A stretch of DNA of 58,340 bases from Patescibacteria group bacterium (GTDB lineage Bacteria > Patescibacteriota > Patescibacteriia > SG8-24). This document shows, piece by piece, positions 1 through 58,340 of the stretch. The DNA is taken from NCBI GenBank assembly GCA_034716415.1, contig JAYEJB010000071.1, forward strand, positions 1-58,340, written 5' to 3'. The notes below the pieces were generated by a model. It made no database searches and was not told the DNA's origin. It saw only the letters and a list, made by a program, of their open reading frames with translations. Numbering within the stretch: the stretch's first letter is position 1; every line of letters begins with the position of its first letter. Both the position numbers and the translations under genes were made by a program.

Positions 1-60
1 AGCCTGTTTCTTGCGAGAAACAGGCTGCCTGTTTTTGCCCCAAACTGTGCATAAGACATC
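1..60. repeat. Family-A ~94-bp palindromic element, right two-thirds (truncated by window edge)
   Basis: Sequence ...TGTTTCTTGCGAGAAACAGGCTGCCTGTTTTTGCCCCAAACTGTGCATAAGACATC matches the copies at 13884, 30657 and 34985. Confidence 0.9.
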
Positions 61-135
61 TACCTGACTATATATAAAGGAAGGGGGGGTCTAGAAGCAC
101 AGAAGTATTTTCCTAAATTCCTATACTCCCCAACT

Positions 136-1116
136 TCAAAACCCCACGTACTCGATCTCTTCCGTCAACTGCACGACGCTGTGTGTCATGTCGCGGACCT
201 TCGACTTCACCGAGCCGATGAGCGCGATGACGTCGTTCGCTATCGCGTCCCCGTCGTTGATGAAGAAGTTGGCGTGCTTCTCGCTGATGCTGACCTTGCC
301 GACCTTCAACCCCTTCAACTGCGCTCGGTCGATGATCCAGCCGGCCGGTATGGTCCCGTTCAACGAAATCGGAATCTCCTCCTCCTTATTGAGATCGAGA
401 TCCTTACGCAACTCCTCAAGATCTTCCGACGCGCCCGGCTTCCAGTTCCTGAAGATGCTGCCCGCGGTCGGATATTCGATAGGCTGATTGTCCTTCTTCT
501 TCCGTAGCATCTCTTTCAGGCTATCACGTAACGCATCCGCGTCCTCGGCCTGCTCCAAAGACAGCACCACCGACAGGATGACCCATCCACCCTCCTTCTT
601 GAAGACGCTCTCGCGATAGCCGAACGCGCATTCCTCGCGCGTGAAATCTTTCGTCTCCCCGTTCTTGACCGCGCGCACGGTCTCGACCACTTCGGCGGTC
701 CCGCCGTCCCACATGCTGGCGTTGCCGCGGACCGCGCCGCCCAATGTCCCAGGTAACGCGATCGCCCATTCGAATCCCTTGAGTCCGGCCTCTGCGGTCT
801 GTAGCGCGACGAACGCCGACGGCGTGCCCGCTTCCACTTTCACTTTCGTTCCTTCGATCGTTATTCCTCGATTCGCCATCTTGATGATCAGTCCCGGATA
901 TCCCTCATCGGAAATCAGGACGTTCGAACCGCCGCCGAGGATGTAATACTCTACGCCGGATTCGCCCGCCGCCCGTACCGCGGACGCGGCCTCGTCACCT
1001 GATTTGGCGACAAAAAAATACTTGGCCGGACCACCGATGCGATACGTCGTGTGCTGCGCCAACGGTTCGTTCTCGCGCACCTCCGGTGAGATTTTACTGC
1101 GCAGTTCTTCGATCAT
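136..1116 (-). CDS. murB: UDP-N-acetylenolpyruvoylglucosamine reductase
   Basis: Motifs HTTYRIGGPA, LGGGSNVL, PGTLGGAVRGNA, FGYRES, AGSIFRN, SEKHANF; directly downstream of murC. Confidence 0.97.
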   Translation of the reverse strand: MIEELRSKISPEVRENEPLAQHTTYRIGGPAKYFFVAKSGDEAASAVRAAGESGVEYYILGGGSNVLISDEGYPGLIIKMANRGITIEGTKVKVEAGTPSAFVALQTAEAGLKGFEWAIALPGTLGGAVRGNASMWDGGTAEVVETVRAVKNGETKDFTREECAFGYRESVFKKEGGWVILSVVLSLEQAEDADALRDSLKEMLRKKKDNQPIEYPTAGSIFRNWKPGASEDLEELRKDLDLNKEEEIPISLNGTIPAGWIIDRAQLKGLKVGKVSISEKHANFFINDGDAIANDVIALIGSVKSKVRDMTHSVVQLTEEIEYVGF

Positions 1117-1126
1117 ATGGCCATGA

Positions 1127-2530
1127 TTATTCCTCCCGACCTACGAGCCTGTAGGCGATCTTATAGACGTCGCCGGCACCCATGACAAGCACGATATCTC
1201 CGGGACGCATTAAGTTTACCGTTTCTTCGTATGCCGCGTCTACACTTCCGGTGTCGGAGACATGCCTTTCGACCCCGCGCTCCTTGTCGCGTGCCGCCAC
1301 GGCGTCGCGTAGATCCCCGGAACTGACAGCTCCGTCTTCAGCCTTCTCGCGACCGGCGACATCGAATATCTCCGGGATGATGACGGTATCCGCCCCGTCC
1401 ATGGCGAGTACGAACCTGTTGAACAGCTTTTTCGTGCGGCTGTGGTGATGCGGCTGGAACACCAGGATGATCTGTCGGTCCGGATAGAACTCGCGCGCCG
1501 CCTGCAGGGTACTCGCGACTGCGGTCGGGTGATGTCCGTAATCGCTGATGATGAGCGCACCGTCATGTTCACCAATGACCTCGAACCGCCGCCAGATGCC
1601 GGTGTACGCATCGAGCGCTTTATGGATCGCGTCCTCCGAAGCACCTAATTCCGCCGCCGCCGTTATCGCCGCGGCCGCGTTGTGGACATTGAACCGTCCG
1701 GGTACGCGCAGAGTGAACCGACATGACCGCTCGCCGCGACAATCCATCTCGAACTCCTGCCGCCCGTTCTCGCAGATGATCGCGGTCACCTTGTAGTCAG
1801 CATCGTTCTCCGATCCGTATGTCACCTTCTTCCCGTCGGTCCGCAGTTCGTCGGCACAGGCCGAGTCGTCGGCGTTCAGCACGACCGATCCACCCTTGCC
1901 CACCTGCCCAAGAAATTCCTGGAACGTCTCCACTATGTGCTTACGATCACGATAGAAATCGAGATGCTCTTCCTCGATGTTCGTGATGACCGCCATGAAC
2001 GGATGGAACTTGAGCATGTTGGCGTGGTGCTCGCAGGCTTCAACGACCAGGAGATCGCTCTGTCCCAATCTTAGGTTACCGTCCGGAAACGACGGCACCT
2101 TCGAACCGACAATGACGGTCGGATCCATGCCGGCTTCAATAAGCATCATCCCGAGCATGGCGGTCGTGGTGCTCTTGCCGTTCGTGCCGCTGACCGCGAT
2201 CGTCCGCTTGTCCTTGGAGTATTCACCGAGGAACTCGAAATAGGTCAGATTACGGACACCGCGCTTCCTGATCTCGACCAACTCCGGATTATCGTCCGGT
2301 ACCGCGTCCGTGCGCACGACCAGATCGATACCCTCCGGTACGTTCGCCACATCATGTCCGATACGCACCTCGGCGCCCATGTTCACGAGATTCTCGATCA
2401 TGTCTCCGGTCGCGATATCCGAACCGCTGACTTCGATACCACTCTTCAATAACAACTTGGCCACAGCCGATATACCGATACCGCCGATACCGATGATGTG
2501 AGCTTTTTTCGTTTTCTCGACTATTCCCAT
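1127..2530 (-). CDS. murC: UDP-N-acetylmuramate--L-alanine ligase
   Basis: Motifs HIIGIGGIGISA, GSD, AVSGTNGKSTTT, VEACE, TNIEEEHLD, GIWRRFE, DYGHHPT, FQPH, MGAGD. Confidence 0.96.
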   Translation of the reverse strand: MGIVEKTKKAHIIGIGGIGISAVAKLLLKSGIEVSGSDIATGDMIENLVNMGAEVRIGHDVANVPEGIDLVVRTDAVPDDNPELVEIRKRGVRNLTYFEFLGEYSKDKRTIAVSGTNGKSTTTAMLGMMLIEAGMDPTVIVGSKVPSFPDGNLRLGQSDLLVVEACEHHANMLKFHPFMAVITNIEEEHLDFYRDRKHIVETFQEFLGQVGKGGSVVLNADDSACADELRTDGKKVTYGSENDADYKVTAIICENGRQEFEMDCRGERSCRFTLRVPGRFNVHNAAAAITAAAELGASEDAIHKALDAYTGIWRRFEVIGEHDGALIISDYGHHPTAVASTLQAAREFYPDRQIILVFQPHHHSRTKKLFNRFVLAMDGADTVIIPEIFDVAGREKAEDGAVSSGDLRDAVAARDKERGVERHVSDTGSVDAAYEETVNLMRPGDIVLVMGAGDVYKIAYRLVGREE

Positions 2531-2618
2531 ACGCGCATAATATACATCATTATTCGAAACCCTGAAAGATAAAAAATAAGGGATTTGTAATCCCTCATTG
2601 ATGAGACCGATACGGACA

Positions 2619-3716
2619 CTAGTCCTTCTTCACCGTTTCGGGCGGGAAGAAGATGTTCTTGACCAGCGCGCGACGATCACCGTAGATCGGTCCGAGCACG
2701 GCTGTCTTCAACAGCCAACGCCGCTTCTCGTCGGTGACAGCCAGGTCGATGCGCTTCACGTCACCATCACAGACATACTTTGGAATCGCGCCGCAATCCG
2801 GGAAAAGTTCCATCAACCGATCGCCGGGAGTGACTCCGCTACCGCGGAGCCCGGGTGTCAAGTCGATGAATGACTTCTCAAACACGACGTGTCCCACGCC
2901 CCGACTGACTCTGGCCCTGGCATAGGTGATGGTGGTCATGTCGAGCACGGCCCGCCGATAGGCCCCAATGAACCTTACGACAGCTACCTCTGGCGCATGC
3001 ATGCAGAACTCGGCCAACTGACCGAACTGCGTCGTCGTCAGCAGACAGGCACGGTGCTTGTAGTTCCCGGGGTCGGTGAAGATCCTCTCCGGGAACCTCT
3101 CGGACTCGGCCGCCTTCTTCCAGAAGCTGTCCATGACACCTTCGGAAAGCTTGGTCGCGAACAGGATGCCTCGCAACACGCGGGTCGAAATCTTAGGCAT
3201 GACGCCTTCGATCCCGTTGCCCATGTCCTCGAACCATTCGACAAACATTCCGGCACAGCCGGACGCGGTCCGGTTCAGGGCGCGAGCGAAATGTGCCACA
3301 TCCTTGCCGCGCACACTCTCAATATGATCACGTACGGACCACAACGCACAGGCTGTCAGGATGACCGAGCGGACCTCTCGCGGTACGCCGTAGAGCATCC
3401 TCGGATCGGGCACACCCTCATCTGTCGGATACGCGTGCCGCTCCTCGGACTCCCAGCCATCAGGCCGCTTATCCAACGGAACATACTCACGCGTCAGGCA
3501 ACTGCACAGTATGCGTGACCCATACCTGTATCCGAGGTTCCGGCGTTCCATGATTAGCGCGCAGAATGCCTGAACCGCACCGAAAGCATCCTCGTAAACC
3601 TCGTCGAACTTTTCCTGGTCCCACTTGTCTCGAATCGTGCGAACTCCTGCCCGGATCGCATTGGTCAGCTTGAGCTTCAGCTCATAATCTTGCTGATCCT
3701 CAAATCGATCTGACAT
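2619..3716 (-). CDS. Hypothetical protein (~365 aa)
   Basis: Long ORF; start chosen at MSDRF after GGAGGAGAGAGGA; no family recognised. Confidence 0.75.
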   Translation of the reverse strand: MSDRFEDQQDYELKLKLTNAIRAGVRTIRDKWDQEKFDEVYEDAFGAVQAFCALIMERRNLGYRYGSRILCSCLTREYVPLDKRPDGWESEERHAYPTDEGVPDPRMLYGVPREVRSVILTACALWSVRDHIESVRGKDVAHFARALNRTASGCAGMFVEWFEDMGNGIEGVMPKISTRVLRGILFATKLSEGVMDSFWKKAAESERFPERIFTDPGNYKHRACLLTTTQFGQLAEFCMHAPEVAVVRFIGAYRRAVLDMTTITYARARVSRGVGHVVFEKSFIDLTPGLRGSGVTPGDRLMELFPDCGAIPKYVCDGDVKRIDLAVTDEKRRWLLKTAVLGPIYGDRRALVKNIFFPPETVKKD

Positions 3717-3860
3717 TCTCCTCTCCTCCTCCGTGTTTTCCCCCAAAACGTGAAATGAACGATAGATTGACATTATGCACATTCAGCGGATATGGCAAGG
3801 GTCGAGGACGACCATTGCTTGCCGAGAGGCAATATGTTATTCTGCCCTTTCAGAAGGCTT

Positions 3861-5576
3861 ATGTCAAGCATCAAGACGAAAACCGAAATCGCCGAAGTCA
3901 TGGTCAGAGAGGCCATAGCGCGCCACGTCACCGAGAGAGACGTTTTTTTTCGTGTGGTGCAGGATGTCGCGAGGAGTCATTGCGTACAGATGCCGCCCGT
4001 ACGGAAACTCCTGGCCGCATACCGCGCCGTCATCCGCGAGAATCCGAAGCTGGCCGACACGGCGATCGAAACGTTCCTGACCAAATCGAGGGTGCGATCG
4101 CTATCCGGCGTCGCGGTGGTGACAGTGCTGACCAAGCCGTATCCCTGTCCGGGCAAGTGCGTCTATTGCCCGGACGACCGCTCGATGCCGAAGAGCTACT
4201 TACCGAACGAACCGGCCGCGATGCGCGCTGCCGCGCACAAGTTCGATCCGTTCGGGCAGGTGACACAACGCTTGCGGGCCTTGACCGCAAACGGCCACCC
4301 GGCCGACAAGATAGAACTGATCGTGAAAGGCGGTACTTGGTCGGCTTACCCTCGGAAGTATCAACAGGAATTCATCAAAGACTGTTTCGATGCCTGCAAT
4401 TCGTTCGGTGGACGGAAATCGACATCAGACGATCTGGCAGGCGCGCATAAGAAGAATGAAAGCGCGCGATATCGCGTCATCGGACTGACGCTCGAGACAC
4501 GTCCCGACCGCATCACACCGCAAGAGATAGTCCAATTACGGGAACTCGGCTGCACACGCATCGAGATGGGCGTGCAGTCGGTCGATGACGCCATCCTCAA
4601 GACGTGCCGTAGGGGGCACGACAGCGCCGCCGTGGTGAAAGCGACGCGACTCCTGAAGGACGCCGGTTACAAATGCGACTACCACATGATGCCGCAGCTA
4701 CCCGGCGCGTCGCCGAAATCCGACGAACGACAACTGAAGCGCATCTTCGAAGACCCTGATTATCGTCCGGACATGCTCAAGATCTACCCGTGCACGGTGC
4801 TGAAAAAATCACCGCTACACCGCTGGTGGAAGGACGGACGCTACAAGCCATATCCCAATTCACGACTCAAAGAGGTCATCATCGCCGCCAAACAGGCCGT
4901 ACCGCGCTACTGCCGTATCAGCCGTATCATCCGTGACATTCCGTCGGATTCCATCTGCGCCGGAAATCCGGTGACAAGCCTGCGGCAGGTGATACAACGA
5001 GAGATGAAAGAACGTGGTCTGTCCTGTGACTGCCTGCGTTGCCGGGAGATCGGCCGCAAACTTCAAGAAAATCCTAACCTCGCTCACTCCCCCACTCTGA
5101 CATTTGACGACACTTATGAAGCTTCGGGTGGCGAAGAGCACTTCTTGAGTATTGAAGACCCGGGTAGGCAGGCTGTTTTTGCCTTCTGTCGATTAAGATT
5201 GCCGGCAACTGTTTCATGCCTCGAACAATCAACGACGGCTTCACTCACTCCCCCATCCCCGGTTACGGGGCAAAACGCGGGAAAACGGGGCAAAACGGGA
5301 CAAGACGAACTTAACGTGAACCACCCCTCCCCATCCACGGCCTTTCTCCGCGAACTCCACACTTACGGTCATCTCGTGCCGATCGACAAAAAGAATCCCG
5401 ACGCCGCTCAGCACAAAGGTTACGGCAAACGATTGATGGCTGAAGCCGAACGCATCACCCACAAAGCCGGCTTCCGCAAGATGGCGGTCATCAGCGGTAT
5501 CGGTGTGCGTGCCTACTACCGTAAACTCGGTTATCGGTTGCGGGATACGTATATGGTTAAAACGCTACGGGAGTAA
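3861..5576 (+). CDS. elp3: Elp3-family radical SAM/GNAT tRNA wobble-uridine modification enzyme
   Basis: Motifs SLSGVAVV, CPGKCVYCP, GGTW, TLETRPD, EMGVQS, HMMPQLPG, KIYPC, CDCLRCRE, RELHTYG, QHKGYG, ISGIGVRAYYRKLGY. Confidence 0.95.
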   Translation: MSSIKTKTEIAEVMVREAIARHVTERDVFFRVVQDVARSHCVQMPPVRKLLAAYRAVIRENPKLADTAIETFLTKSRVRSLSGVAVVTVLTKPYPCPGKCVYCPDDRSMPKSYLPNEPAAMRAAAHKFDPFGQVTQRLRALTANGHPADKIELIVKGGTWSAYPRKYQQEFIKDCFDACNSFGGRKSTSDDLAGAHKKNESARYRVIGLTLETRPDRITPQEIVQLRELGCTRIEMGVQSVDDAILKTCRRGHDSAAVVKATRLLKDAGYKCDYHMMPQLPGASPKSDERQLKRIFEDPDYRPDMLKIYPCTVLKKSPLHRWWKDGRYKPYPNSRLKEVIIAAKQAVPRYCRISRIIRDIPSDSICAGNPVTSLRQVIQREMKERGLSCDCLRCREIGRKLQENPNLAHSPTLTFDDTYEASGGEEHFLSIEDPGRQAVFAFCRLRLPATVSCLEQSTTASLTPPSPVTGQNAGKRGKTGQDELNVNHPSPSTAFLRELHTYGHLVPIDKKNPDAAQHKGYGKRLMAEAERITHKAGFRKMAVISGIGVRAYYRKLGYRLRDTYMVKTLRE

Positions 5577-5703
5577 CGGAGAATGGTGACGGGGCAAGAT
5601 GGGGCAAACGTGGAAAAACGGATTAAGATAATTCCGTCCTGCCCCGTTTGCCCCAACACCCCTCGACTGCTAGCGTGAAAACGAGTCCCAAAGGAGGGCC
5701 GGT

Positions 5704-5988
5704 GTGGCGTATTACGTCATAAACGAAACGACCCTCCCGCTGAGGGTCATAGCATGGCGGGTTAAAGGCGAACCCGCCATTAAGCTCTTACTGGCAGTCA
5801 CGACCAACAAGGCCCCATACGCGATGATCGATATCACGCTCCGGAAGAACGTGCATCAAAAAGCACGCCTCCCTGGCATCCACAAAATGGTCAAGGTCGA
5901 TGTCGTAAACAGGGCCAGGGTGACGACCAAGCTGGTCACAAACAAGAAAGGAGTCAGGTTCCTGTACATCAAAAGCATCCTCAACTAG
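5704..5988 (+). CDS. Hypothetical protein (94 aa, basic, beta-rich)
   Basis: GTG start after AAAGGAGG; co-oriented with the next small ORF. Confidence 0.6.
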   Translation: MAYYVINETTLPLRVIAWRVKGEPAIKLLLAVTTNKAPYAMIDITLRKNVHQKARLPGIHKMVKVDVVNRARVTTKLVTNKKGVRFLYIKSILN

Positions 5989-6002
5989 AAAGGAAGTGAC
6001 CT

Positions 6003-6302
6003 ATGGCGTTCCTATACGTCAAGAACGATACGGGACAGCCGGTCAGGGTCACCGTCCTGCAGGACAGAATGAGACCCGGATCGATGCCGCTGATACTGTC
6101 GTCCGTGCCGGTCGAGCCCAACGAGAACGAGCGCATCGTCTTCGAGTGCGTGGTCTCGACTCCGGCCTACCCCAAAGTCATGATCCCGATATCGCTTACC
6201 GCCGTGGGGTTCGATGTGAAGAACACGGTTGGGGCAAGCTATAGACAGGGGTCGGACAACAACAATAACCAGTATCTGGTGATTGTCGGGTTCTTCTCCT
6301 GA
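6003..6302 (+). CDS. Hypothetical protein (99 aa, beta-sandwich-like pattern)
   Basis: ATG after AAGGAAG; N-terminus [12 protein letters not shown] resembles YVINETTLPLRV of the upstream ORF. Confidence 0.65.
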
Positions 6303-6363
6303 AGTCCGCATGTGTATCGCGGGCTTTTTTCATCTATGTATCCGTGCTAAAATCGCCTTATCT

Positions 6364-7638
6364 ATGATGAAACATCTCAAACAATCCGATCCCGAGGTGG
6401 CGTCGTCCATCGAAGCCGAACTCGCGCGCCAGCGCAGCGGCCTGGAGATGATCGCCTCGGAGAACATCGTCTCCGTCCCAGTGCTCGAGGCTTTGGGCTC
6501 GGTGCTCACCAATAAGTACTCGGAGGGCTATCCGGGCAAGCGTTACTACGGCGGCAACGAGTTCATCGACGTCGTGGAGACGCTCGCCATCGAGCGCGCC
6601 AAGAAGCTGTATGGTGCGGAGCACGCCAACGTCCAGCCGCACTGCGGATCGCAGGCCAACATGGCGGCGTATTTCGCGCTCGCTAACCCCGGCGACGGAA
6701 TCATGGCGCTCGACCTCGCGCACGGCGGACATCTGACGCACGGCAGTAAGGTCAACTTCAGCGGGAAACTGTATCGCATCATCCCCTACGGCGTGAACCG
6801 CGAGACCGAGGCGCTGGACATGGATGAGGTACGAGAGATCGCACTCCGGGAAAAACCGAGAGTGATCGTCGCCGGTTACACCGCCTATCCGCGGGAGATC
6901 GATTTCGAGACGTTCGGAAAGATCGCTCGCGAAGCAGGCGCGTATCTCATGGTGGACATGGCGCACATCGCCGGACTGGTCGCCGCGGGGATGCATCCCG
7001 ATCCGGTTCCGCATGCCGACGTGATCACGACCACGACGCACAAGACATTGCGCGGACCCAGAGGCGGGATGATCCTTTGCCGCACGGAGGACCGGCTGCG
7101 TCCGGACAGCAAGAAGAACCTGGCGCGACGCGTCGATTCGGCGGTGTTCCCGGGTACGCAGGGCGGACCGCTCGAACACGTCATCGCGGCCAAGGCGGTG
7201 TCGTTCAACGAAGCGATGCGGTCGGACTTCAAGGAATATCAGAAGCAGGTCGTCGCGAACGCCCAGGCGCTTTCCGCGGCGTTGACCGAAGAAGGACTGC
7301 GCATCGTGAGCGGCGGGACCGACAACCATCTGGTGCTCGTCGACCTGACGCCGTTCGGGGTATTCGGCAGGGATGCCGAGACAATCCTCGACACGGTGGG
7401 CATCCACACCAACAAGAACATGATTCCGTTCGACGAGAGAAAGCCGGCTGATCCTTCAGGTTTGCGGCTCGGCACGCCGGCCCTGACGACGCGCGGCATG
7501 AAGGAAGAAAACATGAATACGGTCGCCACGCTCATTGCCGGAGTGCTGAAAGACGAATCGGAGGAGAATCGCGACACCATCGAAAAACGCGTGCGTGAAC
7601 TCGCGGCAGAACACCCCATCTATCCTGAACTCGTTTAG
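6364..7638 (+). CDS. glyA: Serine hydroxymethyltransferase
   Basis: Motifs [59 protein letters not shown]. Confidence 0.98.
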
Positions 7639-8478
7639 ATGCCGGAGACTAACATCATCGACGGCCGCAAGGTCGCCGGGAGGATCGAGAAAGAAACGCG
7701 GCGCGAGATCGCCGCGCTCGGTTTCGAGCCCGGTCTCGGCGTTATCCTGGTCGGTGACGACCCGGCTTCGCACCTGTACGTGAAGCTGAAACAGAAAGCG
7801 TGCGAACGCGTCGGTATCCGATTCGAGCTGTCGCCCTTCGCTGCCGACGCGACCGAAGAAAACATCCTCGATAATATCCGGAACCTGAACAAGCGCGACG
7901 ACATCCACGCGATCCTGGTGCAACTTCCTCTTCCGAAAAATATGGACACCGACCGCGTCATCCGCGCCATGGATCCGGCGAAAGACGTCGACGGTTTTCA
8001 TCCGGACAACATCAAGAGATTGGACGATACCGACGGCGATGGTTTCCCGGGACTGACCGAGGGTGTCATCGACCTTATCCACGAGACCGGCGTGGACCTG
8101 AACATGAAGCGCGTGGTCATTGCGGCCAACAGCCCGACCTTTGTCTTGCCATTAGAGATGCGTCTACGCCAACTCCAGGCACTGCCGAAATTCGTGCACG
8201 GCGACGCGCCCGACATCACCTCGCAGTTCCACGACGCGGACATCATCATCACCGCACTCGGCCGACCAGGCCTCGTGACCGAAGACGACATCAAGGAAGG
8301 AGCGATTCTGATAGACGTCGGCACCACGAAAGTCGGCAAGAAGACCATCGGTGACGTCGATACTGAGTCGGTGAGGGGGAAAGCTTCGTGGCTGACACCA
8401 GTACCCGGCGGCGTCGGACCCGTGACCGTCGCCATGTTACTGAAGAACGTTGTAAGACTATCAAAAGACCGCGCTTAG
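7639..8478 (+). CDS. folD: Methylenetetrahydrofolate dehydrogenase/cyclohydrolase
   Basis: Motifs IIDGRKVA, VGDDPASHLYV, ILVQLPLP, KDVDGFHP, IDVG, TPVPGGVGPVT; abuts glyA. Confidence 0.96.
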   Translation: MPETNIIDGRKVAGRIEKETRREIAALGFEPGLGVILVGDDPASHLYVKLKQKACERVGIRFELSPFAADATEENILDNIRNLNKRDDIHAILVQLPLPKNMDTDRVIRAMDPAKDVDGFHPDNIKRLDDTDGDGFPGLTEGVIDLIHETGVDLNMKRVVIAANSPTFVLPLEMRLRQLQALPKFVHGDAPDITSQFHDADIIITALGRPGLVTEDDIKEGAILIDVGTTKVGKKTIGDVDTESVRGKASWLTPVPGGVGPVTVAMLLKNVVRLSKDRA

Positions 8479-8488
8479 GCGCGGTCTT
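8468..8488. terminator. Hairpin at end of folD, between convergent genes
   Basis: GACCGCGC-TTAG-GCGCGGTC inverted repeat followed by TTT. Confidence 0.55.
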
Positions 8489-8543
8489 TAGGAAAATTTT
8501 TTTCTTCCCCACCGCCGAATGGTGAAGGATGTGAGAACAGAGG

Positions 8544-9593
8544 TTAGTTCAACTTCTCCTTCACAAGCCAATGAAAAAAATCTTTCCATCTGTCCAGCAG
8601 AGCTTGTTTCTCGTCGACTTCTCCCTCTTTCCATTCACTTGCGCCCAAATCGAGCATGATGGTCATCATCGCTCTTTCAAGAAGCATGAGCCAAAATACC
8701 TTTTCTGCAGTGACTCTCTTCGGCCATATGTCTGTCCATGCATCCACACGATTCAGGAAATCCTCAAATGAAAGAAACGCGTCACGAATATGCATGACAT
8801 CAACCCAGATCGGAAAAACCATTTCGTAATACTTCGGTCTCCATGACCAATATAAGTTGGCCATGACGATAAATTGTCCGTTTCGCACGTCATGCTTCAC
8901 ATCGAGGCCGGATAAATGCCCATGAGTGAATCGCATTTCAATATCACTGTCATCTTGGCGCATCGTCGAGAGGTAGGTATCGATAAACGGTCGCAGTTCG
9001 TCTTCGTCTATATGTTTGTGCGAGCTTTTTTTCGCGATCTCATAAAAATGATCGAATCCCTCGAATATCTTTTCCTTTATTGAAACTGAGGGTTTTGGTA
9101 TCCAGGCGTTTTGGATGGGTAATGCAGACTCAATAAACGCTTCCAGAAATTGAGCATGCAGTTCTCTATCGTCTTTTGTGGTTGGGACAGTTGCCCAGAG
9201 GGCAGGAACGCGCGAAATATCTTCAAATAACAGATAACCGAAACCCCAATCCTCTTCCCATACCCTGTCGTGCAATATTCGTACTGGACGAATCCTGTCT
9301 GTCCGCAAACTCTTCTCCACATTACGGATGATAAAACCCTCGTCGAACGGTAGTGGACGTAATTGCAGCTTGAGAACGGCTGTCTCACCTTCCATATTCT
9401 TGACTCGTGTAATGAAACTTCCGACTTTCCTTGAATCGTAGTAGACGCCCTGAAAAAGAGTCGATTCATCTACCGGAACAAAACCGTGCTTATCCTTAAC
9501 ATAAGTGAGTGCTTTTTCAATTAGGGATTGGGCGTCATCGGCGCCTTCAATATTTGCCGTTATACGATTTCCGAATTCATGTTCATCGGCCAT
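8544..9593 (-). CDS. APH/choline-kinase-like fold protein with degenerate catalytic loop, low GC
   Basis: AVLKL (lysine motif), GYLLFEDI (hinge-like), FTHGHLSGLD in place of HGDLxxxN; visibly more AT-rich than the flanks. Confidence 0.6.
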   Translation of the reverse strand: MADEHEFGNRITANIEGADDAQSLIEKALTYVKDKHGFVPVDESTLFQGVYYDSRKVGSFITRVKNMEGETAVLKLQLRPLPFDEGFIIRNVEKSLRTDRIRPVRILHDRVWEEDWGFGYLLFEDISRVPALWATVPTTKDDRELHAQFLEAFIESALPIQNAWIPKPSVSIKEKIFEGFDHFYEIAKKSSHKHIDEDELRPFIDTYLSTMRQDDSDIEMRFTHGHLSGLDVKHDVRNGQFIVMANLYWSWRPKYYEMVFPIWVDVMHIRDAFLSFEDFLNRVDAWTDIWPKRVTAEKVFWLMLLERAMMTIMLDLGASEWKEGEVDEKQALLDRWKDFFHWLVKEKLN

Positions 9594-9736
9594 ATAATCG
9601 AATTATCTACAACTAACGCTTATAGCCTACCAGCCTTGACTCACAAAATGAATGCATCGGTAGACACCTGAACAGAGGGGGACGTAAAAAAATCACGCTG
9701 CACGCGACCTTCAATATTAATGCTTCCCGCCTCCCG

Positions 9737-10891
9737 CTAAAACATCTCTTTCAACGTAGAAAACATCTCGTAGAGAGCTCCCAATGACAGGACCACGATT
9801 GTGACATTGGCCCAGAGCAGAGGAACACCAAGCTTCTTCTCCTTAAGCGATCCTTTCTTGGTTACGGCGATATACAGCAATGCCACGATGACCGCCGTGA
9901 TACCGCCGAACACCGCTCCCGAGAATCCGACGATTGTGATGAAATTCTTGGCCCCGAGCATGACGACCGCGAGCGGCACCCCCACGGCCAGCAACCAGGC
10001 CGGCACGATATGCATCTTATAGTCATACTCGAACGTGGAACGCAGATTCAGTCCGATGACGAAGTATGACGTCGCTACCGCCAGGAAGCCGAATACCGCG
10101 GCGAACGCGGAGACCCCTCCGCCCAATACCATCTTCAGTCCGCTGACTGCGTCGGTCGTGGTCGCCTCACCGGTCACTCCGTACACCATCAACCCGAAGA
10201 GCGTCGTCAACACGATAGCGATCAGCATGCCGATGATGATCGATTTCCTGAAGCCCTTGTGCTTCCCCTTCATGACGTCCTCCATCTCCGGGATGGCGCT
10301 GATGCCCGAGAGCGAGAACAGGATGACGCCGTACGGCAGGAACAGGTCGCCGTTCACGAACGGCATGAAGTTATCCAGACGCACGAACGGTGCCGACATG
10401 CCGACGATGACCAGAAGAGCGATCCCCAAAAGCACGGTCGACACAAAATCGATCTTCTCGACGAAACCCAGCCCGAAATAGATGACCGCGGCGCCGAGTA
10501 TGCCCCACGCGATCTGATAATGAAAAATCTCCCCGCCGATATGCGGTGAAAGCAAGACATGCAGAAACGTCCCGCCCACCAGGATATATGCGATCAGTCC
10601 ACCCCAGAATCCGAGTATGGTCGCGGCGGCCGCGATATGTTTGGCGCGCGGACCGATATATTTGCGCGCCAACCCCACAAGCCTGATCTTCTCTTCGCAG
10701 GCCATCGCCGCCTCGGCATAGAACAGGCTCTGGAGTATCTGGATCGCGCCCAGTACGACGATGAAGACGAGCGCCAGCCCGACGCCGACCTGGCTCATGG
10801 CGTACGGCACGCCGAAAATGCCGACACCGACGACGGTCCCGACCAAAGCCGCTGTCGCGAGCACGAACCTCTTGCGGTCTAGGGAAATCAT
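9737..10891 (-). CDS. Amino acid permease (aromatic amino acid/HAAAP-like)
   Basis: GTVVGVGIFGVPY, ~11 hydrophobic segments, YGVILFSL; start trimmed to MISLD. Confidence 0.88.
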   Translation of the reverse strand: MISLDRKRFVLATAALVGTVVGVGIFGVPYAMSQVGVGLALVFIVVLGAIQILQSLFYAEAAMACEEKIRLVGLARKYIGPRAKHIAAAATILGFWGGLIAYILVGGTFLHVLLSPHIGGEIFHYQIAWGILGAAVIYFGLGFVEKIDFVSTVLLGIALLVIVGMSAPFVRLDNFMPFVNGDLFLPYGVILFSLSGISAIPEMEDVMKGKHKGFRKSIIIGMLIAIVLTTLFGLMVYGVTGEATTTDAVSGLKMVLGGGVSAFAAVFGFLAVATSYFVIGLNLRSTFEYDYKMHIVPAWLLAVGVPLAVVMLGAKNFITIVGFSGAVFGGITAVIVALLYIAVTKKGSLKEKKLGVPLLWANVTIVVLSLGALYEMFSTLKEMF

Positions 10892-10959
10892 ATATACATT
10901 ATACCATGAAACGGTTCGGCTTTTCCGCGCCGTACGCCCTTTTATCTCGGAGGAGAGTT

Positions 10960-11577
10960 TTGACTTCCACAACTCCCGAAAAGGAACTGGCCCCAAAGAA
11001 GCCAGTCATCATAACCAACGGCTTTTCCCCCATCCCGATGTCCGTGGAACACCTCGCCCTCGTCTACAGGGCGGCCGGTTTCCAGGTCAGGATCATCGAG
11101 TATCGACTCGAGGACATGATGGACATCAAGCGATACGCCAAGCATATCGCCAGGACCGCCCGCGAACTGCACGAATCGACAGGTCACAAGGCCCACATCG
11201 TCGGCATCAGCATGGGTGGTGTAGCCGCACTCTTCGGCATCAAGTTCTATGCTGCTGCACCTGTTGTCGATACGTTGGTGGCCATGGGCTCTCCGTTCAA
11301 AGGGACACCAGCCACGTTCCTGGGTGAATGGACACTGCTGTTTCACAAGACGGGGCGGCAACTGGCGTTCAGGAGCGAATTCATCCAGAAACTTCACGAG
11401 GATCCCCTGCCACCCGGACCGCGCTACGTGTCTGTGAGCGGACATCTGGATTTCGTCTGCCCTCCCTATGTTTCGCAGCTCGATGGAACTGACAACCGTT
11501 TTCTGCTGTTCCAGCACTTTCACCTCATACTGTCACCCCTGCTGCACCAGCAGATCGCGAACATCCTGCTCGAATGA
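10960..11577 (+). CDS. Small alpha/beta hydrolase (lipase/esterase-like)
   Basis: Nucleophile elbow GISMGG, MGSPFKGT, GHLDFVCP, C-terminal His; TTG start after GGAGGAG. Confidence 0.85.
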   Translation: MTSTTPEKELAPKKPVIITNGFSPIPMSVEHLALVYRAAGFQVRIIEYRLEDMMDIKRYAKHIARTARELHESTGHKAHIVGISMGGVAALFGIKFYAAAPVVDTLVAMGSPFKGTPATFLGEWTLLFHKTGRQLAFRSEFIQKLHEDPLPPGPRYVSVSGHLDFVCPPYVSQLDGTDNRFLLFQHFHLILSPLLHQQIANILLE

Positions 11578-11666
11578 GCGTAACCCGACTATGTGTCGGG
11601 TCTTTTTATACTGCAGGCTTGCCGCGACAGCCTCGATGCACTAACGTGAACAGACGGAGAAGAACC

Positions 11667-12293
11667 TTGAAAGAAAAAACGAACACAGCAACGAAAACCA
11701 GGAAGCGCGTTGTGGTCGTGGCGAACGGGTTCTTCCCGTTTCCGCTACCAAGGCGACACATCATCAAGGCGATCGAGAAGTATGGCTTTGAGGCTCGAGT
11801 CATTCGGTTCGACCTGAAGAACAAGCGGAACGTGGTGACCTACTCGGCTACAATCGCCTGCGAAGTCCGAATGGCGCGTCGCCGCTCCGGCCGCAGAGTC
11901 GACCTGATAAGCACCAGCATGGGTGCCGTAGCCGGACTGCACGCGATCATGTTCAATGGTATCGCGGATCACGTGCGAAGGTTCGTGGCAGCAGGCGCGC
12001 CGTACGACGGATCACCTGTGGCGGCGTTCTTCAAACACATCGGAATGCTTGTCGGCTGCGAGGCCCCGGGCCAAATGACCAGGGGCAGTCCACTGCTGAA
12101 ACGACTCAAGGCGACCCCGTTGCCGCAAGGCCCGGAGTACTTCTCGTTCGGCGGCCTGTACGACGGCACCTGTCCCATCCCGACACACGAACTCGAGGGC
12201 GCGAAAAACATCCGCCATCCGTTCAGCCACAAGGACATCATGTTCAGGAGCTGGTTCCACGGCATCATCACGGAACTCTACCTTAGAGAGTGA
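11667..12293 (+). CDS. Small alpha/beta hydrolase paralog
   Basis: STSMGA, AGAPYDGS, GLYDGTCP, FSH; TTG start after GGAGAAG; clearly alignable to the upstream gene. Confidence 0.82.
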   Translation: MKEKTNTATKTRKRVVVVANGFFPFPLPRRHIIKAIEKYGFEARVIRFDLKNKRNVVTYSATIACEVRMARRRSGRRVDLISTSMGAVAGLHAIMFNGIADHVRRFVAAGAPYDGSPVAAFFKHIGMLVGCEAPGQMTRGSPLLKRLKATPLPQGPEYFSFGGLYDGTCPIPTHELEGAKNIRHPFSHKDIMFRSWFHGIITELYLRE

Positions 12294-12390
12294 TCTATCC
12301 CCCGCTTTGGGGGATATTTTTGTGAACAAACTGTGTATTCGCCGATTTGCCCCTTGCCGACGCGTGTCGTAAAGTACGTATGCAAAGAAT

Positions 12391-13851
12391 ATGCCTGAAG
12401 AGAGAATTCCACCGCAGAATATCGACGCGGAACAATCGTTACTCGGCGCCTTGCTTATAGACAAGGAAGCCTTGCTTAATGTCGCCGATCTGGTGCGTCC
12501 GGAAGATTTCTACCGGCAGGCGCACACGGACATCTTCTGCACGATGCTCGAACTGCACGGCAAGCGCGAGCCGATCGACATGACGACCTTACCGAACAGG
12601 ATGGACGAATTGAAACTTCTGGAAGGGGCCGGCGGCCGCACGTATCTGACCGAACTGTCGGCCATGGTCGCGACCGCGGCGCACGTTGTACACTACGCCG
12701 ACATCATCCAGAAGAAGTCCACCCGGCGCAGGATGCTGGCCGCCGCGGGAGAGATCATCTCCCTGGCGCACGAGGAGACCGAGGATGTGGACGGCCTCCT
12801 GGACGATGCCGAACAGAGACTGTCCAACGTCTCGAAGAGAAACCTGAAAACCTCGTTCACGCCGATCAAGGAGGCGCTCGACAATGCGTTCGAGCGCATC
12901 GATGACCTGCACAAACAGGACGGAAAGATGCGCGGCGTACCGACCGGCTACCGGGACCTCGATTCCCTCTTAGCCGGACTGCAGCGCTCGGACCTGGTAA
13001 TCCTCGCCGCGCGTCCGTCGGTCGGTAAGACCAGTTTCGCGCTGGACATCGCCAGGAACGCGGCAGTCATCGGCAAAATGCCGGTCGGACTCTTTTCGCT
13101 CGAGATGTCAAAGGAGCAGCTCGTAGACCGCATGCTTTGCGCGGAAGCGGGTGTCGACCTGTGGCGCATGCGCACCGGACAACTCAAGGACTCCGGCGAT
13201 GACAGCGATTTCTCGCGTATCGGCCACGCCCTGGGCAAACTGTCCGAAGCGCCGATCTTCATCGATGATACGGCGAACGTCAACGTCATGGAAATCCGCA
13301 CCAAAGCGCGCCGCCTGCAGAGCGAACACGGGCTCGGCCTGCTGGTCATCGACTATCTGCAGCTGATGGAATCGCGCCGCACCCGGGCGAGCGACAACAG
13401 GACGCAGGAAGTCGCGGAGATCACGCGTGCCCTGAAGGGTATCGCGCGCGAACTGGACATTCCGGTGCTGGCGTTGTCGCAGCTGTCGCGTCTCACCGAA
13501 CAGTCCAAACCTGCCATCCCGAAACTGTCGCATTTACGTGAGTCCGGTTCCATCGAACAGGACGCGGATGTGGTGCTGTTCCTGTATCGCAAAGCCACGG
13601 ACAAGAACTATAAGCTGGAGGAGATTCCGCTCGACGAAAGGTATACCGCGGAAGTGCACGTGGCCAAGCACCGCAACGGCCCATGCGGAGTAGTCAAGAT
13701 GTTCTTCGACGAAGCACGCGTCAGTTTCCGCGACCTCGACCGAAAGCACGCACCGAGCACTCCGCCACCGGAACACGGTCAGCAGGCGACTCCGGTGCAC
13801 GCGGCGATGCCGGTGCAGGGAGCACCGAAAGATAATGAGCCGAAGTTCTGA
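12391..13851 (+). CDS. dnaB: Replicative DNA helicase
   Basis: Motifs PPQNIDAEQSLLG, AARPSVGKT, FSLEMS, IDYLQLM, LSQLSR, LRESGSIEQDAD, AKHRNGP; no intein seen. Confidence 0.98.
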   Translation: MPEERIPPQNIDAEQSLLGALLIDKEALLNVADLVRPEDFYRQAHTDIFCTMLELHGKREPIDMTTLPNRMDELKLLEGAGGRTYLTELSAMVATAAHVVHYADIIQKKSTRRRMLAAAGEIISLAHEETEDVDGLLDDAEQRLSNVSKRNLKTSFTPIKEALDNAFERIDDLHKQDGKMRGVPTGYRDLDSLLAGLQRSDLVILAARPSVGKTSFALDIARNAAVIGKMPVGLFSLEMSKEQLVDRMLCAEAGVDLWRMRTGQLKDSGDDSDFSRIGHALGKLSEAPIFIDDTANVNVMEIRTKARRLQSEHGLGLLVIDYLQLMESRRTRASDNRTQEVAEITRALKGIARELDIPVLALSQLSRLTEQSKPAIPKLSHLRESGSIEQDADVVLFLYRKATDKNYKLEEIPLDERYTAEVHVAKHRNGPCGVVKMFFDEARVSFRDLDRKHAPSTPPPEHGQQATPVHAAMPVQGAPKDNEPKF

Positions 13852-13883
13852 CCGAAGCCTAAAAGCTGAAAAGCTAATAGGAT

Positions 13884-13977
13884 GATGTCTTATGCACAGT
13901 TTGGGGAAAAAACAGGCTGCCTGTTTCCCGCAGGAAACAGACTGTCTGTGTTTTCCCCAAACTGTGCATAAGACATC
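13884..13977. repeat. Family-A 94-bp palindromic element
   Basis: GATGTCTTATGCACAGTTTGGGG...CCCCAAACTGTGCATAAGACATC with internal AAACAGGCTGCCTGTTT. Confidence 0.92.
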
Positions 13978-14045
13978 TACCTAACTATATATAATATATA
14001 ATTTGAAATTCTTTTAAGCTTTTGAACTGTTAAGCTCAAGAAAAT

Positions 14046-14339
14046 ATGTTCAACAAACTCAAGCAGGTAAAAGACATGCGCGACAAGGCCAAGAAGCTCC
14101 AGAATATGCTTTCCGAGGAGAGCGTGGAGGCGAGCGCCGCGTGGGGCAAGGTCAAAGTCGTGATGGATGGCAATCAATCCGTGCAGTCGGTAGAAATCGA
14201 CCCGGAGATGCTTTCGGACAAGCGGAAACTAGAGGAGGCGATGAAAGAGGTCTACAACGACGCAGTCAAGAAAGCGCAAAAAAAAATGGTCGACAAGATG
14301 CGTAAGAGCGGCGACCTGAACATTCCGGGGTTGACTTAA
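14046..14339 (+). CDS. ybaB: YbaB/EbfC nucleoid-associated protein
   Basis: 97 aa; Q..LSEESVEAS, VKVVMDGNQ, VEIDPE; upstream of recR. Confidence 0.92.
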   Translation: MFNKLKQVKDMRDKAKKLQNMLSEESVEASAAWGKVKVVMDGNQSVQSVEIDPEMLSDKRKLEEAMKEVYNDAVKKAQKKMVDKMRKSGDLNIPGLT

Positions 14340-14342
14340 AAT

Positions 14343-14442
14343 TTTGTCATTGCGAGGAGTGAAGCGACGCGGCAACCCCGTACGGACAGCAATAACCACC
14401 GGGATTGCCGCGGTCGCCTGCGGGCTCCCTCGCAATGACAAA
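14343..14442. repeat. Family-B REP-like palindrome (TGTCATTGCGAG...CTCGCAATGACA)
   Basis: Terminal inverted repeats shared with copies at 24849, 38274 and 41159. Confidence 0.9.
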
Positions 14443-14449
14443 TATTGAA

Positions 14450-14890
14450 ATGCATAACTTCCCCGAACCGATAGAGCGGCTCATCGAGGATCTCTGCCCC
14501 TCCTGCCCCTTCTCCCACCCCCGCTCCTCCCCGCCCAACAATGACATGAGATAAATGCGTGATTTTCCAGAACAAATCAAGAGACTTATCGAGGAGCTCG
14601 GCCCTTCGACTCCGCTCAGGACCTCCCCGCCCAACAATGACATGAGATAAATGCGTGATTTTCCAGAACCAATCAAGAGACTCATCGAGGAGCTCGGCCC
14701 TTCGACTCCGCTCAGGACCTCCCCGCCCAACAATGACATGAGATAAATGCGTGATTTTCCAGAACCAATCAAGAGACTCATCGAGGAGCTCGGCCCTTCG
14801 ACTCCGCTCAGGACCTCCCCGCCCAACAATGACATGAGATAAATGCGTGATTTTCCAGAACCAATCAAGAGACTTATCGAGGAGCTCGGC
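14450..14890 (+). repeat. Tandem array duplicating the recR start region (3 x 96-bp units plus one 105-bp diverged unit)
   Basis: ATGs at 14450, 14555, 14651, 14747 and 14843, each later ATG directly preceded by TAA; a 78-nt segment is repeated four times, separated by CCTTCGACTCCGCTCAGG. Confidence 0.95.
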
Positions 14891-15469
14891 AGACTGCCTG
14901 GTGTCGGCCTGAAGACGGCCGAACGCTATGCTTTCGCGCTACTGAAACGCCGCGGCGAGGACAGGGAGCGCCTGGCGAACTCGATACTCGACATCGGCGG
15001 GTCGTTGAGCACCTGCTCGGTCTGCGGTAACTACACGGAAAAGGACCCGTGCCCCATCTGTTCGGACGCGCGGCGCGAACGCGCGTTCGTCTGCGTGGTC
15101 GCCACGGAACAGGACCTACTGGCCGTGGAACGCACCGGAGAGTTCGCCGGCCTGTATCACGTGCTGGGTGGAGTGCTGTCCCCCGCCGACGGTATCACGC
15201 CGAATGAACTCAACGTCCGGGAACTGCAGTCGCGTGTGACGCGGGACGCACTCGAAGAGATCATCCTCGCGTTCGACCACACCATCGAAGGCGAATCGAC
15301 CATGATGTACCTGACGCGCGTGCTCCGACCGTCCGGCATCCGGGTGACGCGCCTGGCGCGCGGCCTGCCGACCGGCAGTGAAGTCGGATACGCCGACGAA
15401 GTGACTTTGTCGGACGCGTTGCGCGGCCGACGGGAAATAGCGAAAAAACGCGAGACCACAAAAGCATAG
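14843..15469 (+). CDS. recR: Recombination mediator RecR
   Basis: LPGVGLKTAER, CSVCGN..CPIC zinc finger, YHVLGG, Toprim EEIILA, TRLARGLP.G. Confidence 0.97.
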   Translation: MRDFPEPIKRLIEELGRLPGVGLKTAERYAFALLKRRGEDRERLANSILDIGGSLSTCSVCGNYTEKDPCPICSDARRERAFVCVVATEQDLLAVERTGEFAGLYHVLGGVLSPADGITPNELNVRELQSRVTRDALEEIILAFDHTIEGESTMMYLTRVLRPSGIRVTRLARGLPTGSEVGYADEVTLSDALRGRREIAKKRETTKA

Positions 15470-15489
15470 GATATATAGAAAAAACGCCG

Positions 15490-15981
15490 TCATTCCGACG
15501 ACGTTTTCGGTTGCTGTTCCTCAAGCCGTAATATCATCGGCCTTCCGTTTCCGGAGTCTATGGCGACGGCCAACACCTTAAGGTCGATGAGGTCCATGCC
15601 CGACAAGGCTTCCTGCACCTCGGCGGGCAACACGCCATGACCGAGACAGACATTATTCACCAGCGTCCTGATCTGGCACAGGGATTCCGTCGCGGACCAG
15701 AGGATTTCCTCTCGAACCATCCGCTCGGCCATGATGTCAGACACGCGCTGGAGCATCCTTTCGGTCACCAGTCGCCTGTTCGCCACTCCCAGCCGTATCA
15801 GGATCTGACAGCAGAAGTTCGTTCCATCATGGGTCCGGAACGAGACCGTAAACGTCGATTCGATGCGATCAACCGGAACGCATGGCACCTCGACCGAACT
15901 CCGATACGGAGGTCCGACGATCGACTCATTCCACGACAATCTCCTGTTTCTTCTTCGTTTCCTTCGCGACATTCTGACCAC
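15490..15981 (-). CDS. Hypothetical protein (~160 aa)
   Basis: ORF fills the gap between recR and the protease gene; start uncertain. Confidence 0.55.
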   Translation of the reverse strand: MVRMSRRKRRRNRRLSWNESIVGPPYRSSVEVPCVPVDRIESTFTVSFRTHDGTNFCCQILIRLGVANRRLVTERMLQRVSDIMAERMVREEILWSATESLCQIRTLVNNVCLGHGVLPAEVQEALSGMDLIDLKVLAVAIDSGNGRPMILRLEEQQPKTSSE

Positions 15982-16114
15982 CCGAAGATAAAGAACCTTC
16001 TTTCAGTGAATCAGCTGTTACTGCCAAGGTCAACGAAGACCCTGGACCGAAGCGCACAAAAAGGTTAAAAATGAAATACGACCTCCGATAGAGGTCCGAT
16101 GGAAGGAGGCCGAA

Positions 16115-16753
16115 GTGAAAGCTTGCTTACCGGACGAGCAGCAACCTCTTTTTGCCAAGATGGTGCGCTCGACCGTTCAAATCGAAAGTCGTGACATGGA
16201 GAAGATCGGCGCGGGCGTGCTGATCAGCCCCACTGGTCTGATCCTGACCGCAGATCACGTCGTGGGTGACGTCAACAGATTCGACATCCGCCCTTGCCGA
16301 CTGGAGAAGTGGCGGATCAAGCTCCTCAAAAGGATGTTCGATGTAGAAGTCGTCTACCGTGACGAGAGGGCGGACATCGCCGTACTGCTGATCAAGGAGG
16401 GTCTACAAGGAGCCGTTCACGCGGAGATAGATTACGGACCCACCAAAGCAGGTGCCGGAGTCTACCGCGTGGGTACGGACAGGATACCGATGGCGTCAGG
16501 GCATGTCTACACCTTCTGGAACGACATGAGTGTACGTCATCTGGCCATCAGTATGACTGCGGAAAACGGCTGTAGCGGCGGGCCTATCTTCAACGATGAC
16601 CTGAAGCTCGTCGGAATCGCAGTCAGGGCGACTGACGATCTCAAACTTCCGACTACATGCTATGCCGTCCAGACAAGGACCATCCATAGCCGCATCCTGT
16701 TCCGCAGGGTGGTCAAGCAGCATCTTCCTGAAGACCTGCGTAAACCACGCTAG
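16115..16753 (+). CDS. Trypsin-like (S1) serine protease, no signal peptide or PDZ domain
   Basis: GAGVLI, LTADHVV (His), ADIAVL (Asp), GCSGGP (Ser); GTG start after AAGGAGG. Confidence 0.88.
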   Translation: MKACLPDEQQPLFAKMVRSTVQIESRDMEKIGAGVLISPTGLILTADHVVGDVNRFDIRPCRLEKWRIKLLKRMFDVEVVYRDERADIAVLLIKEGLQGAVHAEIDYGPTKAGAGVYRVGTDRIPMASGHVYTFWNDMSVRHLAISMTAENGCSGGPIFNDDLKLVGIAVRATDDLKLPTTCYAVQTRTIHSRILFRRVVKQHLPEDLRKPR

Positions 16754-16800
16754 GACTATACAAAAACCCGGCTCTCGCCGGGCTTTTTCTTTCCTTTAGA

Positions 16801-17121
16801 CTAGACCTTGATTTCATCGATCAATATCTCCGTATAGTGTTGCCTGTGGCCTGTCTTCTTCTTGTAACGGATTTTCGGTTTGTATTTGACGACCTCAACC
16901 TTCTTGCCGCGGCCTTCACCCAATACCGTAGCCGTGACCTTGGCGCCCTTGACGGTCGGCGTGCCGACCTTGGCGTCCTTGTCGGCCTCGTCAGCGACCA
17001 GAAGCGGATCGAAGCTCAGCTTCTTCCCTTCCTTGGCTTCCAGCTTCTCGACCTTCAGCTTTTCGCCTGGCTTGACCAGGTACTGTTTTCCGCCTGTCTC
17101 AATGACTGCGATGTATCCCAT
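16801..17121 (-). CDS. rplU: 50S ribosomal protein bL21
   Basis: AVIETGGKQY, KVEKL, GHRQ.YT. Confidence 0.97.
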   Translation of the reverse strand: MGYIAVIETGGKQYLVKPGEKLKVEKLEAKEGKKLSFDPLLVADEADKDAKVGTPTVKGAKVTATVLGEGRGKKVEVVKYKPKIRYKKKTGHRQHYTEILIDEIKV

Positions 17122-17165
17122 ATTATTCGTATTTCTGCTTCAAGTTGGGGCTAAGCAGAGATACC

Positions 17166-17681
17166 TTACCTCAACGCCCCGCGCCTGTCAATATCGAACT
17201 TCACGGGCAGGCCGAGTTTGAGACCGTGCCGCGCCGCGAATCCGGCCGGCACCTCAAGCACGCTGTCCGCCTCGGTGACCGGTGAGAAGAACGGTATCTC
17301 TTCGCCTTCAACCGGCGGCGCGATCCCGATGGTGATGTCCACTATCTCGCCGTCGCGCATCCAGACCGCATCAAGCGGAATCTCCATGCCCTTCATCCAG
17401 AATTTATACTTACTCGCGGTCGCGAACAGGAACAGCATGCCGCTGTCTGCGTCCATTTCCTTACGTCCGGAAAGCCCCTTCTCGCGGGTGGCATCGCTCG
17501 CCGCGACCAGGACCGGAATCGCCGGACCGTCACCGATAGTCACGGTTCCCTTGCCGAAACCGGCCTGATGATATTTCAGCAGGCCTGTCGCCACGACGAT
17601 CGCGACGAGAACGAAAATCGTCAGGGTGGCCTTGATATCCAACCGGTTATCGTCGTCGTCTTTCCTGATGAATGGATTCAT
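17166..17681 (-). CDS. DUF192-family protein with N-terminal membrane anchor
   Basis: REKGLSGR, GMLFLF, FWMKGM.IPLD, VLEVPAG. Confidence 0.9.
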   Translation of the reverse strand: MNPFIRKDDDDNRLDIKATLTIFVLVAIVVATGLLKYHQAGFGKGTVTIGDGPAIPVLVAASDATREKGLSGRKEMDADSGMLFLFATASKYKFWMKGMEIPLDAVWMRDGEIVDITIGIAPPVEGEEIPFFSPVTEADSVLEVPAGFAARHGLKLGLPVKFDIDRRGALR

Positions 17682-18766
17682 GTCGCTTTCTCTTTCCTCT
17701 TCCTGATTATAAGCGAACCGGCCAAAGCCACAAGAAGCAGGCTGAACAGCACGCCGATCGCCACGACCTTGGACGAACCGCGCAGGAAGAGCGTCGACGT
17801 ACCGAACAGCACGGATACGAACCAGAACAACATCACCACCTGACGTTCATTGAAGCCGCTGTCGACCAGAAGGAAGTGAAGGTGGCTGCGATCTCCGGAG
17901 GTCGGTGAGCGTTTCCGTGCCATGCGTCGGATAATGACGAAGACGGCATCGAAGAGCGGCAGTCCGATGATGAGCAGTGTAGTCGCGATTTTTCCGCCGG
18001 AGATGATGGCCAGCACCCCGAGCAGGAAGCCGGCCGCGGTAGAACCGCCCTCTCCCAGGAAGATGGATGCGGGGTGGATGTTGAAGACGAGAAAACCGGC
18101 GAACACGCCCGCGACCGCGAGCGCCAGCAATGCGGTGTCGGGCTGTGAGACCTCGGCCATCATACTGACCGCCGCGATGACGACGCCGCCGATGACGACC
18201 AGTCCGGAGACGAGTCCGTCGAGGCCGTCCAGGAATTTAGTGGTATAGGTCATGCCCATCAGCCAGGCCAGCGTGAAAATATCGGCGAGGAGCGTCAGGC
18301 GGTACGGAATGCCGTCCCACCAAAGCACGATGACCCTTATCTCGTCGAGATGAAACAGCCCGCCGAGCGGGTTAGTGATATAGGTCACGCCGATGCCGCT
18401 GGCGATGATGACGAACGTGGCCAGGACCGGAAAGATGATCTGTCGCGACGGCTTCATGTCGAACCGATCGTCTATGACGCCGCCCAGTGCCAGGATCGCG
18501 ACAGCGACGGCGATACCGATGAGATATTTCGACTTGATGTATTCACCCGGCAGCCAGCCGGTCGAGTACAGGAAAAGCGCGATTGCGGCGATCGATACCG
18601 CTATCGCAATACCTCCCATCAGGGCTACCGGACGGCCGTGCTTCTTGCGAGGCAGCTTGGGCTCATCAACTATGTCGTGGCGCCTCGAAAAGGCCCGCAC
18701 AAGATAAGTGCAGGCCGCGCAGACAACGAACGCCACCCCAAAAGTGATGATCAGCTTAGTGAGCAT
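17678..18766 (-). CDS. MraY/WecA/TagO-family polyprenyl-phosphate sugar-phosphate transferase (GT4)
   Basis: GGIAI, GVIDD, FLDGLDGL, FLGEGGS, DRSHLH; the HLH motif suggests WecA/TagO-like. Confidence 0.92.
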   Translation of the reverse strand: MLTKLIITFGVAFVVCAACTYLVRAFSRRHDIVDEPKLPRKKHGRPVALMGGIAIAVSIAAIALFLYSTGWLPGEYIKSKYLIGIAVAVAILALGGVIDDRFDMKPSRQIIFPVLATFVIIASGIGVTYITNPLGGLFHLDEIRVIVLWWDGIPYRLTLLADIFTLAWLMGMTYTTKFLDGLDGLVSGLVVIGGVVIAAVSMMAEVSQPDTALLALAVAGVFAGFLVFNIHPASIFLGEGGSTAAGFLLGVLAIISGGKIATTLLIIGLPLFDAVFVIIRRMARKRSPTSGDRSHLHFLLVDSGFNERQVVMLFWFVSVLFGTSTLFLRGSSKVVAIGVLFSLLLVALAGSLIIRKRKEKAT

Positions 18767-18827
18767 ATCTGGATTGAAGGATAACAGGAAAGTGGAAGAG
18801 TGAGAAAGTGTGAGAGAGTGAGAGAGC

Positions 18828-18918
18828 TGTTTTGTCCACAGCTTGGCAAGAAAACACAGGCGGTCTGTTTCGCACCGAAACAGGCTGCCTGTTTTTCTGC
18901 CAAGCTGTGGACAAAACA
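18828..18918. repeat. Family-A variant palindrome (91 bp)
   Basis: TGTTTTGTCCACAGCTTGGCA...TGCCAAGCTGTGGACAAAACA with the same internal AAACAGGCTGCCTGTTT module. Confidence 0.85.
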
Positions 18919-19027
18919 AACACCCTGCGACCAAGCGGTCACAGGGTGAAAGTATCGTTATTGTTTCTGGGCTTTGGAGAGAACGCGAGGACCGGAGTCC
19001 TCGAGACGACCATTGCGGCCGCTTCTC

Positions 19028-21280
19028 CTATTCGCTGAGCAGGTCGGCGATGGACTTACGTCCAACGGGCGCGACGCGGCGCGCCGGACGAGGCCGAGGC
19101 TTCTCCTGCCGCCGGGGCGACTTGGAAGCAGGGCGAGGCTGAGACGAACCGTTCGAATCGACCGGCTCCACCAGGAAGACCCCGGCGCGCATCCTTGCCT
19201 TCGTCTCACGCACCAGTGTCGGTTGCCCTCTGACCGGATCCGGATACCTGTTCGACCAGACGAACCTGTATCCCCTATCCATCGCATACCACTCGGGTTT
19301 CCCGCCTTGGTTTTCACCGAGATAGAACGCGAGTGTGTGCTCCTGCAGGTCCGGATCTTTTGAACGATCCGATCGACGACCAGTAGCGGTACCGACAGCC
19401 CGAGCGGACTGTCGTCCATGGACGTCTTCACGACCCCGCTGACGAGGAGTGAAGGGGCTGTCCTTCGACGGTCCACTGAGGAAGGTCTGCAACACGATCT
19501 CCCTGATCTCATCCTTGGACAGGTTGGCCCTATAGGTATAGACCTCGTCCTGTCTGCTGGACAACCACGCAGTGCCGAACGCCGTCCTCCAGAATGGCCA
19601 GAACATGATCTGGACATCCTCGGTCGTGCCGTCAGGCATGTCGAGCGTCACGTAGTTCTCATCAGTCGAACAAAGCTGACTGATCTGACCCTCTGTGGCG
19701 TTCCTGAGGGACCAGCCATAGCCTCGATTCATGAGATCACGCTTCCGCAACTCGTAAACGGTCTCCACCGGCACCATGAGCCCTTTCCGGCCCGAAAGGA
19801 TGAAAAGACCGTCGTCGCGGACATGAAGGACGAAGTCGGCCTTCTGGTCCCTGATGGCCTCACCTTCGTCGTCCGGCGCGAACCGAGCGACCTTCGATGC
19901 GGCATCGCTTTCAGACTCGACGAAGCATAGCGTGAGATTGTTCGGCCGTCGCTCCCTTTCCGTCTTCTTGCGCCGCATGACCTGCCGAAGCCCTCCGATG
20001 AGGGTCTGTGAATAGTCACCTCCCGGATCATCCTCTTCCTCGATTCGAGTGAGAACGAACTCGAGATCCTCGTCATTGAGCACATCCGGCAGAATCCGAG
20101 CTCGCTTCAAATCAGTCATGAACTGACCCGGAGAGTGAGGAAGTTTCCCTCCCCGCTCTTCGATGTAGCTGCTCACACCCTTCAGAACCTTGGCCACATC
20201 CTTGTCCGGGATGACACGAGGCTTCCAGGTCCCCATCGCGACCGCCGGCTTCTCGATGTTGAGAATCTTGGTCCTCTCAGGGTCTCGATAGTCCCTGTCT
20301 CCCTGATCCCAATCCAGCTGGTTGTGAAGGAATGCCGCTTCCGCGCGGGACCGAAGCAGCTTCGATTCTATCGAATCCGGTCCGTACTTGGCCTCAACGG
20401 CGGGCATGAAGCCCATCTGGCGTCCGCTCTCGTCATCATCCTCCACATTCTCCTTGATGAGGACGTGAAACATCATCATCTCCCGCGCGACCCTGTGAGT
20501 ACGGTGAACGTCCTCCACGGCGATCGTCGAGAAGTAATGGTGAATCCCGTCGAGGGCGATAAAAGCGAGCTGGCACACATCTTCCGGATTCCTGTTCTCG
20601 CTCTGCCGGTTGATCGAGACGATGAGCTCGCGGAGTGACCTGATGACGTTCTTCGTCGTCTCGGCATTCTCTCCCAAGTCGACGATAGTGCGCTGCCTGC
20701 CTGGCGTCGTATCCGTGGCGTAGGCGTCGTTATCGCAGATCACGTCACAGATCGCCTGCATCGAGGTGACGAAGTCTTCCAATTCCACCCTCTCCTCATC
20801 GTCCAGGATCTCAAGACGCGTCTTGAGTTCTTCAGGCATGCCTTCGTACGTCGACCCGTAGAAAGTCGAGAGGTAATCGCAGAACCGAGCCAGGGCCGCT
20901 TCGTCGGCCCGGATCACTTTTAGCCCATGATGATCGAACGGCGTCGCGAACCTGAGGTTGTCCATGCCGAGATAGCCCTTCGTCATGAAGTTCCACTCCA
21001 GCACATCCTGCATCGTGATACGCCCGGAGGCGATCTCATCCTGCCAGGGATAAAGCGAGGCCGGCTTGCTGAAATCGAGCGGTGGCGTGAAAATGCGCCT
21101 CCACTCGTCGCTGATCGAACAGGCTTTCCGCACGACCGCCTTACGGTCGATCATCCACATGCCGGTCAGACAGTCCAGGTCTGGACCGTTGTGTCCGACG
21201 ACAGTGCGAATGTGGTATCCGGCCGTCACGAGGTCTAGAGCCTTATCAAACTTTTCATCAGATACGGTAGCATCGTTCAT
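19028..21280 (-). CDS. 750-aa protein with N-terminal DHH-superfamily-like motifs
   Basis: VVGHNGPDLDCL (HxxPDxD) and PFDHHG; the rest is unrecognised; basic tail. Confidence 0.65.
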   Translation of the reverse strand: MNDATVSDEKFDKALDLVTAGYHIRTVVGHNGPDLDCLTGMWMIDRKAVVRKACSISDEWRRIFTPPLDFSKPASLYPWQDEIASGRITMQDVLEWNFMTKGYLGMDNLRFATPFDHHGLKVIRADEAALARFCDYLSTFYGSTYEGMPEELKTRLEILDDEERVELEDFVTSMQAICDVICDNDAYATDTTPGRQRTIVDLGENAETTKNVIRSLRELIVSINRQSENRNPEDVCQLAFIALDGIHHYFSTIAVEDVHRTHRVAREMMMFHVLIKENVEDDDESGRQMGFMPAVEAKYGPDSIESKLLRSRAEAAFLHNQLDWDQGDRDYRDPERTKILNIEKPAVAMGTWKPRVIPDKDVAKVLKGVSSYIEERGGKLPHSPGQFMTDLKRARILPDVLNDEDLEFVLTRIEEEDDPGGDYSQTLIGGLRQVMRRKKTERERRPNNLTLCFVESESDAASKVARFAPDDEGEAIRDQKADFVLHVRDDGLFILSGRKGLMVPVETVYELRKRDLMNRGYGWSLRNATEGQISQLCSTDENYVTLDMPDGTTEDVQIMFWPFWRTAFGTAWLSSRQDEVYTYRANLSKDEIREIVLQTFLSGPSKDSPFTPRQRGREDVHGRQSARAVGTATGRRSDRSKDPDLQEHTLAFYLGENQGGKPEWYAMDRGYRFVWSNRYPDPVRGQPTLVRETKARMRAGVFLVEPVDSNGSSQPRPASKSPRRQEKPRPRPARRVAPVGRKSIADLLSE

Positions 21281-21416
21281 TTCTCTCTCCCGGGCAAAAA
21301 AACGCCCTGTCGGTTTAACCGACTACTGCTCGACCGGTACCGCCGGTCTCGGTTGGCTGCATAGCCCAGTTGTAAGGATCATCATCCCCGACCAACTCGT
21401 CAGTGAATGACATATG

Positions 21417-21445
21417 AATTTAGCATGATTTGGCTTATTTGTCAA
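21417..21445 (-). promoter_or_regulatory. Sigma70-type promoter for the DHH-like gene
   Basis: TTGACA-N17-TAAATT with extended -10 TG. Confidence 0.7.
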
Positions 21446-21602
21446 GAATTGTTGACATAAAAAATTAGTATTCGTGAAGGGATGTTTTATCCCCAATTCA
21501 ACGTTAATACTGACAGGCACTAGTACCTGTCAGTATTCAGTGAAAACTGGGGATAAAACAAAAAAACCAGCCACCAGGCCGGACAACCTCCCGCTTCCCG
21601 CT

Positions 21603-24344
21603 TCAAGCTCTCTCCACCCGAATCTCCCCTCCCACATCATAAATAACCGTGTCTTTCCGCCCGATCTCACCCTTAAGCAGGGCATCCGCGATAGCAGTAT
21701 CGACCTTATCCTGAATGACGCGCCGTAGGGGCCGCGCCCCGTAAAGCGGATCATAGCCCTCGTCGGAGAGTTCCTGCACCGCCCCGTCGGTCACCTCAAA
21801 ATAGATTCCTTTCTCCTCAAGCCGCTTACTGACCTTCTTTAGCATCAGCTTCGTAATCAGCAACAACTCGTCCGGCTGGATCGGAGTGAACACGATGACG
21901 TCATCGAACCGGTTGATGAATTCCGGACGGAAATGGTCCTTCAGATGTTCGCCTAACAGCCTCTCCTTGATACCCTCGACGCTCATGTCCCGCTTGATGG
22001 CGTCCTGAATGAAGTGCGCGCCGGCGTTCGAGGTCGCAATCAATATGACATTCGTGAAATCGATGACACGACCGGTGTTGTCCGACAGCCGCCCGTCGTC
22101 CATGACCTGTAAGAACAGCGTCAGGATGTCCGGATGCGCCTTCTCCAGCTCGTCCAGCAATACCAGCGAGAACGGCTGTTTCCTGACCGCCTCGGAGAGC
22201 ACGCCGCCGACCTTGTCCCCGGCCGGTTCCCCGATCATCTTGTATATCGCGGCCTTGTCCTGATACTCCGACATGTCGAGCCGGATCATCGAGTCTTCGC
22301 TGCCGAAATAGTTCTCAGCGAGCGTCTTGGCGAGTTCGGTCTTACCGACACCGGTCGGCCCCAAAAACAGAAAATTCGCGATCGGTCGCTCCTTCTCACG
22401 CAGGTCCGCTCCCGCCCGTCGCATCGCCGAAGCGACCGCGGACACCGCCTGATCCTGTCCGATGATGCGCTCATGCATCTTCTCTTCGAGCTTCAGCAGT
22501 TTCTCCGACTGTTCCTCGGTCAACGCGGTCAACGGAATATTGGTCTTCTCGGAGACGATCGCCGCCACATCCTCGCCGCCGACCATCGACTTGGCTCCAC
22601 GATTCTTACGTACGGCCTGCGCCACCTCGCGCGCGACCTCAATGGACTTCTCCGGCAGATAACGCTCATGCATGTAGCGGTCGCTCATCTGTACTGCTTT
22701 CTCCACCGCGTCATACGAGAAGAAGACGCCATTCGTGTAACCGATGCCGCCGACCTTGCTCTCTAGAATATGGATCGCTTCGTCCACATCCGGCTCGCCG
22801 ACAACGATCTTGATCAACGCTTCACCGAGCGCGGATCCCTCGACCGCGTTGACGTACTCCCGCGGAGTCGACGTGCAGATAGCGAAAAAATAACCGCGCG
22901 ACAGCTCCTGCGCGAAGACCTTCGACAGGTCGATACTCTCGCCGCTCCCGGCAGTGATACCGACCATCCCGCCCACGTCATTGACCGCCAGCACGATATT
23001 ACCCGAACGACCGACCTCATAGAGCGCGGTCAGCAACCGTTCCTGCGCCTCGGCCGGCGTCGCGCCCGACACGAGCTGTGGCAGATTGAGACTCACCAGC
23101 CGCTGGTCCTGCAAAATTTTCGGCACGTCCTCCTCGACCATGCGCTGGGCCAACCCCTCGATGATGGCGTTCTTGCCCACGCCCTGATGCCCGGCCAGAA
23201 TGACGCTCTTCCGCCCGCCTTCGATAGCCCGGAACAGCGCTTCGAACTCTTTCTCGCGAGCCACGACCGGTGCCAAACGGTTAAATTTCGCGGCCGTGGT
23301 CAGATCCGAACTCAAAGTGTCGAGATACGGCGTCGCCATCGATGTCATGGCCCGGTTCATCGCGCCCTTCGGCTTCAGACGAGCGGCCGCGGAAAACCTC
23401 TTGTGCCTATTACGGAGACGCTCGTCGACCAAGTTCCACTTGACCACGTTGCCTACTTTCCGCGCGTCCACCCCGAACTCAAACAGCATATCCTGCAACG
23501 TCTGATCGGCCTGAACGGTCGCCAGAAACAGCTCGGTAGGATCGACTTTCACTTCCTTGCTCTCGTACGCGATGATGTAGGCGTCGATGAGAACGCTTTC
23601 GGTCTCGCCGGACAGCACGGTCGCGTGTTCGTCGTTCTGAAACTCGACCAGAATCTTACCGAACTGCTCATTGAACATGTCGAACTTCAGACCGAGACGC
23701 ACCAGCATCACCCCGACTTCCATCACCGCAATAAGCGATCCGAACAGATGCGCCGGCATCAGCTGACCATGCTTCAGTTTCCTGGCGAGACGGAACGAAT
23801 CGTTGACCGCCTTGATTGCCTGCCGGGAGTAAGCCGCCGATACGTCAATCCGCCGGTCTTTCGGTAGTGCCCGCACGGCCTCCCAGACCGAATCATCGGT
23901 CGGCAGACGTAGCTCCTCGATCTCCTCGCCGTACGTGCGAAAACGGACCGCCTTGCGCCGCGTGGCAGCGGCCACCAGACGGTAATAAAGCATCCCCAGA
24001 CAAAGCACGCCGAACCAAAAGAGCAGCAAGCGCGGATGCGGGTCATGCCAATAAGCCAGGGACAACACGGAACCGCTGCCGCGACTCGCGTGCAGGGCCA
24101 GCATGGCGAAACCGAGCAATCCCAACAACGCCAATATGAAATTGGTCACGGCGTTGACCCCGTTCTTCAGACTCTCGAGAAAGACGGCGAAAACATCGAT
24201 CCGCCGCCCCCAATACAGGAACAACGATCCGTAAATCTTACCGGTGCCGATACCGCGGCAGATTGGACAGGTCGACCCGTTCTCATGGCCGCCACCATCG
24301 CAGCGCCCACAGGATATCGTGATTGTATTCTCGGTCAATTCCAT
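21603..24344 (-). CDS. Clp/Hsp100 AAA+ ATPase with N-terminal zinc finger and two transmembrane helices
   Basis: CGRCDGGG..CPICRGIG, two hydrophobic segments, Clp_N-like region, NBD1 GHQGVGKN, NBD2 GPTGVGKT/LDELEKAH/TSNAG/GARPLRR. Confidence 0.9.
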   Translation of the reverse strand: MELTENTITISCGRCDGGGHENGSTCPICRGIGTGKIYGSLFLYWGRRIDVFAVFLESLKNGVNAVTNFILALLGLLGFAMLALHASRGSGSVLSLAYWHDPHPRLLLFWFGVLCLGMLYYRLVAAATRRKAVRFRTYGEEIEELRLPTDDSVWEAVRALPKDRRIDVSAAYSRQAIKAVNDSFRLARKLKHGQLMPAHLFGSLIAVMEVGVMLVRLGLKFDMFNEQFGKILVEFQNDEHATVLSGETESVLIDAYIIAYESKEVKVDPTELFLATVQADQTLQDMLFEFGVDARKVGNVVKWNLVDERLRNRHKRFSAAARLKPKGAMNRAMTSMATPYLDTLSSDLTTAAKFNRLAPVVAREKEFEALFRAIEGGRKSVILAGHQGVGKNAIIEGLAQRMVEEDVPKILQDQRLVSLNLPQLVSGATPAEAQERLLTALYEVGRSGNIVLAVNDVGGMVGITAGSGESIDLSKVFAQELSRGYFFAICTSTPREYVNAVEGSALGEALIKIVVGEPDVDEAIHILESKVGGIGYTNGVFFSYDAVEKAVQMSDRYMHERYLPEKSIEVAREVAQAVRKNRGAKSMVGGEDVAAIVSEKTNIPLTALTEEQSEKLLKLEEKMHERIIGQDQAVSAVASAMRRAGADLREKERPIANFLFLGPTGVGKTELAKTLAENYFGSEDSMIRLDMSEYQDKAAIYKMIGEPAGDKVGGVLSEAVRKQPFSLVLLDELEKAHPDILTLFLQVMDDGRLSDNTGRVIDFTNVILIATSNAGAHFIQDAIKRDMSVEGIKERLLGEHLKDHFRPEFINRFDDVIVFTPIQPDELLLITKLMLKKVSKRLEEKGIYFEVTDGAVQELSDEGYDPLYGARPLRRVIQDKVDTAIADALLKGEIGRKDTVIYDVGGEIRVERA

Positions 24345-24349
24345 CTTTA

Positions 24350-24730
24350 TCAGGATGACAACAGCCCCAACAGCTGATTACCGAACTCGTAGATGACGAA
24401 AGGCGGCAACAACAACCAAAGCAGGAACACCGCAAACATGACGACGATCAACAGGAGCAATAGTACCGAATAGAAGACGATCGTCACTAGCCGCATGAAA
24501 AAACTAATGAGGCGGCTCGCGATATCGCGCTGGCCGAACATCGGTACGAACAGGTTCTTGACCCAGACACTCCAACCGAGAGCGATAGCCACCCCGGCGA
24601 CAGTCCCGCCACAAAACCGCGCCGCGCGCAGCGTTCCGCCCGTGTACCACCAGATCGGGTAATACAAGACCGAGCCGACGAGGTCAACCGCGACGAATTT
24701 CGTTGCCATTGCGACTCTATTCTGTGCCAT
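24350..24730 (-). CDS. Small membrane protein immediately upstream of the Clp ATPase
   Basis: 126 aa; YYPIWWYT, LFVPMFGQ.D, long hydrophobic C-terminal half; 5-nt gap to the clp start. Confidence 0.8.
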   Translation of the reverse strand: MAQNRVAMATKFVAVDLVGSVLYYPIWWYTGGTLRAARFCGGTVAGVAIALGWSVWVKNLFVPMFGQRDIASRLISFFMRLVTIVFYSVLLLLLIVVMFAVFLLWLLLPPFVIYEFGNQLLGLLSS

Positions 24731-24848
24731 ATATCGATAGGCTCATTATAGAGCAGGAAGCGGGAAGCGGGAAGCGGGAGGCAGGATGTAGGAAGACCTC
24801 ATTTAGACCTCCTGCCTCAAGCCTCCCGCTTCGTGCCCTTCTCAATAT

Positions 24849-24956
24849 TTGTCATTGCGAGCGAACGCGCCTGCCTGCCCCTGCCTGCCGGCAGGCAGGG
24901 GCAGGCAGGAAGCAATCCCGACGGGATTGCCGCGGCCTTCGGCCTCGCAATGACAA
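24849..24956. repeat. Family-B palindrome carrying a 40-bp nested insertion
   Basis: TGTCATTGCGAG...CTCGCAATGACA; 24870-24909 is the 20-mer CCTGCCTGCCGGCAGGCAGG inserted into the centre of a second copy of itself. Confidence 0.9.
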
Positions 24957-25135
24957 GAAAAATGAGATTCCGCAATTCCCACCATAATCCCTCAAGCCAG
25001 GCTTGAAGCCTGGCTTGAAATAATTAAGAGGGTGACTCCTCAGCTTCAACAAAAAAACGCCCCCTGGGCGCCATTTCTTCTCCCGCTTTTCCCGCTTCTG
25101 CCCCTTCCCTGCCTGCCGGCAGGCAGGTCCCGCTA

Positions 25136-25486
25136 TTATTTAACCGCCACCGCCGCCGGGCCGGTCGTCAAATAATCCACCCGCGACACCGGCACGAAAC
25201 CGAGTCCGCTGACGTGCGAGTCGATGTTTTCCATGGCTTGCACCGAAACCATCTCAAGATCCAGCTTGCGTCCCTGATCACGCAGTTCGGCGATGTGCTT
25301 CTCGGCCAATCTGATCGCGAATCCCTTGGTCGCGGCCCTGTTGTTCATCATCAGATACCCCACGAAGAGAGAGAGTATCAGCGCGGCCAACGCGATATTG
25401 GCCACCATAACCCAATCCAGCCTGCGCCAAACCCTCGCCCTGACGGCTACTTTCGTCTTCCTGTTTGTCTTCCTTCGGTAAGGCAT
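25136..25486 (-). CDS. ftsL: FtsL-like cell division protein (116 aa)
   Basis: Follows rsmH; basic N-terminus, one transmembrane helix, coiled coil, LGFV tail. Confidence 0.7.
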   Translation of the reverse strand: MPYRRKTNRKTKVAVRARVWRRLDWVMVANIALAALILSLFVGYLMMNNRAATKGFAIRLAEKHIAELRDQGRKLDLEMVSVQAMENIDSHVSGLGFVPVSRVDYLTTGPAAVAVK

Positions 25487-25487
25487 C

Positions 25488-26414
25488 CTAGTCGTTCTTT
25501 TGGATGATACGTAGTTTTGCGCTCCGTGAGCGCGGGTTTTCCGAGACTTCCTGCTCGGACGGCGTAATCGGCTTCTTAACGACAGCAGTCGCCTCATCTG
25601 ATCTCACCTTGCTCCGGATGAACTGCTTGACGATGCGGTCCTCGAGCGAATGGAACGAGATAACCGCCAGCCGCCCGCCGTCGTCCATCGCATCGAACAG
25701 CGCCGGTAGCGCCTCCCTCAGCGTGTTGAGTTCATCGTTGACCGCTATCCTCAACGCTTGAAAGGTCTTGGTGGCGGGATGTATCCTGCCGCGTCTCCTC
25801 CTTGGATTTACCGCGCCAGCTACGATTTCCGCCAGCCGTAGCGTTGAAATGATGCGCTCGCCTTTTCTGGCGGCGATAACAGCCGAGGCGATACGTTTCG
25901 CCTCGCGCTCCTCGCCGTACTTCATCAGTAGCATCGTGAGCTCTTCGGCAGTGTTTCCGTTGACGATTGCGGCGGCAGTCAGCGACCCGGCTTGCCGTGA
26001 GCCTGTCGAACGGTCGTAACGCATATCGAGCGGCCCGTCCTGCCTGAAACTGAAACCGCGGGACGGGTCGTCGATTTCCATCGATGAATATCCGAGATCC
26101 AGAAGTGCCGCCTGAAACGACCCGAAGGAGGTGGAGAGGAGGACCTGATCGAAGTTCCGATAGCTCTCGCGGACAAGCATTGCGCGCGAGCCGAAATCTT
26201 CGAGCGTCCTGCGGGCCGTTTCAAGCGCCGCTTCATCGAGATCCAGACCCAGAAGGCGACCGTCCGGTGCCGTACGCTCAAGTATCGCTTCAGCATGTCC
26301 ACCGCCACCGACCGTACAGTCGATGACCGCCATGCCTGGCTTGAGCGCCAGCGCTTCAACGGTTTCGTTCAAAAGGACGGGTATGTGCTTTTTGTTTTCG
26401 TCGGGGTTTTCCAT
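25488..26414 (-). CDS. rsmH: 16S rRNA m4C1402 methyltransferase
   Basis: HIPVLLNE, DCTVGGGGH, DLGYSS, RGFSF, PLDMR, HPATKTFQALRIAVNDEL, ISFHSLEDR, NPRSRSAKLR. Confidence 0.98.
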   Translation of the reverse strand: MENPDENKKHIPVLLNETVEALALKPGMAVIDCTVGGGGHAEAILERTAPDGRLLGLDLDEAALETARRTLEDFGSRAMLVRESYRNFDQVLLSTSFGSFQAALLDLGYSSMEIDDPSRGFSFRQDGPLDMRYDRSTGSRQAGSLTAAAIVNGNTAEELTMLLMKYGEEREAKRIASAVIAARKGERIISTLRLAEIVAGAVNPRRRRGRIHPATKTFQALRIAVNDELNTLREALPALFDAMDDGGRLAVISFHSLEDRIVKQFIRSKVRSDEATAVVKKPITPSEQEVSENPRSRSAKLRIIQKND

Positions 26415-26420
26415 ATCGGT

Positions 26421-26852
26421 CTATATCCCGAGCTCCCCCATACGCTCGGCGATGTCTTCCGCTTTCTTTTCTGTCTTGGCTTTGTACTTTTCCCAGGCCG
26501 CCTTGTCCCAGATCTCCATCTTATTGAACAGTCCGGCGACGACCGCGTCTTTCTTGAGCCCGGCGTACTGACGCAGGTATTCCGGGATGATCACCCGACC
26601 CTGCTTGTCCGTGTCGACTTCCACCGCTCCGGCCAGCATCAGCCTGGCGAAGGCGCGCGAATCGGCTTGGGTCATCGGCAGGGCGGCGATCTTTTCCGCC
26701 AGCTTTTTCCATTCACTCGCTGAAAACACGAAAAGGCAGTTGTCGAGTCCTCTCGTCACAACCGCCCCGCCAGAGAGCTTCTTGCGGAACTTGACCGGTA
26801 TCGCAAGGCGCCCTTTTTCGTCTAACGTATGCTGATATTCGCCGATGAACAT
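26421..26852 (-). CDS. mraZ: Transcriptional regulator MraZ
   Basis: MFIGEYQHTLDEKGRLAIP, DKQGRVIIP, EIWD. Confidence 0.98.
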   Translation of the reverse strand: MFIGEYQHTLDEKGRLAIPVKFRKKLSGGAVVTRGLDNCLFVFSASEWKKLAEKIAALPMTQADSRAFARLMLAGAVEVDTDKQGRVIIPEYLRQYAGLKKDAVVAGLFNKMEIWDKAAWEKYKAKTEKKAEDIAERMGELGI

Positions 26853-26896
26853 CGAATTCGCGCTTTGAAGTAAAAAATGAACCGTTCAGGGTTATC

Positions 26897-26932
26897 CCCA
26901 CCTTTCCCCACTTCCTTATTATCATACACCAC
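26897..26932 (-). promoter_or_regulatory. Putative MraZ-binding GTGGG direct repeats
   Basis: CCCAC at 26897 and 26907 (10-bp period) plus CACCAC at 26927, upstream of mraZ. Confidence 0.6.
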
Positions 26933-27037
26933 TGAACACCTTAGGTCAACATTATTTGGCTTTGTTATCCACAAAAAAGAAAGACGCGCATGTGATGCGC
27001 GTATACGGAGCGAATAGTACCTTAGGTCCTGTCGAAG

Positions 27038-27532
27038 CTACTCTATGCCGTGCCCGAGCTTCTGCAATTGTTCCGCGACCAGTTCAATAGGTACCCGGAA
27101 CGTCCGCATTGCACCACGGGGCGGCTTGAACGGTATCGGCTCGTCGAATCGACATAGGTCTTCGAAAAAAAAGCCGATAGGGAAAGGCCAGATGGAATTA
27201 CCGTCCGTACGCATCCGCCGCCGTGCTACGGATTTCGACTTGATGTTGTTGAATGCACGGAACAGCTCAACCCGCTCCCCCATCGTAAGTTCACGCACGT
27301 CAACGAGGTCGGCGCAGCCTACGATGATACCCTTGGTGAATCCGGTAAGCTCCAGACCATGCGCGAGTACGACCTCATGATCCGCCCTGGACGAGGTGTA
27401 CAGCAATGTCAGGCCACGATGCTTCCAGCGCCAAATGCGCGTCTTGGCCAGCAGCTTGCCGTCAAGAAGAAGCTCATTATACGGATAACGGTTCGGAAAC
27501 GCGGGGACAGTCAATTCGTCGGACATGTCCAA
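27038..27532 (-). CDS. ASCH/PUA-like domain protein
   Basis: LLLDGK..KTR.W..RG, GIIVGCADLVDV, RFDEPIP; ATG after AAGGAG. Confidence 0.7.
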   Translation of the reverse strand: MDMSDELTVPAFPNRYPYNELLLDGKLLAKTRIWRWKHRGLTLLYTSSRADHEVVLAHGLELTGFTKGIIVGCADLVDVRELTMGERVELFRAFNNIKSKSVARRRMRTDGNSIWPFPIGFFFEDLCRFDEPIPFKPPRGAMRTFRVPIELVAEQLQKLGHGIE

Positions 27533-27633
27533 CTCCTTTCGTTAAAGACCAGGGGAGGGACTTACTCCCGCTGACTATTATTGTCAAAAAGAAAAGGCCG
27601 CATGATGTAAACCATACGGCTGCCGACACTGCC

Positions 27634-27984
27634 TCACGCAGTCGGTTTGTCCCTCCCGCAGAGGAACTCGATCGAGTCAGGCAATGCGCCAGTGGCTGCC
27701 ACGATCTCGCGGCGAGCTTGATCCTGCTCCCACTTGAACACCGGTTCGGTTTCGACCGCATCGATCGTGGTCGCGAACTCGACAGGCAGTGATGTTTCCA
27801 CATCAATCTCGATGTGGGACTGCCGAAGCGCCGGACGGGTCCGGCCGAACACGAGCACCATCTCGGGGTGCCCACCCCCCTGCGAAATCGCCTTGACGAG
27901 ATAGGTGTGTGTGCCGACGACTTCGAAGTTGTCGGCGAATGGCTGTCGGGAGAATATCTCCCCCTGCTCGATGAGCATAGCCAT
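27634..27984 (-). CDS. Hypothetical protein (~116 aa)
   Basis: Start chosen after GGAGGAGG; ORF extends upstream to 28056. Confidence 0.55.
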   Translation of the reverse strand: MAMLIEQGEIFSRQPFADNFEVVGTHTYLVKAISQGGGHPEMVLVFGRTRPALRQSHIEIDVETSLPVEFATTIDAVETEPVFKWEQDQARREIVAATGALPDSIEFLCGRDKPTA

Positions 27985-28065
27985 GGCGTCCTCCTCCATG
28001 TCATCGGGTTGCCGCTGCTCTGCAGCTTCAACGGTTTCCTGCAAAAGAGCTGCCATGCATAAAGC

Positions 28066-28518
28066 CTATCGGAACCACAGCAATAGCGCAATTATCGCCT
28101 GACCGGACAGGCCAAGCCAGAGTGGCAGTCTGACACCGGTCAAACGATGCGCTTTCTTGTGTAAGGGTGTCAGGAAGCCGAATACGTTGCGTTTGAACAC
28201 CATCTCCATGCCGAACATGACGTCAGGCAGGATAGAACCCGCAACCACAGCGGCAAAGTGCCAATGAAAACCGACAGACATGGAGTACATCAGGAACGCG
28301 GCTGACATCACCGCAAAGTCTCCGGCGAAGAACGGTATCGCCCGCCGGACCGACCTGTCGCTCTCAAGCACCCAATCCCCTATCCGCTCGTCACCGTGCG
28401 GGATGGCGTCGCCGACGTAATGCAAAGCCCAACCGAGCGCGAACGCGGCGGCGGGATTGGTGATGCCGATGGCGGTGACGGCGGTGACGCCGATAGCAGA
28501 GTGGACGGTGAGAAACAT
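28066..28518 (-). CDS. Membrane protein, YdjM/DUF457-like metal-dependent hydrolase
   Basis: HSAIG, HYVGDAIPH, SILPD, LHKKAH; hydrophobic. Confidence 0.7.
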   Translation of the reverse strand: MFLTVHSAIGVTAVTAIGITNPAAAFALGWALHYVGDAIPHGDERIGDWVLESDRSVRRAIPFFAGDFAVMSAAFLMYSMSVGFHWHFAAVVAGSILPDVMFGMEMVFKRNVFGFLTPLHKKAHRLTGVRLPLWLGLSGQAIIALLLWFR

Positions 28519-28658
28519 ATATTAATCCGATTAACCGAGCGCTGGTACCAGGTTCTTCCTGTGTGAAAGTCGTATGACTTGTACACAGGAATGTACCTGG
28601 TACCCCTAGAAAGCACGTCACTCTTGGCACAGCTGTGCCAGAGCGAATGCGAAGCTTC

Positions 28659-29987
28659 CTAGGAGCGGTTGGGCTTGTGGGAGGACCCCCTGGTCCGCCG
28701 CAGCATTCGCCTCTTTCTGTGATAGCTAATCGCGAACCGATGAGCCTCGTCACGAACATGCTGTAACAACGGCTTGAACGCGTAGGTCAGCCGAGCCAGT
28801 TCGTTATCCTTCTTATCATACACCAGCTCGTCCTGCTTGCGATCGAAACCCTTGGCGATACCGACCAGCGGGATGTTAAGTCCGTTATCTTCAAGAACGC
28901 GCTTGGCGACATTTAACTGCCCTCTGCCTCCATCAATAAGAATAAGATCCGGCAATCGCCAACTTTCTCGCTTTCTCGCTCTTTCGCTCTCTTGCCCCTT
29001 CTCCCGCTTCTGCCCCTTCTGCCCCTTCACGCGCGCAAACCTCCTCCGCAACATCTCTTCAAGCATGGCGGTATCATTAGAACCCACCACCGTCTTGATC
29101 CTAAACTTGCGATACGCCGACTTCTTCGGCCGGCCATCCTCAAAGACGACCATACTACCGACCGCGTCCTGCCCGCTGATGTTTGATATATCGTATCCTT
29201 CGACGCGACCGAACACGTCGATGAACTGCTGCAGCTCCGCGTCGTCACGTTTCATGATCGCCATATCGCGGATGTGTTCGAGCGCCCAAAGACGGTCACG
29301 GTACGATGCCGCCACTTCGAAATCCTTACGCTCGGCCGCGGCTTTCATGTTGCGCTTCAACGATCGCACCACCTCCCCCCTCTTCCCGTCGAAGTAACGC
29401 ATCAACCCGCGGATGATGACCTTGTAGTCGCGTGATGAGATGTTCCCCGTGCAGACGCCGGCGCACTGACCGAGATGCACATAAAAACACGGACGACCGC
29501 GGTTCGGTTTGCAGGTCGACCATGGGAACGCCTTGCGCAAGGCATCGAGCGACGCCTGCACCGCACCGGTCGACTTGAACGGGCCGAACGTCTTCAGGAA
29601 CCGTTTCTTCGACGTGCGCACCAGTTCATGTTCACGGATGAGCACCGGACGCGGATAATCTTCGCGCGTAAACGCCAGGTAGACCCGGCTCTTGTCGTCC
29701 TTGTCGCGGACGTTGTACGGCGGCTGGAGTTTCTTGATGTTCTTCGCCTCGAGAATGAGCGCCTCGACCGCGGTCGGTGTCTCCTCCCAGTCGATCTCCC
29801 GGATCTTCTTCACCATCTGCGCGATGCGCGCGTCCGCCGGTCGCGTGAAGTAGCTCGAAACACGCGTGCGTAAGGATGTCGCCTTACCCACGTACATTAT
29901 CTTGCCTGCCGCATCCTTCATGAAATACACCCCTGGCCGCGGCGGCAGTTCATCCTTCTTCAGTTTTACGTTCTCCGGAATCGCCAT
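28659..29987 (-). CDS. uvrC: Excinuclease ABC subunit C (no C-terminal HhH domain)
   Basis: PGVY..YVGKA GIY-YIG, UVR domain, EGYDISN, PDLILIDGGRGQ, RDEAHRFA. Confidence 0.92.
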   Translation of the reverse strand: MAIPENVKLKKDELPPRPGVYFMKDAAGKIMYVGKATSLRTRVSSYFTRPADARIAQMVKKIREIDWEETPTAVEALILEAKNIKKLQPPYNVRDKDDKSRVYLAFTREDYPRPVLIREHELVRTSKKRFLKTFGPFKSTGAVQASLDALRKAFPWSTCKPNRGRPCFYVHLGQCAGVCTGNISSRDYKVIIRGLMRYFDGKRGEVVRSLKRNMKAAAERKDFEVAASYRDRLWALEHIRDMAIMKRDDAELQQFIDVFGRVEGYDISNISGQDAVGSMVVFEDGRPKKSAYRKFRIKTVVGSNDTAMLEEMLRRRFARVKGQKGQKREKGQESERARKRESWRLPDLILIDGGRGQLNVAKRVLEDNGLNIPLVGIAKGFDRKQDELVYDKKDNELARLTYAFKPLLQHVRDEAHRFAISYHRKRRMLRRTRGSSHKPNRS

Positions 29988-29998
29988 ACGCGCCTGGC

Positions 29999-30059
29999 AT
30001 TATGGCAGTAAACAATACGATTGTCCATGCTTGACACTCACGTCATAAATTGATATTCT
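29999..30059. promoter_or_regulatory. Back-to-back promoters for uvrC and the orphan at 30082
   Basis: Minus strand TGGACA-N17-CATAAT; plus strand TTGACA-N17-TATTCT. Confidence 0.6.
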
Positions 30060-30081
30060 GCGCCTTCGAGAAAGGAAAAGA

Positions 30082-30546
30082 ATGACCGATGCAAACCAGG
30101 GGTTCGAACAGCTTAGCGTAAGCGAAGAGGATGAATTCCTGTTGGGCGGCAAGAGGCTGTGGCATCGTACGAACGGAGACATCGGAGCCGTGTTCGAATT
30201 CATCGACGCGGCCAGAAAAATCGTCCGCGTCGTGCGCAAAAGCAGCATCGAGCCACACAAATCGCCGACAATGGAAGTTCTTCAGCTCGTCGATCGCAGC
30301 ACCGGTTGCACGGCGGAGATAACTGCCGATTGCTTTCGACGCAACCGCTACGACTGGATGATACGCCGCGATTCCGACCTAACCGCCGAGTACGAAGACA
30401 ACGACAAGACGACCGAAGCGGTCAAAAAGCGGATCGACGAGATCATGACGCTGAGAGCGGCGCTGCAGAAAGAGCTGGAGCTAGTGAACAGCGAGAACGG
30501 CCTCCTGCGCGCTAAGTTCGCTGGAGCGATCACAAAAGGCCTGTAG
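30082..30546 (+). CDS. Hypothetical protein with C-terminal coiled coil
   Basis: 154 aa; AAGGAAAAG before ATG; own promoter and terminator. Confidence 0.7.
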   Translation: MTDANQGFEQLSVSEEDEFLLGGKRLWHRTNGDIGAVFEFIDAARKIVRVVRKSSIEPHKSPTMEVLQLVDRSTGCTAEITADCFRRNRYDWMIRRDSDLTAEYEDNDKTTEAVKKRIDEIMTLRAALQKELELVNSENGLLRAKFAGAITKGL

Positions 30547-30656
30547 CACAACCGCTCTTGGTAGCGTCCCCAACTGACCGCACTGCGGTCTTTTTTTATA
30601 CAATGTAGCCCTTCGACTCCGCCACGCTCCGCTCAGGGATTATTTATTTATGAGAT

Positions 30657-30750
30657 GATGTCTTATGCACAGTTTGGGACAAAAACAGGCAGCCTGTTTC
30701 TCGCAAGAAACAGACTGCCTGTTTTTGTCCCAAACTGTGTATAAGACATC
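30657..30750. repeat. Family-A 94-bp palindromic element
   Basis: GATGTCTTATGCACAGTTTGGGAC...GTCCCAAACTGTGTATAAGACATC. Confidence 0.92.
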
Positions 30751-30924
30751 TACTGTTTACTTCAAAAAAATAGTGCCTGAGCTTAAAATTTTGGGGACTG
30801 TCCCCGATAAGACTGGCTTGGGGACACTTCTCAAGATTAAAACTTCTGAACAAGCCTTGCCTGTTCCGCTCCCATGCGATATCATTCCCCGCGTCATATC
30901 AATAATAATCATCTCACTTACTAT

Positions 30925-32397
30925 ATGTCTCTACGTAGAGGCCTTCTCGCTCTCGGCGCGGTCGGTGCCGGCATCCTGATGCCAGCGATCGCGTTCGCCA
31001 CAGAGCACGCGGAAGAAGTCGGCCACGTAGCTGAAGAAGCGGGTCATGCCGCCGAGTCCGGCCATGGCTTGCACGCCATCACGCTGATCTTCTTCCTGTT
31101 CATCATGCTGATGTTCGCCCGCATCGGCGCGCTCATGGAGCGTATCGGCCAGCCGGCCGTACTGGGTGAACTGTTGATGGGTGTGCTGTTAGGCGCGCTC
31201 GCTTTCTGCCCGGGTCTCGGGTTCATCAACGAACTCAAGAGCACGGAATTCATCGCGCTCATCGCCGAGATCGGTGTCATTATCCTGCTGTTCCGCACCG
31301 GACTCGAGTCCAACCTGCGCGAAATGAAGAGCGTGGGCGTGAAAGCGGTCATGGTCGCTATCGTCGGGGTGGTCCTGCCGTTCGTCGGCGGCTACTTCGC
31401 CTCCAAACTGTTGATTCCCGGCCTCGACATCAACACTTACCTGTTCATCGGCGCGACACTGACCGCGACTTCGGTCGGTATCACCGCGCGCGTGTTCAAG
31501 GATCTGAACATGCTGTCCTCCAAGGAAGCCAAGATCGTCCTGGGCGCGGCGGTGTTCGATGACATATTAGGCCTGTTGATCCTGGCCGTGGTGGCGGGCA
31601 TGGTTTCCGGCGGTAGCGTGTCCCCCGGTGAGATCGCCTGGATTTCGGCCAAGGCGTTCCTGTTCCTGGTGATCTCGGTCGCGCTCGGTCAATTGTTGGC
31701 TAAGAGAGTCAGCTCGGCCTTCTCTAAGATCCACAGTGGCGTGGGCATGAAGATGGCTTTGGCCCTGCTGTTCTGCGGCATCTACGCTTACGGCGCGGCC
31801 GCGCTCGCCGGCTTAGCGCCGATCGTCGGTGCGTTCGCCGCCGGTCTAGTGCTCGACCCGTTGCACTTCGATGACTTCATCGCTCCGGCCATCTCCCAGA
31901 AACTACGTGGCTGGGCGGCCAAACTGAACGGGTCCGACGTGGCAACCGAAGAGGTGAAAGAAGAGATGCACGCCGAAGCGGACCACGAGGAACACATGCA
32001 CGTCGAGAATCTGGTCGAACAGGTCGGCTGGTTCTTCATGCCCATCTTCTTCGTCTACACCGGTCTGCAAGTCAATCTGGAGACGTTCGCCGAACCCAAA
32101 GTGCTGATCATCGGCCTGGCGCTCACGGTCGTGGCGTTCATCGGTAAGATCGCCGCCGGTTGGGTGGCCGGCAAGGGCGTCAACAAACACATCATCGGTT
32201 TCGGCATGGTGCCGCGCGGCGAGGTCGGTCTGATCTTCGCCAACGTCGGTAAACAGTTGGGGGTGGTGTCGGACGAGACGTTCTCGATCGTGGTGATCAT
32301 GGTTATTCTATCTACCCTGCTCACACCGCCGATCCTGGGCGTGCTGATCAAGAGACAGCGGCAACAGAAAGCCGACGCAGGGGCATCTGCCGAATGA
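30925..32397 (+). CDS. Cation:proton antiporter (CPA2, NapA/KefB-like)
   Basis: GQPAVLGELL, AEIGVIILLF..GLE, TATSVGIT, AAVFDD, GAFAAG, PIFF, PRGEV; His/Glu-rich N-terminal linker. Confidence 0.93.
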   Translation: MSLRRGLLALGAVGAGILMPAIAFATEHAEEVGHVAEEAGHAAESGHGLHAITLIFFLFIMLMFARIGALMERIGQPAVLGELLMGVLLGALAFCPGLGFINELKSTEFIALIAEIGVIILLFRTGLESNLREMKSVGVKAVMVAIVGVVLPFVGGYFASKLLIPGLDINTYLFIGATLTATSVGITARVFKDLNMLSSKEAKIVLGAAVFDDILGLLILAVVAGMVSGGSVSPGEIAWISAKAFLFLVISVALGQLLAKRVSSAFSKIHSGVGMKMALALLFCGIYAYGAAALAGLAPIVGAFAAGLVLDPLHFDDFIAPAISQKLRGWAAKLNGSDVATEEVKEEMHAEADHEEHMHVENLVEQVGWFFMPIFFVYTGLQVNLETFAEPKVLIIGLALTVVAFIGKIAAGWVAGKGVNKHIIGFGMVPRGEVGLIFANVGKQLGVVSDETFSIVVIMVILSTLLTPPILGVLIKRQRQQKADAGASAE

Positions 32398-32458
32398 AGA
32401 CTCCCCGGGCTCAAGCCCTGCCTGCCGGCAGGCCGTGGATTTCTGCGGGGGTGGATAA
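32393..32458. repeat. Family-F repeat (copy also at 56374-56423) interrupted by a CCTGCC element
   Basis: AATGAAGACTCCCCGGGCTCAAGC[CCTGCCTGCCGGCAGG]CCGTGGATTTCTGCGGGGG versus the empty copy AATGAAGACTCCCCAGGCTGAAGCCCGCGGTGTTCTGCGGAGG. Confidence 0.8.
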
Positions 32459-32540
32459 TTGAATCCGGAAACCAAATAGGCGCGCCTTGACCGGCGCGTC
32501 TTTTGATGTTAAGCATCTATTGCAACGAGAGGATATACGG

Positions 32541-32933
32541 ATGAACAAAAAGGAACGCGAAGATGCCAAAAGGCTGGAGGATCCCGAATCTCTGACGCTG
32601 GAGATACAGGTCTTTACCATGACGGGCGACTACGACGCCGCTGTCGAAGGCTCGCAAGACATCGCCCAAAAGCGCGTAGCCCGGGGTAACAAGCTGCCAC
32701 TCGACGGTTTGGAGAAACACCGGGCACAGCTCGAAGAGTGGGGCTTCACCGTCGGCGAGCCGCTCGACCACCTGTTCACGGAAGTCGAATTGCCGGAAGG
32801 CTGGAGCTTCGTCCCGCACGACGACCACAACATGTACTGCGACATCCACGATCCGCAAGGCAGACAGTGTGGCACCGTTTTCTACAACAGTGCGCCATGG
32901 AACCAACGAGCCTGGTTCTCCCTGTCCGCCTGA
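32541..32933 (+). CDS. Conserved-looking hypothetical protein (130 aa)
   Basis: SD GAGGA; motif LEEWGF..LF..LPEGW..DH.M..D.QGR..FY. Confidence 0.75.
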   Translation: MNKKEREDAKRLEDPESLTLEIQVFTMTGDYDAAVEGSQDIAQKRVARGNKLPLDGLEKHRAQLEEWGFTVGEPLDHLFTEVELPEGWSFVPHDDHNMYCDIHDPQGRQCGTVFYNSAPWNQRAWFSLSA

Positions 32934-33048
32934 CACAAAAAAGAACTTACGGGTCCTCCTGGACCCCTTTTTATATGACAGGATTGACACATCCGCTGTC
33001 GCGTGCTAACGTATTCGGTCAGTCCACAAACAAGGGAGGAGAGATTGA

Positions 33049-33561
33049 ATGTGGAACGATCTTTCAACGATTGCGGCATTCCTGGGAAGCGCTTTCCTCG
33101 TCATGGTTCTGGTGCTCTGGGTATTTGAACGCAGGAGGAGGGAGCGGATCCAAGTCATCAAAAAGGAGGTGTCAGATCGACTCGCCCGGATGGGACTGTT
33201 GACCAAATCTATGAATCGCGCAAAGCGGAACAGGATCGGCCTGCACATCATCTGGATCCGTCGATGTGCTCGGCAAAACAACCTGCCCCTCACCCAGCTC
33301 GGCACTTCCGAGAAGAACCTCGACAGGTTCCGCAGTATGATGGAACACGGATCGAGCAGCCGTCCAGCACTCGCGAAGATGCCCGCTGGATTCGCTCCGG
33401 CCGGTTCCTGGAGGTTCGGGGATGAGAAAGATGAAGTCGTAAAAGCCGCGTCCGAACCCAAGCTTCCTCAAACGACCGAGGAACTGTTCAGTGGCCTGAC
33501 GGAGAACGATCTCCTGAAGCACATCGACATGAACTTGAAAGCGATACGTCTTACGGCATAG
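33049..33561 (+). CDS. Single-pass membrane hypothetical protein
   Basis: N-terminal transmembrane helix then RRRR; promoter TTGACA(32984)-N17-TAACGT; SD GGAGG. Confidence 0.8.
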   Translation: MWNDLSTIAAFLGSAFLVMVLVLWVFERRRRERIQVIKKEVSDRLARMGLLTKSMNRAKRNRIGLHIIWIRRCARQNNLPLTQLGTSEKNLDRFRSMMEHGSSSRPALAKMPAGFAPAGSWRFGDEKDEVVKAASEPKLPQTTEELFSGLTENDLLKHIDMNLKAIRLTA

Positions 33562-33705
33562 ACCCCTGACGGGGCTCAAGAGCGTGACTACGGTCGCGCT
33601 TTTTCATTCATCTGCTTCAGACAGATCCGCCGAGCTCTATTTGACAACCTTGACCTGTAACCGACAAGATGATATAGTCTGACATCAGATGAGAGGAGAA
33701 TTCGG

Positions 33706-33879
33706 ATGGAACCCACTGCTGAAGCGCTGGAACTGGCGCTTTACTTCTGCCTTATCGGCATCAACGCGATGGCCTTCGCTGTCACCATGTGGCGAAGACC
33801 CGCGAATCGCCTCGCGCAGAGGCACATACACGCTGACAACCGTCGCCTGCGTCGCAAGTTGTCGGTACAGGAACCATAG
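33706..33879 (+). CDS. Small membrane protein, 57 aa (not in ORF track)
   Basis: MEPTAEALELALYFCLIGINAMAFAVTMWRRP...; SD AGGAG; promoter TTGACC(33650)-N17-TATAGT. Confidence 0.7.
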   Translation: MEPTAEALELALYFCLIGINAMAFAVTMWRRPANRLAQRHIHADNRRLRRKLSVQEP

Positions 33880-33894
33880 AAAGGAAGGAACAAC

Positions 33895-34026
33895 GTGGAG
33901 ACACTACTTCTGATCGCTGGGGGCGTCATCGTCGCCATCTTCGTCGGAGTGGCAGCCGTGTTCGTCACTCGCCTGGACACCACGAAGGTGAACAGGGCGA
34001 TCAACAAGACGAACAGGTCCAAGTAG
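33895..34026 (+). CDS. Small membrane protein, 43 aa (not in ORF track)
   Basis: GTG start after AAGGAAGG; METLLLIAGGVIVAIFVGVAAVFVTRLDTTKVNRAINKTNRSK. Confidence 0.7.
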   Translation: METLLLIAGGVIVAIFVGVAAVFVTRLDTTKVNRAINKTNRSK

Positions 34027-34112
34027 GACCTTCGGCAGACGACGTAAACGATCGGCGCGGCGCGAAAGCCCGCGCTCTTTTTTTATTGAAGAAGCAATCA
34101 AAAATGTCGATA

Positions 34113-34220
34113 CCCCCAAAGTGCCTGTCACCCTCTGCCCCCAAAGTGCCTGTCACCCTCTGCCCCCAAAGTGCCTGTCACCCTCTGCCCCCAAAGTGCC
34201 TGTCACCCTCTGCCCCCAAA
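34113..34220. repeat. Perfect 25-bp tandem repeat, 4.3 copies
   Basis: Unit CCCCCAAAGTGCCTGTCACCCTCTG. Confidence 0.95.
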
Positions 34221-34323
34221 AGGAGCAGGCATTAACAGGCTGCGGCACGGCGGCATCGGGGTTGACAATAAGGCTAAAATATGCTATCCTGTAGAAAGGT
34301 TCTTTACGGGAAAGGAGGTATCT

Positions 34324-34854
34324 TTGGAGACGGTAGTGCCACTCCTATGGGTGGTGTCGGTCTGTCTCGTGGCGTTCCTGGTCGTCAAAACGGTGACCAT
34401 CGTCCGGAGCGGCAAAAGAGTCTCTTGGGAGAACGAGGTCAGTGCGATAAATTCGGATATCCTCCGATGCGTCGACTCCTCGAACAAGGAGCAGGCAACA
34501 CTGCTTCTACGCCGACTGCGTTTCATGCTCGAAAAGCATGAAGTCGACGTTCCCGGGGTGAACTTGGAGCTGCTGAAGATGTTGGTCGACAACGTTGAGG
34601 CCAAAGCTCCACGTCGGAAGGACACCACCCAACCCAAAAAGGAGCCAGACCCCGCGGAAGTCGATGCTGAAATTGAGTTTGATCTCAATGAACTGACTGA
34701 AGGGTCCAAGCTTGCGGACGTACAACTGCGAAACGACCTGCGTTTGACGCGGGACCGCCTTCGTAAGGCAATGCAGTTGACGCTCGGTTTACGACGCGAA
34801 CAGCTGGACATCCAGTCGGTCATCGAGAGACTTCTCAAACAGCTCGACGAATAG
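34324..34854 (+). CDS. Single-pass membrane protein with C-terminal coiled coil
   Basis: TTG after AAGGAGG; promoter TTGACA(34262)-N17-TATCCT; N-terminal transmembrane helix. Confidence 0.78.
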   Translation: METVVPLLWVVSVCLVAFLVVKTVTIVRSGKRVSWENEVSAINSDILRCVDSSNKEQATLLLRRLRFMLEKHEVDVPGVNLELLKMLVDNVEAKAPRRKDTTQPKKEPDPAEVDAEIEFDLNELTEGSKLADVQLRNDLRLTRDRLRKAMQLTLGLRREQLDIQSVIERLLKQLDE

Positions 34855-34984
34855 CTCACGCTCCCCACTCGGGCACGGACCACCAACACACTACGGTCTG
34901 TGCCCATTTTTTATCCACAAAAATAGTCAGGAAGCACCGAGTAGCTCTACCTGACACTTTCTGAGTGTTTTTGTGGATACGGCA

Positions 34985-35080
34985 GATGTCTTATGCGCAG
35001 TTTGGGACAAAAACAGGCAGCCTATTTCCCGCAGGAAACAGACTGTCTGTGCTTTTGTCCCAAACTGTGCATAAGACATC
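34985..35080. repeat. Family-A palindromic element (96 bp)
   Basis: GATGTCTTATGCGCAGTTTGGGAC...GTCCCAAACTGTGCATAAGACATC. Confidence 0.92.
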
Positions 35081-35108
35081 TTTTCTTAATCTACGAAAAG
35101 ACTGCCCC

Positions 35109-37643
35109 CTAATCCATCTTCAACACCCGCTTCAGATACTTAGCGGTATGGGTATCCGAGTACTTGGCAACCTCTTCCGGCGTGCCGACAGCGACGACCT
35201 TGCCGCCGCCTTCGCCGCCTTCCGGTCCAAGATCGATGACGTGGTCGGCCACCTTAATGACGTCGAGATTGTGTTCAATCACGACGACCGAGTTTCCGCG
35301 GTCGACGAGGTGCTGGAGTATCTCCAACAAACGCCGTACATCCTCGAAATGCAGACCGGTGGTCGGTTCATCGAGTATGTATAGCGTCCGTCCGGTCTGG
35401 CGCTTCGAAAGTTCGTTGGCGAGCTTCACCCGCTGCGCCTCACCGCCCGAGAGCGTAGTCGCTGGCTGACCGAGCTCGAGGTAACCGAGTCCCACCTTGT
35501 TCAATACGCTGATCTTGTCGTATATCTGCGGAATCTCCTCGAAAAATTTCTCCGCCTCCTCGATCGTCATCTTCAGCACGTCGTGGATATTCTTGTCGTG
35601 CCATTTCACTTCGAGCGTCTCACGGTCGAAACGCTTTCCCCCGCAGACATCGCAGGTCACGTAGACCGTCGGCAGGAAGTGCATCTCAATGGCGTTCGTG
35701 CCGTTGCCCTGACAGTTCTCGCAACGACCGCCGGGCACGTTGAAACTGAACCGGCCCATCTTGTAGCCGCGGAACCTTGCTTCCTCGCTCGCCGCGAACA
35801 GTTCGCGAATCGGAGTGAATGATCCGGTGTAGGTCGCGGGGTTCGAGCGCGGTGTACGTCCAATCGCTCCCTGGTCGACCATGACGATACGATCGATGTA
35901 CTCGGTACCCGTGACCGCCTTGTGCGCGCCGACCTTGTGTCTCGACATATTAAGCCGATTCGACAGTGACTTGAAGAGTATCTCATCGACGAGCGTGCTC
36001 TTACCGCTACCTGACACACCGGTCACGCAGACGAATTTCCGAAGCGGCACCTCGACATTGATCCCCTTGAGATTATGCTCCTTGGCCCCGACGATCTTGA
36101 TAGACTCCTTTATCTTGGTGCGTCGCTTGAACGGCGTCGGGATACTGCGCTCGCCACGGATGTATTTCGCGGTCAGGGAATCCGGATGCTCGAACACCTC
36201 TTCCGCCGAACCCTCGGCGATAATCTCACCGCCGTGCTTGCCAGCGCCCGGACCGAAATCCACGACATGGTCGGCCGCCAAAATCGTATCCTCGTCGTGT
36301 TCGACCACGATGATGGTGTTGCCGATGTCCCGGAGATGCTTCAGCGTCGTCAACAGCGCGTCGTTATCCTTCTGATGCAGACCGATGGACGGTTCGTCCA
36401 ACACGTACAACGCGCCGACAAGCTTCGAGCCGATCTGCGACGCCAGCCGGATACGCTGTGCCTCGCCACCCGAGAGCGTCCCGGCTTTGCGATCCAGGGT
36501 CAGGTAGTGCAGACCGACATCCAACATGAACTGCAGACGGTTCAGGATCTCCTTCATCACGTTCTCCGATATCTCGGCCTCGCGCCCCTTGAGCTTCACG
36601 TTCGACAGGAAATCATGCGCGCCGGAGATGGGCAGTGCTACCAGCTCGATGATGTTCTTGCCGCCGATCTTCACGGCCAAGGACTCCGGACGCAGGCGCT
36701 TCCCGTCACATGCGGGGCAGACGGTCTTCGAATAGATATGTTCGGTACCGAGTCCGTGACAGGCTTCGCACGCACCGTACGGACTGTTGAACGAGAACAG
36801 CCGCGGCTCGATCTCCGGAAAAGACATGTCGCAGTCCGGACACGAGAGTGAACGCGAAAGCAGCCGTTCCGACCAGTCGGGGAAAGTCGCCTGCACCAGA
36901 CCGTTGCCGCGGTCGAGTGCGATCTCTACCGCTTCGCCGAGACGGATGCGTGTGTCATCGTCCACTTCTTTCCCGAACAGCGACGCCGCGAACACATCGA
37001 TGACCAGTTCTATGGTGTGCCGCTTGTTCTTGTCGAGCACCAGCCGATTACGGAGCGAGCGTACATGACCGTCGACGCGCACCTTGGCGAAGCCGCCGTT
37101 ATAGAGGTCGTACAGCATCTGGTGGTACTCCCCTTTCCGACCGCGTACCAGCGGCGCCAGCACCATGACCTCCTTCAGCTTCTTGTTTCCTTTGACCGTA
37201 CGCCGCTCCTTTGCGCCTTCCAGAATGGCATCGACCATCTCTTCGGCCGCCATCTTCCGTATCGGATTATCGCATGTCGGACAATAAGGAACACCGATGC
37301 GCGCGTACAGAACGCGTAGGTAGTCGTATATCTCGGTGATCGTCGCCACGGTCGAGCGTGGATTGGCCGAGTGCGCTTTCTGGTCGATCGATATCGCCGG
37401 CGACAATCCTTCGATCTCATCCACGTCCGGCTTCTTCATCTGACCGAGGAACTGCCGTGCGTAAGCCGATAAGGACTCGACGTAGCGCCGCTGACCCTCG
37501 GCGAAGATGGTATCGAACGCCAAAGACGACTTGCCGCTGCCCGACAGGCCGGTGAAGACGATCAGCTTGTTCCTGGGGATATCCAGGGAAACGTTCTTCA
37601 GATTATGTTCCCTGGCTCCACGGATTGTTATGTTATCTTGCAT
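35109..37643 (-). CDS. uvrA: Excinuclease ABC subunit A
   Basis: [17 protein letters not shown], zinc fingers, LSGGEAQR twice, [18 protein letters not shown]. Confidence 0.98.
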
Positions 37644-37647
37644 GTGA

Positions 37648-37695
37648 TTGACTGTTGGAATCGCATATCCTATATTGAAATACCGTACAAGTCAA
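37648..37695. promoter_or_regulatory. Overlapping divergent promoters for uvrA and the orphan at 37726
   Basis: Plus TTGACT-N17-TATATT; minus TTGACT-N17-TAGGAT; the -10 hexamers overlap. Confidence 0.65.
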
Positions 37696-37725
37696 GACAG
37701 ACGCTCTTTCAGAAAGGGGGTTGAG

Positions 37726-38205
37726 ATGGCCGACCTGCATAAGCCCTATGACGCACCCGCGGCCTTCAAGGCCCTGTGGGCTACCGTCGACCAAATGTTC
37801 GCGATCGTCGGGACGATCGACAACAAGGACTTCGATTGGGTGGTGGCTGCCCAGCTCATCAAGGCTTCGCGCGACCGGCTGGCACCGTTCGCCGAGCCTC
37901 ACTTCCCGGGCCTAAGCTATGTAGATCCCGACAAGACCAGCGCCTCGATCGAATGGATCTATGCGACCGCACTGCGCATCGTACGGAAGGCGGCGCCACT
38001 GATTGATGATGTCAAAAGGAACGCTGAGACCGCGAGCCCGACAAAGCTCAGTGAGTACAGGAGACGTCTGCTGAAACAAATCATCCTCGCCACCATCGAC
38101 CTGCATGACCTCACCTATTCTCCGAACATCCGAGACGCGCTTCTTCCTGAACCGCGGTTCAGTCGCGACATGGGACCACCGAATCCATCCGATGACTTGA
38201 ACTGA
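37726..38205 (+). CDS. Hypothetical helical protein (159 aa)
   Basis: ATG after AAGGGGG; terminator CCGCCGC..GCGGCGG-TTTTTT downstream. Confidence 0.7.
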   Translation: MADLHKPYDAPAAFKALWATVDQMFAIVGTIDNKDFDWVVAAQLIKASRDRLAPFAEPHFPGLSYVDPDKTSASIEWIYATALRIVRKAAPLIDDVKRNAETASPTKLSEYRRRLLKQIILATIDLHDLTYSPNIRDALLPEPRFSRDMGPPNPSDDLN

Positions 38206-38273
38206 CCACCCGCCGCCCAGCGGCGGATTTTTTATATGTCATCGCGCCCCACCTTTGGCGGGGTAGTTTTTAC

Positions 38274-38366
38274 TTGTCATTGCAAGGGAGGCCGCAGCCG
38301 ACCGCGACAATCCCGTCGGGAATGAACGGGATTGCTTCGTCGGCTACGGCCTCCTCGCAATGACAA
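38274..38366. repeat. Family-B REP-like palindrome
   Basis: TTGTCATTGCAAG...CTCGCAATGACAA between convergent genes. Confidence 0.88.
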
Positions 38367-38372
38367 CCATTG

Positions 38373-40361
38373 TCACATCTTTCGACTCTTCAACTCCTTA
38401 ATCTCATCCCTCAATATCGCCGCCAGTTCGAACTCCAAATTCTTGGCCGCTTCCCGCATCTGCTTCTCCTTCTCTTTGATGACTTCCCCGACCGGTCGGT
38501 CCTCGGCCGCGAGCTCCATCTCCAAGATGTCGGCGACTCGTTCGGCCGCAAAACCGATACCGGCCATCATGTCCTTGATCTCCTTCTCGATCGTCTTCGG
38601 GGTGATGCCGTGCCCCTCATTGTACTTGAGCTGTTTCTCCCGACGGCGTTCGGTCTCGGCGATAGCGCGGTGCATCGAACCGGTGATCCGGTCCGCATAC
38701 AGGATGACTTCACCTTTCACGTTTCGGGCCGCGCGACCGATGGTCTGGATGAGCGAGGTGTCGCTCCTAAGGAATCCTTCCTTGTCCGCGTCGAGTATCG
38801 CCACCAGCGTCACCTCCGGCAAGTCGAGTCCTTCGCGCAACAGGTTCACGCCGACGATGATATCGTGCGTGCCGCGCCGGAACTCGGTCAGCACCTTCAT
38901 CCGGTCGACGGTCTTCACGCCGCTGTGCAGGTACGACACCTTGAAGTCGCGTTCGCGCAGGTGCTCGTCCAGGTCCTCGGACATCTTCTTGGTGAGCGTG
39001 GTGACAAGCGCGCGACCGCCACCGTCGATGCATTCGCGCAGGCGGACGATGAGGTCGTCGACCTGACCGGGGTGATCGTCGGTCTCGGAGATCGGCACCA
39101 CGGTGACTTTCGGATCCACGAGTCCGGTCGGGCGGATGACCTGTTCGACCACGCGCTCCGACACCTCCCGCTCGTACTGACCGGGTGTCGCTGAGACGAA
39201 CACGACCTGCGGAACGCGCGCCGTGAACTCCGGAAACTTGAGTGGCCGGTTATCCTTGGCGCTCGGTAGACGAAAACCATACTCCACCAGATTCTTCTTC
39301 CGTGCCGCGTCACCATTGAACATCCCGCCGATCTGTGGGACCGTGACATGCGACTCGTCGATGACGCAAATAAAATCGTCCGGGAAGTATGACAGCAGGG
39401 TGTCCGGAGGATCACCTTCGTTGCGTCCGGACAGATGACGCGAATAGTTCTCGATACCGTTGCAGTAACCGATCTCGCGGATCATCGCCATATCGAAGTT
39501 GGTGCGCCGCTCAAGACGTTCGACCTCCAGCAGTTTCCCTTCTTTCTTGAACTTAGCGAGATGTTCGGTAAGTTCGGACTTGATGATTTTCAATGCGTGT
39601 TCGCGCTCTGGTCCGGGCGTGATGAAGTGTTTGGCCGGAAAGACCCAAGCATCTTCCTCTCGACTGCGTCTCTGTCGCGTCACCGGATCGATGATCGTCA
39701 GCTCCTTGATGACTCCGGCCGGCGCATCTACACGCACGATAAAATCCTCGGCCGCACACATGATTTCCAGCACGTCGCCGGTCATCCGGAACTGACTGCG
39801 CCCCAGGTCCATCCGCGTACGTTCGTACTGCATCTGCACCAACTGCCGCATCACCTCGGTGCGCGCGAACGGCTCCCCTTTCCGCAGACGCATATGCATC
39901 GCTTCATAGACCTTCGGTGCGCCGAGTCCGTAGATACAGGACACCGACGCCACGACGATCGTATCCTTCCGGGTCAAAAGCGACTGTGTCGCCCGGTGCC
40001 GCAGACGGTCGATCTCCTCGTTGATACTCGCCTCCTTCTCGATATAAGTATCCGATACCGGCATGTACGCCTCGGGCTGGTAGTAATCGTAGTAGGAGAC
40101 GAAATATTCGACCGCGTTCTCGGGGAAAAATTCGCGGAACTCATTGCAGAGCTGTGCGGCAAGCGTCTTGTTGGGCGCGATGACCAGCGTCGGTTTGCCG
40201 ATGTCCGCGATCGTATTCGCTATGGTGTAGGTCTTGCCCGATCCGGTGATGCCGAGGAGCGTCTGATAGCGCTCACCTGAACGCAAACCGTCCACGAGGC
40301 CCTTGATGGCCTGTGGCTGATCACCTTTCGGTTTGAACCCGGATTTGAGTTTGAATTCCAT
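38373..40361 (-). CDS. uvrB: Excinuclease ABC subunit B
   Basis: GDQPQAI, GITGSGKT, YYDYYQPEAY, DESH, SATPG, LLREGLD, QTIGRAARN, C-terminal UVR domain. Confidence 0.98.
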   Translation of the reverse strand: MEFKLKSGFKPKGDQPQAIKGLVDGLRSGERYQTLLGITGSGKTYTIANTIADIGKPTLVIAPNKTLAAQLCNEFREFFPENAVEYFVSYYDYYQPEAYMPVSDTYIEKEASINEEIDRLRHRATQSLLTRKDTIVVASVSCIYGLGAPKVYEAMHMRLRKGEPFARTEVMRQLVQMQYERTRMDLGRSQFRMTGDVLEIMCAAEDFIVRVDAPAGVIKELTIIDPVTRQRRSREEDAWVFPAKHFITPGPEREHALKIIKSELTEHLAKFKKEGKLLEVERLERRTNFDMAMIREIGYCNGIENYSRHLSGRNEGDPPDTLLSYFPDDFICVIDESHVTVPQIGGMFNGDAARKKNLVEYGFRLPSAKDNRPLKFPEFTARVPQVVFVSATPGQYEREVSERVVEQVIRPTGLVDPKVTVVPISETDDHPGQVDDLIVRLRECIDGGGRALVTTLTKKMSEDLDEHLRERDFKVSYLHSGVKTVDRMKVLTEFRRGTHDIIVGVNLLREGLDLPEVTLVAILDADKEGFLRSDTSLIQTIGRAARNVKGEVILYADRITGSMHRAIAETERRREKQLKYNEGHGITPKTIEKEIKDMMAGIGFAAERVADILEMELAAEDRPVGEVIKEKEKQMREAAKNLEFELAAILRDEIKELKSRKM

Positions 40362-40546
40362 ATTTCTATGAATACGACAATCGCCTAGAAGTCGGACTTC
40401 TAGGGGGTACATAGACGGTGATAATGTATGCTCCGCAAATTACGTAGAACGCGACACAACGGAACGCTGGTGACGATACAACGGATCAGCACCAGCGTCA
40501 AACCCCAAAAAGAAAAACCCGACATCTGATTGTCGGGTTCGGTGCA

Positions 40547-41089
40547 CTATTCGAAGTGCACGGTGCGTTTCATCTTGCCGACCACTCTGATCGGTGTCTC
40601 CACCAGCCGATCGACCTGGGCCGGATTTGTCCACCCTTCCTTCAGGGCTTTCTCGTTCGTTTCTCGAACGATGTCCTGAGCCTGACGTGTCGAGTATGTC
40701 GTAAACCCGACTATTTCCCCGGCAGGATCATAGATCCCGTCGTCCCGAAGCCGTCGTGCCCGCACGAACCAGCCTTGTTCCGAAAGGTATCTCGGCTCAT
40801 TTGTGTATATCCGCCCGTCATTCGACCAACTGATCTTTCGGTCGGATGGATGCGATTCCTCTACGACGAACTTCGCTTGACCGCGCGAATCATCGCGGCA
40901 ATCGTAATGCTGTTCATTGACCTCGATTGGCACGTCCATGACCCTGATCGGACCCACCGGGGCTTCCAACTCGTCGTTCTTGCCCCTTCTGTAGTATCGC
41001 CACCCGCGAGCGAAAGCCTCACAGACGATGACATCACCGACTTCCGGTCTGAGTGCAGTCCTGACATCCTCCTCGGAAAAAAGTTCCAT
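40547..41089 (-). CDS. Hypothetical protein (~180 aa)
   Basis: ATG after AGGAGG; promoter TTGACC(41146)-N17-TAACTT; terminator AACCCGACA..TGTCGGGTT-TTT downstream. Confidence 0.75.
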   Translation of the reverse strand: MELFSEEDVRTALRPEVGDVIVCEAFARGWRYYRRGKNDELEAPVGPIRVMDVPIEVNEQHYDCRDDSRGQAKFVVEESHPSDRKISWSNDGRIYTNEPRYLSEQGWFVRARRLRDDGIYDPAGEIVGFTTYSTRQAQDIVRETNEKALKEGWTNPAQVDRLVETPIRVVGKMKRTVHFE

Positions 41090-41158
41090 CGGTACCTCCT
41101 GAAACGAACTTAGAATGAAGTTAGCACGCGAATAACCGCAGGTCAATAGAGACACACT

Positions 41159-41278
41159 AACATGCTGAGGGCGGGATTGCCGCAGTCGCCTGCGGGCTCC
41201 CTCGCAATGACAAAAAAGGGTGCTTTACCCTCATTGTCATTGCGAGCGAAAGCGAAGCAATCCCGCCCTCAGCATGTT
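41159..41278. repeat. Composite family-B element with halves in inverted order and a 22-bp perfect outer inverted repeat
   Basis: AACATGCTGAGGGCGGGATTGC...GCAATCCCGCCCTCAGCATGTT enclosing CTCGCAATGACA then TGTCATTGCGAG. Confidence 0.88.
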
Positions 41279-41289
41279 GATATTCTAAC

Positions 41290-42639
41290 CTAAATTTCGT
41301 ATTCCTCCCCCATGACCGGAACGACTGATTCGGTGCCGGTGTTCTCCTGCCGCACCAGCTTGGCCAACGCTTCCGATGAATCACGTTCACCGTGGTTCAG
41401 GAACACCATGTTCGGCTCCTTCTTGGACGTGCCGAGCCAGCGTAGCATCTTGTCCTTGTCACCGTGCGCCGAGTAGGCGTCGATGCGGCGCACTTCGGCG
41501 TTGACTGCCACCTTCGCTCCGTCGATCTCGATAGTCTTCTTACCTTCCACGATCCTGCGGCCGCGCGTCTTCTCGGCCTGAAAACCGACCACTAACAACA
41601 TGTTCCGCTTATCCGGCAAGTACCTCGCCATGTGCCGCACGATACGCCCGCCACCCATCATCCCGCTACCGGCGATGATCACCTTCGGCGGCTTCACGTT
41701 ATCTATACCGAACGATTCCCTGCCCCGGCGCGTCACCTTCAGTCCCGGAAACCGGAAGAAGTCGTCGCCGGCGAGCATCGTCACATATGCCTCGTTGTCG
41801 TAATATTCCGGAAACCGTCGATAAACCGGCAGGATGTCGGTCGCCAGAGGCGCATCAAGAAACACCGGTATCGGCTGTAACGCGCCGCCCTCGACCATGC
41901 CGTTCATCTCATAAAGGATCTCTTGCGTGCGCTCGAGCGAAAAGGCCGGGATCATCAGCACGCCACCACGCTTCACCACGTCGGTCACGGCCTGCTTAAG
42001 CAGATCCGCCCGGCTGGCGGAACTCTCATGTGATCTGTCGCCGTAGGTCGATTCCATCACCACCACGTCGGCGCTCTTCAGCGGTTCGGTGTTACGGAGG
42101 ATCGGCACGTCGTCGTTGCCGATATCACCCGAAAATACGAAGTGCGCGCCTTTCACGTTCAGCTCGATGAACGCCGACCCGAGTATGTGTCCGGCGTCGC
42201 GAAAACGCGCCTTGATCCCACCCGGCAAGGTGAGGCTTTCGCCATACGTCACGCCGCGCAACAGCTTGAACGTCTTGGCGATATCACGCGAATCGTACAG
42301 CGGTCCGTCGCCCGAACCTTCGGTCTCCTCCGCCTGCACCTTGGCCGCGTCCTCCCACATGTATTTCGTCAGCTGCCGCGTCGCGTCGGTCGTGAACACC
42401 GAGCCCCGGAATCCCTCCTTCATCAGACGCGGTAACCGACCGATGTGATCCAGGTGCGCGTGCGTCAACAACACCGCGTCGAGCGATTTCGGATCGAACA
42501 AAAACTTGGCATGGTTCTTCTTACCCGCTTCATGACCGTGGAACATGCCGCAATCGACAAGGATGCGCGCCTTGCCCGTGTCGAGCATGGTGCACGATCC
42601 CGTGACCTCTCCTGCCGCTCCGAAAAATGTAAGTTTCAT
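41290..42639 (-). CDS. MBL-fold beta-CASP ribonuclease (YSH1/RNase J-like)
   Basis: GAAGEVTGS, THAHLDH.G, AGHILGS, FSGD.G, ESTYG, SAHGD. Confidence 0.93.
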   Translation of the reverse strand: MKLTFFGAAGEVTGSCTMLDTGKARILVDCGMFHGHEAGKKNHAKFLFDPKSLDAVLLTHAHLDHIGRLPRLMKEGFRGSVFTTDATRQLTKYMWEDAAKVQAEETEGSGDGPLYDSRDIAKTFKLLRGVTYGESLTLPGGIKARFRDAGHILGSAFIELNVKGAHFVFSGDIGNDDVPILRNTEPLKSADVVVMESTYGDRSHESSASRADLLKQAVTDVVKRGGVLMIPAFSLERTQEILYEMNGMVEGGALQPIPVFLDAPLATDILPVYRRFPEYYDNEAYVTMLAGDDFFRFPGLKVTRRGRESFGIDNVKPPKVIIAGSGMMGGGRIVRHMARYLPDKRNMLLVVGFQAEKTRGRRIVEGKKTIEIDGAKVAVNAEVRRIDAYSAHGDKDKMLRWLGTSKKEPNMVFLNHGERDSSEALAKLVRQENTGTESVVPVMGEEYEI

Positions 42640-42643
42640 ATGT

Positions 42644-44011
42644 TTACCATCTTACGCCGTGACCCATGAACTTCAGCAATTCGTGTTCGATGCCGTTCCT
42701 GCGGCAGATGTCCTGATAGACGAAATAACTGCGCCGCTGCGTCCGCTTCTGCGTTATGAAATCGACCGCGATCAATCCGAACCGCCCGGAAAAACCTTTC
42801 TCCCATTCGAAATTGTCCAACAGCGACCAGTGGAAATACCCACGCACGTCCGCGCCGGCCTGAATGGCGTGATAGACCTCTTTGAGCATCGATACGAGAG
42901 AGCGCGGGCGCTTACCGTCGTCCGCGCTGGCGATACCGTTTTCGGTGATATAGATCGGCAATCTGTAACGGTTCATCGACATGATCGCCTCGAAGATGCC
43001 GGGCGCGTGGATTTCCCAGCCGAGATCGCTGACCTCGCGGTTCTCGGTGTGCACCTCGAAAAAGAACTGCGACATCTTCGATGGTACGTACTTCACGCGG
43101 TAGTGAAAATAATAATTGATCCCTATGTAATCGTGGTGCCCGCGTGTCAGGAACATGAACATGCGGTTGAACATCAGGTCGGCGATACGGATGAAGTTGG
43201 CGTCCAACACCGAATAGCTACGGTATGGCTCGAAGGTGACGACGTTGTTGGAGAAACCGACCGGAATCTCATGCTCGGTTCGCTCCGCTTCTGCATGCAA
43301 CACCTTATACGCCGCCTTATGCGCCTTGGCGAGACGCAAGAATACGCGAGCCAGACGGAACTGATTCTTGACTCCCGGCGGCCAGACCCCGGAGCTGTAC
43401 GACTGTCCGGTATAGATGACCGGTTCGTTGATGGTGATCCAGAAATCGACGACATCGCTCAACTCGTGTGCCACGAACGCCGCGTAGCGCTCGAACTTGG
43501 CGACGGCCCGCGGCGCTTCCCAGCCGCCCTGTTCGGTAAACCACTGCGGTAAGGTGAAATGCCACAACGTGACCATGGTCTTCATGCCGCGTTTCCGCAA
43601 CGCTTCCAGCACGCGCCGATAATGCAACACCTCGTCCATGTCCCATTCCCCGTCCTTCGGTTCAATGCGCGCCCACTCGATGGAGATGCGGTGCGCGTTC
43701 GTCCCCAGCTCCGCCGCCAGATCGAAGTCTGCCTCATAGCGGCAGTAATGGTCGCACGCCTCGCCGGACACGCTCTCGTCGTAGATATGTCCCGGCTCCA
43801 ACTCCCATTTCCACCAGTCATTGTTGCGGTTGCCGCCTTCAACCTGATGCGCCGAGGTGGCCGTACCCCAAAGAAACCCCTCCGGATAGATACGGGGTTC
43901 GTGTATGTGCGGCCGCGCCTGCGGAACTTCATGCAGGTAAGCGAGTCGTTCTTCGTCCGAATCGCGCGGACCGTGATCGTGTTGATTCATCGAGTCTGCC
44001 ATCGTCGTCAA
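42644..44011 (-). CDS. Glycoside hydrolase family 1
   Basis: FLWGTATSAHQVEG, TINEP (acid/base), ITENG (nucleophile), WSLLDNFEW. Confidence 0.96.
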   Translation of the reverse strand: MTTMADSMNQHDHGPRDSDEERLAYLHEVPQARPHIHEPRIYPEGFLWGTATSAHQVEGGNRNNDWWKWELEPGHIYDESVSGEACDHYCRYEADFDLAAELGTNAHRISIEWARIEPKDGEWDMDEVLHYRRVLEALRKRGMKTMVTLWHFTLPQWFTEQGGWEAPRAVAKFERYAAFVAHELSDVVDFWITINEPVIYTGQSYSSGVWPPGVKNQFRLARVFLRLAKAHKAAYKVLHAEAERTEHEIPVGFSNNVVTFEPYRSYSVLDANFIRIADLMFNRMFMFLTRGHHDYIGINYYFHYRVKYVPSKMSQFFFEVHTENREVSDLGWEIHAPGIFEAIMSMNRYRLPIYITENGIASADDGKRPRSLVSMLKEVYHAIQAGADVRGYFHWSLLDNFEWEKGFSGRFGLIAVDFITQKRTQRRSYFVYQDICRRNGIEHELLKFMGHGVRW

Positions 44012-44451
44012 TACATCGGTTCGTTTTCCTCCTCTGGGTCGTTACCCTCGTAGTCATCGCGGCCATCGCTCCTAGCACCTTTCTCTTCCGGTGTGCCCTC
44101 ATCGACGATATCATCGACGCTCGGCATCGATATGGTGCACCACTGATCGAAACCACCGGCCAGAAACTCGACCTCCTCGTAGCCCATTTCAGTGAGTTCT
44201 TCGTGAATGAATCCTATCTCGGATTCGAGAGTGGCTCCGACCACGACGATGACCTTGTGACTCTTATGCGGGACGATGTTTTCGATGTTATCCGTAAGCT
44301 CACGTCGCGGAACGTTGTGCGACCCCTCGATGTGGCCGGCGTCGTATTCGAGCGTATCACGCAGATCCACGACCGTGTGGTCCGGACCGCCTTCCTGCTT
44401 TATCTTCTGCAAGTGCTCGCAAGTGATGTGTGGTATTTTCTTGTCTGGCAT
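44008..44451 (-). CDS. Rhodanese-like domain protein lacking the catalytic Cys
   Basis: VVDLR..EY.AGHIEGS.N, LAGGFDQW; active-site loop VVVGAT; acidic tail. Confidence 0.85.
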   Translation of the reverse strand: MPDKKIPHITCEHLQKIKQEGGPDHTVVDLRDTLEYDAGHIEGSHNVPRRELTDNIENIVPHKSHKVIVVVGATLESEIGFIHEELTEMGYEEVEFLAGGFDQWCTISMPSVDDIVDEGTPEEKGARSDGRDDYEGNDPEEENEPMY

Positions 44452-44664
44452 ATTCTCTATTTAAGTATCCGTCATTGTAGCAAGGGGAAGGTAAAAAAGT
44501 CTAAAAGCTTATTATATTTCCTACAGCTTTTCAGCTTTCTATCCCGCCCCGTCTTGCCTGTCCTGAGCCACGTCGAAGGGCCCCGTTTTTCTGCTCTTCC
44601 CGCTAGCCCGACATCCGCCGGGCGGTTCCCGCTTCTCCCGCTTCTGCCCCTTCTCCCACTCCCC

Positions 44665-47385
44665 CTACGCCCACGAATGCGGGATGTATCCCCGACGCGC
44701 GAACACCTTATATATCTCAACCACAAACAGTACCGAGCTCGTCACTACGGCGATCAACAGCCACTCATACCAGCCGAGCGGTGCGGTGCGGAAGACTTTC
44801 TGTAACGGCGGAAGATACAACACGGCGAACTGCAGTCCCAGCGACGCCACCACCGACCAGAACACGTACATGTTCGTGAACAGTCCGATCTTGAAGAGCG
44901 ACTCCTTGATGGATCTCATGTTGAAGACGTTCCAGAGCTGGAACACCGCCATGGTGGTAAAGGCGACGGAGCGCGCGTAGGTCAGATCCCCCCTGTCGAG
45001 CGCCCACTTGAACAGGAGCAACGTGCCGACGGCCATCAGCACACTCGTGATGACGGTCAGAAGCAAGACGTTCTTGGAGAGGATCGGTGTCTTGCTACAG
45101 CGCGGCGATTCTTTCAGGACGCCGCCACGCCGTTTTTCGGTGGCGAGCGCGACATCCGGAAAACCGTCCGTCACCAGATTCATCCAAAGTATCTGCGCGG
45201 GCAACAACGGCAGCGGAAAACGCAAAGCCATGCTGGCGAGAATGGTCACGACCTCGCCGATATTGGTCATGAACAGATAGGCGACGGTCTGCTTGACGTT
45301 GCGGAAGATGATCCTCCCCTCCTCTATCGCGCCGATGATGGACACGAAATTATCGTCGGCGAGCACCATATCCGCGACATCCTTCGATACGTCGGTGCCG
45401 GTGATACCCATCGAGATGCCGATCGCCGCGCGTTTCAACGCGGGCGCGTCGTTCACGCCGTCGCCAGTCATGGCCACGGTATGCCCCCGGTCCTGTAATC
45501 GGTCTACGACGCGCAGTTTGGTATCAGGCGACACCCGCGCGAAAATTACGACGTCGTCCAGCGCACGGTCGAATTCCGCGTCGTTCATATCGCGTATATC
45601 CGCGTCCGTGTATACACCCTTGATCTCACCCCGTTCGTTCCGACTGATGATGCCTACCTCGCGGGCGATGGCCAGGGCCGTGGCCTTCTGATCCCCTGTC
45701 GCCATGATGATGCGCACCCCCGCGCTTCTGGCATCCTCGACGGCGTCGGCTACGCCCGCGCGCGGCGGATCTATCATCCCGATGAGGCCCAGGAACGAAA
45801 GATCGCTGACGTCCTTGTCGCCCAGGCTGTCCTGTTTCAGATCCGCTTCCCTATACGCGACAGCAATGACGCGCATGGCGCCGGCGGCCATGCCTTCATT
45901 GGCCGAACTGAGACAGGCCATGTCGTCAGGCACCAGACATTGACTTCCGTGTTCGGCGACGATATATGAACTGCGTCCGGACAGGACCTCGAACGCGCCG
46001 ACCGTAAAGACATGACGCATGACATTACCGCGCAGGTCGGTGCTCTCCACCAACATCGCCCGATACATCCTCGATGAACTGAACGGAATCTCGTCGATGA
46101 CGCGATACTCGCTCATCATCTCCTGTTTGTCGAATCCGGCCTTCGCTCCCGCGACCACCATCGCCCCTTCGGTCGGATCGCCGATGACCGCGGCGCGTCC
46201 GTCCTTCCTCACGAGCCGCGCCTTGTTGCAGACCGTGGCCACCTTGAGGAGCAGGTTGAGTTGTGCATTCTCGGCCGGGCGGACCTTCTTCTTCTCCATG
46301 TAGAAATCTCCTCCCGGCTCCCAACCCTCGCCGGTCACGCGATAGCTCAGGCAAGACGTGGCGATCTCACGCACCGTCATCTTGTTCTCGGTGAGCGTGC
46401 CGGTCTTGTCGGTACAGATGACGTCCGCGACACCCAACGTCTCGACAGAGGGCACGTGCCGAATGATGGCGTTGCGTTTGGCCATCCGCCGCACGCCGAT
46501 CGCCAAGACGACCGCCAGCACCGCCGGAAGACCCTCCGGAATCACCGACACGACGAGCGCGACGGCGAAAAAGAACATCTCCGATACGGGCGTACCGCGC
46601 AAGTAGCCGAAGACGAAGACGATCATCGCCAAAACTATCGAAACGATACCCAAAGTCTGACCGAGCGAATCTATCCTGATCTCGAGCGGAGCCTTCTCGT
46701 GCTCGATATCCTTGAGCGAAGAGGCGATACTGCCGAACTGCGTCTTCAGACCGGTCCCCGCAATGACGGCACGGCATGTCCCAGCGACGACCGAGGTGCC
46801 CATCCAGATCATGTCGGTCCTGTCGGGGATTCCGATGTCAGTCGCGACCGGGTCGGATGATTTCGAGACCGCCGACGATTCGCCTGTAAGCGCGGCCTCG
46901 TCGGTGCGCAGATCCTTACTTGAGATCAACCTGGCATCGGCCGGAACCTTGTCCCCCTCCTCGAGCATAATGATATCGCCCGGCACCAAGAGCGCCGAAT
47001 CGAAACGATGCGCCTCTCCGTCGCGCATCACGGTCGCTTCGAAGACGACCATCTGCCGCAACTTCTCGATAGCGCCCTCCGCCTTGCGCTCCTGCCAAAA
47101 ACCGAATCCCGCGTCGATGAACACCGCGAGCAGGATGCCATAGGCGTCATTAGGATGACCGGAAGCGAAAGATACGGCCGCCGCAATGAACAGTACATAC
47201 GTCAGCCGGCTATGGAATTGACTCAACACTAACCACAGCAGACTCTTCTTCTTCCCTTCGGGTAGCTCGTTGCGACCGTATTCGTCCAGACGGACGGCCG
47301 CCTCCTCCGAAGACAGTCCGCCGTCGACATCCGTCCCCAACGCGGCGATGACCTTATCGATATCTTTGTCGTGATAGCTGTTCAT
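44665..47385 (-). CDS. Type II (Ca2+-like) P-type ATPase
   Basis: TGES, PEGL, DKTGTLT, GDPTE, DPPR, TGDGVNDAPAL, MNLVTD. Confidence 0.96.
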   Translation of the reverse strand: MNSYHDKDIDKVIAALGTDVDGGLSSEEAAVRLDEYGRNELPEGKKKSLLWLVLSQFHSRLTYVLFIAAAVSFASGHPNDAYGILLAVFIDAGFGFWQERKAEGAIEKLRQMVVFEATVMRDGEAHRFDSALLVPGDIIMLEEGDKVPADARLISSKDLRTDEAALTGESSAVSKSSDPVATDIGIPDRTDMIWMGTSVVAGTCRAVIAGTGLKTQFGSIASSLKDIEHEKAPLEIRIDSLGQTLGIVSIVLAMIVFVFGYLRGTPVSEMFFFAVALVVSVIPEGLPAVLAVVLAIGVRRMAKRNAIIRHVPSVETLGVADVICTDKTGTLTENKMTVREIATSCLSYRVTGEGWEPGGDFYMEKKKVRPAENAQLNLLLKVATVCNKARLVRKDGRAAVIGDPTEGAMVVAGAKAGFDKQEMMSEYRVIDEIPFSSSRMYRAMLVESTDLRGNVMRHVFTVGAFEVLSGRSSYIVAEHGSQCLVPDDMACLSSANEGMAAGAMRVIAVAYREADLKQDSLGDKDVSDLSFLGLIGMIDPPRAGVADAVEDARSAGVRIIMATGDQKATALAIAREVGIISRNERGEIKGVYTDADIRDMNDAEFDRALDDVVIFARVSPDTKLRVVDRLQDRGHTVAMTGDGVNDAPALKRAAIGISMGITGTDVSKDVADMVLADDNFVSIIGAIEEGRIIFRNVKQTVAYLFMTNIGEVVTILASMALRFPLPLLPAQILWMNLVTDGFPDVALATEKRRGGVLKESPRCSKTPILSKNVLLLTVITSVLMAVGTLLLFKWALDRGDLTYARSVAFTTMAVFQLWNVFNMRSIKESLFKIGLFTNMYVFWSVVASLGLQFAVLYLPPLQKVFRTAPLGWYEWLLIAVVTSSVLFVVEIYKVFARRGYIPHSWA

Positions 47386-48344
47386 ACTCTCCCTTGCGCG
47401 ACTGAATAACCTATGTATAGACAATACAATGCCACGAATCCGAGCCCCTGCCACCTTTCGATCATGTGTTTCTTGCCGACGAACAAAAACAGGAACAGCA
47501 GTAGCGTAATGACGATATTGAATCCCGCGTCGAAAAGCGCCGGAGACGAGAACGGTAGCGGCATGATCGTGGCGCTGATACCGAGCACCATGAAGACGTT
47601 CAGGATGTTGGAGCCGACGATGTTCCCGACCGCCATGTCCGACTGTTTCCGTAACGCGGCCACGACCGACGTCACGAGTTCGGGCAACGAAGTGCCGAGC
47701 GCGACCACGGTCAGACCGATGACGCGCGATGACATGCCGAGCGCCGTGGCCAGTCCGACCGCGCCTTCGATGACCACCTTGCCGCCGGCGACTAGCAACA
47801 ATATGCCGGCGACGATATATATCACCATCTTGGCTTTACTCATCTTCGGCACGGCCTCAAATTGTGTCCTACCCTTCTTCGCCATCCCGAATATGTAATA
47901 GAGGAAGATAAACGTGAATGAGACCAACACCAGACCGTCACCGCGACTGATGACGTTGCCGCTCATTCGGTCAAGCGCCATGTCACTCGCCATGATGGAG
48001 ACAAGCACGACCGCCAGCAGCGCGTACGGAATCTCCTTCCAGATCGTGGAGTGATGCACGCGCAACGGGAAAAGCACGGCGGACACACCCAACACGAGAG
48101 CGATGTTCGAGATGTTGCTGCCGATGATGTTGCCGACGGCGATATCGGTCGTACCGCTCAAAGCGGCGAATACGTTCACGACGAGCTCGGGCATCGACGT
48201 GCCGAGCGCTACGACCGTAAGTCCCACCAAGAGCGTCGAAATACCCATGCGCTTGGCCAATGACGACGCGCCACCCACAAGCAGGTCCGCCCCCTTGACC
48301 AGGAGGACGAATCCGACCGCGACGATAATGAAATTCAATAGCAT
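47382..48344 (-). CDS. Calcium/sodium antiporter (CaCA, YrbG-like)
   Basis: Two alpha repeats GTSMPEL/GNIIGSN and GTSLPEL/GNIVGSN; overlaps the ATPase start (ATGA). Confidence 0.94.
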   Translation of the reverse strand: MLLNFIIVAVGFVLLVKGADLLVGGASSLAKRMGISTLLVGLTVVALGTSMPELVVNVFAALSGTTDIAVGNIIGSNISNIALVLGVSAVLFPLRVHHSTIWKEIPYALLAVVLVSIMASDMALDRMSGNVISRGDGLVLVSFTFIFLYYIFGMAKKGRTQFEAVPKMSKAKMVIYIVAGILLLVAGGKVVIEGAVGLATALGMSSRVIGLTVVALGTSLPELVTSVVAALRKQSDMAVGNIVGSNILNVFMVLGISATIMPLPFSSPALFDAGFNIVITLLLFLFLFVGKKHMIERWQGLGFVALYCLYIGYSVAQGRV

Positions 48345-48356
48345 AACGACGGTATG

Positions 48357-48650
48357 TTACTCGACTCGGCACCGCTCAGCGATGTCGTTTTCATATTCCG
48401 GGAAATAACGCAGAATTTCCGATATGGGAAAGCTGCCGAGAATCGATTCCTTGGATTCACGCTCCAGCAGGAAACGGAACGATTCCTCCACGAATCGCTC
48501 GCCGGTCACGCCTTCACCCACCAGACCGGTCAATTCCGCTCCGCTGACCGTCACGACGTGCTCCGTCGAAGAATCGCCGTCAATCACAGTGACAGAATAG
48601 AAGGACCTGCCTTCATTACCCCCTGTTTTCTTCACTTCGATTTTCGACAT
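48357..48650 (-). CDS. Conserved hypothetical protein (97 aa)
   Basis: H.VTV, SFRFLLERE.KESIL, I.RYFPEYE pattern. Confidence 0.75.
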   Translation of the reverse strand: MSKIEVKKTGGNEGRSFYSVTVIDGDSSTEHVVTVSGAELTGLVGEGVTGERFVEESFRFLLERESKESILGSFPISEILRYFPEYENDIAERCRVE

Positions 48651-48659
48651 GTGTCGTAT

Positions 48660-48911
48660 TTAGATCGATTTCTTATCCTCTTCGACTTCGCTTGGAACAG
48701 GCTCTCGCTCCCCTCTCTTGCTGAACACGTAGATATAAAGGATATCCAAGATCGCCAGCGTGTTGATGAGCAGCAGCGCGATGAACCACGGCTTCGAACC
48801 CTTACGGGCGGCTTTCCAGAGCGCCCACCCCTTCCATGGAAGGGTCCAGACCGAGACGACTACCATTACAGCAACGTTCTGCTGCAGAGCCTGTAGTTGC
48901 GTAAAATCCAT
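48660..48911 (-). CDS. DUF5652-family small membrane protein
   Basis: WTLPWKGWALWKAAR..KPWF..LL.NT..IL.I.YI. Confidence 0.88.
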   Translation of the reverse strand: MDFTQLQALQQNVAVMVVVSVWTLPWKGWALWKAARKGSKPWFIALLLINTLAILDILYIYVFSKRGEREPVPSEVEEDKKSI

Positions 48912-48921
48912 ATGAGTTTGA

Positions 48922-49482
48922 TCAGCGTTCGCTGAAGGCGAACTTTTCTATTTCGATATACATCGGGCCGTCTTGCGTGAGGCGCGACTCGTACAACACG
49001 AACGTGTCTACGGTGAACGATGTCTCGAACTTGACGTGCTTGGCCGCTTCGGCACAAAGCCGCGGCAACCCGTCCCTGAATCGCGCCAGCGTCACATGGG
49101 GCACGACATCATTCCGTTGTGGCGACAGGTCGAGCTCGAAAGACGCGAAATTATAGATGCCGTGCGCCAGACTCGCGAATTCCCTACTGTGATCGAAGTT
49201 GATCCAAAGCATCGTCGGGCGCCCCACGGGCGGACCCGAAACGACTCCCGTCGCCATGAGTTCGAACGGCGTGTGTTCCGAACAGCACTTCCGGAAACGG
49301 TCACGCAAAGCCTCCACCTTGCTGTCCTCGACGTCACCCATGAAAAGCACCGTCACGTGCAGGTTCTTCCTATCCACCCAACGCGCGCGCGGACATTTCT
49401 TATCCATGCTCCCGCACACTGCGACAGCCTCGGTAGCCACCGGACCAGACAACGGTATCGCGATGAAAAGACGCCTCGACAT
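48922..49482 (-). CDS. thpR: RNA 2',3'-cyclic phosphodiesterase (2H family)
   Basis: RLFIAI, LHVTV.F.G and PHVTLAR HxT motifs. Confidence 0.9.
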   Translation of the reverse strand: MSRRLFIAIPLSGPVATEAVAVCGSMDKKCPRARWVDRKNLHVTVLFMGDVEDSKVEALRDRFRKCCSEHTPFELMATGVVSGPPVGRPTMLWINFDHSREFASLAHGIYNFASFELDLSPQRNDVVPHVTLARFRDGLPRLCAEAAKHVKFETSFTVDTFVLYESRLTQDGPMYIEIEKFAFSER

Positions 49483-49492
49483 GATGTTCCGA

Positions 49493-49939
49493 TTAGCGCC
49501 TCTCGTACAATCCGACGAGCTGGGCCTTGTCCAATATATGGCCTTCCATCGCGGCCATGATCCCATCGAGCATGGTCTCGGAAGGCAGGTCGAGTTCGGC
49601 ATCCAACGCGTAAACCTTGAAAAAATACCTGTGCGTCCCGGATGGCGGACACGGCCCGCCGTAACCGGTGTTGCCGAAGCTGGTCACCCCCTCCACGGAA
49701 CCCGCGGGCAGGTCGCCCTCGAGCTCGAGAGTCGACTCCGCCGGGATGTTCCAGGCCGTCCAATGGACCCAAGTGCCGGCCGGAGCGTCCGGATCGTCGA
49801 CGATGAGCGCCAGCGACTTCGCGTCCTTGGGAACACCCGTGATCTTGAGCGGCGGCGCCGAATCCTCGCCGTCGCAGGTGAACTTCGGTGGCATGACGCT
49901 CTCGTGCTCGAATTCATGGCTTTCGATCTTCATAGGCAT
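49493..49939 (-). CDS. YbhB/YbcL (PEBP) family protein
   Basis: FTCDG, DDPDAP.GTWVHW, YGGPCPP.G.HRY.F. Confidence 0.95.
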   Translation of the reverse strand: MPMKIESHEFEHESVMPPKFTCDGEDSAPPLKITGVPKDAKSLALIVDDPDAPAGTWVHWTAWNIPAESTLELEGDLPAGSVEGVTSFGNTGYGGPCPPSGTHRYFFKVYALDAELDLPSETMLDGIMAAMEGHILDKAQLVGLYERR

Positions 49940-50026
49940 TCCTCTATTAATACTGATGTTAGCTTATCGTGATTGGGAGAAGCCTGAAAGTCGACCCCTC
50001 GACGAACCCAGAGCAAAAAAACCGAC

Positions 50027-50296
50027 TCACCTGACCGAAAAGCCTTTCTCTGCAACGGGCTCGATACTATCGCTTTCCAGCTTATCCACATCCGCCATGC
50101 GCGGACCTGTCTTGCACCAGTCCATGAACCCGGCCAACGCACCATTCTCACCCTGAACCTCGATACGCACGGTACCGTCCGGTTCATTACTGATGAATCC
50201 GCTCAAACCGAGACGTTCGGCCTGCTCCTTGGCCGACCAGCGAAAAAAGACTCCTTGTACCCGCCCACGCACCGTTATCGAGAATCTTCTAGTCAT
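50027..50296 (-). CDS. acyP: Acylphosphatase
   Basis: GRVQGVFFR, G.I.N..DGTV. Confidence 0.93.
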   Translation of the reverse strand: MTRRFSITVRGRVQGVFFRWSAKEQAERLGLSGFISNEPDGTVRIEVQGENGALAGFMDWCKTGPRMADVDKLESDSIEPVAEKGFSVR

Positions 50297-51167
50297 TGGA
50301 GAGATGTTTCCTGAAGAACCCCCCCACCACCTCGGCGAACTCGACCGAGGCCTGTCCGTGATCACCCGTCTCGAAAAACAGGTACTGCGCGTCGGGATTC
50401 TCGGCCAACGACTCCTTGATACGTTCCGCGTTTTCGAATCCGACGAGTTTATCCTCCCTCGAGTGGATCAGCAGGACCGGCTTATCGGTACCACGCACCG
50501 CGCGTACGGGAGACACCTGCTCCAGACTGACACCCAACACCAGACCGGCAATCAGTTCGGAGGCGAAGGTCAGCGGAGTCCCGAGCGGCCCGAGATACTT
50601 GAACACTTCCTGGGTCATCATCTTCAGATCCGCGTAGGACGCCTCCGCGGCCACGGCATCGATCGCGAGACCCGGATCATCCAACCCCATCAGGGCGACA
50701 GCACCGCCCATCGAGATGCCATAGACGCCGATCTTCCGCGTCCCTTTACCCTCCAGATAACGCACAGCCGCAGTCAGATCCTCGGCCTCCTTTACGCCGA
50801 CGGTCGTGTGGGACCCCTCACTCTCCCCGAAATAGCGGAAATCAAGCAATAACAAGTTAAAATCATCGACCAAAAACTTCGTCCTGGCGAGCATGTCACC
50901 CTTATCGGTCGGATAACCGTGCAGGACGATGATGGTGGAATCGGTCGTGTCGCCCTGCTTCGGTATGTACCACCCAGCGAGCTTCACCCTGTCTTCCGTG
51001 ACCAGACTGACGTTCTCGAACCGGAGATCGAAATGGTCGGGATTGACCGAACTGGCCAGCTTTCTCGGCCTGACCGCGCTGAACAAGCCGAGCGTCGTCA
51101 TGAAGACGAGCGGCACGAGAACGACAATCAGCAAGTCAGTAACGGTGCTTCTTTTGAATAGCATCAT
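50289..51167 (-). CDS. Membrane-anchored alpha/beta hydrolase
   Basis: N-terminal transmembrane helix, LHGY, DFR..GES.G, GISMGG, IHSRED, GDH. Confidence 0.9.
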   Translation of the reverse strand: MMLFKRSTVTDLLIVVLVPLVFMTTLGLFSAVRPRKLASSVNPDHFDLRFENVSLVTEDRVKLAGWYIPKQGDTTDSTIIVLHGYPTDKGDMLARTKFLVDDFNLLLLDFRYFGESEGSHTTVGVKEAEDLTAAVRYLEGKGTRKIGVYGISMGGAVALMGLDDPGLAIDAVAAEASYADLKMMTQEVFKYLGPLGTPLTFASELIAGLVLGVSLEQVSPVRAVRGTDKPVLLIHSREDKLVGFENAERIKESLAENPDAQYLFFETGDHGQASVEFAEVVGGFFRKHLSND

Positions 51168-51347
51168 AGCAAGGGAAGGATACCACGCGGACGAGTTCGT
51201 TTCAACGCCGAAATCCGTGGATTTCGCCTTAATAATTGACAGGGGCGGCGTTCTTCGGCAAGATGATAAATCGCTCCATAAAATTCGATTTTTCGCCCGT
51301 CTTCTTGTTCTATTGACGGGATAATCTCAAACGAAAAGGAACGGACT

Positions 51348-52142
51348 ATGTCATGGTCAGCAGGGCTACCGACATATCTACAGAAGTGCATCGACGATGC
51401 GGCGAAGACACCCCGCAGTGAGACGGAGATCCTGGCACTCGTGGCCGAGACCCAAAAAGGCGACATGCGCGCGCGCGAGATCCTGGTGCGACACTTCATG
51501 AACTACGCCGTTTCGATCGCCCATGACATGGAGACCGCGTTCGACTACAGGATCTCCATGGAAGAGTTCCTTCAGACAGCTCTGGAGGAACTGGCCAGGA
51601 CGGCCCGCGTAAGGTTCGATCCGACACGCGGAAAGGCGAAGTTCGCGACAGTGGCGACGTTCTGGATGAGGAAGTACTGCTTCGAAGTGGCGGCCGAGTT
51701 GGGGTACGCACTGAGGAAACCTCGCGGCAAGGACGTCGGCTCGGTGTCGATCGATGTCCCCACAACACCGGACCGGAGCCCGTTCGAGGATTCCCTCCAG
51801 GAGGCGAGCATCGATCCGGAATCGTCCACGGTCATCTCGCGCTCATGGGGCGTCCTCCTGGACATGCTTACGGCCACACTCAATGACATGAAGGAATCCT
51901 GGCGTGAAGCGATCCTGCGACGCGTCCTGAAGGACGATGACGTCCCCGAAGGAATCCGGGATCCGAACCTCATGCTGAACAGGGTTACGCTCTGGAAATA
52001 CGAACGCCACGCCCTGCATGACGCGCGGAAACGGATCGATGCCGTGGCGAAATTGGATGTCATCGGGATTCTCCGGCTGATCGACGCCAAACGCGAACTG
52101 AACGGCTTCGAGAACAGATTCGCACAGGCTCTTGCGGCCTGA
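51348..52142 (+). CDS. Degenerate sigma70-family-like protein
   Basis: QKGD..ARE.LV, FDPTRG..KFATVATFWMR (regions 1.2-2.4), SID.P; region 3 largely absent, region 4 divergent. Confidence 0.72.
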   Translation: MSWSAGLPTYLQKCIDDAAKTPRSETEILALVAETQKGDMRAREILVRHFMNYAVSIAHDMETAFDYRISMEEFLQTALEELARTARVRFDPTRGKAKFATVATFWMRKYCFEVAAELGYALRKPRGKDVGSVSIDVPTTPDRSPFEDSLQEASIDPESSTVISRSWGVLLDMLTATLNDMKESWREAILRRVLKDDDVPEGIRDPNLMLNRVTLWKYERHALHDARKRIDAVAKLDVIGILRLIDAKRELNGFENRFAQALAA

Positions 52143-52250
52143 CATAAGGACCCGACCTGGTCGGGCCTTTTTTATCCGTTGACGGGTGCTCTCGCGCATA
52201 CTAAATTATGATGTCGCTCATTTACACAACCCTTTTGCCGGAGAGCAGGA

Positions 52251-53219
52251 ATGCCTAAATACTCCAGTCTGGAAACATCGTTCTTCGACGACACGCTATA
52301 CAGAGAGGCGGCAAAAAAGAGACTGCTCGGCCGGGAAGAGGAGGCCGAGCTCATCCGCCACGCGCAGGCCGGCGACAGTAAGGCGCTTGACCGGCTGGTC
52401 CAGCGTAATATCCGGTTCATCTACAGGGTCGCTAGGAAATTCGTCGGCCGCGGCCTCGAATTCGAGGATCTGGTGCAGGAAGGTCAGTTGGGCCTCCTGA
52501 AAGCGGTCGAGAAATTCGACCTCGCCCGAGAAACCAGGCTCACGACCTACGCGTTCCAATGGATCCGGGCCTACTGCGGGCGGGCGGTGACTAGCAACCA
52601 ACTGGTGCGACAGGCGACGACGCAGGCCAAACGCGCGGCGATCGGCACCGTCGGAGAGACGTTCCGCGTCATGACGCTGGAGTTGGAACATGAGCCGACC
52701 GTCGCCGAGCTCGCCGAACGGATGGATATCGACGAGAACGATCTGGTCGGTGTCCTCGGCGCGATGACCGACAACCGAAGACTGTCGCTCGACAGGAATC
52801 AAGACGTTTACAGCGATGCGCCGAACACCACCTACAAGGACCGGATCAAAGATAGCGCGTTGACCCAGGACGTACGCACCGAAGTCACGAAAGTGACGCG
52901 CAGGGCTGGCGCAATCATCGTCCAGGCGATGGGCTCGCTCACCGCACGAGAGCGCGACATCTTCAAGCGGCGCTTCCTGAGCAACCCGAACGAGACCTTG
53001 TCCGCGATCGGAAAGAGCTACCGCCTGAGCCGGGAACGCATCCGCCAGATCGAACGGATAGTGCTCAACAAGACGCGTGGCCGATTGGTCGGACTCGGAC
53101 TCGAGCGGGAGTGCGCCAACATCCTGGAGCTGCTGGCCACGGACTCGGACCGGCCCGGCTACGGCGACTGCATCGAACGGTCGTCACTATTGCTCAAGCC
53201 GTCTACCACGCGAACCTGA
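52251..53219 (+). CDS. Alternative sigma70 factor (RpoH/RpoS-like domain layout)
   Basis: EEE.EL...QAGD, DLVQEG.LGL.KAVEKFD, EPT..ELA, LSLD, LSRERIRQIE; promoter TTGACG(52179)-N17-TAAATT. Confidence 0.92.
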   Translation: MPKYSSLETSFFDDTLYREAAKKRLLGREEEAELIRHAQAGDSKALDRLVQRNIRFIYRVARKFVGRGLEFEDLVQEGQLGLLKAVEKFDLARETRLTTYAFQWIRAYCGRAVTSNQLVRQATTQAKRAAIGTVGETFRVMTLELEHEPTVAELAERMDIDENDLVGVLGAMTDNRRLSLDRNQDVYSDAPNTTYKDRIKDSALTQDVRTEVTKVTRRAGAIIVQAMGSLTARERDIFKRRFLSNPNETLSAIGKSYRLSRERIRQIERIVLNKTRGRLVGLGLERECANILELLATDSDRPGYGDCIERSSLLLKPSTTRT

Positions 53220-53288
53220 CAGACACAAACGCGCGACACGCGTCACGCGTTTTTCTTTCTCACTTTTTCACTTTCTATCCCTCTCACT

Positions 53289-54179
53289 TCATCCGACGGC
53301 CTTCGCGAGCAGTTCGGCCGCACTGACCACTATCGTTCTCGCCGGCATGTCTCCTCTACCCGTTCCGACGACTGTATCCGAAAACATGATAGTCCGAAAA
53401 TTGATTCTCTCTAGCTTGCCTTTCGCGCCCTTCGATAATACGGGATGCGTAGCGCAGAGATGAAATTCACGAAAACCGTTCTTGCGCAAAAGCTTTACCG
53501 CTTCGATGACCGTTCCACCGGTATCGACCTGGTCGTCGACGATGACCGCGGTTCGTCCCGCGATACTGCCACGCAGACCCTGCGCGACGACTCCACCCCT
53601 GCGCATCCGTTTCTTGTCCACCCAGGCGACAGCCGACGCACCGGACAGCTCACCGAACTCACGCGCGCGCTTGACCGCGCCGTGATCAGGGGCGACCACG
53701 GTATGTTCGACACCACGCAATTCCCTTTCCATGCACCCGGCCATCGTCGGTACCATGTTCACCCTGACCAACGGATAACGACAATACTTATCGAGATACG
53801 GCCCATGCGGGTCGACCGAAACAAGACGGGTGACACCGACCTGCCTGAATATGCCCAGCAATGCGGCTGCCGCGACTGAATCCCCTTTCTTGACCGCACG
53901 GTCGTGTCGAGCGTACCCGAAATAGGGCAAGACGAGCGTGATATCTTTAGCGCCGTTACGTTTCAGCGTATCGACAAGCAACAGAGTCGCCAGTGCGGTA
54001 TCTGCCGGCGACTCGGTACGACCGATGACACAGACTTTACGACCGATACCCCTGACTTCCAGATGCATCTCGCCGTTCGGATAGATACCCCAGTCGGCTC
54101 GAGCACTCGCGGCCGGTTTAAGTTGCCGTTTCAACTTCCGCTCGAACGAATTAGGACTCGGTAAAGTGAAGATTTTCAT
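53289..54179 (-). CDS. prs: Ribose-phosphate pyrophosphokinase (divergent)
   Basis: YPNGE, LPYFGYARHDR, VDPH, VAPD.G, DKKR, IVDD.VDTGGT, ATHPV. Confidence 0.9.
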   Translation of the reverse strand: MKIFTLPSPNSFERKLKRQLKPAASARADWGIYPNGEMHLEVRGIGRKVCVIGRTESPADTALATLLLVDTLKRNGAKDITLVLPYFGYARHDRAVKKGDSVAAAALLGIFRQVGVTRLVSVDPHGPYLDKYCRYPLVRVNMVPTMAGCMERELRGVEHTVVAPDHGAVKRAREFGELSGASAVAWVDKKRMRRGGVVAQGLRGSIAGRTAVIVDDQVDTGGTVIEAVKLLRKNGFREFHLCATHPVLSKGAKGKLERINFRTIMFSDTVVGTGRGDMPARTIVVSAAELLAKAVG

Positions 54180-54181
54180 AA

Positions 54182-54262
54182 AAGGCGGGAAGAGCGGGAT
54201 AAGCGGGATAAGCGGGAAAAGAATTACTTCTCCCGCTTCTCCCGCTTCTGCCCCTTCTCCCG
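54182..54262. repeat. Inverted arms of 9-bp family-C microrepeats; one arm encodes the end of the phosphoribosyltransferase
   Basis: GCGGGATAA-like units versus CTTCTCCCG-like units. Confidence 0.85.
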
Positions 54263-54880
54263 TTCCAACAATTCAACCACCTCGTCATCGTTGACTTCAC
54301 CGAAATCGGAATAATGAGCACCGACCGCCCAGAACATCGTCGGTGTCTCCAGTACGATGAGTTCGTCGACGAGGTTTTCTATCGTCTTCACGGAATCAGA
54401 CGACGCCACCGGTACCGCAACCACGATGCGCTTCGGACCGGCCGCACGCACCGTCTTGATCGCGGCCATCATGGTAAAACCTGTTGCGATTCCATCGTCC
54501 ACGATGATGACGATCCGGTCGCGCATGACTCTCTCTGGCAGACCCTTCCTGTAAGCATTCATGCGACGGTTCGCCTCGACCTTCTCCTTCTCGACTATCT
54601 CTTCAAGACTCTTCGGATCATGCACCGATCGCTCCGCCTCGTTCCAGACGATATCACCCATCTCAGTGATCGCGCCGATGGCGTACTCTGGATTCGACGG
54701 CGCACCGATCTTCCTGGGCACGACGATGTCGAGCGGTAGACCGAGCCGGTCGGCGACGATGCGACCGAGGACCACACCGCCCCTAGGCAACGAAATAACG
54801 ACGCCATCCTCGACGCCCCGATACTCCTCCAGACTGTCTGCCAGCTTCTCACCGGCCTCTGACCTGTCGACAAATGACAT
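54224..54880 (-). CDS. Phosphoribosyltransferase family protein
   Basis: F.DR.EAG, LPRGG, PRKIGAP.NPE.A.GA, IVDDGIATG, VAVPV. Confidence 0.93.
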   Translation of the reverse strand: MSFVDRSEAGEKLADSLEEYRGVEDGVVISLPRGGVVLGRIVADRLGLPLDIVVPRKIGAPSNPEYAIGAITEMGDIVWNEAERSVHDPKSLEEIVEKEKVEANRRMNAYRKGLPERVMRDRIVIIVDDGIATGFTMMAAIKTVRAAGPKRIVVAVPVASSDSVKTIENLVDELIVLETPTMFWAVGAHYSDFGEVNDDEVVELLEREKGQKREKREK

Positions 54881-54955
54881 ATTCGTGTCTGTTCATACCG
54901 ATATTGTAGCACCGACAAGAAAAACCCCGTACCACACAGGGTACGGGGTCGACGA

Positions 54956-56128
54956 TCATGAACGTTTCGGACGGAAGATCCAGAGCAAGGCGGAGATCAG
55001 CACCATCAACGTCCCGTTCACGAACCAGGTGACAGCAATCAGAGTTAGATTCTCCTCGTGTCCGCTACTGAGCAGCCAGACACAGACAAGAATGACAGAA
55101 AAACCCAGACGACTGACGAACGACTGCAAGGAGCCGAACGTGGCCCGGTAACTGCTTTCGACCCGGCGCTGTACATATGTATCAAGCAACGGCCTAAACA
55201 GACCACGTCCGACCTCGTGCATGAAAGCCAGCATCAGCGGAGCGACGATCCCTGAGAAGAGACCGGTAAAAACCATTCCGACGGCAGTCATCATCAAGGC
55301 TATCAACACACCCGTCGACTCACTGGCATTGGTCCAGCCATCACGTCTCGCAAGATAGGCACCGAGCATGCTACCACCGATAATGATCAACCATACGTAC
55401 GACAATCCACTGTGTCCGGTACGGGCAGCGAAGAACGGAGCCCAGTAGTGATTGAACGACAACACCAGCCCCAACGAGCAGGCAACCACCATCGCCCAAA
55501 CCAGACCGTTCCCCTGTTTCAACACAGTGACGCTCTTATGCAGTGCATCGAACTCTGTCACCCGCTCAACAGGTTCACCGTCTCCGTTCATGAAACAGCA
55601 CGTGACCACGATCATCCCGATACCACCGATGACACTCGCCAGAATCGCCGCGCGCAGACTGTGTGCACCGATAAAGGCACCGATTACACCACCGCACAGG
55701 CAGGTCATGGACATGCAAATCGCGCTCGTAGCCAACACCTTGCGCAGACGATGGCTTTCTCCCTGTTTGGAGAGCGCATCTGTCACCCAGGCCAGCTCTG
55801 CTCCGGAAAGAAAGGCGAAAGCTACGCCCATCATGATTTCACACACCAGAGCCGACCATAAACCGTTCGCAAACGCCAGTGCTAAATGACTCAATGTGTA
55901 TACCACCGCACCGATTCGGACTGACCAAGCCCGACCTCTTCCGTCCGCTAACATGCCGGTCGGCAACTCCGCCAACACGATAGTCAGAAAGAAGACCGCG
56001 TTGATCAGCGCCACCTGCGGCAAGGTGACTCCGACACTGGTCAGATACGGCACGTATGCCGTCGACGTCAGACCCATGGCAAAACCGTTCGCTGACATGA
56101 AAAGAACGTAAACCGTTGAAGCCTTCAC
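54956..56128 (-). CDS. MFS transporter
   Basis: ~12 transmembrane helices, ELPTG.LAD..GR motif A, SGA..AW; GTG after AAGGGAGG. Confidence 0.93.
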   Translation of the reverse strand: MKASTVYVLFMSANGFAMGLTSTAYVPYLTSVGVTLPQVALINAVFFLTIVLAELPTGMLADGRGRAWSVRIGAVVYTLSHLALAFANGLWSALVCEIMMGVAFAFLSGAELAWVTDALSKQGESHRLRKVLATSAICMSMTCLCGGVIGAFIGAHSLRAAILASVIGGIGMIVVTCCFMNGDGEPVERVTEFDALHKSVTVLKQGNGLVWAMVVACSLGLVLSFNHYWAPFFAARTGHSGLSYVWLIIIGGSMLGAYLARRDGWTNASESTGVLIALMMTAVGMVFTGLFSGIVAPLMLAFMHEVGRGLFRPLLDTYVQRRVESSYRATFGSLQSFVSRLGFSVILVCVWLLSSGHEENLTLIAVTWFVNGTLMVLISALLWIFRPKRS

Positions 56129-56153
56129 TGCATCCTCCCTTGTTCAGGCCACC

Positions 56154-56176
56154 AAAAAACCCGGGGTGTTCCCGGG
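56154..56176 (-). terminator. Intrinsic terminator in the MFS 5' leader
   Basis: CCCGGG-AACAC-CCCGGG followed by six T on the minus strand, ~25 nt before the MFS start. Confidence 0.75.
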
Positions 56177-56206
56177 CCAATTTGATGTCAGAGCTACCTT
56201 TTGGGG

Positions 56207-56314
56207 CTATGCATGTGATTCAGACACCATGTGGACCGGGAACGCGAAATCCGTCGGCAGATAACCGACGTCCGACTTCGCGATGAAATTGGTCCACATT
56301 TGATGTCTTTCCAT
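56207..56314 (-). CDS. Putative leader peptide, 35 aa
   Basis: MERHQMWTNFIAKSDVGYLPTDFAFPVHMVSESHA; ATG 8 nt after the -10 box; spans the alternative helices. Confidence 0.55.
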   Translation of the reverse strand: MERHQMWTNFIAKSDVGYLPTDFAFPVHMVSESHA

Positions 56315-56322
56315 ACTTATTG

Positions 56323-56351
56323 ACGCTAGCAGGCCCCGAGCAGGCTGTCAA
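56323..56351 (-). promoter_or_regulatory. Sigma70-type promoter of the leader/MFS unit
   Basis: TTGACA-N17-TAGCGT with extended -10 TG. Confidence 0.7.
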
Positions 56352-56451
56352 CAGTAGCCGGCCGTTCTGTTCCAATGAAGACTCCCCAGGCTGAAGCCCG
56401 CGGTGTTCTGCGGAGGCGAATAAAAAATCCGGCTTAGACCGGATTCTGCTG

Positions 56452-56883
56452 TCACTGGACAGCCTTCCTGTCGCTCGGCAGGATCTTGATCTCGTCGAGC
56501 CAGACCTCGCGGATCGGTGATGTCTTGACGTGGAAGGTCTCACCCCCATGTTCAAACGAGAACTCCAGGCTCATTCCGAGCTGAATGACGGCGCTGAAAA
56601 GCGCATTGCCCCACGGATTAGACGACCCGATCAGGTAGCCTTCCACGCGTGCCTTTTCTTCTACGCCGTCTCCGAGCTTCTCTTCAATGACCCCGCCCAT
56701 CAGGAGTACATCACGCTTACCCTGCTCCAGTATGATGATGACGTACTCCGAGTACCTGGTCTTGACGGTAATCGGAATCAACCCCTCGATATCGCTGATC
56801 TGAATACCTTCATCGCCGGCATACTTATCGATGATAGCTTTCAATTCCACCGGCACCTTTTCTGTCTCTTCTTGATCTGTCAT
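56452..56883 (-). CDS. Hypothetical acidic protein (~143 aa)
   Basis: ATG after GAGGGGTGAGG; beta-rich pattern. Confidence 0.7.
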   Translation of the reverse strand: MTDQEETEKVPVELKAIIDKYAGDEGIQISDIEGLIPITVKTRYSEYVIIILEQGKRDVLLMGGVIEEKLGDGVEEKARVEGYLIGSSNPWGNALFSAVIQLGMSLEFSFEHGGETFHVKTSPIREVWLDEIKILPSDRKAVQ

Positions 56884-56998
56884 CCTCACCCCTCTGACTA
56901 TCGTCTGAAATGTACGATATTGGAGAATACCTTTTACCGCTTATCGTGTCAATCCTAGTACCAAAAAGGCGGGTCAGACCCGCCTTTTTGAATCTTAT

Positions 56999-57880
56999 CT
57001 ACTCCTCATCCCCGTCATCATCGTCTCCCGCATCGTCATCCCCATCATCGTCCCCGTCATCACCTGGCTCACCATCGTCATCGTCCGGTCCGAGCGCTCC
57101 AAGCTCCTCTTTCAATGTCTCCTTGGCCGCCTCAAGAGCCGCCTTAAAGTCATCACGAGCTGCGCTGAAAGCCTCTTTCCGTGCATCGACGAGCTCCTGA
57201 ACCAAGTCACGGTAGGATTTCACGCCATTCAACGCGTCCTTGAGTGCACCATGAGCCGCTCGTAATGCCGCATTGAACTCGTCACGGGCCGACTTCAAAT
57301 CTCCGTCCGATTCGCAAGCCGCCTTGGCCGCCGCAATTGCCGCGTCTACCGCAGCTTCAAAGTCGGCGACAGCCGCGTCCACCGCGGCCTGTCTCTCATC
57401 GACCAGACCTTCAGCACTGGCCCAGAATGCCTCAATGGCGTCATCGTAAGCCGCGCGGCGAACGTCGACAGCCGCCTGGACCGCCGCCTGGAATTCCAGA
57501 AGCGCCTGCTTACGGTCACTGTCCTCGAATTTCTCCAACAACAGATCGAAACGCTCGGTGTGGTTATCGGTGCGAGCCGTGCGGACCTCACCGAGCCGAC
57601 CGAGACGCTCGGTGTGACGTTCAGCCAACTGACTCTCACGCGTGATACGATTCTCTGACAAACGACCCTTGCCACTGGTGACCCTGCTCATCACCCGCTC
57701 GGCGAAACTGTCCAGCCTCTCACAGGCCCTTGCCTTAACTTGCTCGGGTACGTTGCCGCGACCACGATCTTCCGGCGGACCGGCCGGATCGTTATTCTGC
57801 GCCATCGCCATCGCTGGCATCATCATCTGCATAATGAGCACCGCGCTCGCGGCCGCGCTGATCGTTTTCTTGCTATTCAT
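56999..57880 (-). CDS. Secreted coiled-coil protein with Asp/Gly-rich tail
   Basis: Signal-like MNSKKTISAAASAVLI..AMA, Ala/Glu-rich helices, GDDDD-repeat C-terminus. Confidence 0.8.
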   Translation of the reverse strand: MNSKKTISAAASAVLIMQMMMPAMAMAQNNDPAGPPEDRGRGNVPEQVKARACERLDSFAERVMSRVTSGKGRLSENRITRESQLAERHTERLGRLGEVRTARTDNHTERFDLLLEKFEDSDRKQALLEFQAAVQAAVDVRRAAYDDAIEAFWASAEGLVDERQAAVDAAVADFEAAVDAAIAAAKAACESDGDLKSARDEFNAALRAAHGALKDALNGVKSYRDLVQELVDARKEAFSAARDDFKAALEAAKETLKEELGALGPDDDDGEPGDDGDDDGDDDAGDDDDGDEE

Positions 57881-58187
57881 AGGTTTCGACGGTAAATAAT
57901 TCTGTCTCGTCTTCGCCTTCCTCGAGCGCTGAAACCACGTCCGAGCCGTCTCCGGCATCGGTCTCTTCCATGGCCGCCTCGTCAAGCAGTGAATCAATGA
58001 GAGCGTCGACCTGTACGTCGACATCCTCTTCACCAGTGACGTCCATCTCGCCGCCGAGCTCGGCCACCGCCTCATCGCCGGCAGGGACTATCGGCCCGAC
58101 CTCTTCCTTGTTGGTCATCTGGAGATAGGCGACCAGCCCCACCACGATGACAATCAGCACCGGAATGATTATCTTCCATTTAGGCAT
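57873..58187 (-). CDS. Small acidic membrane-anchored protein
   Basis: N-terminal transmembrane helix, highly acidic remainder; overlaps the start of the next gene. Confidence 0.75.
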   Translation of the reverse strand: MPKWKIIIPVLIVIVVGLVAYLQMTNKEEVGPIVPAGDEAVAELGGEMDVTGEEDVDVQVDALIDSLLDEAAMEETDAGDGSDVVSALEEGEDETELFTVETYE

Positions 58188-58340
58188 AAAAATGCGTAAT
58201 TACTTATTTATGTAACTTTTTATGATTATAGATGAATTATAGCAGATATGAGTGATAGGTGAACCAATCAGGGGTTGAGAATCTGAGAGGGCATCGCTGT
58301 GTACGATACCCCCAAACCCTCAAACACATTCAAAAAAAAC

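Follow-up and report, generated by a model that had tools for sequence, protein, structure and literature searches.

Probable REPIN-like hairpin repeats and a RAYT-like Y1 transposase in a lineage of Patescibacteria

We analysed the entire 58,340-bp contig of a Patescibacterium from a brine metagenome, here called the window. It carries four copies and one variant of a single 94-bp palindrome. These palindromes are probably non-autonomous, REPIN-like hairpin repeats spread by a RAYT-like Y1 transposase in this Patescibacteria lineage, a reading to which we give a probability of about 0.75. Empty sites, the lack of target duplication, a palindrome-bracketed Y1 gene, the match of its product to 4ER8 and the shared chromosomal position of that gene together point to a REPIN/RAYT-type system. 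Such a system would here reside in the reduced genomes of ultra-small Patescibacteria. Among "resident" mobile DNA that is long-lived and inherited vertically, REPIN/RAYT systems are the best studied, and to our knowledge they are known almost only from Proteobacteria. A literature search for RAYT/REPIN together with Patescibacteria found no paper on both.

Results

All copies in the window are intergenic, each lies past the 3' end of a gene, and the five fall within 35 kb. A blastn-short search of the window found no additional copies, the stretch from 35 to 58 kb being empty. The first element (1-60, minus strand) is the right-hand 60 nt of the 94-bp element, located 75 nt past the 3' end of murB (136-1116, minus strand). 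The contig start cuts off the rest; since the window is the whole contig, this truncation is due to assembly and not to biology. A full element (13884-13977, plus strand) follows the dnaB stop by 32 nt, and ybaB starts 68 nt further on. The variant copy (18828-18918, minus strand) has TTGTCCACA ends and a 5-nt centre, and is flanked by the terminator of a 750-aa gene and by an mraY-like (Glycos_transf_4) gene. The best-preserved element of the window (30657-30750, plus strand) has its boxes at 30663-30671 and 30736-30744 and its 17-nt palindromes at 30683-30699 and 30708-30724. The last copy (34985-35080, plus strand) is 96 bp long and lies between convergent genes, 28 nt past the uvrA stop.

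Two further palindromes, to which no strand is assigned, are box-ended hairpins too and are members of the same superfamily. One (34906-34980) directly adjoins the last copy and has the ends TTATCCACA and TGTGGATA with an unrelated centre. The other (21483-21560) lies just past the terminator of a Clp-like gene and has GTTTTATCCCCA ends and the centre CTGACAGG...CCTGTCAG.

The five copies had been listed in a first-pass annotation made from the sequence, and all its coordinates proved correct. Its description of the layout also holds: GATGTC-TTATGCACA, a linker, AAACAGGCWGCCTGTTT, a 6-nt centre (5 nt in the variant), a second AAACAG module, a linker and TGTGCATAA-GACATC. In the window AAACAGRCWGYCTGT occurs 16 times, where 0.00 matches are expected, and TTATNCACA occurs 10 times, where 0.63 are expected; both counts lie far above chance.

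To describe the architecture of the family, we aligned 15 complete elements, taken from the window and from seven contigs of a single metagenome, over 109 columns. Three tiers were seen. The outermost is a conserved 15-nt end, GTYTTAT-N-C-M-CAGTT, with a DnaA-box-like 9-mer inside. Next comes a stem (the linker) of about 9 bp that varies from copy to copy yet stays complementary, and innermost lies the conserved core, a pair of 17-nt palindromes in inverted orientation. The columns of the end block and of the core vary hardly or not at all. A comparison proposed in the first-pass annotation came out as it had expected, with the TTATNCACA and TGTTTC/GAAACA parts far better conserved than the linkers. 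Box-to-box length is fixed at 80-86 bp.

Each window copy folds as one long hairpin, with free energies of -39.5 to -48.4 kcal/mol as single-stranded DNA and z-scores of -12 to -17 against shuffles. In the alignment, pairing holds for 97% of cells, and both sides have changed in 18 of the 23 outer-stem pairs. None of 500 shuffles matched the observed pairing values, and slid controls were 38-48% paired. Compensatory stem changes keep the hairpin. Each arm would be built of a 15-nt tag, a spacer free to vary as long as it pairs with the other arm, and a 17-nt self-complementary hairpin, AAACAGGC-W-GCCTGTTT. The element would be two such arms, inverted, with a short connecting loop.

The first-pass annotation had also called the centre parS-like, and this did not hold. 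Nothing in the window, centres included, lies within three mismatches of TGTTTCACGTGAAACA, and the 16-bp parS TGTTNCACGTGNAACA has zero window matches at up to three mismatches. The resemblance to a ParB/SMC loading site is confined to TGTTTC...GAAACA. What look like half-sites there are the inward-facing ends of the two AAACAG palindromes, which are inverted to each other. The central CACGTG is missing, the spacer of 5-9 nt varies in both sequence and length, and related elements with the same ends have very different centres. We give the parS reading virtually no credence.

Comparison with relatives revealed empty sites. The dnaB-ybaB spacer is 194 bp with its element in the window, compared with 25, 76 and 5 bp without one in the related contigs L018, L019 and L021. 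Because these spacers are so short and element-free, the copy at 13884-13977 is an insertion. A relative that co-occurs in the source sample also differs here, with 89 nt in place of 199 nt. No direct repeats were found at the copy flanks, hence no target duplication. The relatives therefore display insertion polymorphism without target duplication.

Other sites are shared. At the site of the variant copy, L018 and L019 have an element with the same end variant and a different inner hairpin. The site at 21483-21560 is likewise orthologous in both, with TTATCCCCA ends and other centres. At these two sites, common to the window, L018 and L019, the contigs L031 and L032 have only plain terminators. 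Since two copies are orthologous across three genomes, turnover must be slow at some sites.

Nested and half copies also exist (L006 2804-3012; loose ends), the nesting being in the central loop. In run X1, from the source sample, unique flanks have a depth of 17-24, and the element sums to 2,000-3,400 over 160-180 contigs. This is about 100-170 times the unique flanks, a sum over the metagenome and not the copy number of one genome.

A gene for a Y1 HUH (RAYT-like) transposase is bracketed by box-ended palindromes in five related contigs (L006, L023, L025, L028 and L029). In the first three, it occupies the same syntenic slot with the same neighbours, and box-ended palindromes of its own genome lie on both sides in opposite orientation. 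The homologues in L028 and L029, which come from other samples and have 46-48% identity, are flanked likewise.

An HMM built on the published RAYT/TIRYT alignment matched L006 at 2193-2786 with E = 7.6e-47. In the L006 enzyme, Pfam assigned residues 4-112 to Y1_Tnp (1.9e-15), and both the HUH motif (NHVHL) and the tyrosine (GIYVELNPV) were found. NCBIfam REP_Tyr_transpos scored 76.6 bits, just missing the curated cut-off of 80, versus 24.2 for IS200. The best hit in a PDB profile search was 4ER8, the E. coli TnpA-REP (2.3e-8). An AlphaFold model (pLDDT 87.6) gave the same structure as its top Foldseek match (E = 3.5e-8, TM 0.70). The enzyme falls on the RGNN-motif (TIRYT-like) branch, and its C-terminus is short and clade-specific. 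No DnaA_C or HTH tail was detected by Pfam (up to E 1), the PDB profile search or Foldseek; Y1_Tnp is the sole Pfam domain.

The transposase gene is absent from the window contig. One X1 contig of 730 nt, with a depth of 26.8, shows a same-sample match to conserved parts of the gene. The window's own genome probably encodes an orthologous transposase.

These results bear on a further suggestion of the first-pass annotation, that the family might be a mobile element of the MITE kind. Mobility is upheld by the empty sites and by the flanked Y1 gene in relatives; the type defined by terminal inverted repeats and target-site duplications is not, as no target is duplicated. A classical MITE would be the deletion derivative of a DDE insertion sequence, with terminal inverted repeats that match the DnaA box by chance, as in the outside end of Tn5/IS50. 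That end carries TTATACACA; some members of our family have exactly this 9-mer, and conserved ends with variable interiors would be expected of a MITE. However, a target-site duplication is present at no copy, about 300 kb of related loci contain no DDE transposase while the Y1 gene is element-flanked five times, and the whole element, not its tips alone, is maintained as a hairpin. We consider a classical MITE very improbable.

Under the REPIN/RAYT reading, the repeats would propagate via single-stranded DNA through a RAYT-like tyrosine transposase of the Y1 (HUH) type, whose gene would be single-copy and passed on vertically. The target of the enzyme may be the conserved tag together with the small hairpin, just as TnpA-REP of E. 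coli recognises GTAG together with a REP hairpin. Points against this reading are the slow turnover at the shared sites, the NCBIfam score just below its cut-off and the lack of a canonical GTAG or CGTC tag in the window family, where GTYTTATNCMCAG lies about 10 nt from the hairpin instead. The cores in L018, L019, L023 and L025 have an unpaired CTAG-versus-CGTCG pair that resembles the CGTC tag.

Once transcribed, the core may also act as a bidirectional terminator. On both strands it reads A-tract, GC-rich stem of 15-17 bp, T-tract. It is possible, if somewhat unlikely, that the elements are kept mainly as such RNA or transcription elements, either bidirectional intrinsic terminators or 3'-end stabilisers, and that mobility explains only their origin. 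The location of each window copy behind a gene would suit this. So would the cores of relatives, which are unrelated in sequence and share the A-tract/stem/T-tract form and the 80-86-bp overall length. In a terminator consensus scan, the variant core was the strongest site of a 19-kb stretch, and the centre of the copy at 13884-13977 was also listed. On the other hand, three copies lie directly behind ordinary gene-ending terminators (18948-18921, 21582-21567 and 30576-30590), element orientation in the wider set is independent of the upstream gene, and a terminator role does not account for the conserved outer tag.

We also asked what the DnaA-box-like ends might mean, for which the first-pass annotation had offered DnaA titration. 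Family-wide, the 61 arms include TTATCCCCA (18), TTATCCACA (16), TTGTCCACA (8), TTATGCACA (6) and TTATACACA (6). In the window, 7 of the 8 main-family arms fit TTATNCACA, and the variant has TTGTCCACA. The DnaA consensus is TT[AT]TNCACA (PMC6006769). Across the 61 arms, positions 1, 2, 4, 6, 8 and 9 are near-invariant, and position 5, free in the consensus, is C, G or A. By GC skew, neither an origin nor a terminus lies within the contig.

On a DnaA-binding reading, which could hold alongside mobility, the ends would be genuine, selected binding sites. The ~100 hairpins with two boxes each might then form a dispersed, datA-like DnaA sink, or extruded single-stranded hairpins might be A-site-like sites of helicase loading or restart. 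Several observations are consistent with this, among them the fit of the window arms and the near-invariant positions given above. The 9-mer is constant across transposase homologues only 46% identical, where the inner hairpin has wholly changed, and a box variant is kept at two orthologous sites despite a replaced centre. In addition, one DnaA box in a single-stranded hairpin stem suffices for DnaA-dependent DnaB loading in the E. coli ABC primosome (PMC6127211).

Other observations speak against it. TTATCCCCA, in 18 of the 61 arms (about 30%), breaks the consensus at position 7. Both arms always carry the same variant, which palindrome maintenance predicts and independent selection for binding does not. 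Conservation extends to positions outside the 9-mer (G-3, T-2, Y-1 and G+10). In relatives with a DnaB identity of 73-76%, which fall outside the clade that bears the transposase, the corresponding positions hold plain terminators and no boxes. A DnaA-like domain is also missing from the transposase. On balance, DnaA may bind the ends, which resemble its binding sites, but selection for that binding seems unlikely.

Discussion

The family is modular, with a tag constant across the clade and a hairpin specific to each lineage, so what a RAYT reads becomes testable. The family also matters for annotation. It accounts for contig breaks, for long palindromes and for seeming "DnaA-box clusters", which might otherwise be annotated as origins or parS sites.

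A stronger form of the DnaA proposal, which we hold to be quite unlikely, is that the ends are a selected, working part and that host DnaA binds about 200 boxes on about 100 hairpins in a genome of ~1 Mb. If so, the boxes would buffer free DnaA as a transposon-borne equivalent of datA. A palindrome extruded or exposed on the lagging-strand template could also form an A-site-like hairpin that recruits DnaA and the replicative helicase. This might couple RAYT action to the fork, or supply restart sites where the restart machinery is minimal. Host-level selection would then explain why the 9-mer is constant across a transposase clade with wholly diverged inner hairpins, and why it is retained at orthologous sites with replaced centres. 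About 1% of the ~1-Mb genome would be transposon-borne initiator sites, with a bearing on replication control in organisms not yet growable alone.

Compared with known systems, the family is most like the REP/REPIN-RAYT "REPtrons" of Escherichia coli, Pseudomonas and Stenotrophomonas (PMC3116915, PMC3733652, PMC6006769; 4ER8), which also consist of many short extragenic palindromes. According to PMC3733652, REPs typically sit past gene 3' ends, as the window copies do. In both, two inverted hairpin units form one long hairpin with compensatory changes and no target duplication, and hairpin sequence varies between enzyme lineages. In REPtrons, repeats bracket a Y1 HUH gene that is single-copy and syntenic; here, the bracketed, syntenic gene is found in relatives. 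The differences begin with the host, which belongs to the phylum Patescibacteria. In place of GTAG or CGTC, the tag has 15 nt that include a DnaA-box-like 9-mer, and it lies about 10 nt outside the hairpin, itself within the long outer stem. The elements of the window family are built in three tiers, their box-to-box length is fixed, and the enzyme is on the TIRYT-like branch with a short, distinct C-terminus.

TIRYTs of the TIRtrons, as treated in PMC3733652 and PMC6006769, form TnpA-REP subclass 2.1, and some of them end in a Bac_DnaA_C-like domain at the C-terminus. They are the best-aligning group for the N-terminal and catalytic motifs of our enzyme, and their gene is likewise bracketed by inverted repeats. 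In contrast, our enzyme has no detectable DnaA_C or HTH tail, and its flanking repeats are not of the GGGGWSAS type but come from an abundant dispersed family.

With datA and DARS, which are DnaA-box clusters outside oriC, and with the A-site, the family shares 9-mers that fit or nearly fit TTATNCACA, and the A-site of the ABC primosome (PMC6127211) has its box in a single-stranded hairpin stem, as in the window family. Unlike those sites, the boxes here are in a mobile palindrome, 18 of 61 arms deviate at position 7, and slightly farther relatives have no element at the same sites.

Copies of the element in the window

All five copies proposed by the first-pass annotation were confirmed. The window spans a contig of 58,340 bp from end to end. 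The copies lie at 1-60 (truncated where the contig begins), 13884-13977 (in the dnaB-ybaB spacer), 30657-30750, 34985-35080 and 18828-18918, the last being a variant with a differing outer sequence. For the core pattern AAACAGRCWGYCTGT the window has 16 matches where 0 are expected, and for TTATNCACA it has 10 where the expectation is 0.63. Additional copies were sought across the window and none was found. Two further palindromes, at 21483-21560 and 34906-34980, have ends alike in kind (GTTTTATCCCCA and TTTTATCCACA) and centres unrelated to that of the elements. Every copy is a near-perfect hairpin, with free energies of −39.5 to −48.4 kcal/mol as single-stranded DNA and z-scores of −12 to −17.

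Every copy is intergenic and is situated past the 3′ end of one or more genes, these being murB, dnaB, uvrA and two genes of 750 and 154 aa. Their orientation relative to the upstream gene was consistent in 5/5 cases in the window and inconsistent in related loci, so the rule that element orientation follows the upstream gene was dropped. GC skew is negative over the entire contig, which indicates that neither origin nor terminus lies inside the window. We also looked for a dnaA gene or an origin on every fetched related locus and found none. Rfam gave zero family matches in the window or around the transposase genes, and a tRNA search was also empty. The window comes from a member of the Patescibacteria (CPR): close relatives of its DnaB bear the names Patescibacteria, Parcubacteria and Uhrbacteria; exact-protein look-up of the window murB and ybaB products found neither on record.

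Build of the element family

Two pattern scans of the one-genome-per-species set gave 0 matches, and the terminal 22-mer gave 0 matches among metagenome contigs or viral contigs. With the core 20-mer, 17 loci were retrieved. Ten of these were unrelated, being chance matches or repeats of another kind, and 7 contigs of one JGI metagenome (Ga0265297) bear elements of the same build. In the oriented alignment of 15 full elements from the window and the Ga0265297 contigs, the outer block G-T-Y-T-T-A-T-N-C-M-C-A-G is almost invariant. It is followed by a tier of about 9 nt that varies between copies, and then by an almost invariant tier composed of an A-run, AAACAGGC-W-GCCTGTTTC, a variable 4-9-nt loop, GAAACAGAC-W-GTCTGT and a T-run. 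The first-pass annotation had proposed testing whether the DnaA-like boxes and the centre are more conserved than the linkers, and the test was positive, with outer block and core near-invariant and linker variable. The parS-like character claimed for the centre was rejected.

In every element the arms are complementary within the variable tier. Across the hairpin 97% of cells are paired, compared with 38-48% in slid controls. In the outer stem both sides changed in 18 of 23 pairs, and the observed values were reached in 0 of 500 shuffles. The variable positions within the DnaA-box-like 9-mer of the ends likewise covary between arms. The two 17-mers of the core differ (GGC.GCC and GAC.GTC), each still self-complementary; where they meet in the long hairpin, these positions give a G-T pair and a C-A mismatch. 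From box to box the elements measure 80-86 bp for every centre type (related contigs and the AAACAG-core copies of the window), compared with 70 bp for the odd-centred palindrome at 21483-21560.

The core reads as A-tract, GC-rich stem and T-tract on both strands, and a consensus scan listed it among terminator-like sites. A secondary role as bidirectional terminator is therefore plausible from the sequence, yet in three cases a normal terminator immediately precedes the copy. Integron attC and Xer/dif sites were also considered and rejected, as their conserved boxes misfit the element ends in a comparison by eye.

DnaA-box-like ends

We surveyed the 9-mer in 61 arms from 14 contigs. Six positions (1, 2, 4, 6, 8 and 9) are almost invariant. 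The other three take A or G (position 3), C, G or A (position 5) and A or C (position 7). The variants include TTATCCCCA (18/61 arms), TTATCCACA (16/61), TTGTCCACA (8/61), TTATGCACA (6/61) and TTATACACA (6/61). Conservation extends beyond the 9-mer to G (−3), T (−2), Y (−1) and G (+10). Across the transposase clade the 9-mer is constant and the inner hairpin has wholly changed, the hairpins seen being AAACAGGC.GCCTGTTT, AAAGAGGC.GCCTCTTT, AGTGCCACGCAGTTTTG and AGAACCACGTTGTTTTG.

The window and two related contigs, L018 and L019, have an element in common at two sites, one upstream of an mraY-like gene and one after a Clp-like gene. All three keep the box variant at each site, TTGTCCACA or TTATCCACA at the former and TTATCCCCA at the latter, while the centre is each genome's own. 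L031 and L032, which are more distant, show just ordinary terminators at both orthologous sites. This dates the copies to the transposase-bearing clade rather than to an older regulatory site, and an ancient conserved site upstream of mraY is unsupported outside the immediate clade.

The conserved end block would most simply be the clade's recognition tag, the counterpart of GTAG in classical REPs. DnaA itself may bind the ends, as most variants fit the consensus. In E. coli a DnaA box located in the stem of a single-stranded hairpin is known to signal helicase loading (PMC6127211). Literature searches found REPs tied to DnaA boxes nowhere but in a remark of PMC6006769.

Probable mobility, and abundance in the sample

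Syntenic contigs of relatives were retrieved through their DnaB homologues. The window dnaB-ybaB spacer measures 194 bp and contains the copy at 13884-13977. The same spacer is element-free in L018 (GCA_975965465.1, 83% identity, 25 bp), L019/L020 (84%, 76 bp), L021 (77%, 5 bp), L031 (76%, 28 bp) and L032 (73%, 112 bp). The source sample is a brine metagenome, and its sequencing run X1 carries 92% of sampled words. In X1 there is a second related population with a depth of ~7, about one third of the main depth, and ~87% nucleotide identity over window 13500-13844 and 35132-35500; at the insertion site in the dnaB-ybaB spacer it has 89 different letters in place of 199.

No direct repeats flank any copy. 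A MITE of the DDE type, like the Tn5 outside end, was rejected because neither target duplications nor a DDE partner was found. Elements also occur within one another. In the related contig L006 a full copy is enclosed by a left half on one side and a right half on the other, and several X1 contigs have a new element beginning in, or right after, the central loop of another.

Word depth in X1 is 17-24 for the unique flanks and ~2,000-3,400 summed for the element across 160-180 contigs, a sum distinct from the copy number per genome; metagenome depths blend related populations. Five copies per 58 kb correspond to ~90 per Mb, and the order of magnitude agrees with the X1 depth sum.

Other repeats in the window

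The TTATCCCCA at 26892 was rejected as an element, since it is part of the GTGGGG repeats that follow the mraZ promoter. This promoter region occupies 26860-27010 on the minus strand. Its order is a terminator (27002-26984), TTATCCACA (26965), TTGACC-17-TATGAT and GTGGGG-N5-GTGGGG repeats, which look like MraZ operator repeats. L032 has three GTGG(G) repeats in a comparable arrangement.

At 14430-14890 there are four 96-bp repeats in tandem (identity up to 99%), just upstream of and overlapping the recR start. A perfect 25-bp tandem repeat, CCCCCAAAGTGCCTGTCACCCTCTG, with ~4.5 copies spans 34113-34237 at the start of a 227-aa ORF (34171-34854). A dispersed intergenic CT-rich family with 9-nt units (CTTCTCCCG / CTTCTGCCC) is found at 25077-25128, 28989-29040, 44623-44674 and 54227-54278, and similar tracts flank palindromes in L018 and L019. 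The 20-bp palindrome CCTGCCTGCCGGCAGGCAGG, at 24880-24913, 25094-25127 and ~32470, is a separate small repeat family. Another dispersed repeat, with TCCCTCGCAATGACAA / GTCATTGCGAG in both orientations, lies at 14400-14448, 24842-24870, 38348-38372 and 41172-41249.

The probable partner transposase and its surroundings

The window contig encodes no transposase gene. An HMM was derived from the published RAYT/TIRYT alignment of Di Nocera et al. 2013 (PMC3733652, Additional file 5). It matched one ORF, at 2193-2786 of L006, the contig richest in elements, with E = 7.6e-47. The encoded protein has 197 aa and matches Pfam Y1_Tnp (1.9e-15). Among NCBIfam models it scores 76.6 bits for REP-associated tyrosine transposase (cut-off 80) versus 24.2 bits for IS200. 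The sequence contains NHVHL as its HUH motif and GIYVELNPVRAG around the catalytic Tyr. With a profile of 30 homologues, the best solved relative was E. coli TnpA-REP (4ER8, 2.3e-8). The AlphaFold model (pLDDT 87.6) also gave 4ER8 as the top Foldseek match (E = 3.5e-8, TM 0.70), with the ISDra2 and IS608 transposases next in order. By motifs, profiles and predicted fold, the protein is a RAYT-like enzyme.

Some TnpA-REP relatives are described as carrying a DnaA C-terminal-like domain (Quentin et al. 2018, PMC6006769). A transposase of this fused kind, which would read the boxes, was rejected for this clade, as Pfam, a PDB profile search and Foldseek found no such domain. A 730-nt X1 contig with a depth of 26.8 matches two conserved stretches of the transposase gene. 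This places a homologue in the window's sample, at the level of the sample only, with a depth near the organism's.

The Y1 gene of L006 has one full copy and one right half on its upstream side and, on its downstream side, a left half, another full copy and another right half; these full copies are oppositely oriented. Orthologues with 64-67% identity were found on L023 (from the assembly of L018) and L025 (from the metagenome of L019), each bracketed by inverted box-ended palindromes of its own genome's type. L006, L023 and L025 have a common order of ~400-aa gene, Y1 gene, ~600 nt of conserved non-coding DNA, ~1,195-aa gene, DUF5667 and sigma factor. On L028 and L029, from unrelated samples, Y1 homologues with 46-48% identity have twin AAAGAGGC-W-GCCTCTTT hairpins on their flanks, together with boxes (TGTGGATAA / TTATCCAC(A/T) / TTGTCCACA) that face the gene.

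The ~600-nt non-coding stretch directly downstream of the RAYT-like gene (L023:6700-7260, L025:6650-7430, L026:3030-3700) has terminator-like hairpins at its borders (AAAAAGACACCCGC...GCGGGTGTCTTT and GCGGCTTTTTAGGCGCAGAAGCCGC). It matches no Rfam family at gathering score, and may be an undescribed structured RNA.

Literature searches returned no paper pairing RAYT or REPIN with Patescibacteria. Compared with known REP/REPIN-RAYT systems, the window family lacks the canonical tag. The system otherwise has their defining features, with the transposase gene known from contigs of relatives, and with its Y1 gene bracketed by repeats in five relatives it has the REPtron layout known from RAYTs (PMC3733652, PMC6006769).

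Follow-up and report, generated by a model that had tools for sequence, protein, structure and literature searches.

Gene starts with and without a Shine-Dalgarno motif divide by gene class in a Patescibacterium contig and its relatives

Shine-Dalgarno-led units in the window

We analysed a 58-kb contig (58,340 nt, the window) of an Uhrbacteria/Parcubacteria-like Patescibacterium (CPR), an ultra-small bacterium from a brine metagenome. Its antiporter protein is 78-84% identical to MAG proteins assigned to 'Patescibacteria group', 'Candidatus Uhrbacteria' and 'Parcubacteria group'. Together with the window, about 180 kb from relatives was covered, short of whole genomes. The sequencing runs on record for the organism are of DNA only, and every transcription start site mentioned below is a prediction. 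The gene set of the window consists of 57 starts (22 of genes without a Pfam family and 35 of genes with one). A GGAGG-type Shine-Dalgarno (SD) motif lies 3-9 nt upstream of 16 starts (28%), and the other 41 are SD-less. SD-led units include the following:

2575-3731, (-): orph387 family unit (365 aa); GAGGAGG 3725-3731 within GGAGGAGGAGAGGAGA, ATG 3716, stop 2619, terminator 2599-2575
5691-5988, (+): orph94, small gene; AAGGAGG 5691-5697, GTG 5704
10949-11577, (+): alpha/beta-hydrolase-like gene (205 aa); GGAGG 10949-10953, TTG 10960
16103-16782, (+): trypsin-like peptidase; AAGGAGG 16103-16109, GTG 16115, terminator 16767-16782
18921-21445, (-): orph750 unit; promoter TTGACA-17-TAAATT 21445-21417, weak SD GGGAG 21287-21291, ATG 21280, terminator 18948-18921
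26984-27538, (-): orph164; AAGGAG 27533-27538, ATG 27526, terminator 27002-26984
27597-27996, (-): orph140; GAGGAGG 27990-27996, ATG 27984, terminator 27620-27597
33033-34854, (+): cassette of four orphans with an N-terminal membrane anchor, each SD-led; ATG 33049; ATG 33706 (promoter 33650-33678); GTG 33895 (terminator 34059-34076); TTG 34324 (promoter 34262-34290)
37648-38226, (+): orph185 unit; promoter TTGACT-17-TATATT 37648-37676, AAGGGGGT 37714-37721, ATG 37726, terminator 38210-38226
40515-41146, (-): orph202 unit; TTGACC 41146-41141, TAACTT 41123-41118, leader AAGTTCGTTTCAGGAGGTACCG, ATG 41089, terminator 40540-40515
54923-56140, (-): MFS transporter; AGGGAGG 56134-56140, GTG 56128, terminator 54950-54923
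56452-56952, (-): orph145 unit; promoter TTGACA-17-TATTCT 56952-56924, GAGGGGT 56888-56894, ATG 56883

The first-pass annotation had assigned a purine-rich SD to twelve starts of orphan or divergent genes, and all twelve have computed energies of -7.5 to -12.9 kcal/mol against ACCUCCUUA. At one of them, 27532, the SD lies too near the TTG, which it abuts, and this makes ATG 27526, 6 nt after AAGGAG, the likelier start. The starts at 37726, 21280 and 56883 were added to that list. Pairing energies over all starts are bimodal, with 9 starts at or below -11 and 29 near 0, and neither C nor T occurs at positions -10 to -7 of the SD-led starts. Most SD-led units come with a promoter and a terminator of their own, as had been noted, and with a predicted leader of about 18-45 nt; the GTG and TTG starts noted among them were also confirmed (6/16 SD-led versus 0/41 SD-less starts).

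Each orphan ORF offers 5-40 candidate starts, one of which might always lie behind an SD-like motif, whereas core starts are fixed by homology; six SD-led starts indeed have another candidate ahead of them in the ORF. However, of the 4941 ATG, GTG and TTG triplets in the whole window, just 47 follow a strong SD (dG <= -9.5 at a spacing of 4-12), about 1% with the true starts counted in. Choosing the best candidate in Pfam genes by the same rule gave few matches, implausibly placed. The SD-led starts also agree with independent gene calls and with homolog lengths (325-377 aa versus 365 for orph387; 176-184 versus 180 aa for another), and their SDs are conserved at orthologous starts. We give almost no credence to an artefact of start choice.

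A second objection is that the lineage has no anti-SD, the polypurine leader being recognised instead by a different factor or RNA. Just 48% of Parcubacteria are reported to have an anti-SD motif that could be detected (PMC9297842), the tract GGAGGAGGAGAGGAGA at 3717-3732 is longer than SD pairing needs, and the orph202 leader is near-invariant in two relatives (L013 and L014), with conservation extending past the SD. Against this, the 5-8 nt motif is the exact complement of CCUCC at the canonical distance and is present at 6/6 non-AUG starts, as expected of SD-assisted initiation. Moreover, there is overlap between the reported loss of the anti-SD and the subgroup that lacks uL1, to which the Uhrbacteria-type 'Parcubacteria 1' may or may not belong. 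We regard this reading as very improbable.

SD-less starts and their upstream context

The core genes reported to be without an SD (murC, glyA, dnaB, ybaB, rplU, mraZ, uvrA, uvrB, uvrC, the GH1, MBL and CaCA genes, prs and the antiporter) all have pairing energies above -5.5. The exceptions noted among the other genes were seen as well, with the low-GC gene and the 57-58 kb genes SD-less and the GAGG of ybhB weak. Representative SD-less starts are:

2530-2544, (-): murC, leaderless-type; TATTAT 2537-2542, 6 nt upstream of ATG 2530
6348-6366, (+): glyA; TAAAAT 6348-6353, 10 nt upstream of ATG 6364; predicted leader about 3 nt
7636-7641, (+): folD, SD-less internal gene; ATG 7639 right after the glyA stop TAG
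10891-10906, (-): amino-acid permease, leaderless-type; TGGTATAAT, hexamer 10898-10903, 6 nt upstream of ATG 10891
26852-26949, (-): mraZ, leadered and SD-less; promoter TTGACC-17-TATGAT 26949-26921, 68 nt upstream of ATG 26852
29987-30027, (-): uvrC; TG-extended promoter TGGACA-17-CATAAT 30027-29999, ending 11 nt upstream of ATG 29987; predicted leader about 4-5 nt
30857-30927, (+): Na+/H+ antiporter, no SD; TTGCCT-17-TATCAT 30857-30885, TAT/ATG 30925
37643-37695, (-): uvrA, SD-less with short leader; TTGACT-17-TAGGAT 37695-37667, 23 nt upstream of ATG 37643
51167-51205, (-): alpha/beta hydrolase; promoter TTGAAA-17-TATCCT 51205-51177, 9 nt upstream of ATG 51167

All 41 SD-less starts are ATG, in a G-poor, A/U-rich and unstructured context (median MFE from -20 to +20 of -3.2, versus -7.8 for random ATGs; p = 7e-12). 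The AT-ATG context described earlier proved real: T/U occupies -1 at 26/41 starts (63%), versus 12% before all ATGs, and at 20/31 (p = 7e-5) among genes whose start is the first ORF candidate. A is found at -2 in 56%, at -13 in 54% and at -6 in 46% of SD-less starts.

A point missed by the first-pass annotation is a subset with a conserved -10 box 6-11 nt before the start. Among SD-less genes there are 18 matches resembling a -10 box with spacers of 6-12 nt, and among SD-led genes none with spacers of 5-12 nt; in tightly packed genes an upstream TAA stop can supply a TANNNT box, which inflates the leaderless count. The box is kept 6-9 nt before the ATG in 5/5 murC orthologs, as TGNTATAAT 6-8 nt before it in 3/3 permease orthologs, and within 6-11 nt in 4/5 uvrC, 2/3 glyA and 2/3 murB orthologs. 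This part of the SD-less class is probably leaderless, judged by promoter position. Leaders without an SD precede mraZ (also SD-less in two relatives, L005 and L013), the antiporter (about 32 nt, G-poor, with T(-1) in all six orthologs aligned), uvrA and the rhodanese gene. Other SD-less starts abut the stop codon of the upstream gene, and that of folD is a candidate for termination-reinitiation. At about one third of SD-less starts, among them rplU, prs, rsmH, DUF5652, clpB-like and GH1, we could recognise no leader and no -10 box close by.

The absence of SDs had been compared with Bacteroidia, where bS21, bS18 and bS6 sequester the anti-SD on the 30S platform; a ribosome sub-population, for example without bS21, would then read the SD-led genes, and two ribosome states would serve the two gene classes. 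The adenines at -13, -6 and -2 resemble those of Bacteroidia (PMC13000457) and ribosome heterogeneity has precedent (PMC9976891). The analogy did not hold, however: the organism is a Patescibacterium, strong SDs precede 28% of its genes as against essentially rpsU alone in Flavobacterium johnsoniae (PMC13000453), and bS21 is reported as often absent from Parcubacteria (PMC9297842). We did not find bS21 in the 235 kb searched, which is uninformative. Where the promoter abuts the AUG, sequestration is not needed, and a need for it in this Patescibacterium is unlikely. Altogether we hold a Bacteroidia-type arrangement to be improbable; different ribosome states for the two gene classes are conceivable.

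Gene class and conservation in relatives

When pairing energy was split by gene class within the window, an SD was found at 13/22 Pfam-less genes versus 3/35 Pfam genes (trypsin-like, MFS and P-ATPase; Fisher p = 6e-5). Nine Pfam-less genes are SD-less, and the division is not sharp. The same split recurs in the relatives, where an SD precedes 17/31 Pfam-less versus 1/35 Pfam genes (p = 2e-6) in gene calls that were made independently but by callers that weigh RBS motifs in start choice. All ten SD-led genes picked in relatives L002-L007 were without a Pfam family. Two initiation regimes that follow gene class, as first suggested, are thus present in the window and in its relatives. SD-led proteins are less similar to their closest relative than SD-less ones (median identity 45% versus 76%, p = 0.0015), and the confident AF2 model of orph387 had no PDB match.

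The SD-led genes had been suspected to stem from an SD-using gene pool, and recent import from a phage, plasmid or SD-using donor whose signals are still carried, as in morons or genomic islets, would fit self-contained units with a promoter and terminator of their own. Some slots vary: orph164 was not found in the corresponding slot of L005, orph154 is likewise missing from its slot in some relatives, and the gap between antiporter and uvrA that holds the 32.5-34.9 kb cassette measures only about 0.2-1.2 kb in L001, L002, L003 and L005. GC3 of SD-led genes is a little lower in the window (0.70 versus 0.75, p = 0.02), and two PHROG matches were found, both weak. By contrast, six SD-led families (orph387, hydrolase-like, orph94, orph202, orph185 and orph140) occupy an unchanged syntenic slot in relatives at 33-67% identity with the SD kept. 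The orph387 homologs of L008-L011 retain the slot beside murC and the polypurine SD. AGGAGG precedes the orph94 homolog in L011 (dG -12.3), the 204-aa hydrolase-like homologs in L009 and L011 keep their SD, and in L013 orph140 (33% identity) keeps GGAGG-ACGCC-ATG and orph185 (40%) keeps the uvrA/uvrB slot with AAAGGAG. The SDs persist in host genomes of 46-62% GC, GC and GC3 of SD-led genes track each host over this range, and the GC3 difference changes sign among genomes. No integrase or transposase family matched among the window genes scanned, and the sole gene of clearly foreign composition (8544-9593, GC 0.45) is SD-less and Pfam-less. Because slots and SDs are kept, host GC is matched and evolution is faster, the SD-led genes are resident rather than recently imported; we consider recent import quite unlikely. 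Each family keeps its own regime in relatives, which points to a split maintained by selection and not left over from recent transfer.

Proposed regimes and comparison with known systems

The explanation we consider likely is that conserved genes are mostly SD-independent while the ribosome still reads the SD of clade-restricted genes, so that the Patescibacterium has two inherited regimes. SD-less initiation would use an AUG set in sequence that is rich in A/U, poor in G and little folded, with U at -1. Three putative routes lead to it: leaderless or near-leaderless mRNAs, in which the -10 box and the AUG are 6-11 nt apart; short leaders that are poor in G and carry no SD; and reinitiation where the start lies 0-12 nt from an upstream stop codon. 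In the first, U(-1)A(+1)U(+2) may also serve as the Y-R-Y transcription start element (described in PMC12641261). The SD regime would comprise self-contained units of -35/-10 promoter, leader, SD, often GTG/TTG start and intrinsic terminator, whose clade-restricted, fast-evolving genes would be translated by canonical pairing to the 16S 3' tail.

Leaderless transcription and SD sites are mixed in 'group C' of GeneMarkS-2 (Actinobacteria, Deinococcus-Thermus; PMC6028130), and comparable systems are Deinococcus deserti (PMC4007540) and Mycobacterium (PMC3898074). As in group C, many genes have a Pribnow box 6-10 nt before the start codon and a second set in the same genome has a canonical SD; the SD-less class admits no start codon but AUG. 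In group C an SD serves the internal and leadered genes, whereas many conserved genes of these kinds (folD, rsmH, prs, mraZ, the antiporter and uvrA) are without one here. Unlike there, the SD class is set by gene age and conservation, and the CPR lineage goes unmentioned in the searched parts of PMC6028130.

With the SD-independent initiation of Bacteroidia such as F. johnsoniae (PMC7797042, PMC9976891, PMC13000453, PMC13000457), the window shares the absence of SDs from most genes, A-rich unstructured starts and a small coexisting SD-bearing set. It differs in phylum, in the larger SD-led share, in promoters that abut the AUG at many starts and in its strongest positional signal, U(-1) rather than A(-3), A(-6), A(-12) and A(-13). 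Like phage morons or islets, the SD-led genes form single promoter-gene-terminator units wedged among conserved syntenic genes, in slots that are partly variable; unlike morons, they lie outside phage, have host-like composition and no mobility genes, and many hold their syntenic position in relatives through vertical retention. Within the superphylum, the comparison is with Parcubacteria in which the anti-SD motif is reduced or lost and bS21 frequently lost (Tsurumaki et al. 2022, PMC9297842). The tendency to SD-less initiation is shared, but SD sites are evidently still used on about one quarter of genes here, and the lineage seems to represent an intermediate stage, the anti-SD being kept for a subset of genes.

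Gene content and Shine-Dalgarno starts of the window

We called about 57 genes in the window from coding statistics and scanned these against Pfam; all results are drawn from this 58-kb contig, which has a GC content of 57%, and from approximately 180 kb of relatives. The Pfam genes comprise murB, murC, an ELP3-like radical-SAM gene, glyA, folD, an amino-acid permease, dnaB, ybaB, recR, rplU, DUF192, a GT4 transferase, a ClpB-like ATPase, rsmH, mraZ, a short uvrC, a Na+/H+ antiporter, uvrA, uvrB, a beta-CASP MBL, GH1, rhodanese, a P-type ATPase, CaCA, DUF5652, LigT, PEBP, hydrolases, a sigma factor, prs, a PRTase, MFS and a trypsin-like peptidase. About 22 ORFs are Pfam-less (named orph plus a number). 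Searches with Rfam and ARAGORN matched no tRNA, rRNA or other RNA family in the window or in 11 loci. The window sequence is present in brine metagenome sequencing, in DNA runs only. The antiporter is 78-84% identical to MAG proteins titled 'Patescibacteria group', 'Candidatus Uhrbacteria' and 'Parcubacteria group', and the gene order around it is conserved in those Patescibacteria MAGs; judged by this identity and synteny, the host is a CPR bacterium and not a member of the Bacteroidia.

A Shine-Dalgarno (SD) site precedes 16 of the 57 gene starts. Each of the starts described as SD-led in the first-pass annotation has a GGAGG-type purine run upstream, for which the computed energy (dG) of pairing with the 16S tail is -7.5 to -12.9 kcal/mol. 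At 27532 the SD is present as claimed; however, it abuts the TTG, and ATG 27526 fits better as the start. A strong, correctly spaced SD is found before 47 of the 4,941 ATG/GTG/TTG triplets in the window, giving a chance level of about 1%, and GGAGG is approximately 25-fold enriched at canonical spacing upstream of the window's starts. The SD-led set has neither C nor T at positions -10 to -7. The dG distribution in the window is bimodal, with nine starts at or below -11 kcal/mol and 29 near zero. The SDs typical of SD-using bacteria are far weaker than those of the window.

The proposed division between orphan and core genes held when anti-SD energy was split by gene class: in the window, an SD was found at 13/22 Pfam-less genes vs 3/35 Pfam genes (p = 6e-5). 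The claimed use of GTG/TTG was likewise recovered (6/16 SD-led starts vs 0/41 SD-less starts). Because of the canonical motif, the spacing and the association with non-AUG starts, we argue that GGAGG acts as a true SD, its pairing with the 16S rRNA being predicted. The anti-SD was detected in only 48% of Parcubacteria, in which bS21 is often absent (Tsurumaki et al., PMC9297842); the enrichment of GGAGG argues indirectly against membership of the anti-SD-less subgroup, in which the 16S 3' end lacks CCTCCT.

The SD-led hydrolase-like gene 10960-11577 has a tandem paralog in the Pfam-less ORF 11574-12293, with NGF-P-P…G-S-GG motifs in common. Because of a terminator-like hairpin at 11583-11601 and the extent of the homology, we suggest TTG 11667, which follows GGAGAAG, as the probable start of this ORF.

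Initiation at starts without a Shine-Dalgarno site

All 41 SD-less starts in the window are ATG. The AT-ATG context noted previously was confirmed, as T occupies position -1 in 63% of SD-less starts vs 12% before all ATGs and is the strongest positional signal. Adenine enrichment is seen at -2 (56%), -6 (46%) and -13 (54%) and across -14 to -11, with none at -3 (29%). The T(-1) preference persists in the 31 genes that start at the first candidate of their ORF (20/31, p = 7e-5). Median folding energy between -20 and +20 is -3.2 kcal/mol for SD-less starts vs -7.8 kcal/mol for random ATGs (p = 7e-12), with SD-led starts being intermediate (-5.6 kcal/mol).

Within 6-12 nt before the ATG, 18 matches to -10-like hexamers were found in the 41 SD-less genes; at 5-12 nt, none were found in the 16 SD-led genes of the window. 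A -10 box lies approximately 6-10 nt before the start of murC, permease, glyA, uvrC, murB, MBL, CaCA, hydrolase and ybaB, and this placement is kept in orthologs of murC (5/5), permease (3/3; TGNTATAAT), uvrC (4/5), glyA (2/3) and murB (2/3). For uvrC and the hydrolase, a complete -35/-10 promoter is present, ending 11 nt and 9 nt upstream of the ATG, respectively. Assuming that transcription starts 7-8 nt after the -10 box, these mRNAs would be leaderless or carry leaders of at most 5 nt, the start sites being predicted. A Y-R-Y transcription start element has been described (PMC12641261), which the T(-1)A(+1)T(+2) of SD-less starts matches.

That all SD-less genes are leaderless is excluded by promoters located 22-68 nt upstream of mraZ, antiporter, uvrA and rhodanese. 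Matches are good for uvrA, rhodanese and mraZ (68 nt from -10 box to ATG in mraZ) and weaker for the antiporter (9/12, 39 nt upstream); all four have G-poor leaders from which an SD is absent. Another 12 starts in the window lie within 12 nt of an upstream stop codon (folD, DUF192, ftsL-like, GH1, MBL, clpB-like, rsmH, murB, DUF5652, LigT, orph97 and CaCA) and could be served by reinitiation or by an internal promoter. These were left out of the leaderless count because a TANNNT box can arise there from the TAA stop itself. The SD-less class combines three kinds of start: leaderless, G-poor-leadered and stop-adjacent. Expression level as the cause of the split was ruled out, since rplU is SD-less.

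Organization and inheritance of the SD-led genes

The first-pass annotation had also attributed to many of these genes their own promoter and terminator, and this was borne out for most SD-led units. Promoter-like sites (10/12 score) lie 27-49 nt before the SD-led starts 33706, 34324, 37726 and 56883, and another is found 136 nt upstream of ATG 21280. Most units are followed by a hairpin-plus-T terminator.

Promoters and terminators of SD-led units in the window
33650, promoter
34262, promoter
37648, promoter
56952, promoter
21445, promoter
Terminators after orph387, orph164, orph140, orph43, orph185, orph202, the trypsin-like gene and MFS

A strong terminator (56178-56158) is located 30 nt upstream of the SD-led GTG of MFS (56128), and no recognisable promoter was seen between the two. 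The approximately 270 nt upstream of this terminator are without a convincing gene, and the region 56128-56451 could represent a small RNA or a leader working by read-through or attenuation. Terminator-like hairpins of nearly identical sequence (…CTGTTTC-loop-GAAACAG… followed by GCCTGTTTTT) were observed repeatedly at gene ends on both strands, and this family looks like a dispersed REP-like terminator element.

CTGTTTC/GAAACAG hairpins in the window
1-26
13919-13942
18856-18892
35018-35045

The leader of orph202, AAGTTCGTTT[C/G]AGGAGGTA[C/T]CG immediately before ATGGA, hardly varies among three genomes, in which protein identity is only 63-67%. AAGTTC in this leader can pair with codons 2-3 (GAACTT), which would put the SD and AUG in a loop, and this predicted hairpin may exert translational control.

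Positions of the orph202 leader
Window, 41089-41146
Relative L013, 7355-7425
Relative L014, 1765-1835

In the relatives' loci L001-L007, the conserved genes (uvrABC, antiporter, mraZ, rsmH) are without an SD and strong SDs stand before non-conserved ORFs, of which 10/10 tested were without a Pfam family. For L008-L014, independent gene calls and precomputed Pfam marks were used. These loci show the gene orders recR-ybaB-dnaB-hydrolase-like-permease-folD-glyA-two small genes-rSAM-orph387-murC-murB and rhodanese-GH1-MBL-orph202-uvrB-orph185-uvrA, as in the window. The SD is kept at the orthologous starts of orph387 (GGAGGAGGA, four genomes), the hydrolase-like gene, orph94, orph202, orph185 and orph140, and conserved genes stay SD-less. 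The split by gene class was reproduced in the pooled relatives, with an SD at 17/31 Pfam-less vs 1/35 Pfam genes (p = 2e-6). Median identity to the closest relative (L011/L013) is 45% for SD-led and 76% for SD-less genes (p = 0.0015). The two initiation regimes are real and heritable.

The orph387 family has eight relatives (34-66% identity, 325-377 aa) and the orph202 family six, of which the five close ones are 63-67% identical (176-184 aa); homolog lengths in both match the SD-led starts. In the window (2619-3716) and in L008-L012, orph387 is in every case flanked by the ELP3-like radical-SAM gene and murC. It encodes a mostly helical protein of about 360 aa with a small beta-sheet. The AF2 model is confident (pLDDT 82, pTM 0.83), and a Foldseek comparison with PDB folds gave no match (best E = 0.06, TM about 0.2); on this model, orph387 is therefore taken as a real, conserved CPR protein. 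The structure model of orph202 was poor (pLDDT 53), and neither family profile matched PDB sequences.

At 14526-14890 of the window, a 96-bp unit is repeated in tandem (3.8 copies, 98% identity). Every unit includes the recR start region (…CAACAATGACATGAGATAA/ATGCGTGATTTTCC…), so that a 31-codon truncated RecR N-terminus, with a TAA directly before the next ATG, is encoded by each of the three upstream copies; full recR is read only from the last copy (ATG 14843). The repeat could reflect either a real duplication or an artefact of assembly. The ELP3-like radical-SAM gene (start region 3792-3836) probably starts at ATG 3834 and not at ATG 3792: in L008 the first position is CTG and the gene call starts at the second ATG, upstream of which GCGGAGG is found, the window counterpart being GAGAGG.

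As recent import, the suggested origin of the orphans in an SD-using gene pool is at odds with their synteny, with the retention of the SD and with the tracking of host GC. Six SD-led families hold their slot in relatives, and three units are absent from the relatives sampled. The GC content of SD-led genes is 0.49 in a 46% GC genome, 0.56 in the window and 0.62-0.64 in 61-62% GC genomes. Within the window, SD-led and core genes do not differ significantly in GC (0.564 vs 0.580), and SD-led genes being GC-rich islands was ruled out, as they are not GC-richer than the core. The GC3 difference is inconsistent in sign between genomes (0.70 vs 0.75 for SD-led vs core in the window, higher than core in L011, equal in L013). 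No Pfam match to an integrase or transposase was found among the scanned window genes, and a PHROGs search gave only two weak matches for ten SD-led orphans. The sole gene with clearly foreign-looking composition is the Pfam-less gene 8544-9593 (349 aa), with a GC of 0.45 and a GC3 of 0.47 vs 57% GC for the contig. It is SD-less and has a leaderless-type start with GATAAT 8 nt before TAT-ATG, the opposite of what 'foreign means SD' predicts.

Interpretation and comparison with known systems

The most economical reading has two parts. The conserved proteome would be made without SD, from mRNAs that are leaderless or have unstructured, G-poor leaders and probably also by reinitiation, and the ribosome would keep a functional anti-SD, with 16S pairing predicted, for a minority of clade-restricted, fast-evolving, self-contained genes. 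It is possible that this accessory class keeps its SD for regulated leaders, for support of weak start codons or as a separately gated regulon. We consider it improbable that the SD-led genes constitute a translational regulon with a switch of its own, in which access to the 16S tail would be a global valve for the accessory (host-interaction, envelope) proteome; tail access could then be set by bS21 occupancy, tail processing or an anti-SD-mimicking small RNA. If true, it would explain why SDs are conserved family by family and are so much stronger than is typical. Under the two-part reading, the dependence of a minority gene class appears to be the sole reason why the anti-SD is kept, and the lineage looks like an intermediate toward the anti-SD loss reported for other Parcubacteria. 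In these genomes the start signal predicts whether a gene belongs to the ancient core or is lineage-specific and accessory, and the window adds that the SD state is maintained across host GC values from 46% to 62%. Gene finders built on a single RBS model will call wrong starts in CPR genomes. The split also raises the question of how ultra-small, slow-growing symbionts partition the expression of housekeeping and fast-evolving genes.

The analogy with Bacteroidia ribosomes drawn initially (PMC7797042, PMC9976891, PMC13000453) does not hold, either for the taxon or for the frequency of SDs: in Bacteroidia, the SD is virtually absent genome-wide except for rpsU and very few others, whereas 16/57 window genes are SD-led, nine with dG ≤ -11. 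Start-selection adenines in Bacteroidia lie at -3, -6, -12 and -13; at the SD-less starts of the window, -13 (54%) and -6 (46%) are enriched in adenine and -3 (29%) is not. In the Bacteroidia mechanism the anti-SD exists but is sequestered by bS21, bS18 and bS6. No 16S rRNA or rpsU was found in the window or the relatives' loci, and a tblastn search with E. coli bS21 against 235 kb of window and relatives gave only chance matches. Like islets and morons, the SD-led units commonly have their own promoter and terminator around a single gene; atypical composition is expected of islets and morons, whereas the window's units track host GC from 46% to 62%.

Our literature searches turned up no report of CPR genomes in which leaderless and SD starts are divided by gene class. 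The nearest published kind is the GeneMarkS-2 'group C' genome (PMC6028130). The -10 box that group C has approximately 6-10 nt before the first genes of operons is also found in the window. Internal or leadered genes of group C use an SD, whereas folD, rsmH, prs, DUF5652, mraZ, antiporter and uvrA of the window are without one. The lineage differs from group C also in that the SD class is set by gene age.

Follow-up and report, generated by a model that had tools for sequence, protein, structure and literature searches.

A repeated recR start in a patescibacterial genome: layout, sister-species junction and variable copy number

Upstream of recR in the window (the whole 58,340-nucleotide stretch of patescibacterial DNA analysed here), the beginning of the gene is repeated in tandem, and a sister species carries the same junction at the same site. 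Our comparisons establish a repeat of nearly identical young units, a junction common to two species, the gain or loss of a single unit within identical flanks, and the decay of orphaned start copies. As to the nature of this array, we lean, with slightly better than even confidence, towards a structural variant at the 5' end of recR whose copy number varies, and away from a dedicated device. The locus is most probably a tolerated product of recombination, and at present it gives no indication of a new mechanism of RecR regulation.

Layout of the array and its genomic setting

The local gene order is dnaB (12391-13851), ybaB (14046-14339, plus strand; 97 aa, from the ORF list and from PF02575 on the orthologues in relatives L072, L073 and L074) and the live recR (14843-15469, plus strand; 208 aa, from the ORF list and Pfam). 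This order is kept in relatives, and the adjacency of ybaB and recR holds in all close relatives. The gene product has the make-up of a RecR, with RecR_HhH, Cys4 zinc-finger, Toprim and C-terminal domains and a place beside ybaB; on this protein and its relatives, Pfam recognises PF21176, PF02132, PF13662, PF01751 and PF21175. One residue of the window protein stands apart: P23L (14909-14911) gives GVGLK in the helix-hairpin-helix motif, which reads GVGPK in all relatives and in RecR generally, and as a Logan contig also encodes GVGLK, this is no assembly error. Among the homologues P0093-P0108 there are many longer CPR RecRs, with a low-complexity C-terminal extension and a conserved ...(V/I/N)PF tail; we also checked long RecR homologues (229-266 aa) for fused duplicated N-termini, and found none.

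Tandem Repeats Finder reports a 96-nt tandem array at 14526-14890, with 3.8 copies, 98% matches and no indels. Each unit consists of recR codons 1-16 (48 nt), a filler of 18-21 nt, termed D, and a leader of 28-30 nt ending in TAA|ATG. According to the ORF list, every unit shares the reading frame of recR, the diverged older unit included, and the TAA stop of every mini-ORF in the window adjoins the next ATG without a gap. The three young units lie on the plus strand at 14555-14650, 14651-14746 and 14747-14842, are 98-100% identical to one another, and each contains a start copy, D and the leader; each corresponds to a mini-ORF of 31 aa reading MRDFPE[Q/P]IKRLIEELGPSTPLRTSPPNNDMR. The start copy of unit 1 has an A at 14574, which produces P7Q, and a T at 14587, that of unit 2 has a C at 14683, and unit 3 is identical in sequence to unit 2. 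Ahead of them is an old unit of 105 nt (14450-14554, plus strand), composed of an orphan start X' (14450-14497), a C/T-rich 9-mer filler (14498-14525) and a leader (14526-14554, ending in TAA) that is identical to the leaders of the younger units. Its in-frame ORF opens with the Met at 14450, begins MHNFPEPIERLIEDLC, encodes 34 aa and stops at 14552-14554. The architecture described in the earlier note, an array of start copies and D with three 31-aa ORFs and an older one of 34 aa, all in frame and with stops abutting the ATGs, is therefore borne out by both the repeat finder and the ORF list, and each detail of that note that we checked proved accurate.

The filler D (CCTTCGACTCCGCTCAGG) occurs in three exact copies, all on the plus strand (14603-14620, 14699-14716 and 14795-14812), and in one copy with three mismatches on the minus strand at 44562-44579, which is intergenic and lies beside a C/T-rich 9-mer array; 0.07 would be expected by chance. 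A second intergenic relative, at 30610-30637 on the plus strand, has a centre 10 nt longer (CCTTCGACTCCGCCACGCTCCGCTCAGG), so that the two relatives of D announced near 30610 and 44562 are both to be found. On a Logan contig from another locus or organism of the brine metagenome X1, a hairpin has D as one arm and the reverse complement of D as the other, which implies that the D of the array is half of a palindromic element, placed exactly at the rearrangement junction. The leader, for its part, starts with a 9-mer remnant (CCTCCCCGCC in the window, CCTTCTCGCC in the sister-species contig L034), and the old-unit filler is itself a C/T-rich 9-mer array. Neither the leader nor the 96-nt unit recurs outside recR within the 58-kb window, and a family dispersed over many loci was likewise not found within it; among the loci compared we found no donor-type allele, in which a complete D palindrome would precede recR. 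Two further resemblances were set aside: homology of the old-unit C/T-rich filler to D is not convincing, and D plus leader has only marginal similarity (p ~0.04) to the right arm of the upstream hairpin.

That hairpin belongs to a landscape in which intergenic regions are mosaics of GTCATTGCGAGG hairpins, ~100-nt palindromes, C/T-rich 9-mer arrays (CTTCTCCCG/CTTCTGCCC) and D-like motifs. It is a perfect-stem repeat, GTCATTGCGAGG...CCTCGCAATGAC, situated between ybaB and the array (14343-14443, no strand assigned; -55.5 kcal/mol and z = -7.1 on RNA folding), and further hairpins of this type lie at 24851-24946, 38274-38372 and 41172-41260. Their arms reach a word depth of 500-2600 in three brine metagenomes; as this is far above the depth of 23 for the organism, the family must be common to many co-occurring organisms. 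The near-perfect palindromes of ~100 nt, GATGTCTTATGCACAGTTTGGG...CCCAAACTGTGCATAAGACATC, are intergenic as well (1-77, 13881-13980, 18828-18918, 30654-30753 and 34982-35081), and one of them sits between dnaB and ybaB. Arrays with a 9-nt period were seen at 14490-14536, 25077-25105, 28960-29030, 44620-44665 and 54190-54262, and these sometimes pair with a purine-rich arm to form a hairpin; the ybaB-recR spacers of L072, L074 and L076 contain analogous 9-mer hairpins of different sequence (AGCTTAGGAGC-type). Finally, a perfect 25-nt tandem repeat (CCCCCAAAGTGCCTGTCACCCTCTG, ~4.5 copies) occupies intergenic positions 34113-34237, past a terminator-like hairpin, and a candidate for a duplicated start at 34171 turned out to be merely this repeat.

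Is the array real? Our check relies on Logan contigs (not reads) from one brine metagenome, run X1, in which the single-copy word depth, taken from ybaB and the recR body, is ~22-24. A 95-nt contig in which D, the leader and the ATG are joined to the first 32 nt of the start has a depth of 53.3, or ~2.3x single-copy, and the presence of this D-leader-start junction in an independent assembly at such a depth means that the repeat is real. Three exits from the start were recovered in the same run: one ending in T and followed by D (depth 13.8), one ending in C and followed by D (33.2), and one ending in T and followed by the recR body (21.5). These depths translate into ~2-2.3 D units and ~3 start copies per genome, three D units not being clear, and the copy number of the array would be 2-3, or else heterogeneous.

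The same contigs also depart from the window. None of the X1 Logan contigs links the old unit to unit 1 (14524-14560), and the A at 14574 that gives P7Q was not seen in them; the contig with the old copy has a depth of 14.3 against 23, and past 14523 continues for 44 nt in a sequence that the window lacks (TTTTCCCACATAGGCACG...). A second ybaB-like contig, aligned to 14044-14206, shows 16 differences in 163 nt (~10%) at a depth of 7, indicating that the brine sample also holds a related strain or species. Such signs would suit an artefact, in which the assembler made the repeat, or its copy number, out of a mixture of strains. We find this barely credible, however, as the independent assembly has both the D-leader-ATG junction, at more than twice single-copy depth, and three different exits from the start, and as two independent assemblies gave a like architecture in the sister species.

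A shared junction and two diverged recR alleles

The window belongs to an uncultured CPR bacterium near Candidatus Uhrbacteria. Among species-representative genomes, the best RecR matches are MAGs labelled Parcubacteria, Uhrbacteria or Patescibacteria, at 74-75% identity, and an exact-protein look-up with the window RecR returned no record. The decisive comparison is with relatives whose RecR is 84-87% identical to that of the window (L034 and L072-L076). Together, the window, L034/L072, L073, L074 and L075/L076 form a clade with a support of 98 and an unsettled internal order.

In L034, a JGI metagenome contig whose RecR is 86% identical, ybaB is followed by a hairpin, a first start copy (Xu), a filler homologous to D (CCCTTCGACAAGCTCAGGGC), a 29-nt leader, a second start copy (Xd) and the rest of recR. 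The break follows the very nucleotide of recR at which the window is broken, and here too the unit, present once, measures 96 nt. Between L034 and the window, D plus the initial 10 nt of the leader align with a score of 34, which was reached by 0 of 500 shuffles; the remaining leader is only ~55% identical, and two compensating 1-nt indels hold the L034 unit at 96 nt. The L034 mini-ORF has its stop 6 nt ahead of the ATG, and a second in-frame TAA adjoins the ATG. The L034 form recurs, with zero differences, on a Logan contig assembled from a landfill metagenome.

L072, an ENA assembly, matches L034 at every aligned position (5528/5528 nt), and exactly 96 nt are missing: its recR begins with Xu. 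With 0 copies in L072, 1 in L034 and ~2-3 in the window, the 96-nt unit has both the size (40-100 nt) and the variation between strains of a variable-number tandem repeat (VNTR). A comparison with sister genomes had been proposed in the earlier note, and it is this comparison that reveals one unit in L034, none in L072, and a single recR start in L073, L074 and L075/L076. No duplicated recR start was found in 13 more distant relatives or in the other metagenome loci examined. In L033 (RecR 67% identical), Ns mask ~2715-2815, where the spacer between ybaB and recR and the initial 8 codons of recR lie. A scan of 865 ORF starts for an upstream copy of the start returned only the recR of the window and of L034, plus an unrelated match at a Clostridium locus.

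Where, then, did the two kinds of start come from? Over their 48 nt, the old copy X' and the live start disagree at 13 sites, of which 8 are third positions, as had been counted before, and the codon changes comprise 8 synonymous and 5 non-synonymous ones. From the starts of L074 and L073 (type N3/E9), X' is separated by 5 and 6 nt respectively, as against 13 nt from the live start (type D3/K9), such that the orphan lies nearer to the relatives than to the working copy. The changes private to X' are R2H, E14D and G16C along with 1-2 synonymous ones, giving an omega of ~1. The live start, on the other hand, differs from the Xu of L034 by 6 nt, all synonymous, and from L074 at ~10 of 10 synonymous sites, with a gene-wide pS of 0.49. 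Its codons 2-12 mostly end in A or T, whereas the GC3 of recR is 0.75. Across the gene, the window recR shows a pS of 0.45-0.53 and a pN of 0.07-0.09 against four relatives, and as pN is far below pS, the live recR is under purifying selection. Measured against the consensus, Xu in L034 is free of amino-acid changes, and since it is also the working start in L072, it is the native start and not an old pseudogene.

As a neutral relic dating back to the radiation of the clade, X' should show ~15 differences from L074, and 5 are seen; a live start copied from X' at the time X' was orphaned should show ~2-4 synonymous differences from it, and 8 are seen. We infer from these expectations, in which the lineage signal is carried by 48 nt only, that both starts diverged as working starts in separate lineages and were joined later, two diverged recR alleles being incompatible with a simple copy in place. 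The synonymous bias of X' is real, and on this evidence it is the mark of selection on recR in two lineages, and not on the mini-ORF. The earlier suggestion of past protein-level selection on the old copy may consequently be kept for X' as the working recR start of another lineage, and has to be dropped for X' as a mini-ORF. A similar pattern has been described for duplicated gene ends in fungal mitochondria, where the native orphan end is nearer to relatives than the inserted end and has been read as import from another lineage (PMC3630166); our two-lineage argument follows the same logic as that applied to ends beside mobile nuclease ORFs (PMC3630166).

Origin of the array and competing explanations

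We posit that the array arose in three steps. In the first, an event of recombination or repair at a palindromic intergenic repeat would have joined codon 16 to the half-palindrome D, a leader and a full start, and would have left the previous recR start as a truncated orphan. This could have been a replacement by related foreign DNA, or an indel allele spread by homologous recombination via the block of 18-26 nt that ends the 16-codon segment (CTCATCGAGGAGCTCGGC); this block is nearly invariant in the clade, which is why an indel allele can move between relatives. In the second step, the direct start repeats would have undergone unequal crossing-over or slippage, amplifying the 96-nt unit to ~2-3 extra copies in the window lineage and deleting a unit in the sister-species strain L072; amplification and deletion as such are evident on comparing the alleles. 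In the third, the result would have been tolerated: each unit has the leader and ATG of the real recR and stops at the TAA before the next ATG, such that ribosomes would be handed on and the recR start would never be crossed out of frame. The 31-aa products would be by-products, and the orphan copies would decay neutrally. Amongst the ideas put forward in the earlier note, that of repeat insertions which duplicated and rescued the gene start comes closest to the evidence, given that D is a palindromic piece, that the sister has a module at the same site, and that the module is present in some strains and absent from others.

Several points sit uneasily with a structural variant of this kind. 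The module persists in two lineages at a dS of ~0.9, and whilst the L072 deletion shows that loss occurs, direct repeats spaced 96 nt apart should go fast, so that retention hints at selection. Persistence hints at selection for retention, for example of the imported leader, or at repeated transfer; perhaps the imported leader is kept, as it could be inseparable from the orphan by the easy slippage route. In addition, all unit lengths are multiples of three (96, 96, 105), which could mean that the frame matters. The 48 nt that carry every lineage argument, the unsettled branching within the clade, the other continuation of the X1 contig past 14523 and the failure to find a donor-type allele among the loci compared also weigh against it.

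Another possibility is that the array is the footprint of a homing-type mobile cassette. An element bounded by D hairpins, perhaps once equipped with a nuclease gene, would have entered recR at codon 16; its spare start would have saved the host gene, and its coding part would later have been lost, with D and the leader left behind. Such a cassette would account for an identical insertion point in two species, for presence or absence within flanks that are 100% identical, for an imported-looking start that adjoins a half-palindrome, and for the formation of both arms of a hairpin by D elsewhere. Nuclease ORFs carrying replacement gene ends have indeed been published (PMC3630166), and part of the population might have a longer insert, into which the Logan contig runs past 14523. 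However, the gap from orphan to live start is only 49-57 nt and contains no endonuclease or recombinase gene, and a six-frame scan of the window and all fetched loci for a free-standing GIY-YIG motif returned UvrC only. Moreover, the module is unique to recR among the 865 ORF starts, its leader is unique in the window, and L072 is more simply explained by a slippage deletion. We consider a mobile cassette possible but unlikely.

Or could the array be a translational relay, in which ribosomes terminate at TAA|ATG and re-initiate, and in which the number of units tunes RecR? The mRNA would start near the first orphan ATG or come from ybaB, and recR, without a good Shine-Dalgarno (SD) sequence, would depend on the chain. 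Translational coupling at recR would be physically plausible. All stops in the window adjoin the next ATG, and the L034 stop, although 6 nt before the ATG, is backed by a second in-frame TAA; units are multiples of three in both species; and as the recR leader is common to all units, these are translated if recR is. There are also precedents, namely ribosome-delivering short ORFs and mycobacterial interspersed repetitive units (MIRUs) coupled to start codons (PMC12548453). The gene starts of the window lend further weight to a relay: an SD-like motif is present at 12 of 45 (~1/4), and -10-like TAnnnT hexamers ending 5-13 nt before ATGs number 16 against 2.4 expected. This enrichment suggests frequent leaderless or very-short-leader mRNAs, and on a leaderless mRNA an internal ATG would need re-initiation. 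Yet in two of the three possible frames a mini-ORF would in any case meet a stop at the ATG or shortly past it (GCG TGA, in the +2 frame), which makes the in-frame arrangement weak evidence; L072 and L073-L076 express recR without units; the copy number appears unstable and not set; and a scan of 13800-15600 found no promoter-like site. On balance, we judge a relay unlikely.

A bolder scenario would combine these elements. D, leader and start would form a long-lived, horizontally moving 'spare start' cassette, kept for its recR expression signals, with tandem copies setting RecR via termination-reinitiation. We regard this as distinctly improbable; were it true, the cassette would be spreading between lineages of an Uhrbacteria-like clade through the block that ends at codon 16. 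It would then represent a self-preserving, nuclease-free rewiring of a gene start on largely SD-less, possibly leaderless mRNA, and such rewiring might be general in CPR bacteria.

Turning to what the units might encode, the orphan starts look like leftovers and not like functional peptides. The tails of the mini-ORFs differ between the species (PSTPLRTSPPNNDMR vs PSTSSGPSRHIIR), the P7Q of unit 1 hits the conserved FPEP motif, RNA structure in the unit is no more stable than in shuffles (z = +1.2), and Rfam has no family at the array, only generic hairpin noise on the neighbouring palindromes. It is on these four counts that we rejected a regulatory leader peptide or attenuator. A guide array of CRISPR or TIGR type was also discarded, the units being 98-100% identical and devoid of variable spacers, and a 173-aa ORF that stays open through the array on the minus strand is spurious, with no homologue at E <= 1 and a frame interrupted in L034. 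The dial or inhibitory peptide of the earlier note gained no support, in view of the divergent tails, P7Q, the fold, and R2H, E14D and G16C at an omega of ~1, and a 31-aa inhibitory peptide appears unlikely. Very weak, too, is the idea of decoys, whereby 31-aa products with the RecR helix alpha-1 would bind RecR in trans, at a dosage given by unit number, and disturb the N-N dimer or RecO binding: the duplicated segment does coincide almost exactly with the RecR N-terminal helix, which both a proper N-N dimer and the binding of RecO require (PMC3510498), but the helix is altered in unit 1 and in the old copy, the tails are unrelated between species, omega on the orphan branch is ~1, full-length RecR brings its own alpha-1, and relatives do without the peptides, all of which renders decoys extremely improbable.

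Related systems and implications

The recR array resembles several known systems without coinciding with any of them. Like MIRU-type VNTRs, it has tandem units of tens of nucleotides at a gene start in an operon, in a copy number that differs between strains. In MIRUs, the end of the small ORF in the unit is coupled to the downstream start codon and the host gene stays expressed (PMC12548453); here too the mini-ORFs end at a start codon, with TAA|ATG at every junction. However, MIRUs are dispersed over many loci and do not contain codons of the host gene, whereas the present array is unique to recR and is made of the first 16 recR codons, a leader and a repeat fragment.

Gene-end replacement by mobile endonucleases offers a second parallel. 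The mORFs of fungal mitochondria (Allomyces atp6; Glomus atp6/atp9/cox2/nad3), along with integrative elements that bring a spare gene end, share with recR a duplicated end, a displaced native copy that is nearer to close relatives, mostly synonymous differences, and presence/absence polymorphism at the site (PMC3630166). In contrast, the copies at recR are separated by 49-57 nt with no nuclease or integrase gene, it is the 5' end that is affected, a leader was brought along, and the module was tandemly amplified.

Leader peptides and uORFs that act by termination-reinitiation are likewise short ORFs ending at or next to the main start (TAAATG). Unlike these, the recR array has no conserved regulatory peptide, alternative RNA structures or sign of sensing, and its mini-ORFs are copies of the start of the main gene, in a number that varies. 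Rearrangements at palindromes, REPs or MITEs are reminiscent of recR in that D comes from a dispersed palindromic family, the intergenic regions are mosaic, and a half-palindrome lies at the junction; an ordinary REP or MITE insertion, however, duplicates a target of a few nt, and not a 47-nt gene start from a diverged allele. The stutter at recR has traits of MIRU-type VNTRs and traits of gene-end replacement, but no mobile enzyme.

If a structural variant of the recR 5' end is the right reading, the tiny genomes of CPR bacteria would reshuffle gene starts: a diverged copy beside a palindromic fragment would replace the start, the orphan would stay, and the unit could then stutter in copy number with the gene unharmed. 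This calls for caution in annotation, as orphan starts mimic leader peptides, and in evolutionary inference, as the synonymous-biased divergence of an orphan mimics selection. Moreover, the recR locus provides a natural series of 0, 1 and 3 units for the study of termination-reinitiation in SD-poor organisms.

Follow-up and report, generated by a model that had tools for sequence, protein, structure and literature searches.

The window, a 58,340-nt stretch of a Patescibacteria contig, carries two adjacent genes that encode a 913-aa Clp-like protein and a small polytopic membrane protein. As judged from sequence comparisons, the Clp-like protein represents an undescribed, Patescibacteria-specific branch, predicted to be membrane-integrated, of the class-I Clp/Hsp100 ATPases. 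The Hsp100/Clp ATPases are soluble unfoldases that work by means of tyrosine pore loops and two active rings, coupled to either ClpP or DnaK. The unit is defined here by a small-protein domain (profile A3) that lies beside, or is fused with, an Hsp100 protein devoid of M-domain, IGF loop and pore tyrosines, and all of these features were found at this locus. In the literature searched, no description of this membrane-Clp family was found; the ClpC named in a TM7x transcriptome paper is the host's gene and not a member of this family.

Organization of the locus

The features of the locus are collected in Table 1. The first-pass annotation had placed the end of a 126-aa membrane gene 5 nt upstream of the Clp gene, and the ORF coordinates match this exactly, with 5 nt read from the sequence between the small-gene stop codon and the Clp ATG. 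Use of the alternative start M8 of the small gene, at 24709, yields the 119-aa form listed in the protein database. The TATAAT box that precedes the small gene is the probable promoter of the pair; the consensus promoter scan was silent on it because a good -35 element is missing. A terminator-like hairpin is found at the end of the Clp gene, and the one that follows the ftsL-like gene divides the mraZ-rsmH-ftsL unit from the small-gene/Clp unit. By this layout, the small gene and the Clp gene would form a self-contained two-gene operon.

Table 1. Coordinates of genes, domains, motifs and signals at the Clp-like locus (positions in the window).
Feature	Position	Strand	Remarks
rplU	16801-17121		after WecA-like gene and DUF192 gene
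DUF192 gene	17166-17681		after WecA-like gene
WecA/TagO-like polyprenyl-phosphate sugar-1-phosphate transferase (PF00953)	17678..18934	(-)	neighbour, not a demonstrated part of the unit
Terminator-like hairpin and T-run	21567..21582	(-)	~20 nt past the Clp stop codon
Clp-like ATPase gene	21603..24344	(-)	913 aa; membrane-anchored (predicted), class-I Clp/Hsp100-like
D2 (NBD2) and D2-small	21606..22502	(-)	only catalytic ring (predicted)
D2 sensor-2 (R)	21720-21740	(-)	
D2 Arg finger	21903-21929	(-)	
D2 sensor-1 (N)	22020-22037	(-)	
D2 Walker B (LLDELEKA)	22137-22166	(-)	
D2 shortened pore loop GEPAGDKVGGVLSE	22191-22232	(-)	
D2 Walker A GPTGVGKT	22338-22361	(-)	
D1 (NBD1) pseudo-ATPase module	22545..23312	(-)	conserved, catalytically dead (predicted)
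D1 region with Arg fingers lost, ALGEALIKI	22806-22832	(-)	
D1 dead Walker B VLAVNDV	22974-22994	(-)	
D1 pore loop SGATPAEAQER	23037-23069	(-)	aromatic-free
D1 Walker A GHQGVGKN	23169-23192	(-)	
Family-specific linker ARLKPKxxMNRAMTxxATPxLD	23319..23384	(-)	residues 321-342; P325 and T334 invariant
Putative divergent Clp N-domain	23376..23888	(-)	residues ~153-323; helical bundle, AlphaFold2 pLDDT 82-92
TM helix 2	23967..24029	(-)	residues ~106-126 by Kyte-Doolittle hydropathy; AlphaFold2 helix 104-128
TM helix 1	24081..24161	(-)	residues ~62-88 by Kyte-Doolittle hydropathy; AlphaFold2 helix 51-86
N-terminal C4 zinc ribbon	24246..24311	(-)	residues 12-33, CGRCDGGG ... CPICRGIG; predicted cytoplasmic
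Small polytopic membrane protein gene	24350..24730	(-)	126 aa counted from the first ATG
TATAAT box	24745..24750	(-)	14 nt 5′ of the small gene's first ATG; read directly from sequence
Terminator-like hairpin	25056..25072	(-)	after ftsL-like gene

The Clp-like protein has one degenerate and one intact ATPase ring

Pfam searches matched the Clp-like protein with AAA_2 (7e-52), ClpB_D2-small (3e-23), AAA_lid_9 (2e-9) and AAA. The order expected of the Clp/Hsp100 superfamily, i.e., a tandem D1 with AAA_lid_9, then an AAA_2-type D2 and ClpB_D2-small, is present, but D1 lacks the residues of a catalytically competent module, and the aromatic pore loops expected of the two rings were not found. The AlphaFold2 model (pLDDT 83) was superimposed by Foldseek on ClpC and ClpB protomers with a TM-score of 0.86-0.88 and an rmsd of 3.2-3.8 Å over ~585 columns.

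The residue counts given below refer to 138 family members, the locus counts to 80 species loci and those of the fused clade to 111 sequences. NBD1 had been described as degenerate (GKN, VND) and NBD2 as intact, and both observations were confirmed in the sequence. None of the 138 aligned members has a canonical D1: the DE of Walker B and the pore-loop aromatic residue are absent from all of them, the Walker A Lys is retained in 120, and the P-loop glycines are present in every one. The mean pairwise identity is 69% in D2 and 51% in D1; since D1 is still conserved to that extent across the family, it would be kept as a structural module. In D2, Walker A, Walker B, sensor-1, Arg finger and sensor-2 are invariant (138/138), and the catalytic residues are kept in the fused clade as well.

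The pore loop of D2 is 3-5 residues shorter and Gly-rich, and the Tyr of GYVG is deleted, which appears as a 3-residue gap relative to B. subtilis ClpC. A PPG[YF] or GYVG-type Tyr/Phe was detected in this loop in ~5 of the 138 members and in none of the 111 fused sequences. By these alignments, the loss of both pore-loop aromatics is a feature beyond those that the first-pass annotation had listed. A hydrophobic residue follows GG in 125/138 members, in place of the canonical Gln, which suggests that the pore still contacts something.

The M-domain and the ClpP-docking loop are missing

In ClpB, a long coiled-coil M-domain between D1 and D2 couples the ring to DnaK. The M-domain of ClpC is short and serves to bind adaptors of the MecA type, and both ClpA and ClpC carry an IGF/L ClpP-docking loop after D2 sensor-1. 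The reported absence of the ClpB middle domain and of the IGF/L loop was borne out by spacing and loop counts. Between the end of D1 and the Walker A motif of D2 there are 99 aa (98-102 aa across the family), compared with 164 aa in the ClpC and 222 aa in the ClpB of the same genome, and the phmmer alignment passes over residues 404-454 of B. subtilis ClpC. The loop between sensor-1 and the Arg finger is fixed at 32 aa in 136/137 relatives. The tripeptide [ILMV]G[FLM] was seen in just 2 of the 137, at non-equivalent places, and no ortholog with a ClpP-docking loop was found among them. In addition, ClpB, ClpP and an IGF-bearing ClpC are encoded separately in the same genome.

The N-terminal region carries a predicted zinc ribbon and a predicted membrane hairpin

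A double CxxCxGxG finger and two hydrophobic segments had been noted ahead of the Clp body, and both are present in the sequence. The cysteines are arranged as C12-GR-C15-DGGG and C26-PI-C29-RGIG. Two CxxC motifs are found in 104/138 relatives and the strict double CxxCxGxG in 53/138. Since every family member has the degenerate D1 and the double CxxC is widespread, these alignments indicate that the features are not due to chance. The putative zinc ribbon is modelled by AlphaFold2 as beta hairpins, and its best Pfam match, Anti-TRAP (E 0.077), is weak and non-significant. A zinc finger of the DnaJ type (PF00684), with four CxxCxGxG repeats and two zinc centres, was rejected; here there are two repeats and one predicted zinc site, and Pfam DnaJ_CXXCXGXG gave no match in the Clp-like protein even at E ≤ 10.

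A conserved FLYWGxRID motif (residues 42-50), with a nearly invariant W45, precedes predicted TM helix 1. In the region of TM helix 2, Y121 and R122 are nearly invariant, and the basic stretch RRKAVRFR that follows this helix fits a cytoplasmic location. With the putative downstream N-domain, the Pfam model of the double-repeat Clp_N domain gave a non-significant match (E 0.22); the precomputed list of the database includes PF02861, and the NCBIfam ClpA alignment starts at residue 174, which corresponds to model position 3. The linker that connects this domain to D1 has a mean pairwise identity of 63%, compared with 31% for the N-domain. A related motif, G.NRGW/MT..TP.LD, was found in the fused lineages and is missing from canonical ClpB and ClpC.

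The small membrane protein as partner of the ATPase

No Pfam or NCBIfam family matched the small protein. Its own family comprises at least 151 database proteins, from Patescibacteria throughout wherever the source names the organism. A profile search over 1.84 billion representatives returned 610 clusters at 50% identity; the 150 clusters listed are stand-alone proteins of ~87-168 aa, except one of 414 aa, and therefore reveal no new domain context. The AlphaFold2 model is all-helical (pLDDT 89.7), and Foldseek against the PDB retrieved no solved structure with the same fold (best E 4.7). The small protein contains a highly conserved loop, NLFxPxFGxxD..GR.ISFxxR.

The small gene lies directly 5′ of the Clp gene in 79/80 species loci, and within ±10 nt of it in 49; in the sole exception, L048, it is truly missing within the 10 kb of that locus. 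The first-pass annotation had taken the two to be coupled and had proposed a co-occurrence analysis. In the class of the window, both genes are present in 21 genomes and neither in 4, and no genome has one alone. In other lineages the small-protein domain is joined to the N-terminus of Clp; this arrangement was seen in 14 of the 18 loci fetched from them and, among the WWE3-type proteins of the database, in 116 of 120. Because the genes adjoin, are kept or lost together and form a single polypeptide in other lineages, the small membrane protein is read as an obligate partner of the ATPase. The proposed coupling is hence strongly supported by adjacency and co-occurrence, and is extended by the fusions.

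Distribution and phylogeny

The Clp-like gene was found in at least 579 Patescibacteria (CPR) species genomes, and it is kept in 21 of the 25 genomes of the class, which are of ~1 Mb. Throughout the class, the pair occupies a fixed position in the core genome and shows vertical conservation. In the phylogenetic tree, the family and its fused relatives fall outside the strongly supported ClpB+ClpC clade.

A defence role was rejected: PADLOC matched the D2 AAA_2 domain with the ATPases of the DolB (Dodola) and PDC-M37B systems (E 7e-30), but these matches concern the generic D2 domain only, and vertical core-genome conservation is unlike a defence island.

Comparison with known Clp and AAA systems

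The highest NCBIfam score was obtained with ClpB (TIGR03346), 545 bits against a cut-off of 1232; those with ClpA (TIGR02639) and ClpV/TssH (TIGR03345) were 478 bits against 993 and 426 bits against 885. For ClpB, ClpA, ClpK, ClpG and ClpV, every equivalog cut-off is more than double the score. An identity with ClpB was rejected by its score and the missing M-domain, one with ClpA/ClpC by score, missing IGF and the unaligned ClpC segment, and one with ClpV/TssH by score and by the lack of type VI secretion genes in the neighbourhoods inspected. FtsH combines two TM helices with a single classical AAA module and an M41 protease domain; the Clp-like protein has no protease domain, and a separate FtsH with Peptidase_M41 is encoded on contig C27. 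The earlier view that neither the ClpA/C nor the ClpB type fits therefore holds, given the scores, the two missing elements and the position in the tree.

ClpC (of B. subtilis and S. aureus, and actinobacterial ClpC1) is the best match in sequence (E ~1e-131) and also in structure, with 38-41% identity over the double AAA+ body at the TM-scores given above, and the order N-domain (putative here), D1, D2 and D2-small is shared. However, the present protein has no M-domain or IGF loop, its D1 is predicted to be dead and the pore-loop tyrosines are gone, and it adds the N-terminal zinc ribbon, the predicted membrane hairpin and the membrane partner. It resembles ClpB/Hsp104 as a two-ring Hsp100 without a ClpP loop (the post-sensor-1 D2 region is 32 aa here and 40 aa in the genome's own ClpB), but differs in the missing M-domain, the dead D1, the lost tyrosines and the predicted membrane integration. 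ClpE and ClpX have an N-terminal Cys4 zinc-binding module ahead of the AAA+ body, are soluble, dock on ClpP via IGF-type loops and keep GYVG pore loops. A Cys4 module at the N-terminus, predicted here to bind zinc, is shared with them, and a ClpE chain is among the PDB matches.

In the PTEX complex of Plasmodium, the Hsp100 hexamer HSP101 works with the membrane pore EXP2. HSP101 is a soluble protein in which the tyrosine pore loops and the M-domain are retained; its D2 face docks on the pore, so that cargo is pushed out. The likeness is in the association of an Hsp100 with a dedicated membrane-protein partner, and HSP101 chains (6e10, 6e11) are among the sequence matches. In the present case the anchor is N-terminal, and therefore the D1 face would be turned toward the membrane. 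FtsH, Msp1/ATAD1 and Bcs1 have N-terminal TM anchors that set the AAA ring against the membrane, and they extract or translocate membrane proteins; Bcs1 does so without classical aromatic paddles. They differ in having a single AAA module of the classical clade rather than an Hsp100 body; FtsH also bears a protease, and none of them is known to have a small membrane protein of the present family as a dedicated partner.

Gene neighbourhood

Among the 60 class loci whose flank is long enough, 50 have a WecA-like gene downstream of Clp, in 31 of them no more than 100 nt away. No WecA-like gene was found beside the fused relatives, which are flanked by prfB and in some cases also by signal peptidase I; by these comparisons the WecA-like adjacency is class-level synteny only. 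No neighbour conserved across the whole superfamily offers a substrate clue, WecA-like, lepB and prfB being each lineage-specific. A link to signal-peptide processing was discarded, since lepB lies by the fused genes in 4/18 loci and an SppA-like gene near one split locus, i.e., sporadically. The suggestion of a secretion- or pilus-linked motor found no support, as the conserved neighbourhood has no pilus or secretion genes.

Proposed mechanism and alternatives

We give about an even chance to a reading in which the pair acts, independently of ClpP and DnaK, as a membrane remodeller or extractor that is driven by D2 and has a non-canonical pore. The Clp-like protein would form a hexameric ring, as inferred from the invariance of the trans-acting D2 Arg finger, and its N-domain/D1 face would be held against the inner side of the membrane by ~6 × (2+3) helices. 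D1 would serve as a nucleotide-binding assembly ring only, with ATP hydrolyzed by D2 alone. The machine would work without ClpP and without DnaK coupling, because the IGF loop and the M-domain are missing and separate ClpC, ClpB and ClpP are encoded. Its clients would be proteins that are embedded in the membrane or cross it; presented by the partner subunit, they would be pulled or remodelled through the pore, where the shortened D2 loop with its aliphatic or aromatic tip would replace the GYVG tyrosine, and they would be released rather than degraded. Of the earlier proposal of a membrane extractase, what stands is that it is plausible from topology; it is weakened because the pore-loop aromatics are gone from both rings, and losses of these residues abolish threading in ClpB and Hsp104, and because the extraction of membrane proteins could already be served by the FtsH that this genome encodes.

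The same loss of aromatics, in both rings and in split and fused clades alike while all catalytic residues are kept, would also be accommodated by a machine that does not thread. Here the D2 motion, transmitted via the rigid D1 ring and the N-domains, would open, close or rotate an assembly of partner subunits and TM hairpins acting as a gated channel, a transporter or a mechanotransducer, comparable with Bcs1, Torsin-LAP1 or FtsEX. The short Gly-rich D2 loop, the membrane domain as the only universally conserved partner and the highly conserved loop of the small protein favour this alternative. We consider it clearly less likely than the first reading, since a hydrophobic D2 loop tip is selected in most members, the Clp N-domain, the usual recruiter of clients, appears to be retained, and no channel-like or transporter-like fold matched the small protein. 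It is rather doubtful that, in its specific form, a hexamer with 24-30 embedded helices has abandoned threading and, as a bacterial membrane machine of a new kind, uses D2 motion to gate or drive a membrane conduit. The frequent downstream WecA-like gene, followed by DUF192, raises the question of whether the pair assists or regulates the WecA/TagO-like transferase, and thereby the synthesis or export of a wall polymer or glycolipid; some members have GT4 glycosyltransferases, DUF4012 and CLIPPER-like genes on the upstream side, where mraZ-rsmH-ftsL is found in ~30/80 loci. Adjacency alone is weak evidence because CPR genomes are strongly syntenic, it is lost outside the class, where the fused relatives have other neighbours, and in the window Clp and the WecA-like gene are set apart by an orphan gene of 750 aa, a terminator and a promoter-like site. 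Such an envelope glycopolymer factor is therefore improbable.

The degenerate D1, the lost pore loops and the low identity of the N-terminal regions (23-31%) might be taken for a decaying paralogue or a purely structural scaffold without an enzymatic role. The D2 catalytic residues, invariant in the family and kept in the fused clade, the mean pairwise identities of 69% in D2 and 51% in D1, and the retention of the gene in genomes of this size make this very improbable. Scarcely credible is an ordinary ClpC/ClpA-type feeder of ClpP at the membrane, or a ClpB-type disaggregase working with DnaK, even if ClpC and ClpB are the best matches and ClpP is in the genome: the two IGF-like tripeptides are chance occurrences, M-domain, D1 activity and pore tyrosines are wanting, the scores are under half of the equivalog cut-offs, the tree excludes the family from the ClpB+ClpC clade, and canonical ClpC and ClpB are already present.

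The preferred reading, that of a D2-driven membrane remodeller or extractor, concerns a widespread natural Hsp100 variant, present in the species-level genomes counted above and nearly universal in one CPR class. As a natural experiment, this variant may show which functions remain open to an Hsp100 ring that has no aromatic paddles. The split and fused forms offer a biochemical handle, the fused form being a single-chain complex. If the conduit described above were real, it could serve these host-dependent, biosynthetically poor bacteria in the passage of macromolecules or envelope precursors through the membrane. The family marks a conserved membrane function in the Patescibacteria, a group in which most of the cell biology is still to be described.

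Organization of the gene pair and its products

The Clp/Hsp100-like gene (membrane-Clp) and the small membrane-protein gene ahead of it form open frames on the same strand, and in the window sequence the TGA of the small gene lies 5 nt upstream of the ATG of the large one. In the protein database the small protein is entered with a length of 119 aa and M8 as its start. The N-terminus of membrane-Clp carries C12GRC15DGGG and C26PIC29RGIG, and hydropathy analysis marked residues 62-88 and 106-126 as hydrophobic, for which the AlphaFold2 model (mean pLDDT 83) has long helices at 51-86 and 104-128. The Pfam domains AAA_lid_9, AAA_2 and ClpB_D2-small were found in membrane-Clp, which also aligned with the NCBIfam models of ClpB, ClpA, ClpK, ClpG and ClpV, each score being less than half the curated cut-off. 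The first-pass annotation had described a zinc finger and two transmembrane helices before a Clp body, with a 126-aa gene ending 5 nt upstream. Every element of its description was borne out by the reading frames, the motifs, hydropathy, the AlphaFold2 model and the alignment with the genome's own ClpB and ClpC.

Features of the gene pair and its surroundings in the window
Feature	Coordinates	Strand	Remark
Membrane-Clp gene	21603..24344	-	open frame, 913 aa
Small membrane-protein gene	24350..24730	-	126-aa frame
TATAAT box		-	14 nt ahead of the small gene's first ATG
Spacer, ftsL-like to small gene	24731-25135		400 nt
Terminator-like hairpin	25072-25056	-	after the ftsL-like gene
ftsL-like gene	25136-25597	-	after rsmH
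Terminator-like hairpin	21582-21567	-	∼20 nt past the Clp stop
Promoter-like site	21445-21417	-	ahead of the orphan gene
Orphan gene	19028-21280	-	750 aa; between the Clp and WecA-like genes

State of the two ATPase modules

Membrane-Clp was aligned with the ClpB (contig C43) and ClpC (contig C11) of the source genome. In the first ATPase module (D1, or NBD1) Walker A reads GHQGVGKN and Walker B VLAVNDV, and GEAL stands where the Arg-finger pair ERRF would be; the second module (D2, or NBD2) retains GPTGVGKT, LLDELEKA, TSN, PEFINRFD and GARPLRR. This agrees with the earlier reading of a degenerate NBD1 (GKN, VND) and an intact NBD2. Also as claimed there, the ClpB middle domain is missing, with 99 aa separating the end of D1 from the D2 Walker A, compared with 222 aa in the genome's own ClpB and 164 aa in its ClpC. 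The same holds for the IGF/L loop: the segment equivalent to that of ClpA/C has a fixed length of 32 aa, and no IGF-like tripeptide was found in it. Both pore loops, which the first-pass annotation had passed over, are altered. The D1 loop reads SGATPAEAQER against a canonical K-[YF]-RGEFE, and the D2 loop (GEPAG---DKVGGVL) lacks the tyrosine and is 3 residues shorter than GAPPGYVGYEEGGQL; the same D2 gap was observed in a phmmer alignment to B. subtilis ClpC.

The 1.3-Mb assembly of the source genome is 97% complete and, among named organisms, has Uhrbacteria and other Patescibacteria as its nearest relatives. A word-indexed search returned ∼79 full-length relatives with 40-82% identity, past which the score falls sharply from 590 to 453 bits and canonical ClpC and ClpB start. 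When one genome per species was scanned, at least 579 genomes encoded a protein related to the N-terminal 600 residues, the family-specific part; their record titles include Uhr-, Falkow-, Buchanan-, Kuenen- and Magasanik-bacteria, some MAG titles being evidently mislabelled.

Motifs were counted over 138 non-identical family members. None has DE in the D1 Walker B or an aromatic residue in the D1 pore loop. The D1 P-loop glycines are present in all 138, the Walker A lysine in 120 (arginine in the remaining 18) and the Walker A threonine in 29. In D2, Walker A, Walker B, the sensor-1 Asn, the Arg finger and the sensor-2 Arg are retained by 138/138, and the PPG[YF] motif by ∼5. Where canonical proteins have Gln behind the D2-loop GG, 124 members have L, I, Y, F, V or M and 1 more has Ala; in membrane-Clp this loop-tip residue is V715 (of GGVL). 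Two CxxC motifs are found in 104/138. The features of membrane-Clp are family traits and no accident of a single genome. Nor is D1 in decay, with a mean pairwise identity of 51%, compared with 69% in D2 and 31% in the N-domain.

The small membrane protein as obligate partner

The small-protein profile matched a same-strand frame directly upstream of the Clp gene in 79 of 80 species loci, with a gap within ±10 nt in 49 of the 79. The sole true exception is L048 (JAZDMY010000069.1), where no small-protein gene was found within the fetched 10 kb; its upstream spacer is AT-rich and repetitive. In a survey of 401 genomes of the phylum, 21 of the 25 genomes in the window's class carried both genes and the other 4 neither, so that no genome was discordant.

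Outside the class the small-protein domain again adjoins a Clp gene or shares its reading frame. Fourteen of the 18 fetched loci encode a single protein of 827-901 aa, in which the small-protein domain (residues ∼10-115) precedes further hydrophobic segment(s), and these are followed by an N-domain region, D1 and D2; in the remaining 4 a gene of its own, next to the Clp gene, encodes the domain. Among 120 database proteins related to a single fused protein, 116 carried the domain as well; they are labelled candidate division WWE3, apart from one, also fused, that the database labels Saccharimonadales. This fusion is a classical Rosetta-stone case and the strongest available evidence that both window products act as one unit. 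Adjacency, concordant co-occurrence and fusion in other lineages uphold the coupled membrane partner proposed at the outset, and show the small protein to be an obligate one. A Pfam search assigned it to no family. Its model is all-helical and confident (pLDDT 89.7), and a structure search with this model returned no solved structure of the same fold. Its most conserved part is the loop NLFxPMFGQRD..GR.ISFFMR.

Split and fused clades

In a maximum-likelihood tree, obtained by a quick search with some long branches and with ClpA and ClpV left out, canonical ClpB and ClpC of many phyla, the genome's own copies included, group in a single clade (SH-aLRT 100, branch length 0.52). The membrane forms, both split (two genes, as in the window) and fused, fall on the far side of its branch. 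Most of the fused clade has a canonical D1, with IDE in 8/13 fetched proteins and at least 95 of 120 database relatives. The D2 tyrosine is found in 0/111 fused proteins, the loop being PPGQ, PPGH or shortened, and their D1 lacks an aromatic residue at the canonical pore-loop position. Both clades therefore share the association with the membrane domain and have lost the M-domain, the IGF loop and the pore tyrosines. Catalytic death of D1, usually with the zinc ribbon and an extra transmembrane helix, is specific to the split clade, window included.

Genomic context

Judged from the flanking signals, the pair looks like a self-contained unit in the window. GC-rich palindromic repeats, namely cctgcctgccggcaggcagg and its relatives, fill the spacer upstream together with direct repeats of the CCCGCTTC type. 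The product of the ftsL-like gene matches the FtsL model weakly (E 1e-5, below cut-off) and has a long, Arg/Lys-rich N-terminal extension of ∼60 residues. The 750-aa orphan had no Pfam, NCBIfam or PADLOC match; its spot is empty in most relatives and holds a different orphan (426 aa) in locus L008.

Within the class, the pair is usually followed by a WecA/TagO-like transferase (50 of the 60 loci with enough flank), DUF192 and rplU. The fused relatives instead adjoin prfB and sometimes signal peptidase I, so we read the link to the envelope as class-level synteny, not functional coupling. In L093, L094, L098 and L110, of which at least L093 is WWE3-type, a short signal peptidase I (Peptidase_S26) gene immediately precedes the fused gene. 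A peptide-chain release-factor gene follows directly in L093, L094 and L110, and after a ∼340-nt gap in L098. RadC is found further upstream in L094 and L103.

Proposed mode of action

ClpC and ClpB are the nearest relatives of membrane-Clp by sequence and fold. Membership of ClpB, ClpA/C, ClpV or FtsH was rejected on the defining features tested. Functional analogues are PTEX, which joins an Hsp100 to a membrane pore, the membrane-anchored AAA rings FtsH, Msp1 and Bcs1, and Torsin-LAP1. A literature search found no paper on the family of membrane-Clp and its small partner.

The source genome's canonical ClpB (contig C43, 18299-18820 region) has a long M-domain. Unusually for a ClpB, its enlarged loop past the D2 sensor 1, where ClpA/C dock ClpP, contains an IGF tripeptide (STIGFGDGEDEGD). 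The ClpP gene lies on contig C5, and contig C67 encodes a 424-aa single-ring protein, like ClpB D2, that retains the pore-loop tyrosine (PPSYVGY). No ClpX turned up when this 97%-complete genome was searched for AAA_2.

The mechanism builds on what was observed: the order of the domains, the state of each motif, the small protein as obligate partner and the missing ClpP- and DnaK-coupling elements. In the model, the body has a ClpC-like fold. Two transmembrane helices would leave both the zinc ribbon and the Clp body in the cytoplasm, which fits the basic stretch after TM2, and the N-domain/D1 face would then look at the membrane. A D2 Arg finger that is invariant and acts in trans implies that membrane-Clp may assemble into a ring, in which D1, with its P-loop retained, is probably a nucleotide-binding assembly ring and D2 would be the sole motor. 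Our preferred reading is a remodeller or extractor, independent of ClpP, that would act on membrane-located clients by way of the shortened, hydrophobic-tipped D2 loop. Wholesale loss of the aromatic paddle in both split and fused clades speaks for the main rival, a non-threading machine that drives or gates a membrane assembly, which we consider unlikely. The remodeller or extractor, as a whole statement, is held with moderate confidence; for the architecture and the complex our confidence is much higher, and for the client and mode of action it is lower. Since the genome also encodes ClpP, FtsH, a ClpC with IGF and ClpB, membrane-Clp is an addition to these proteins, not a replacement.
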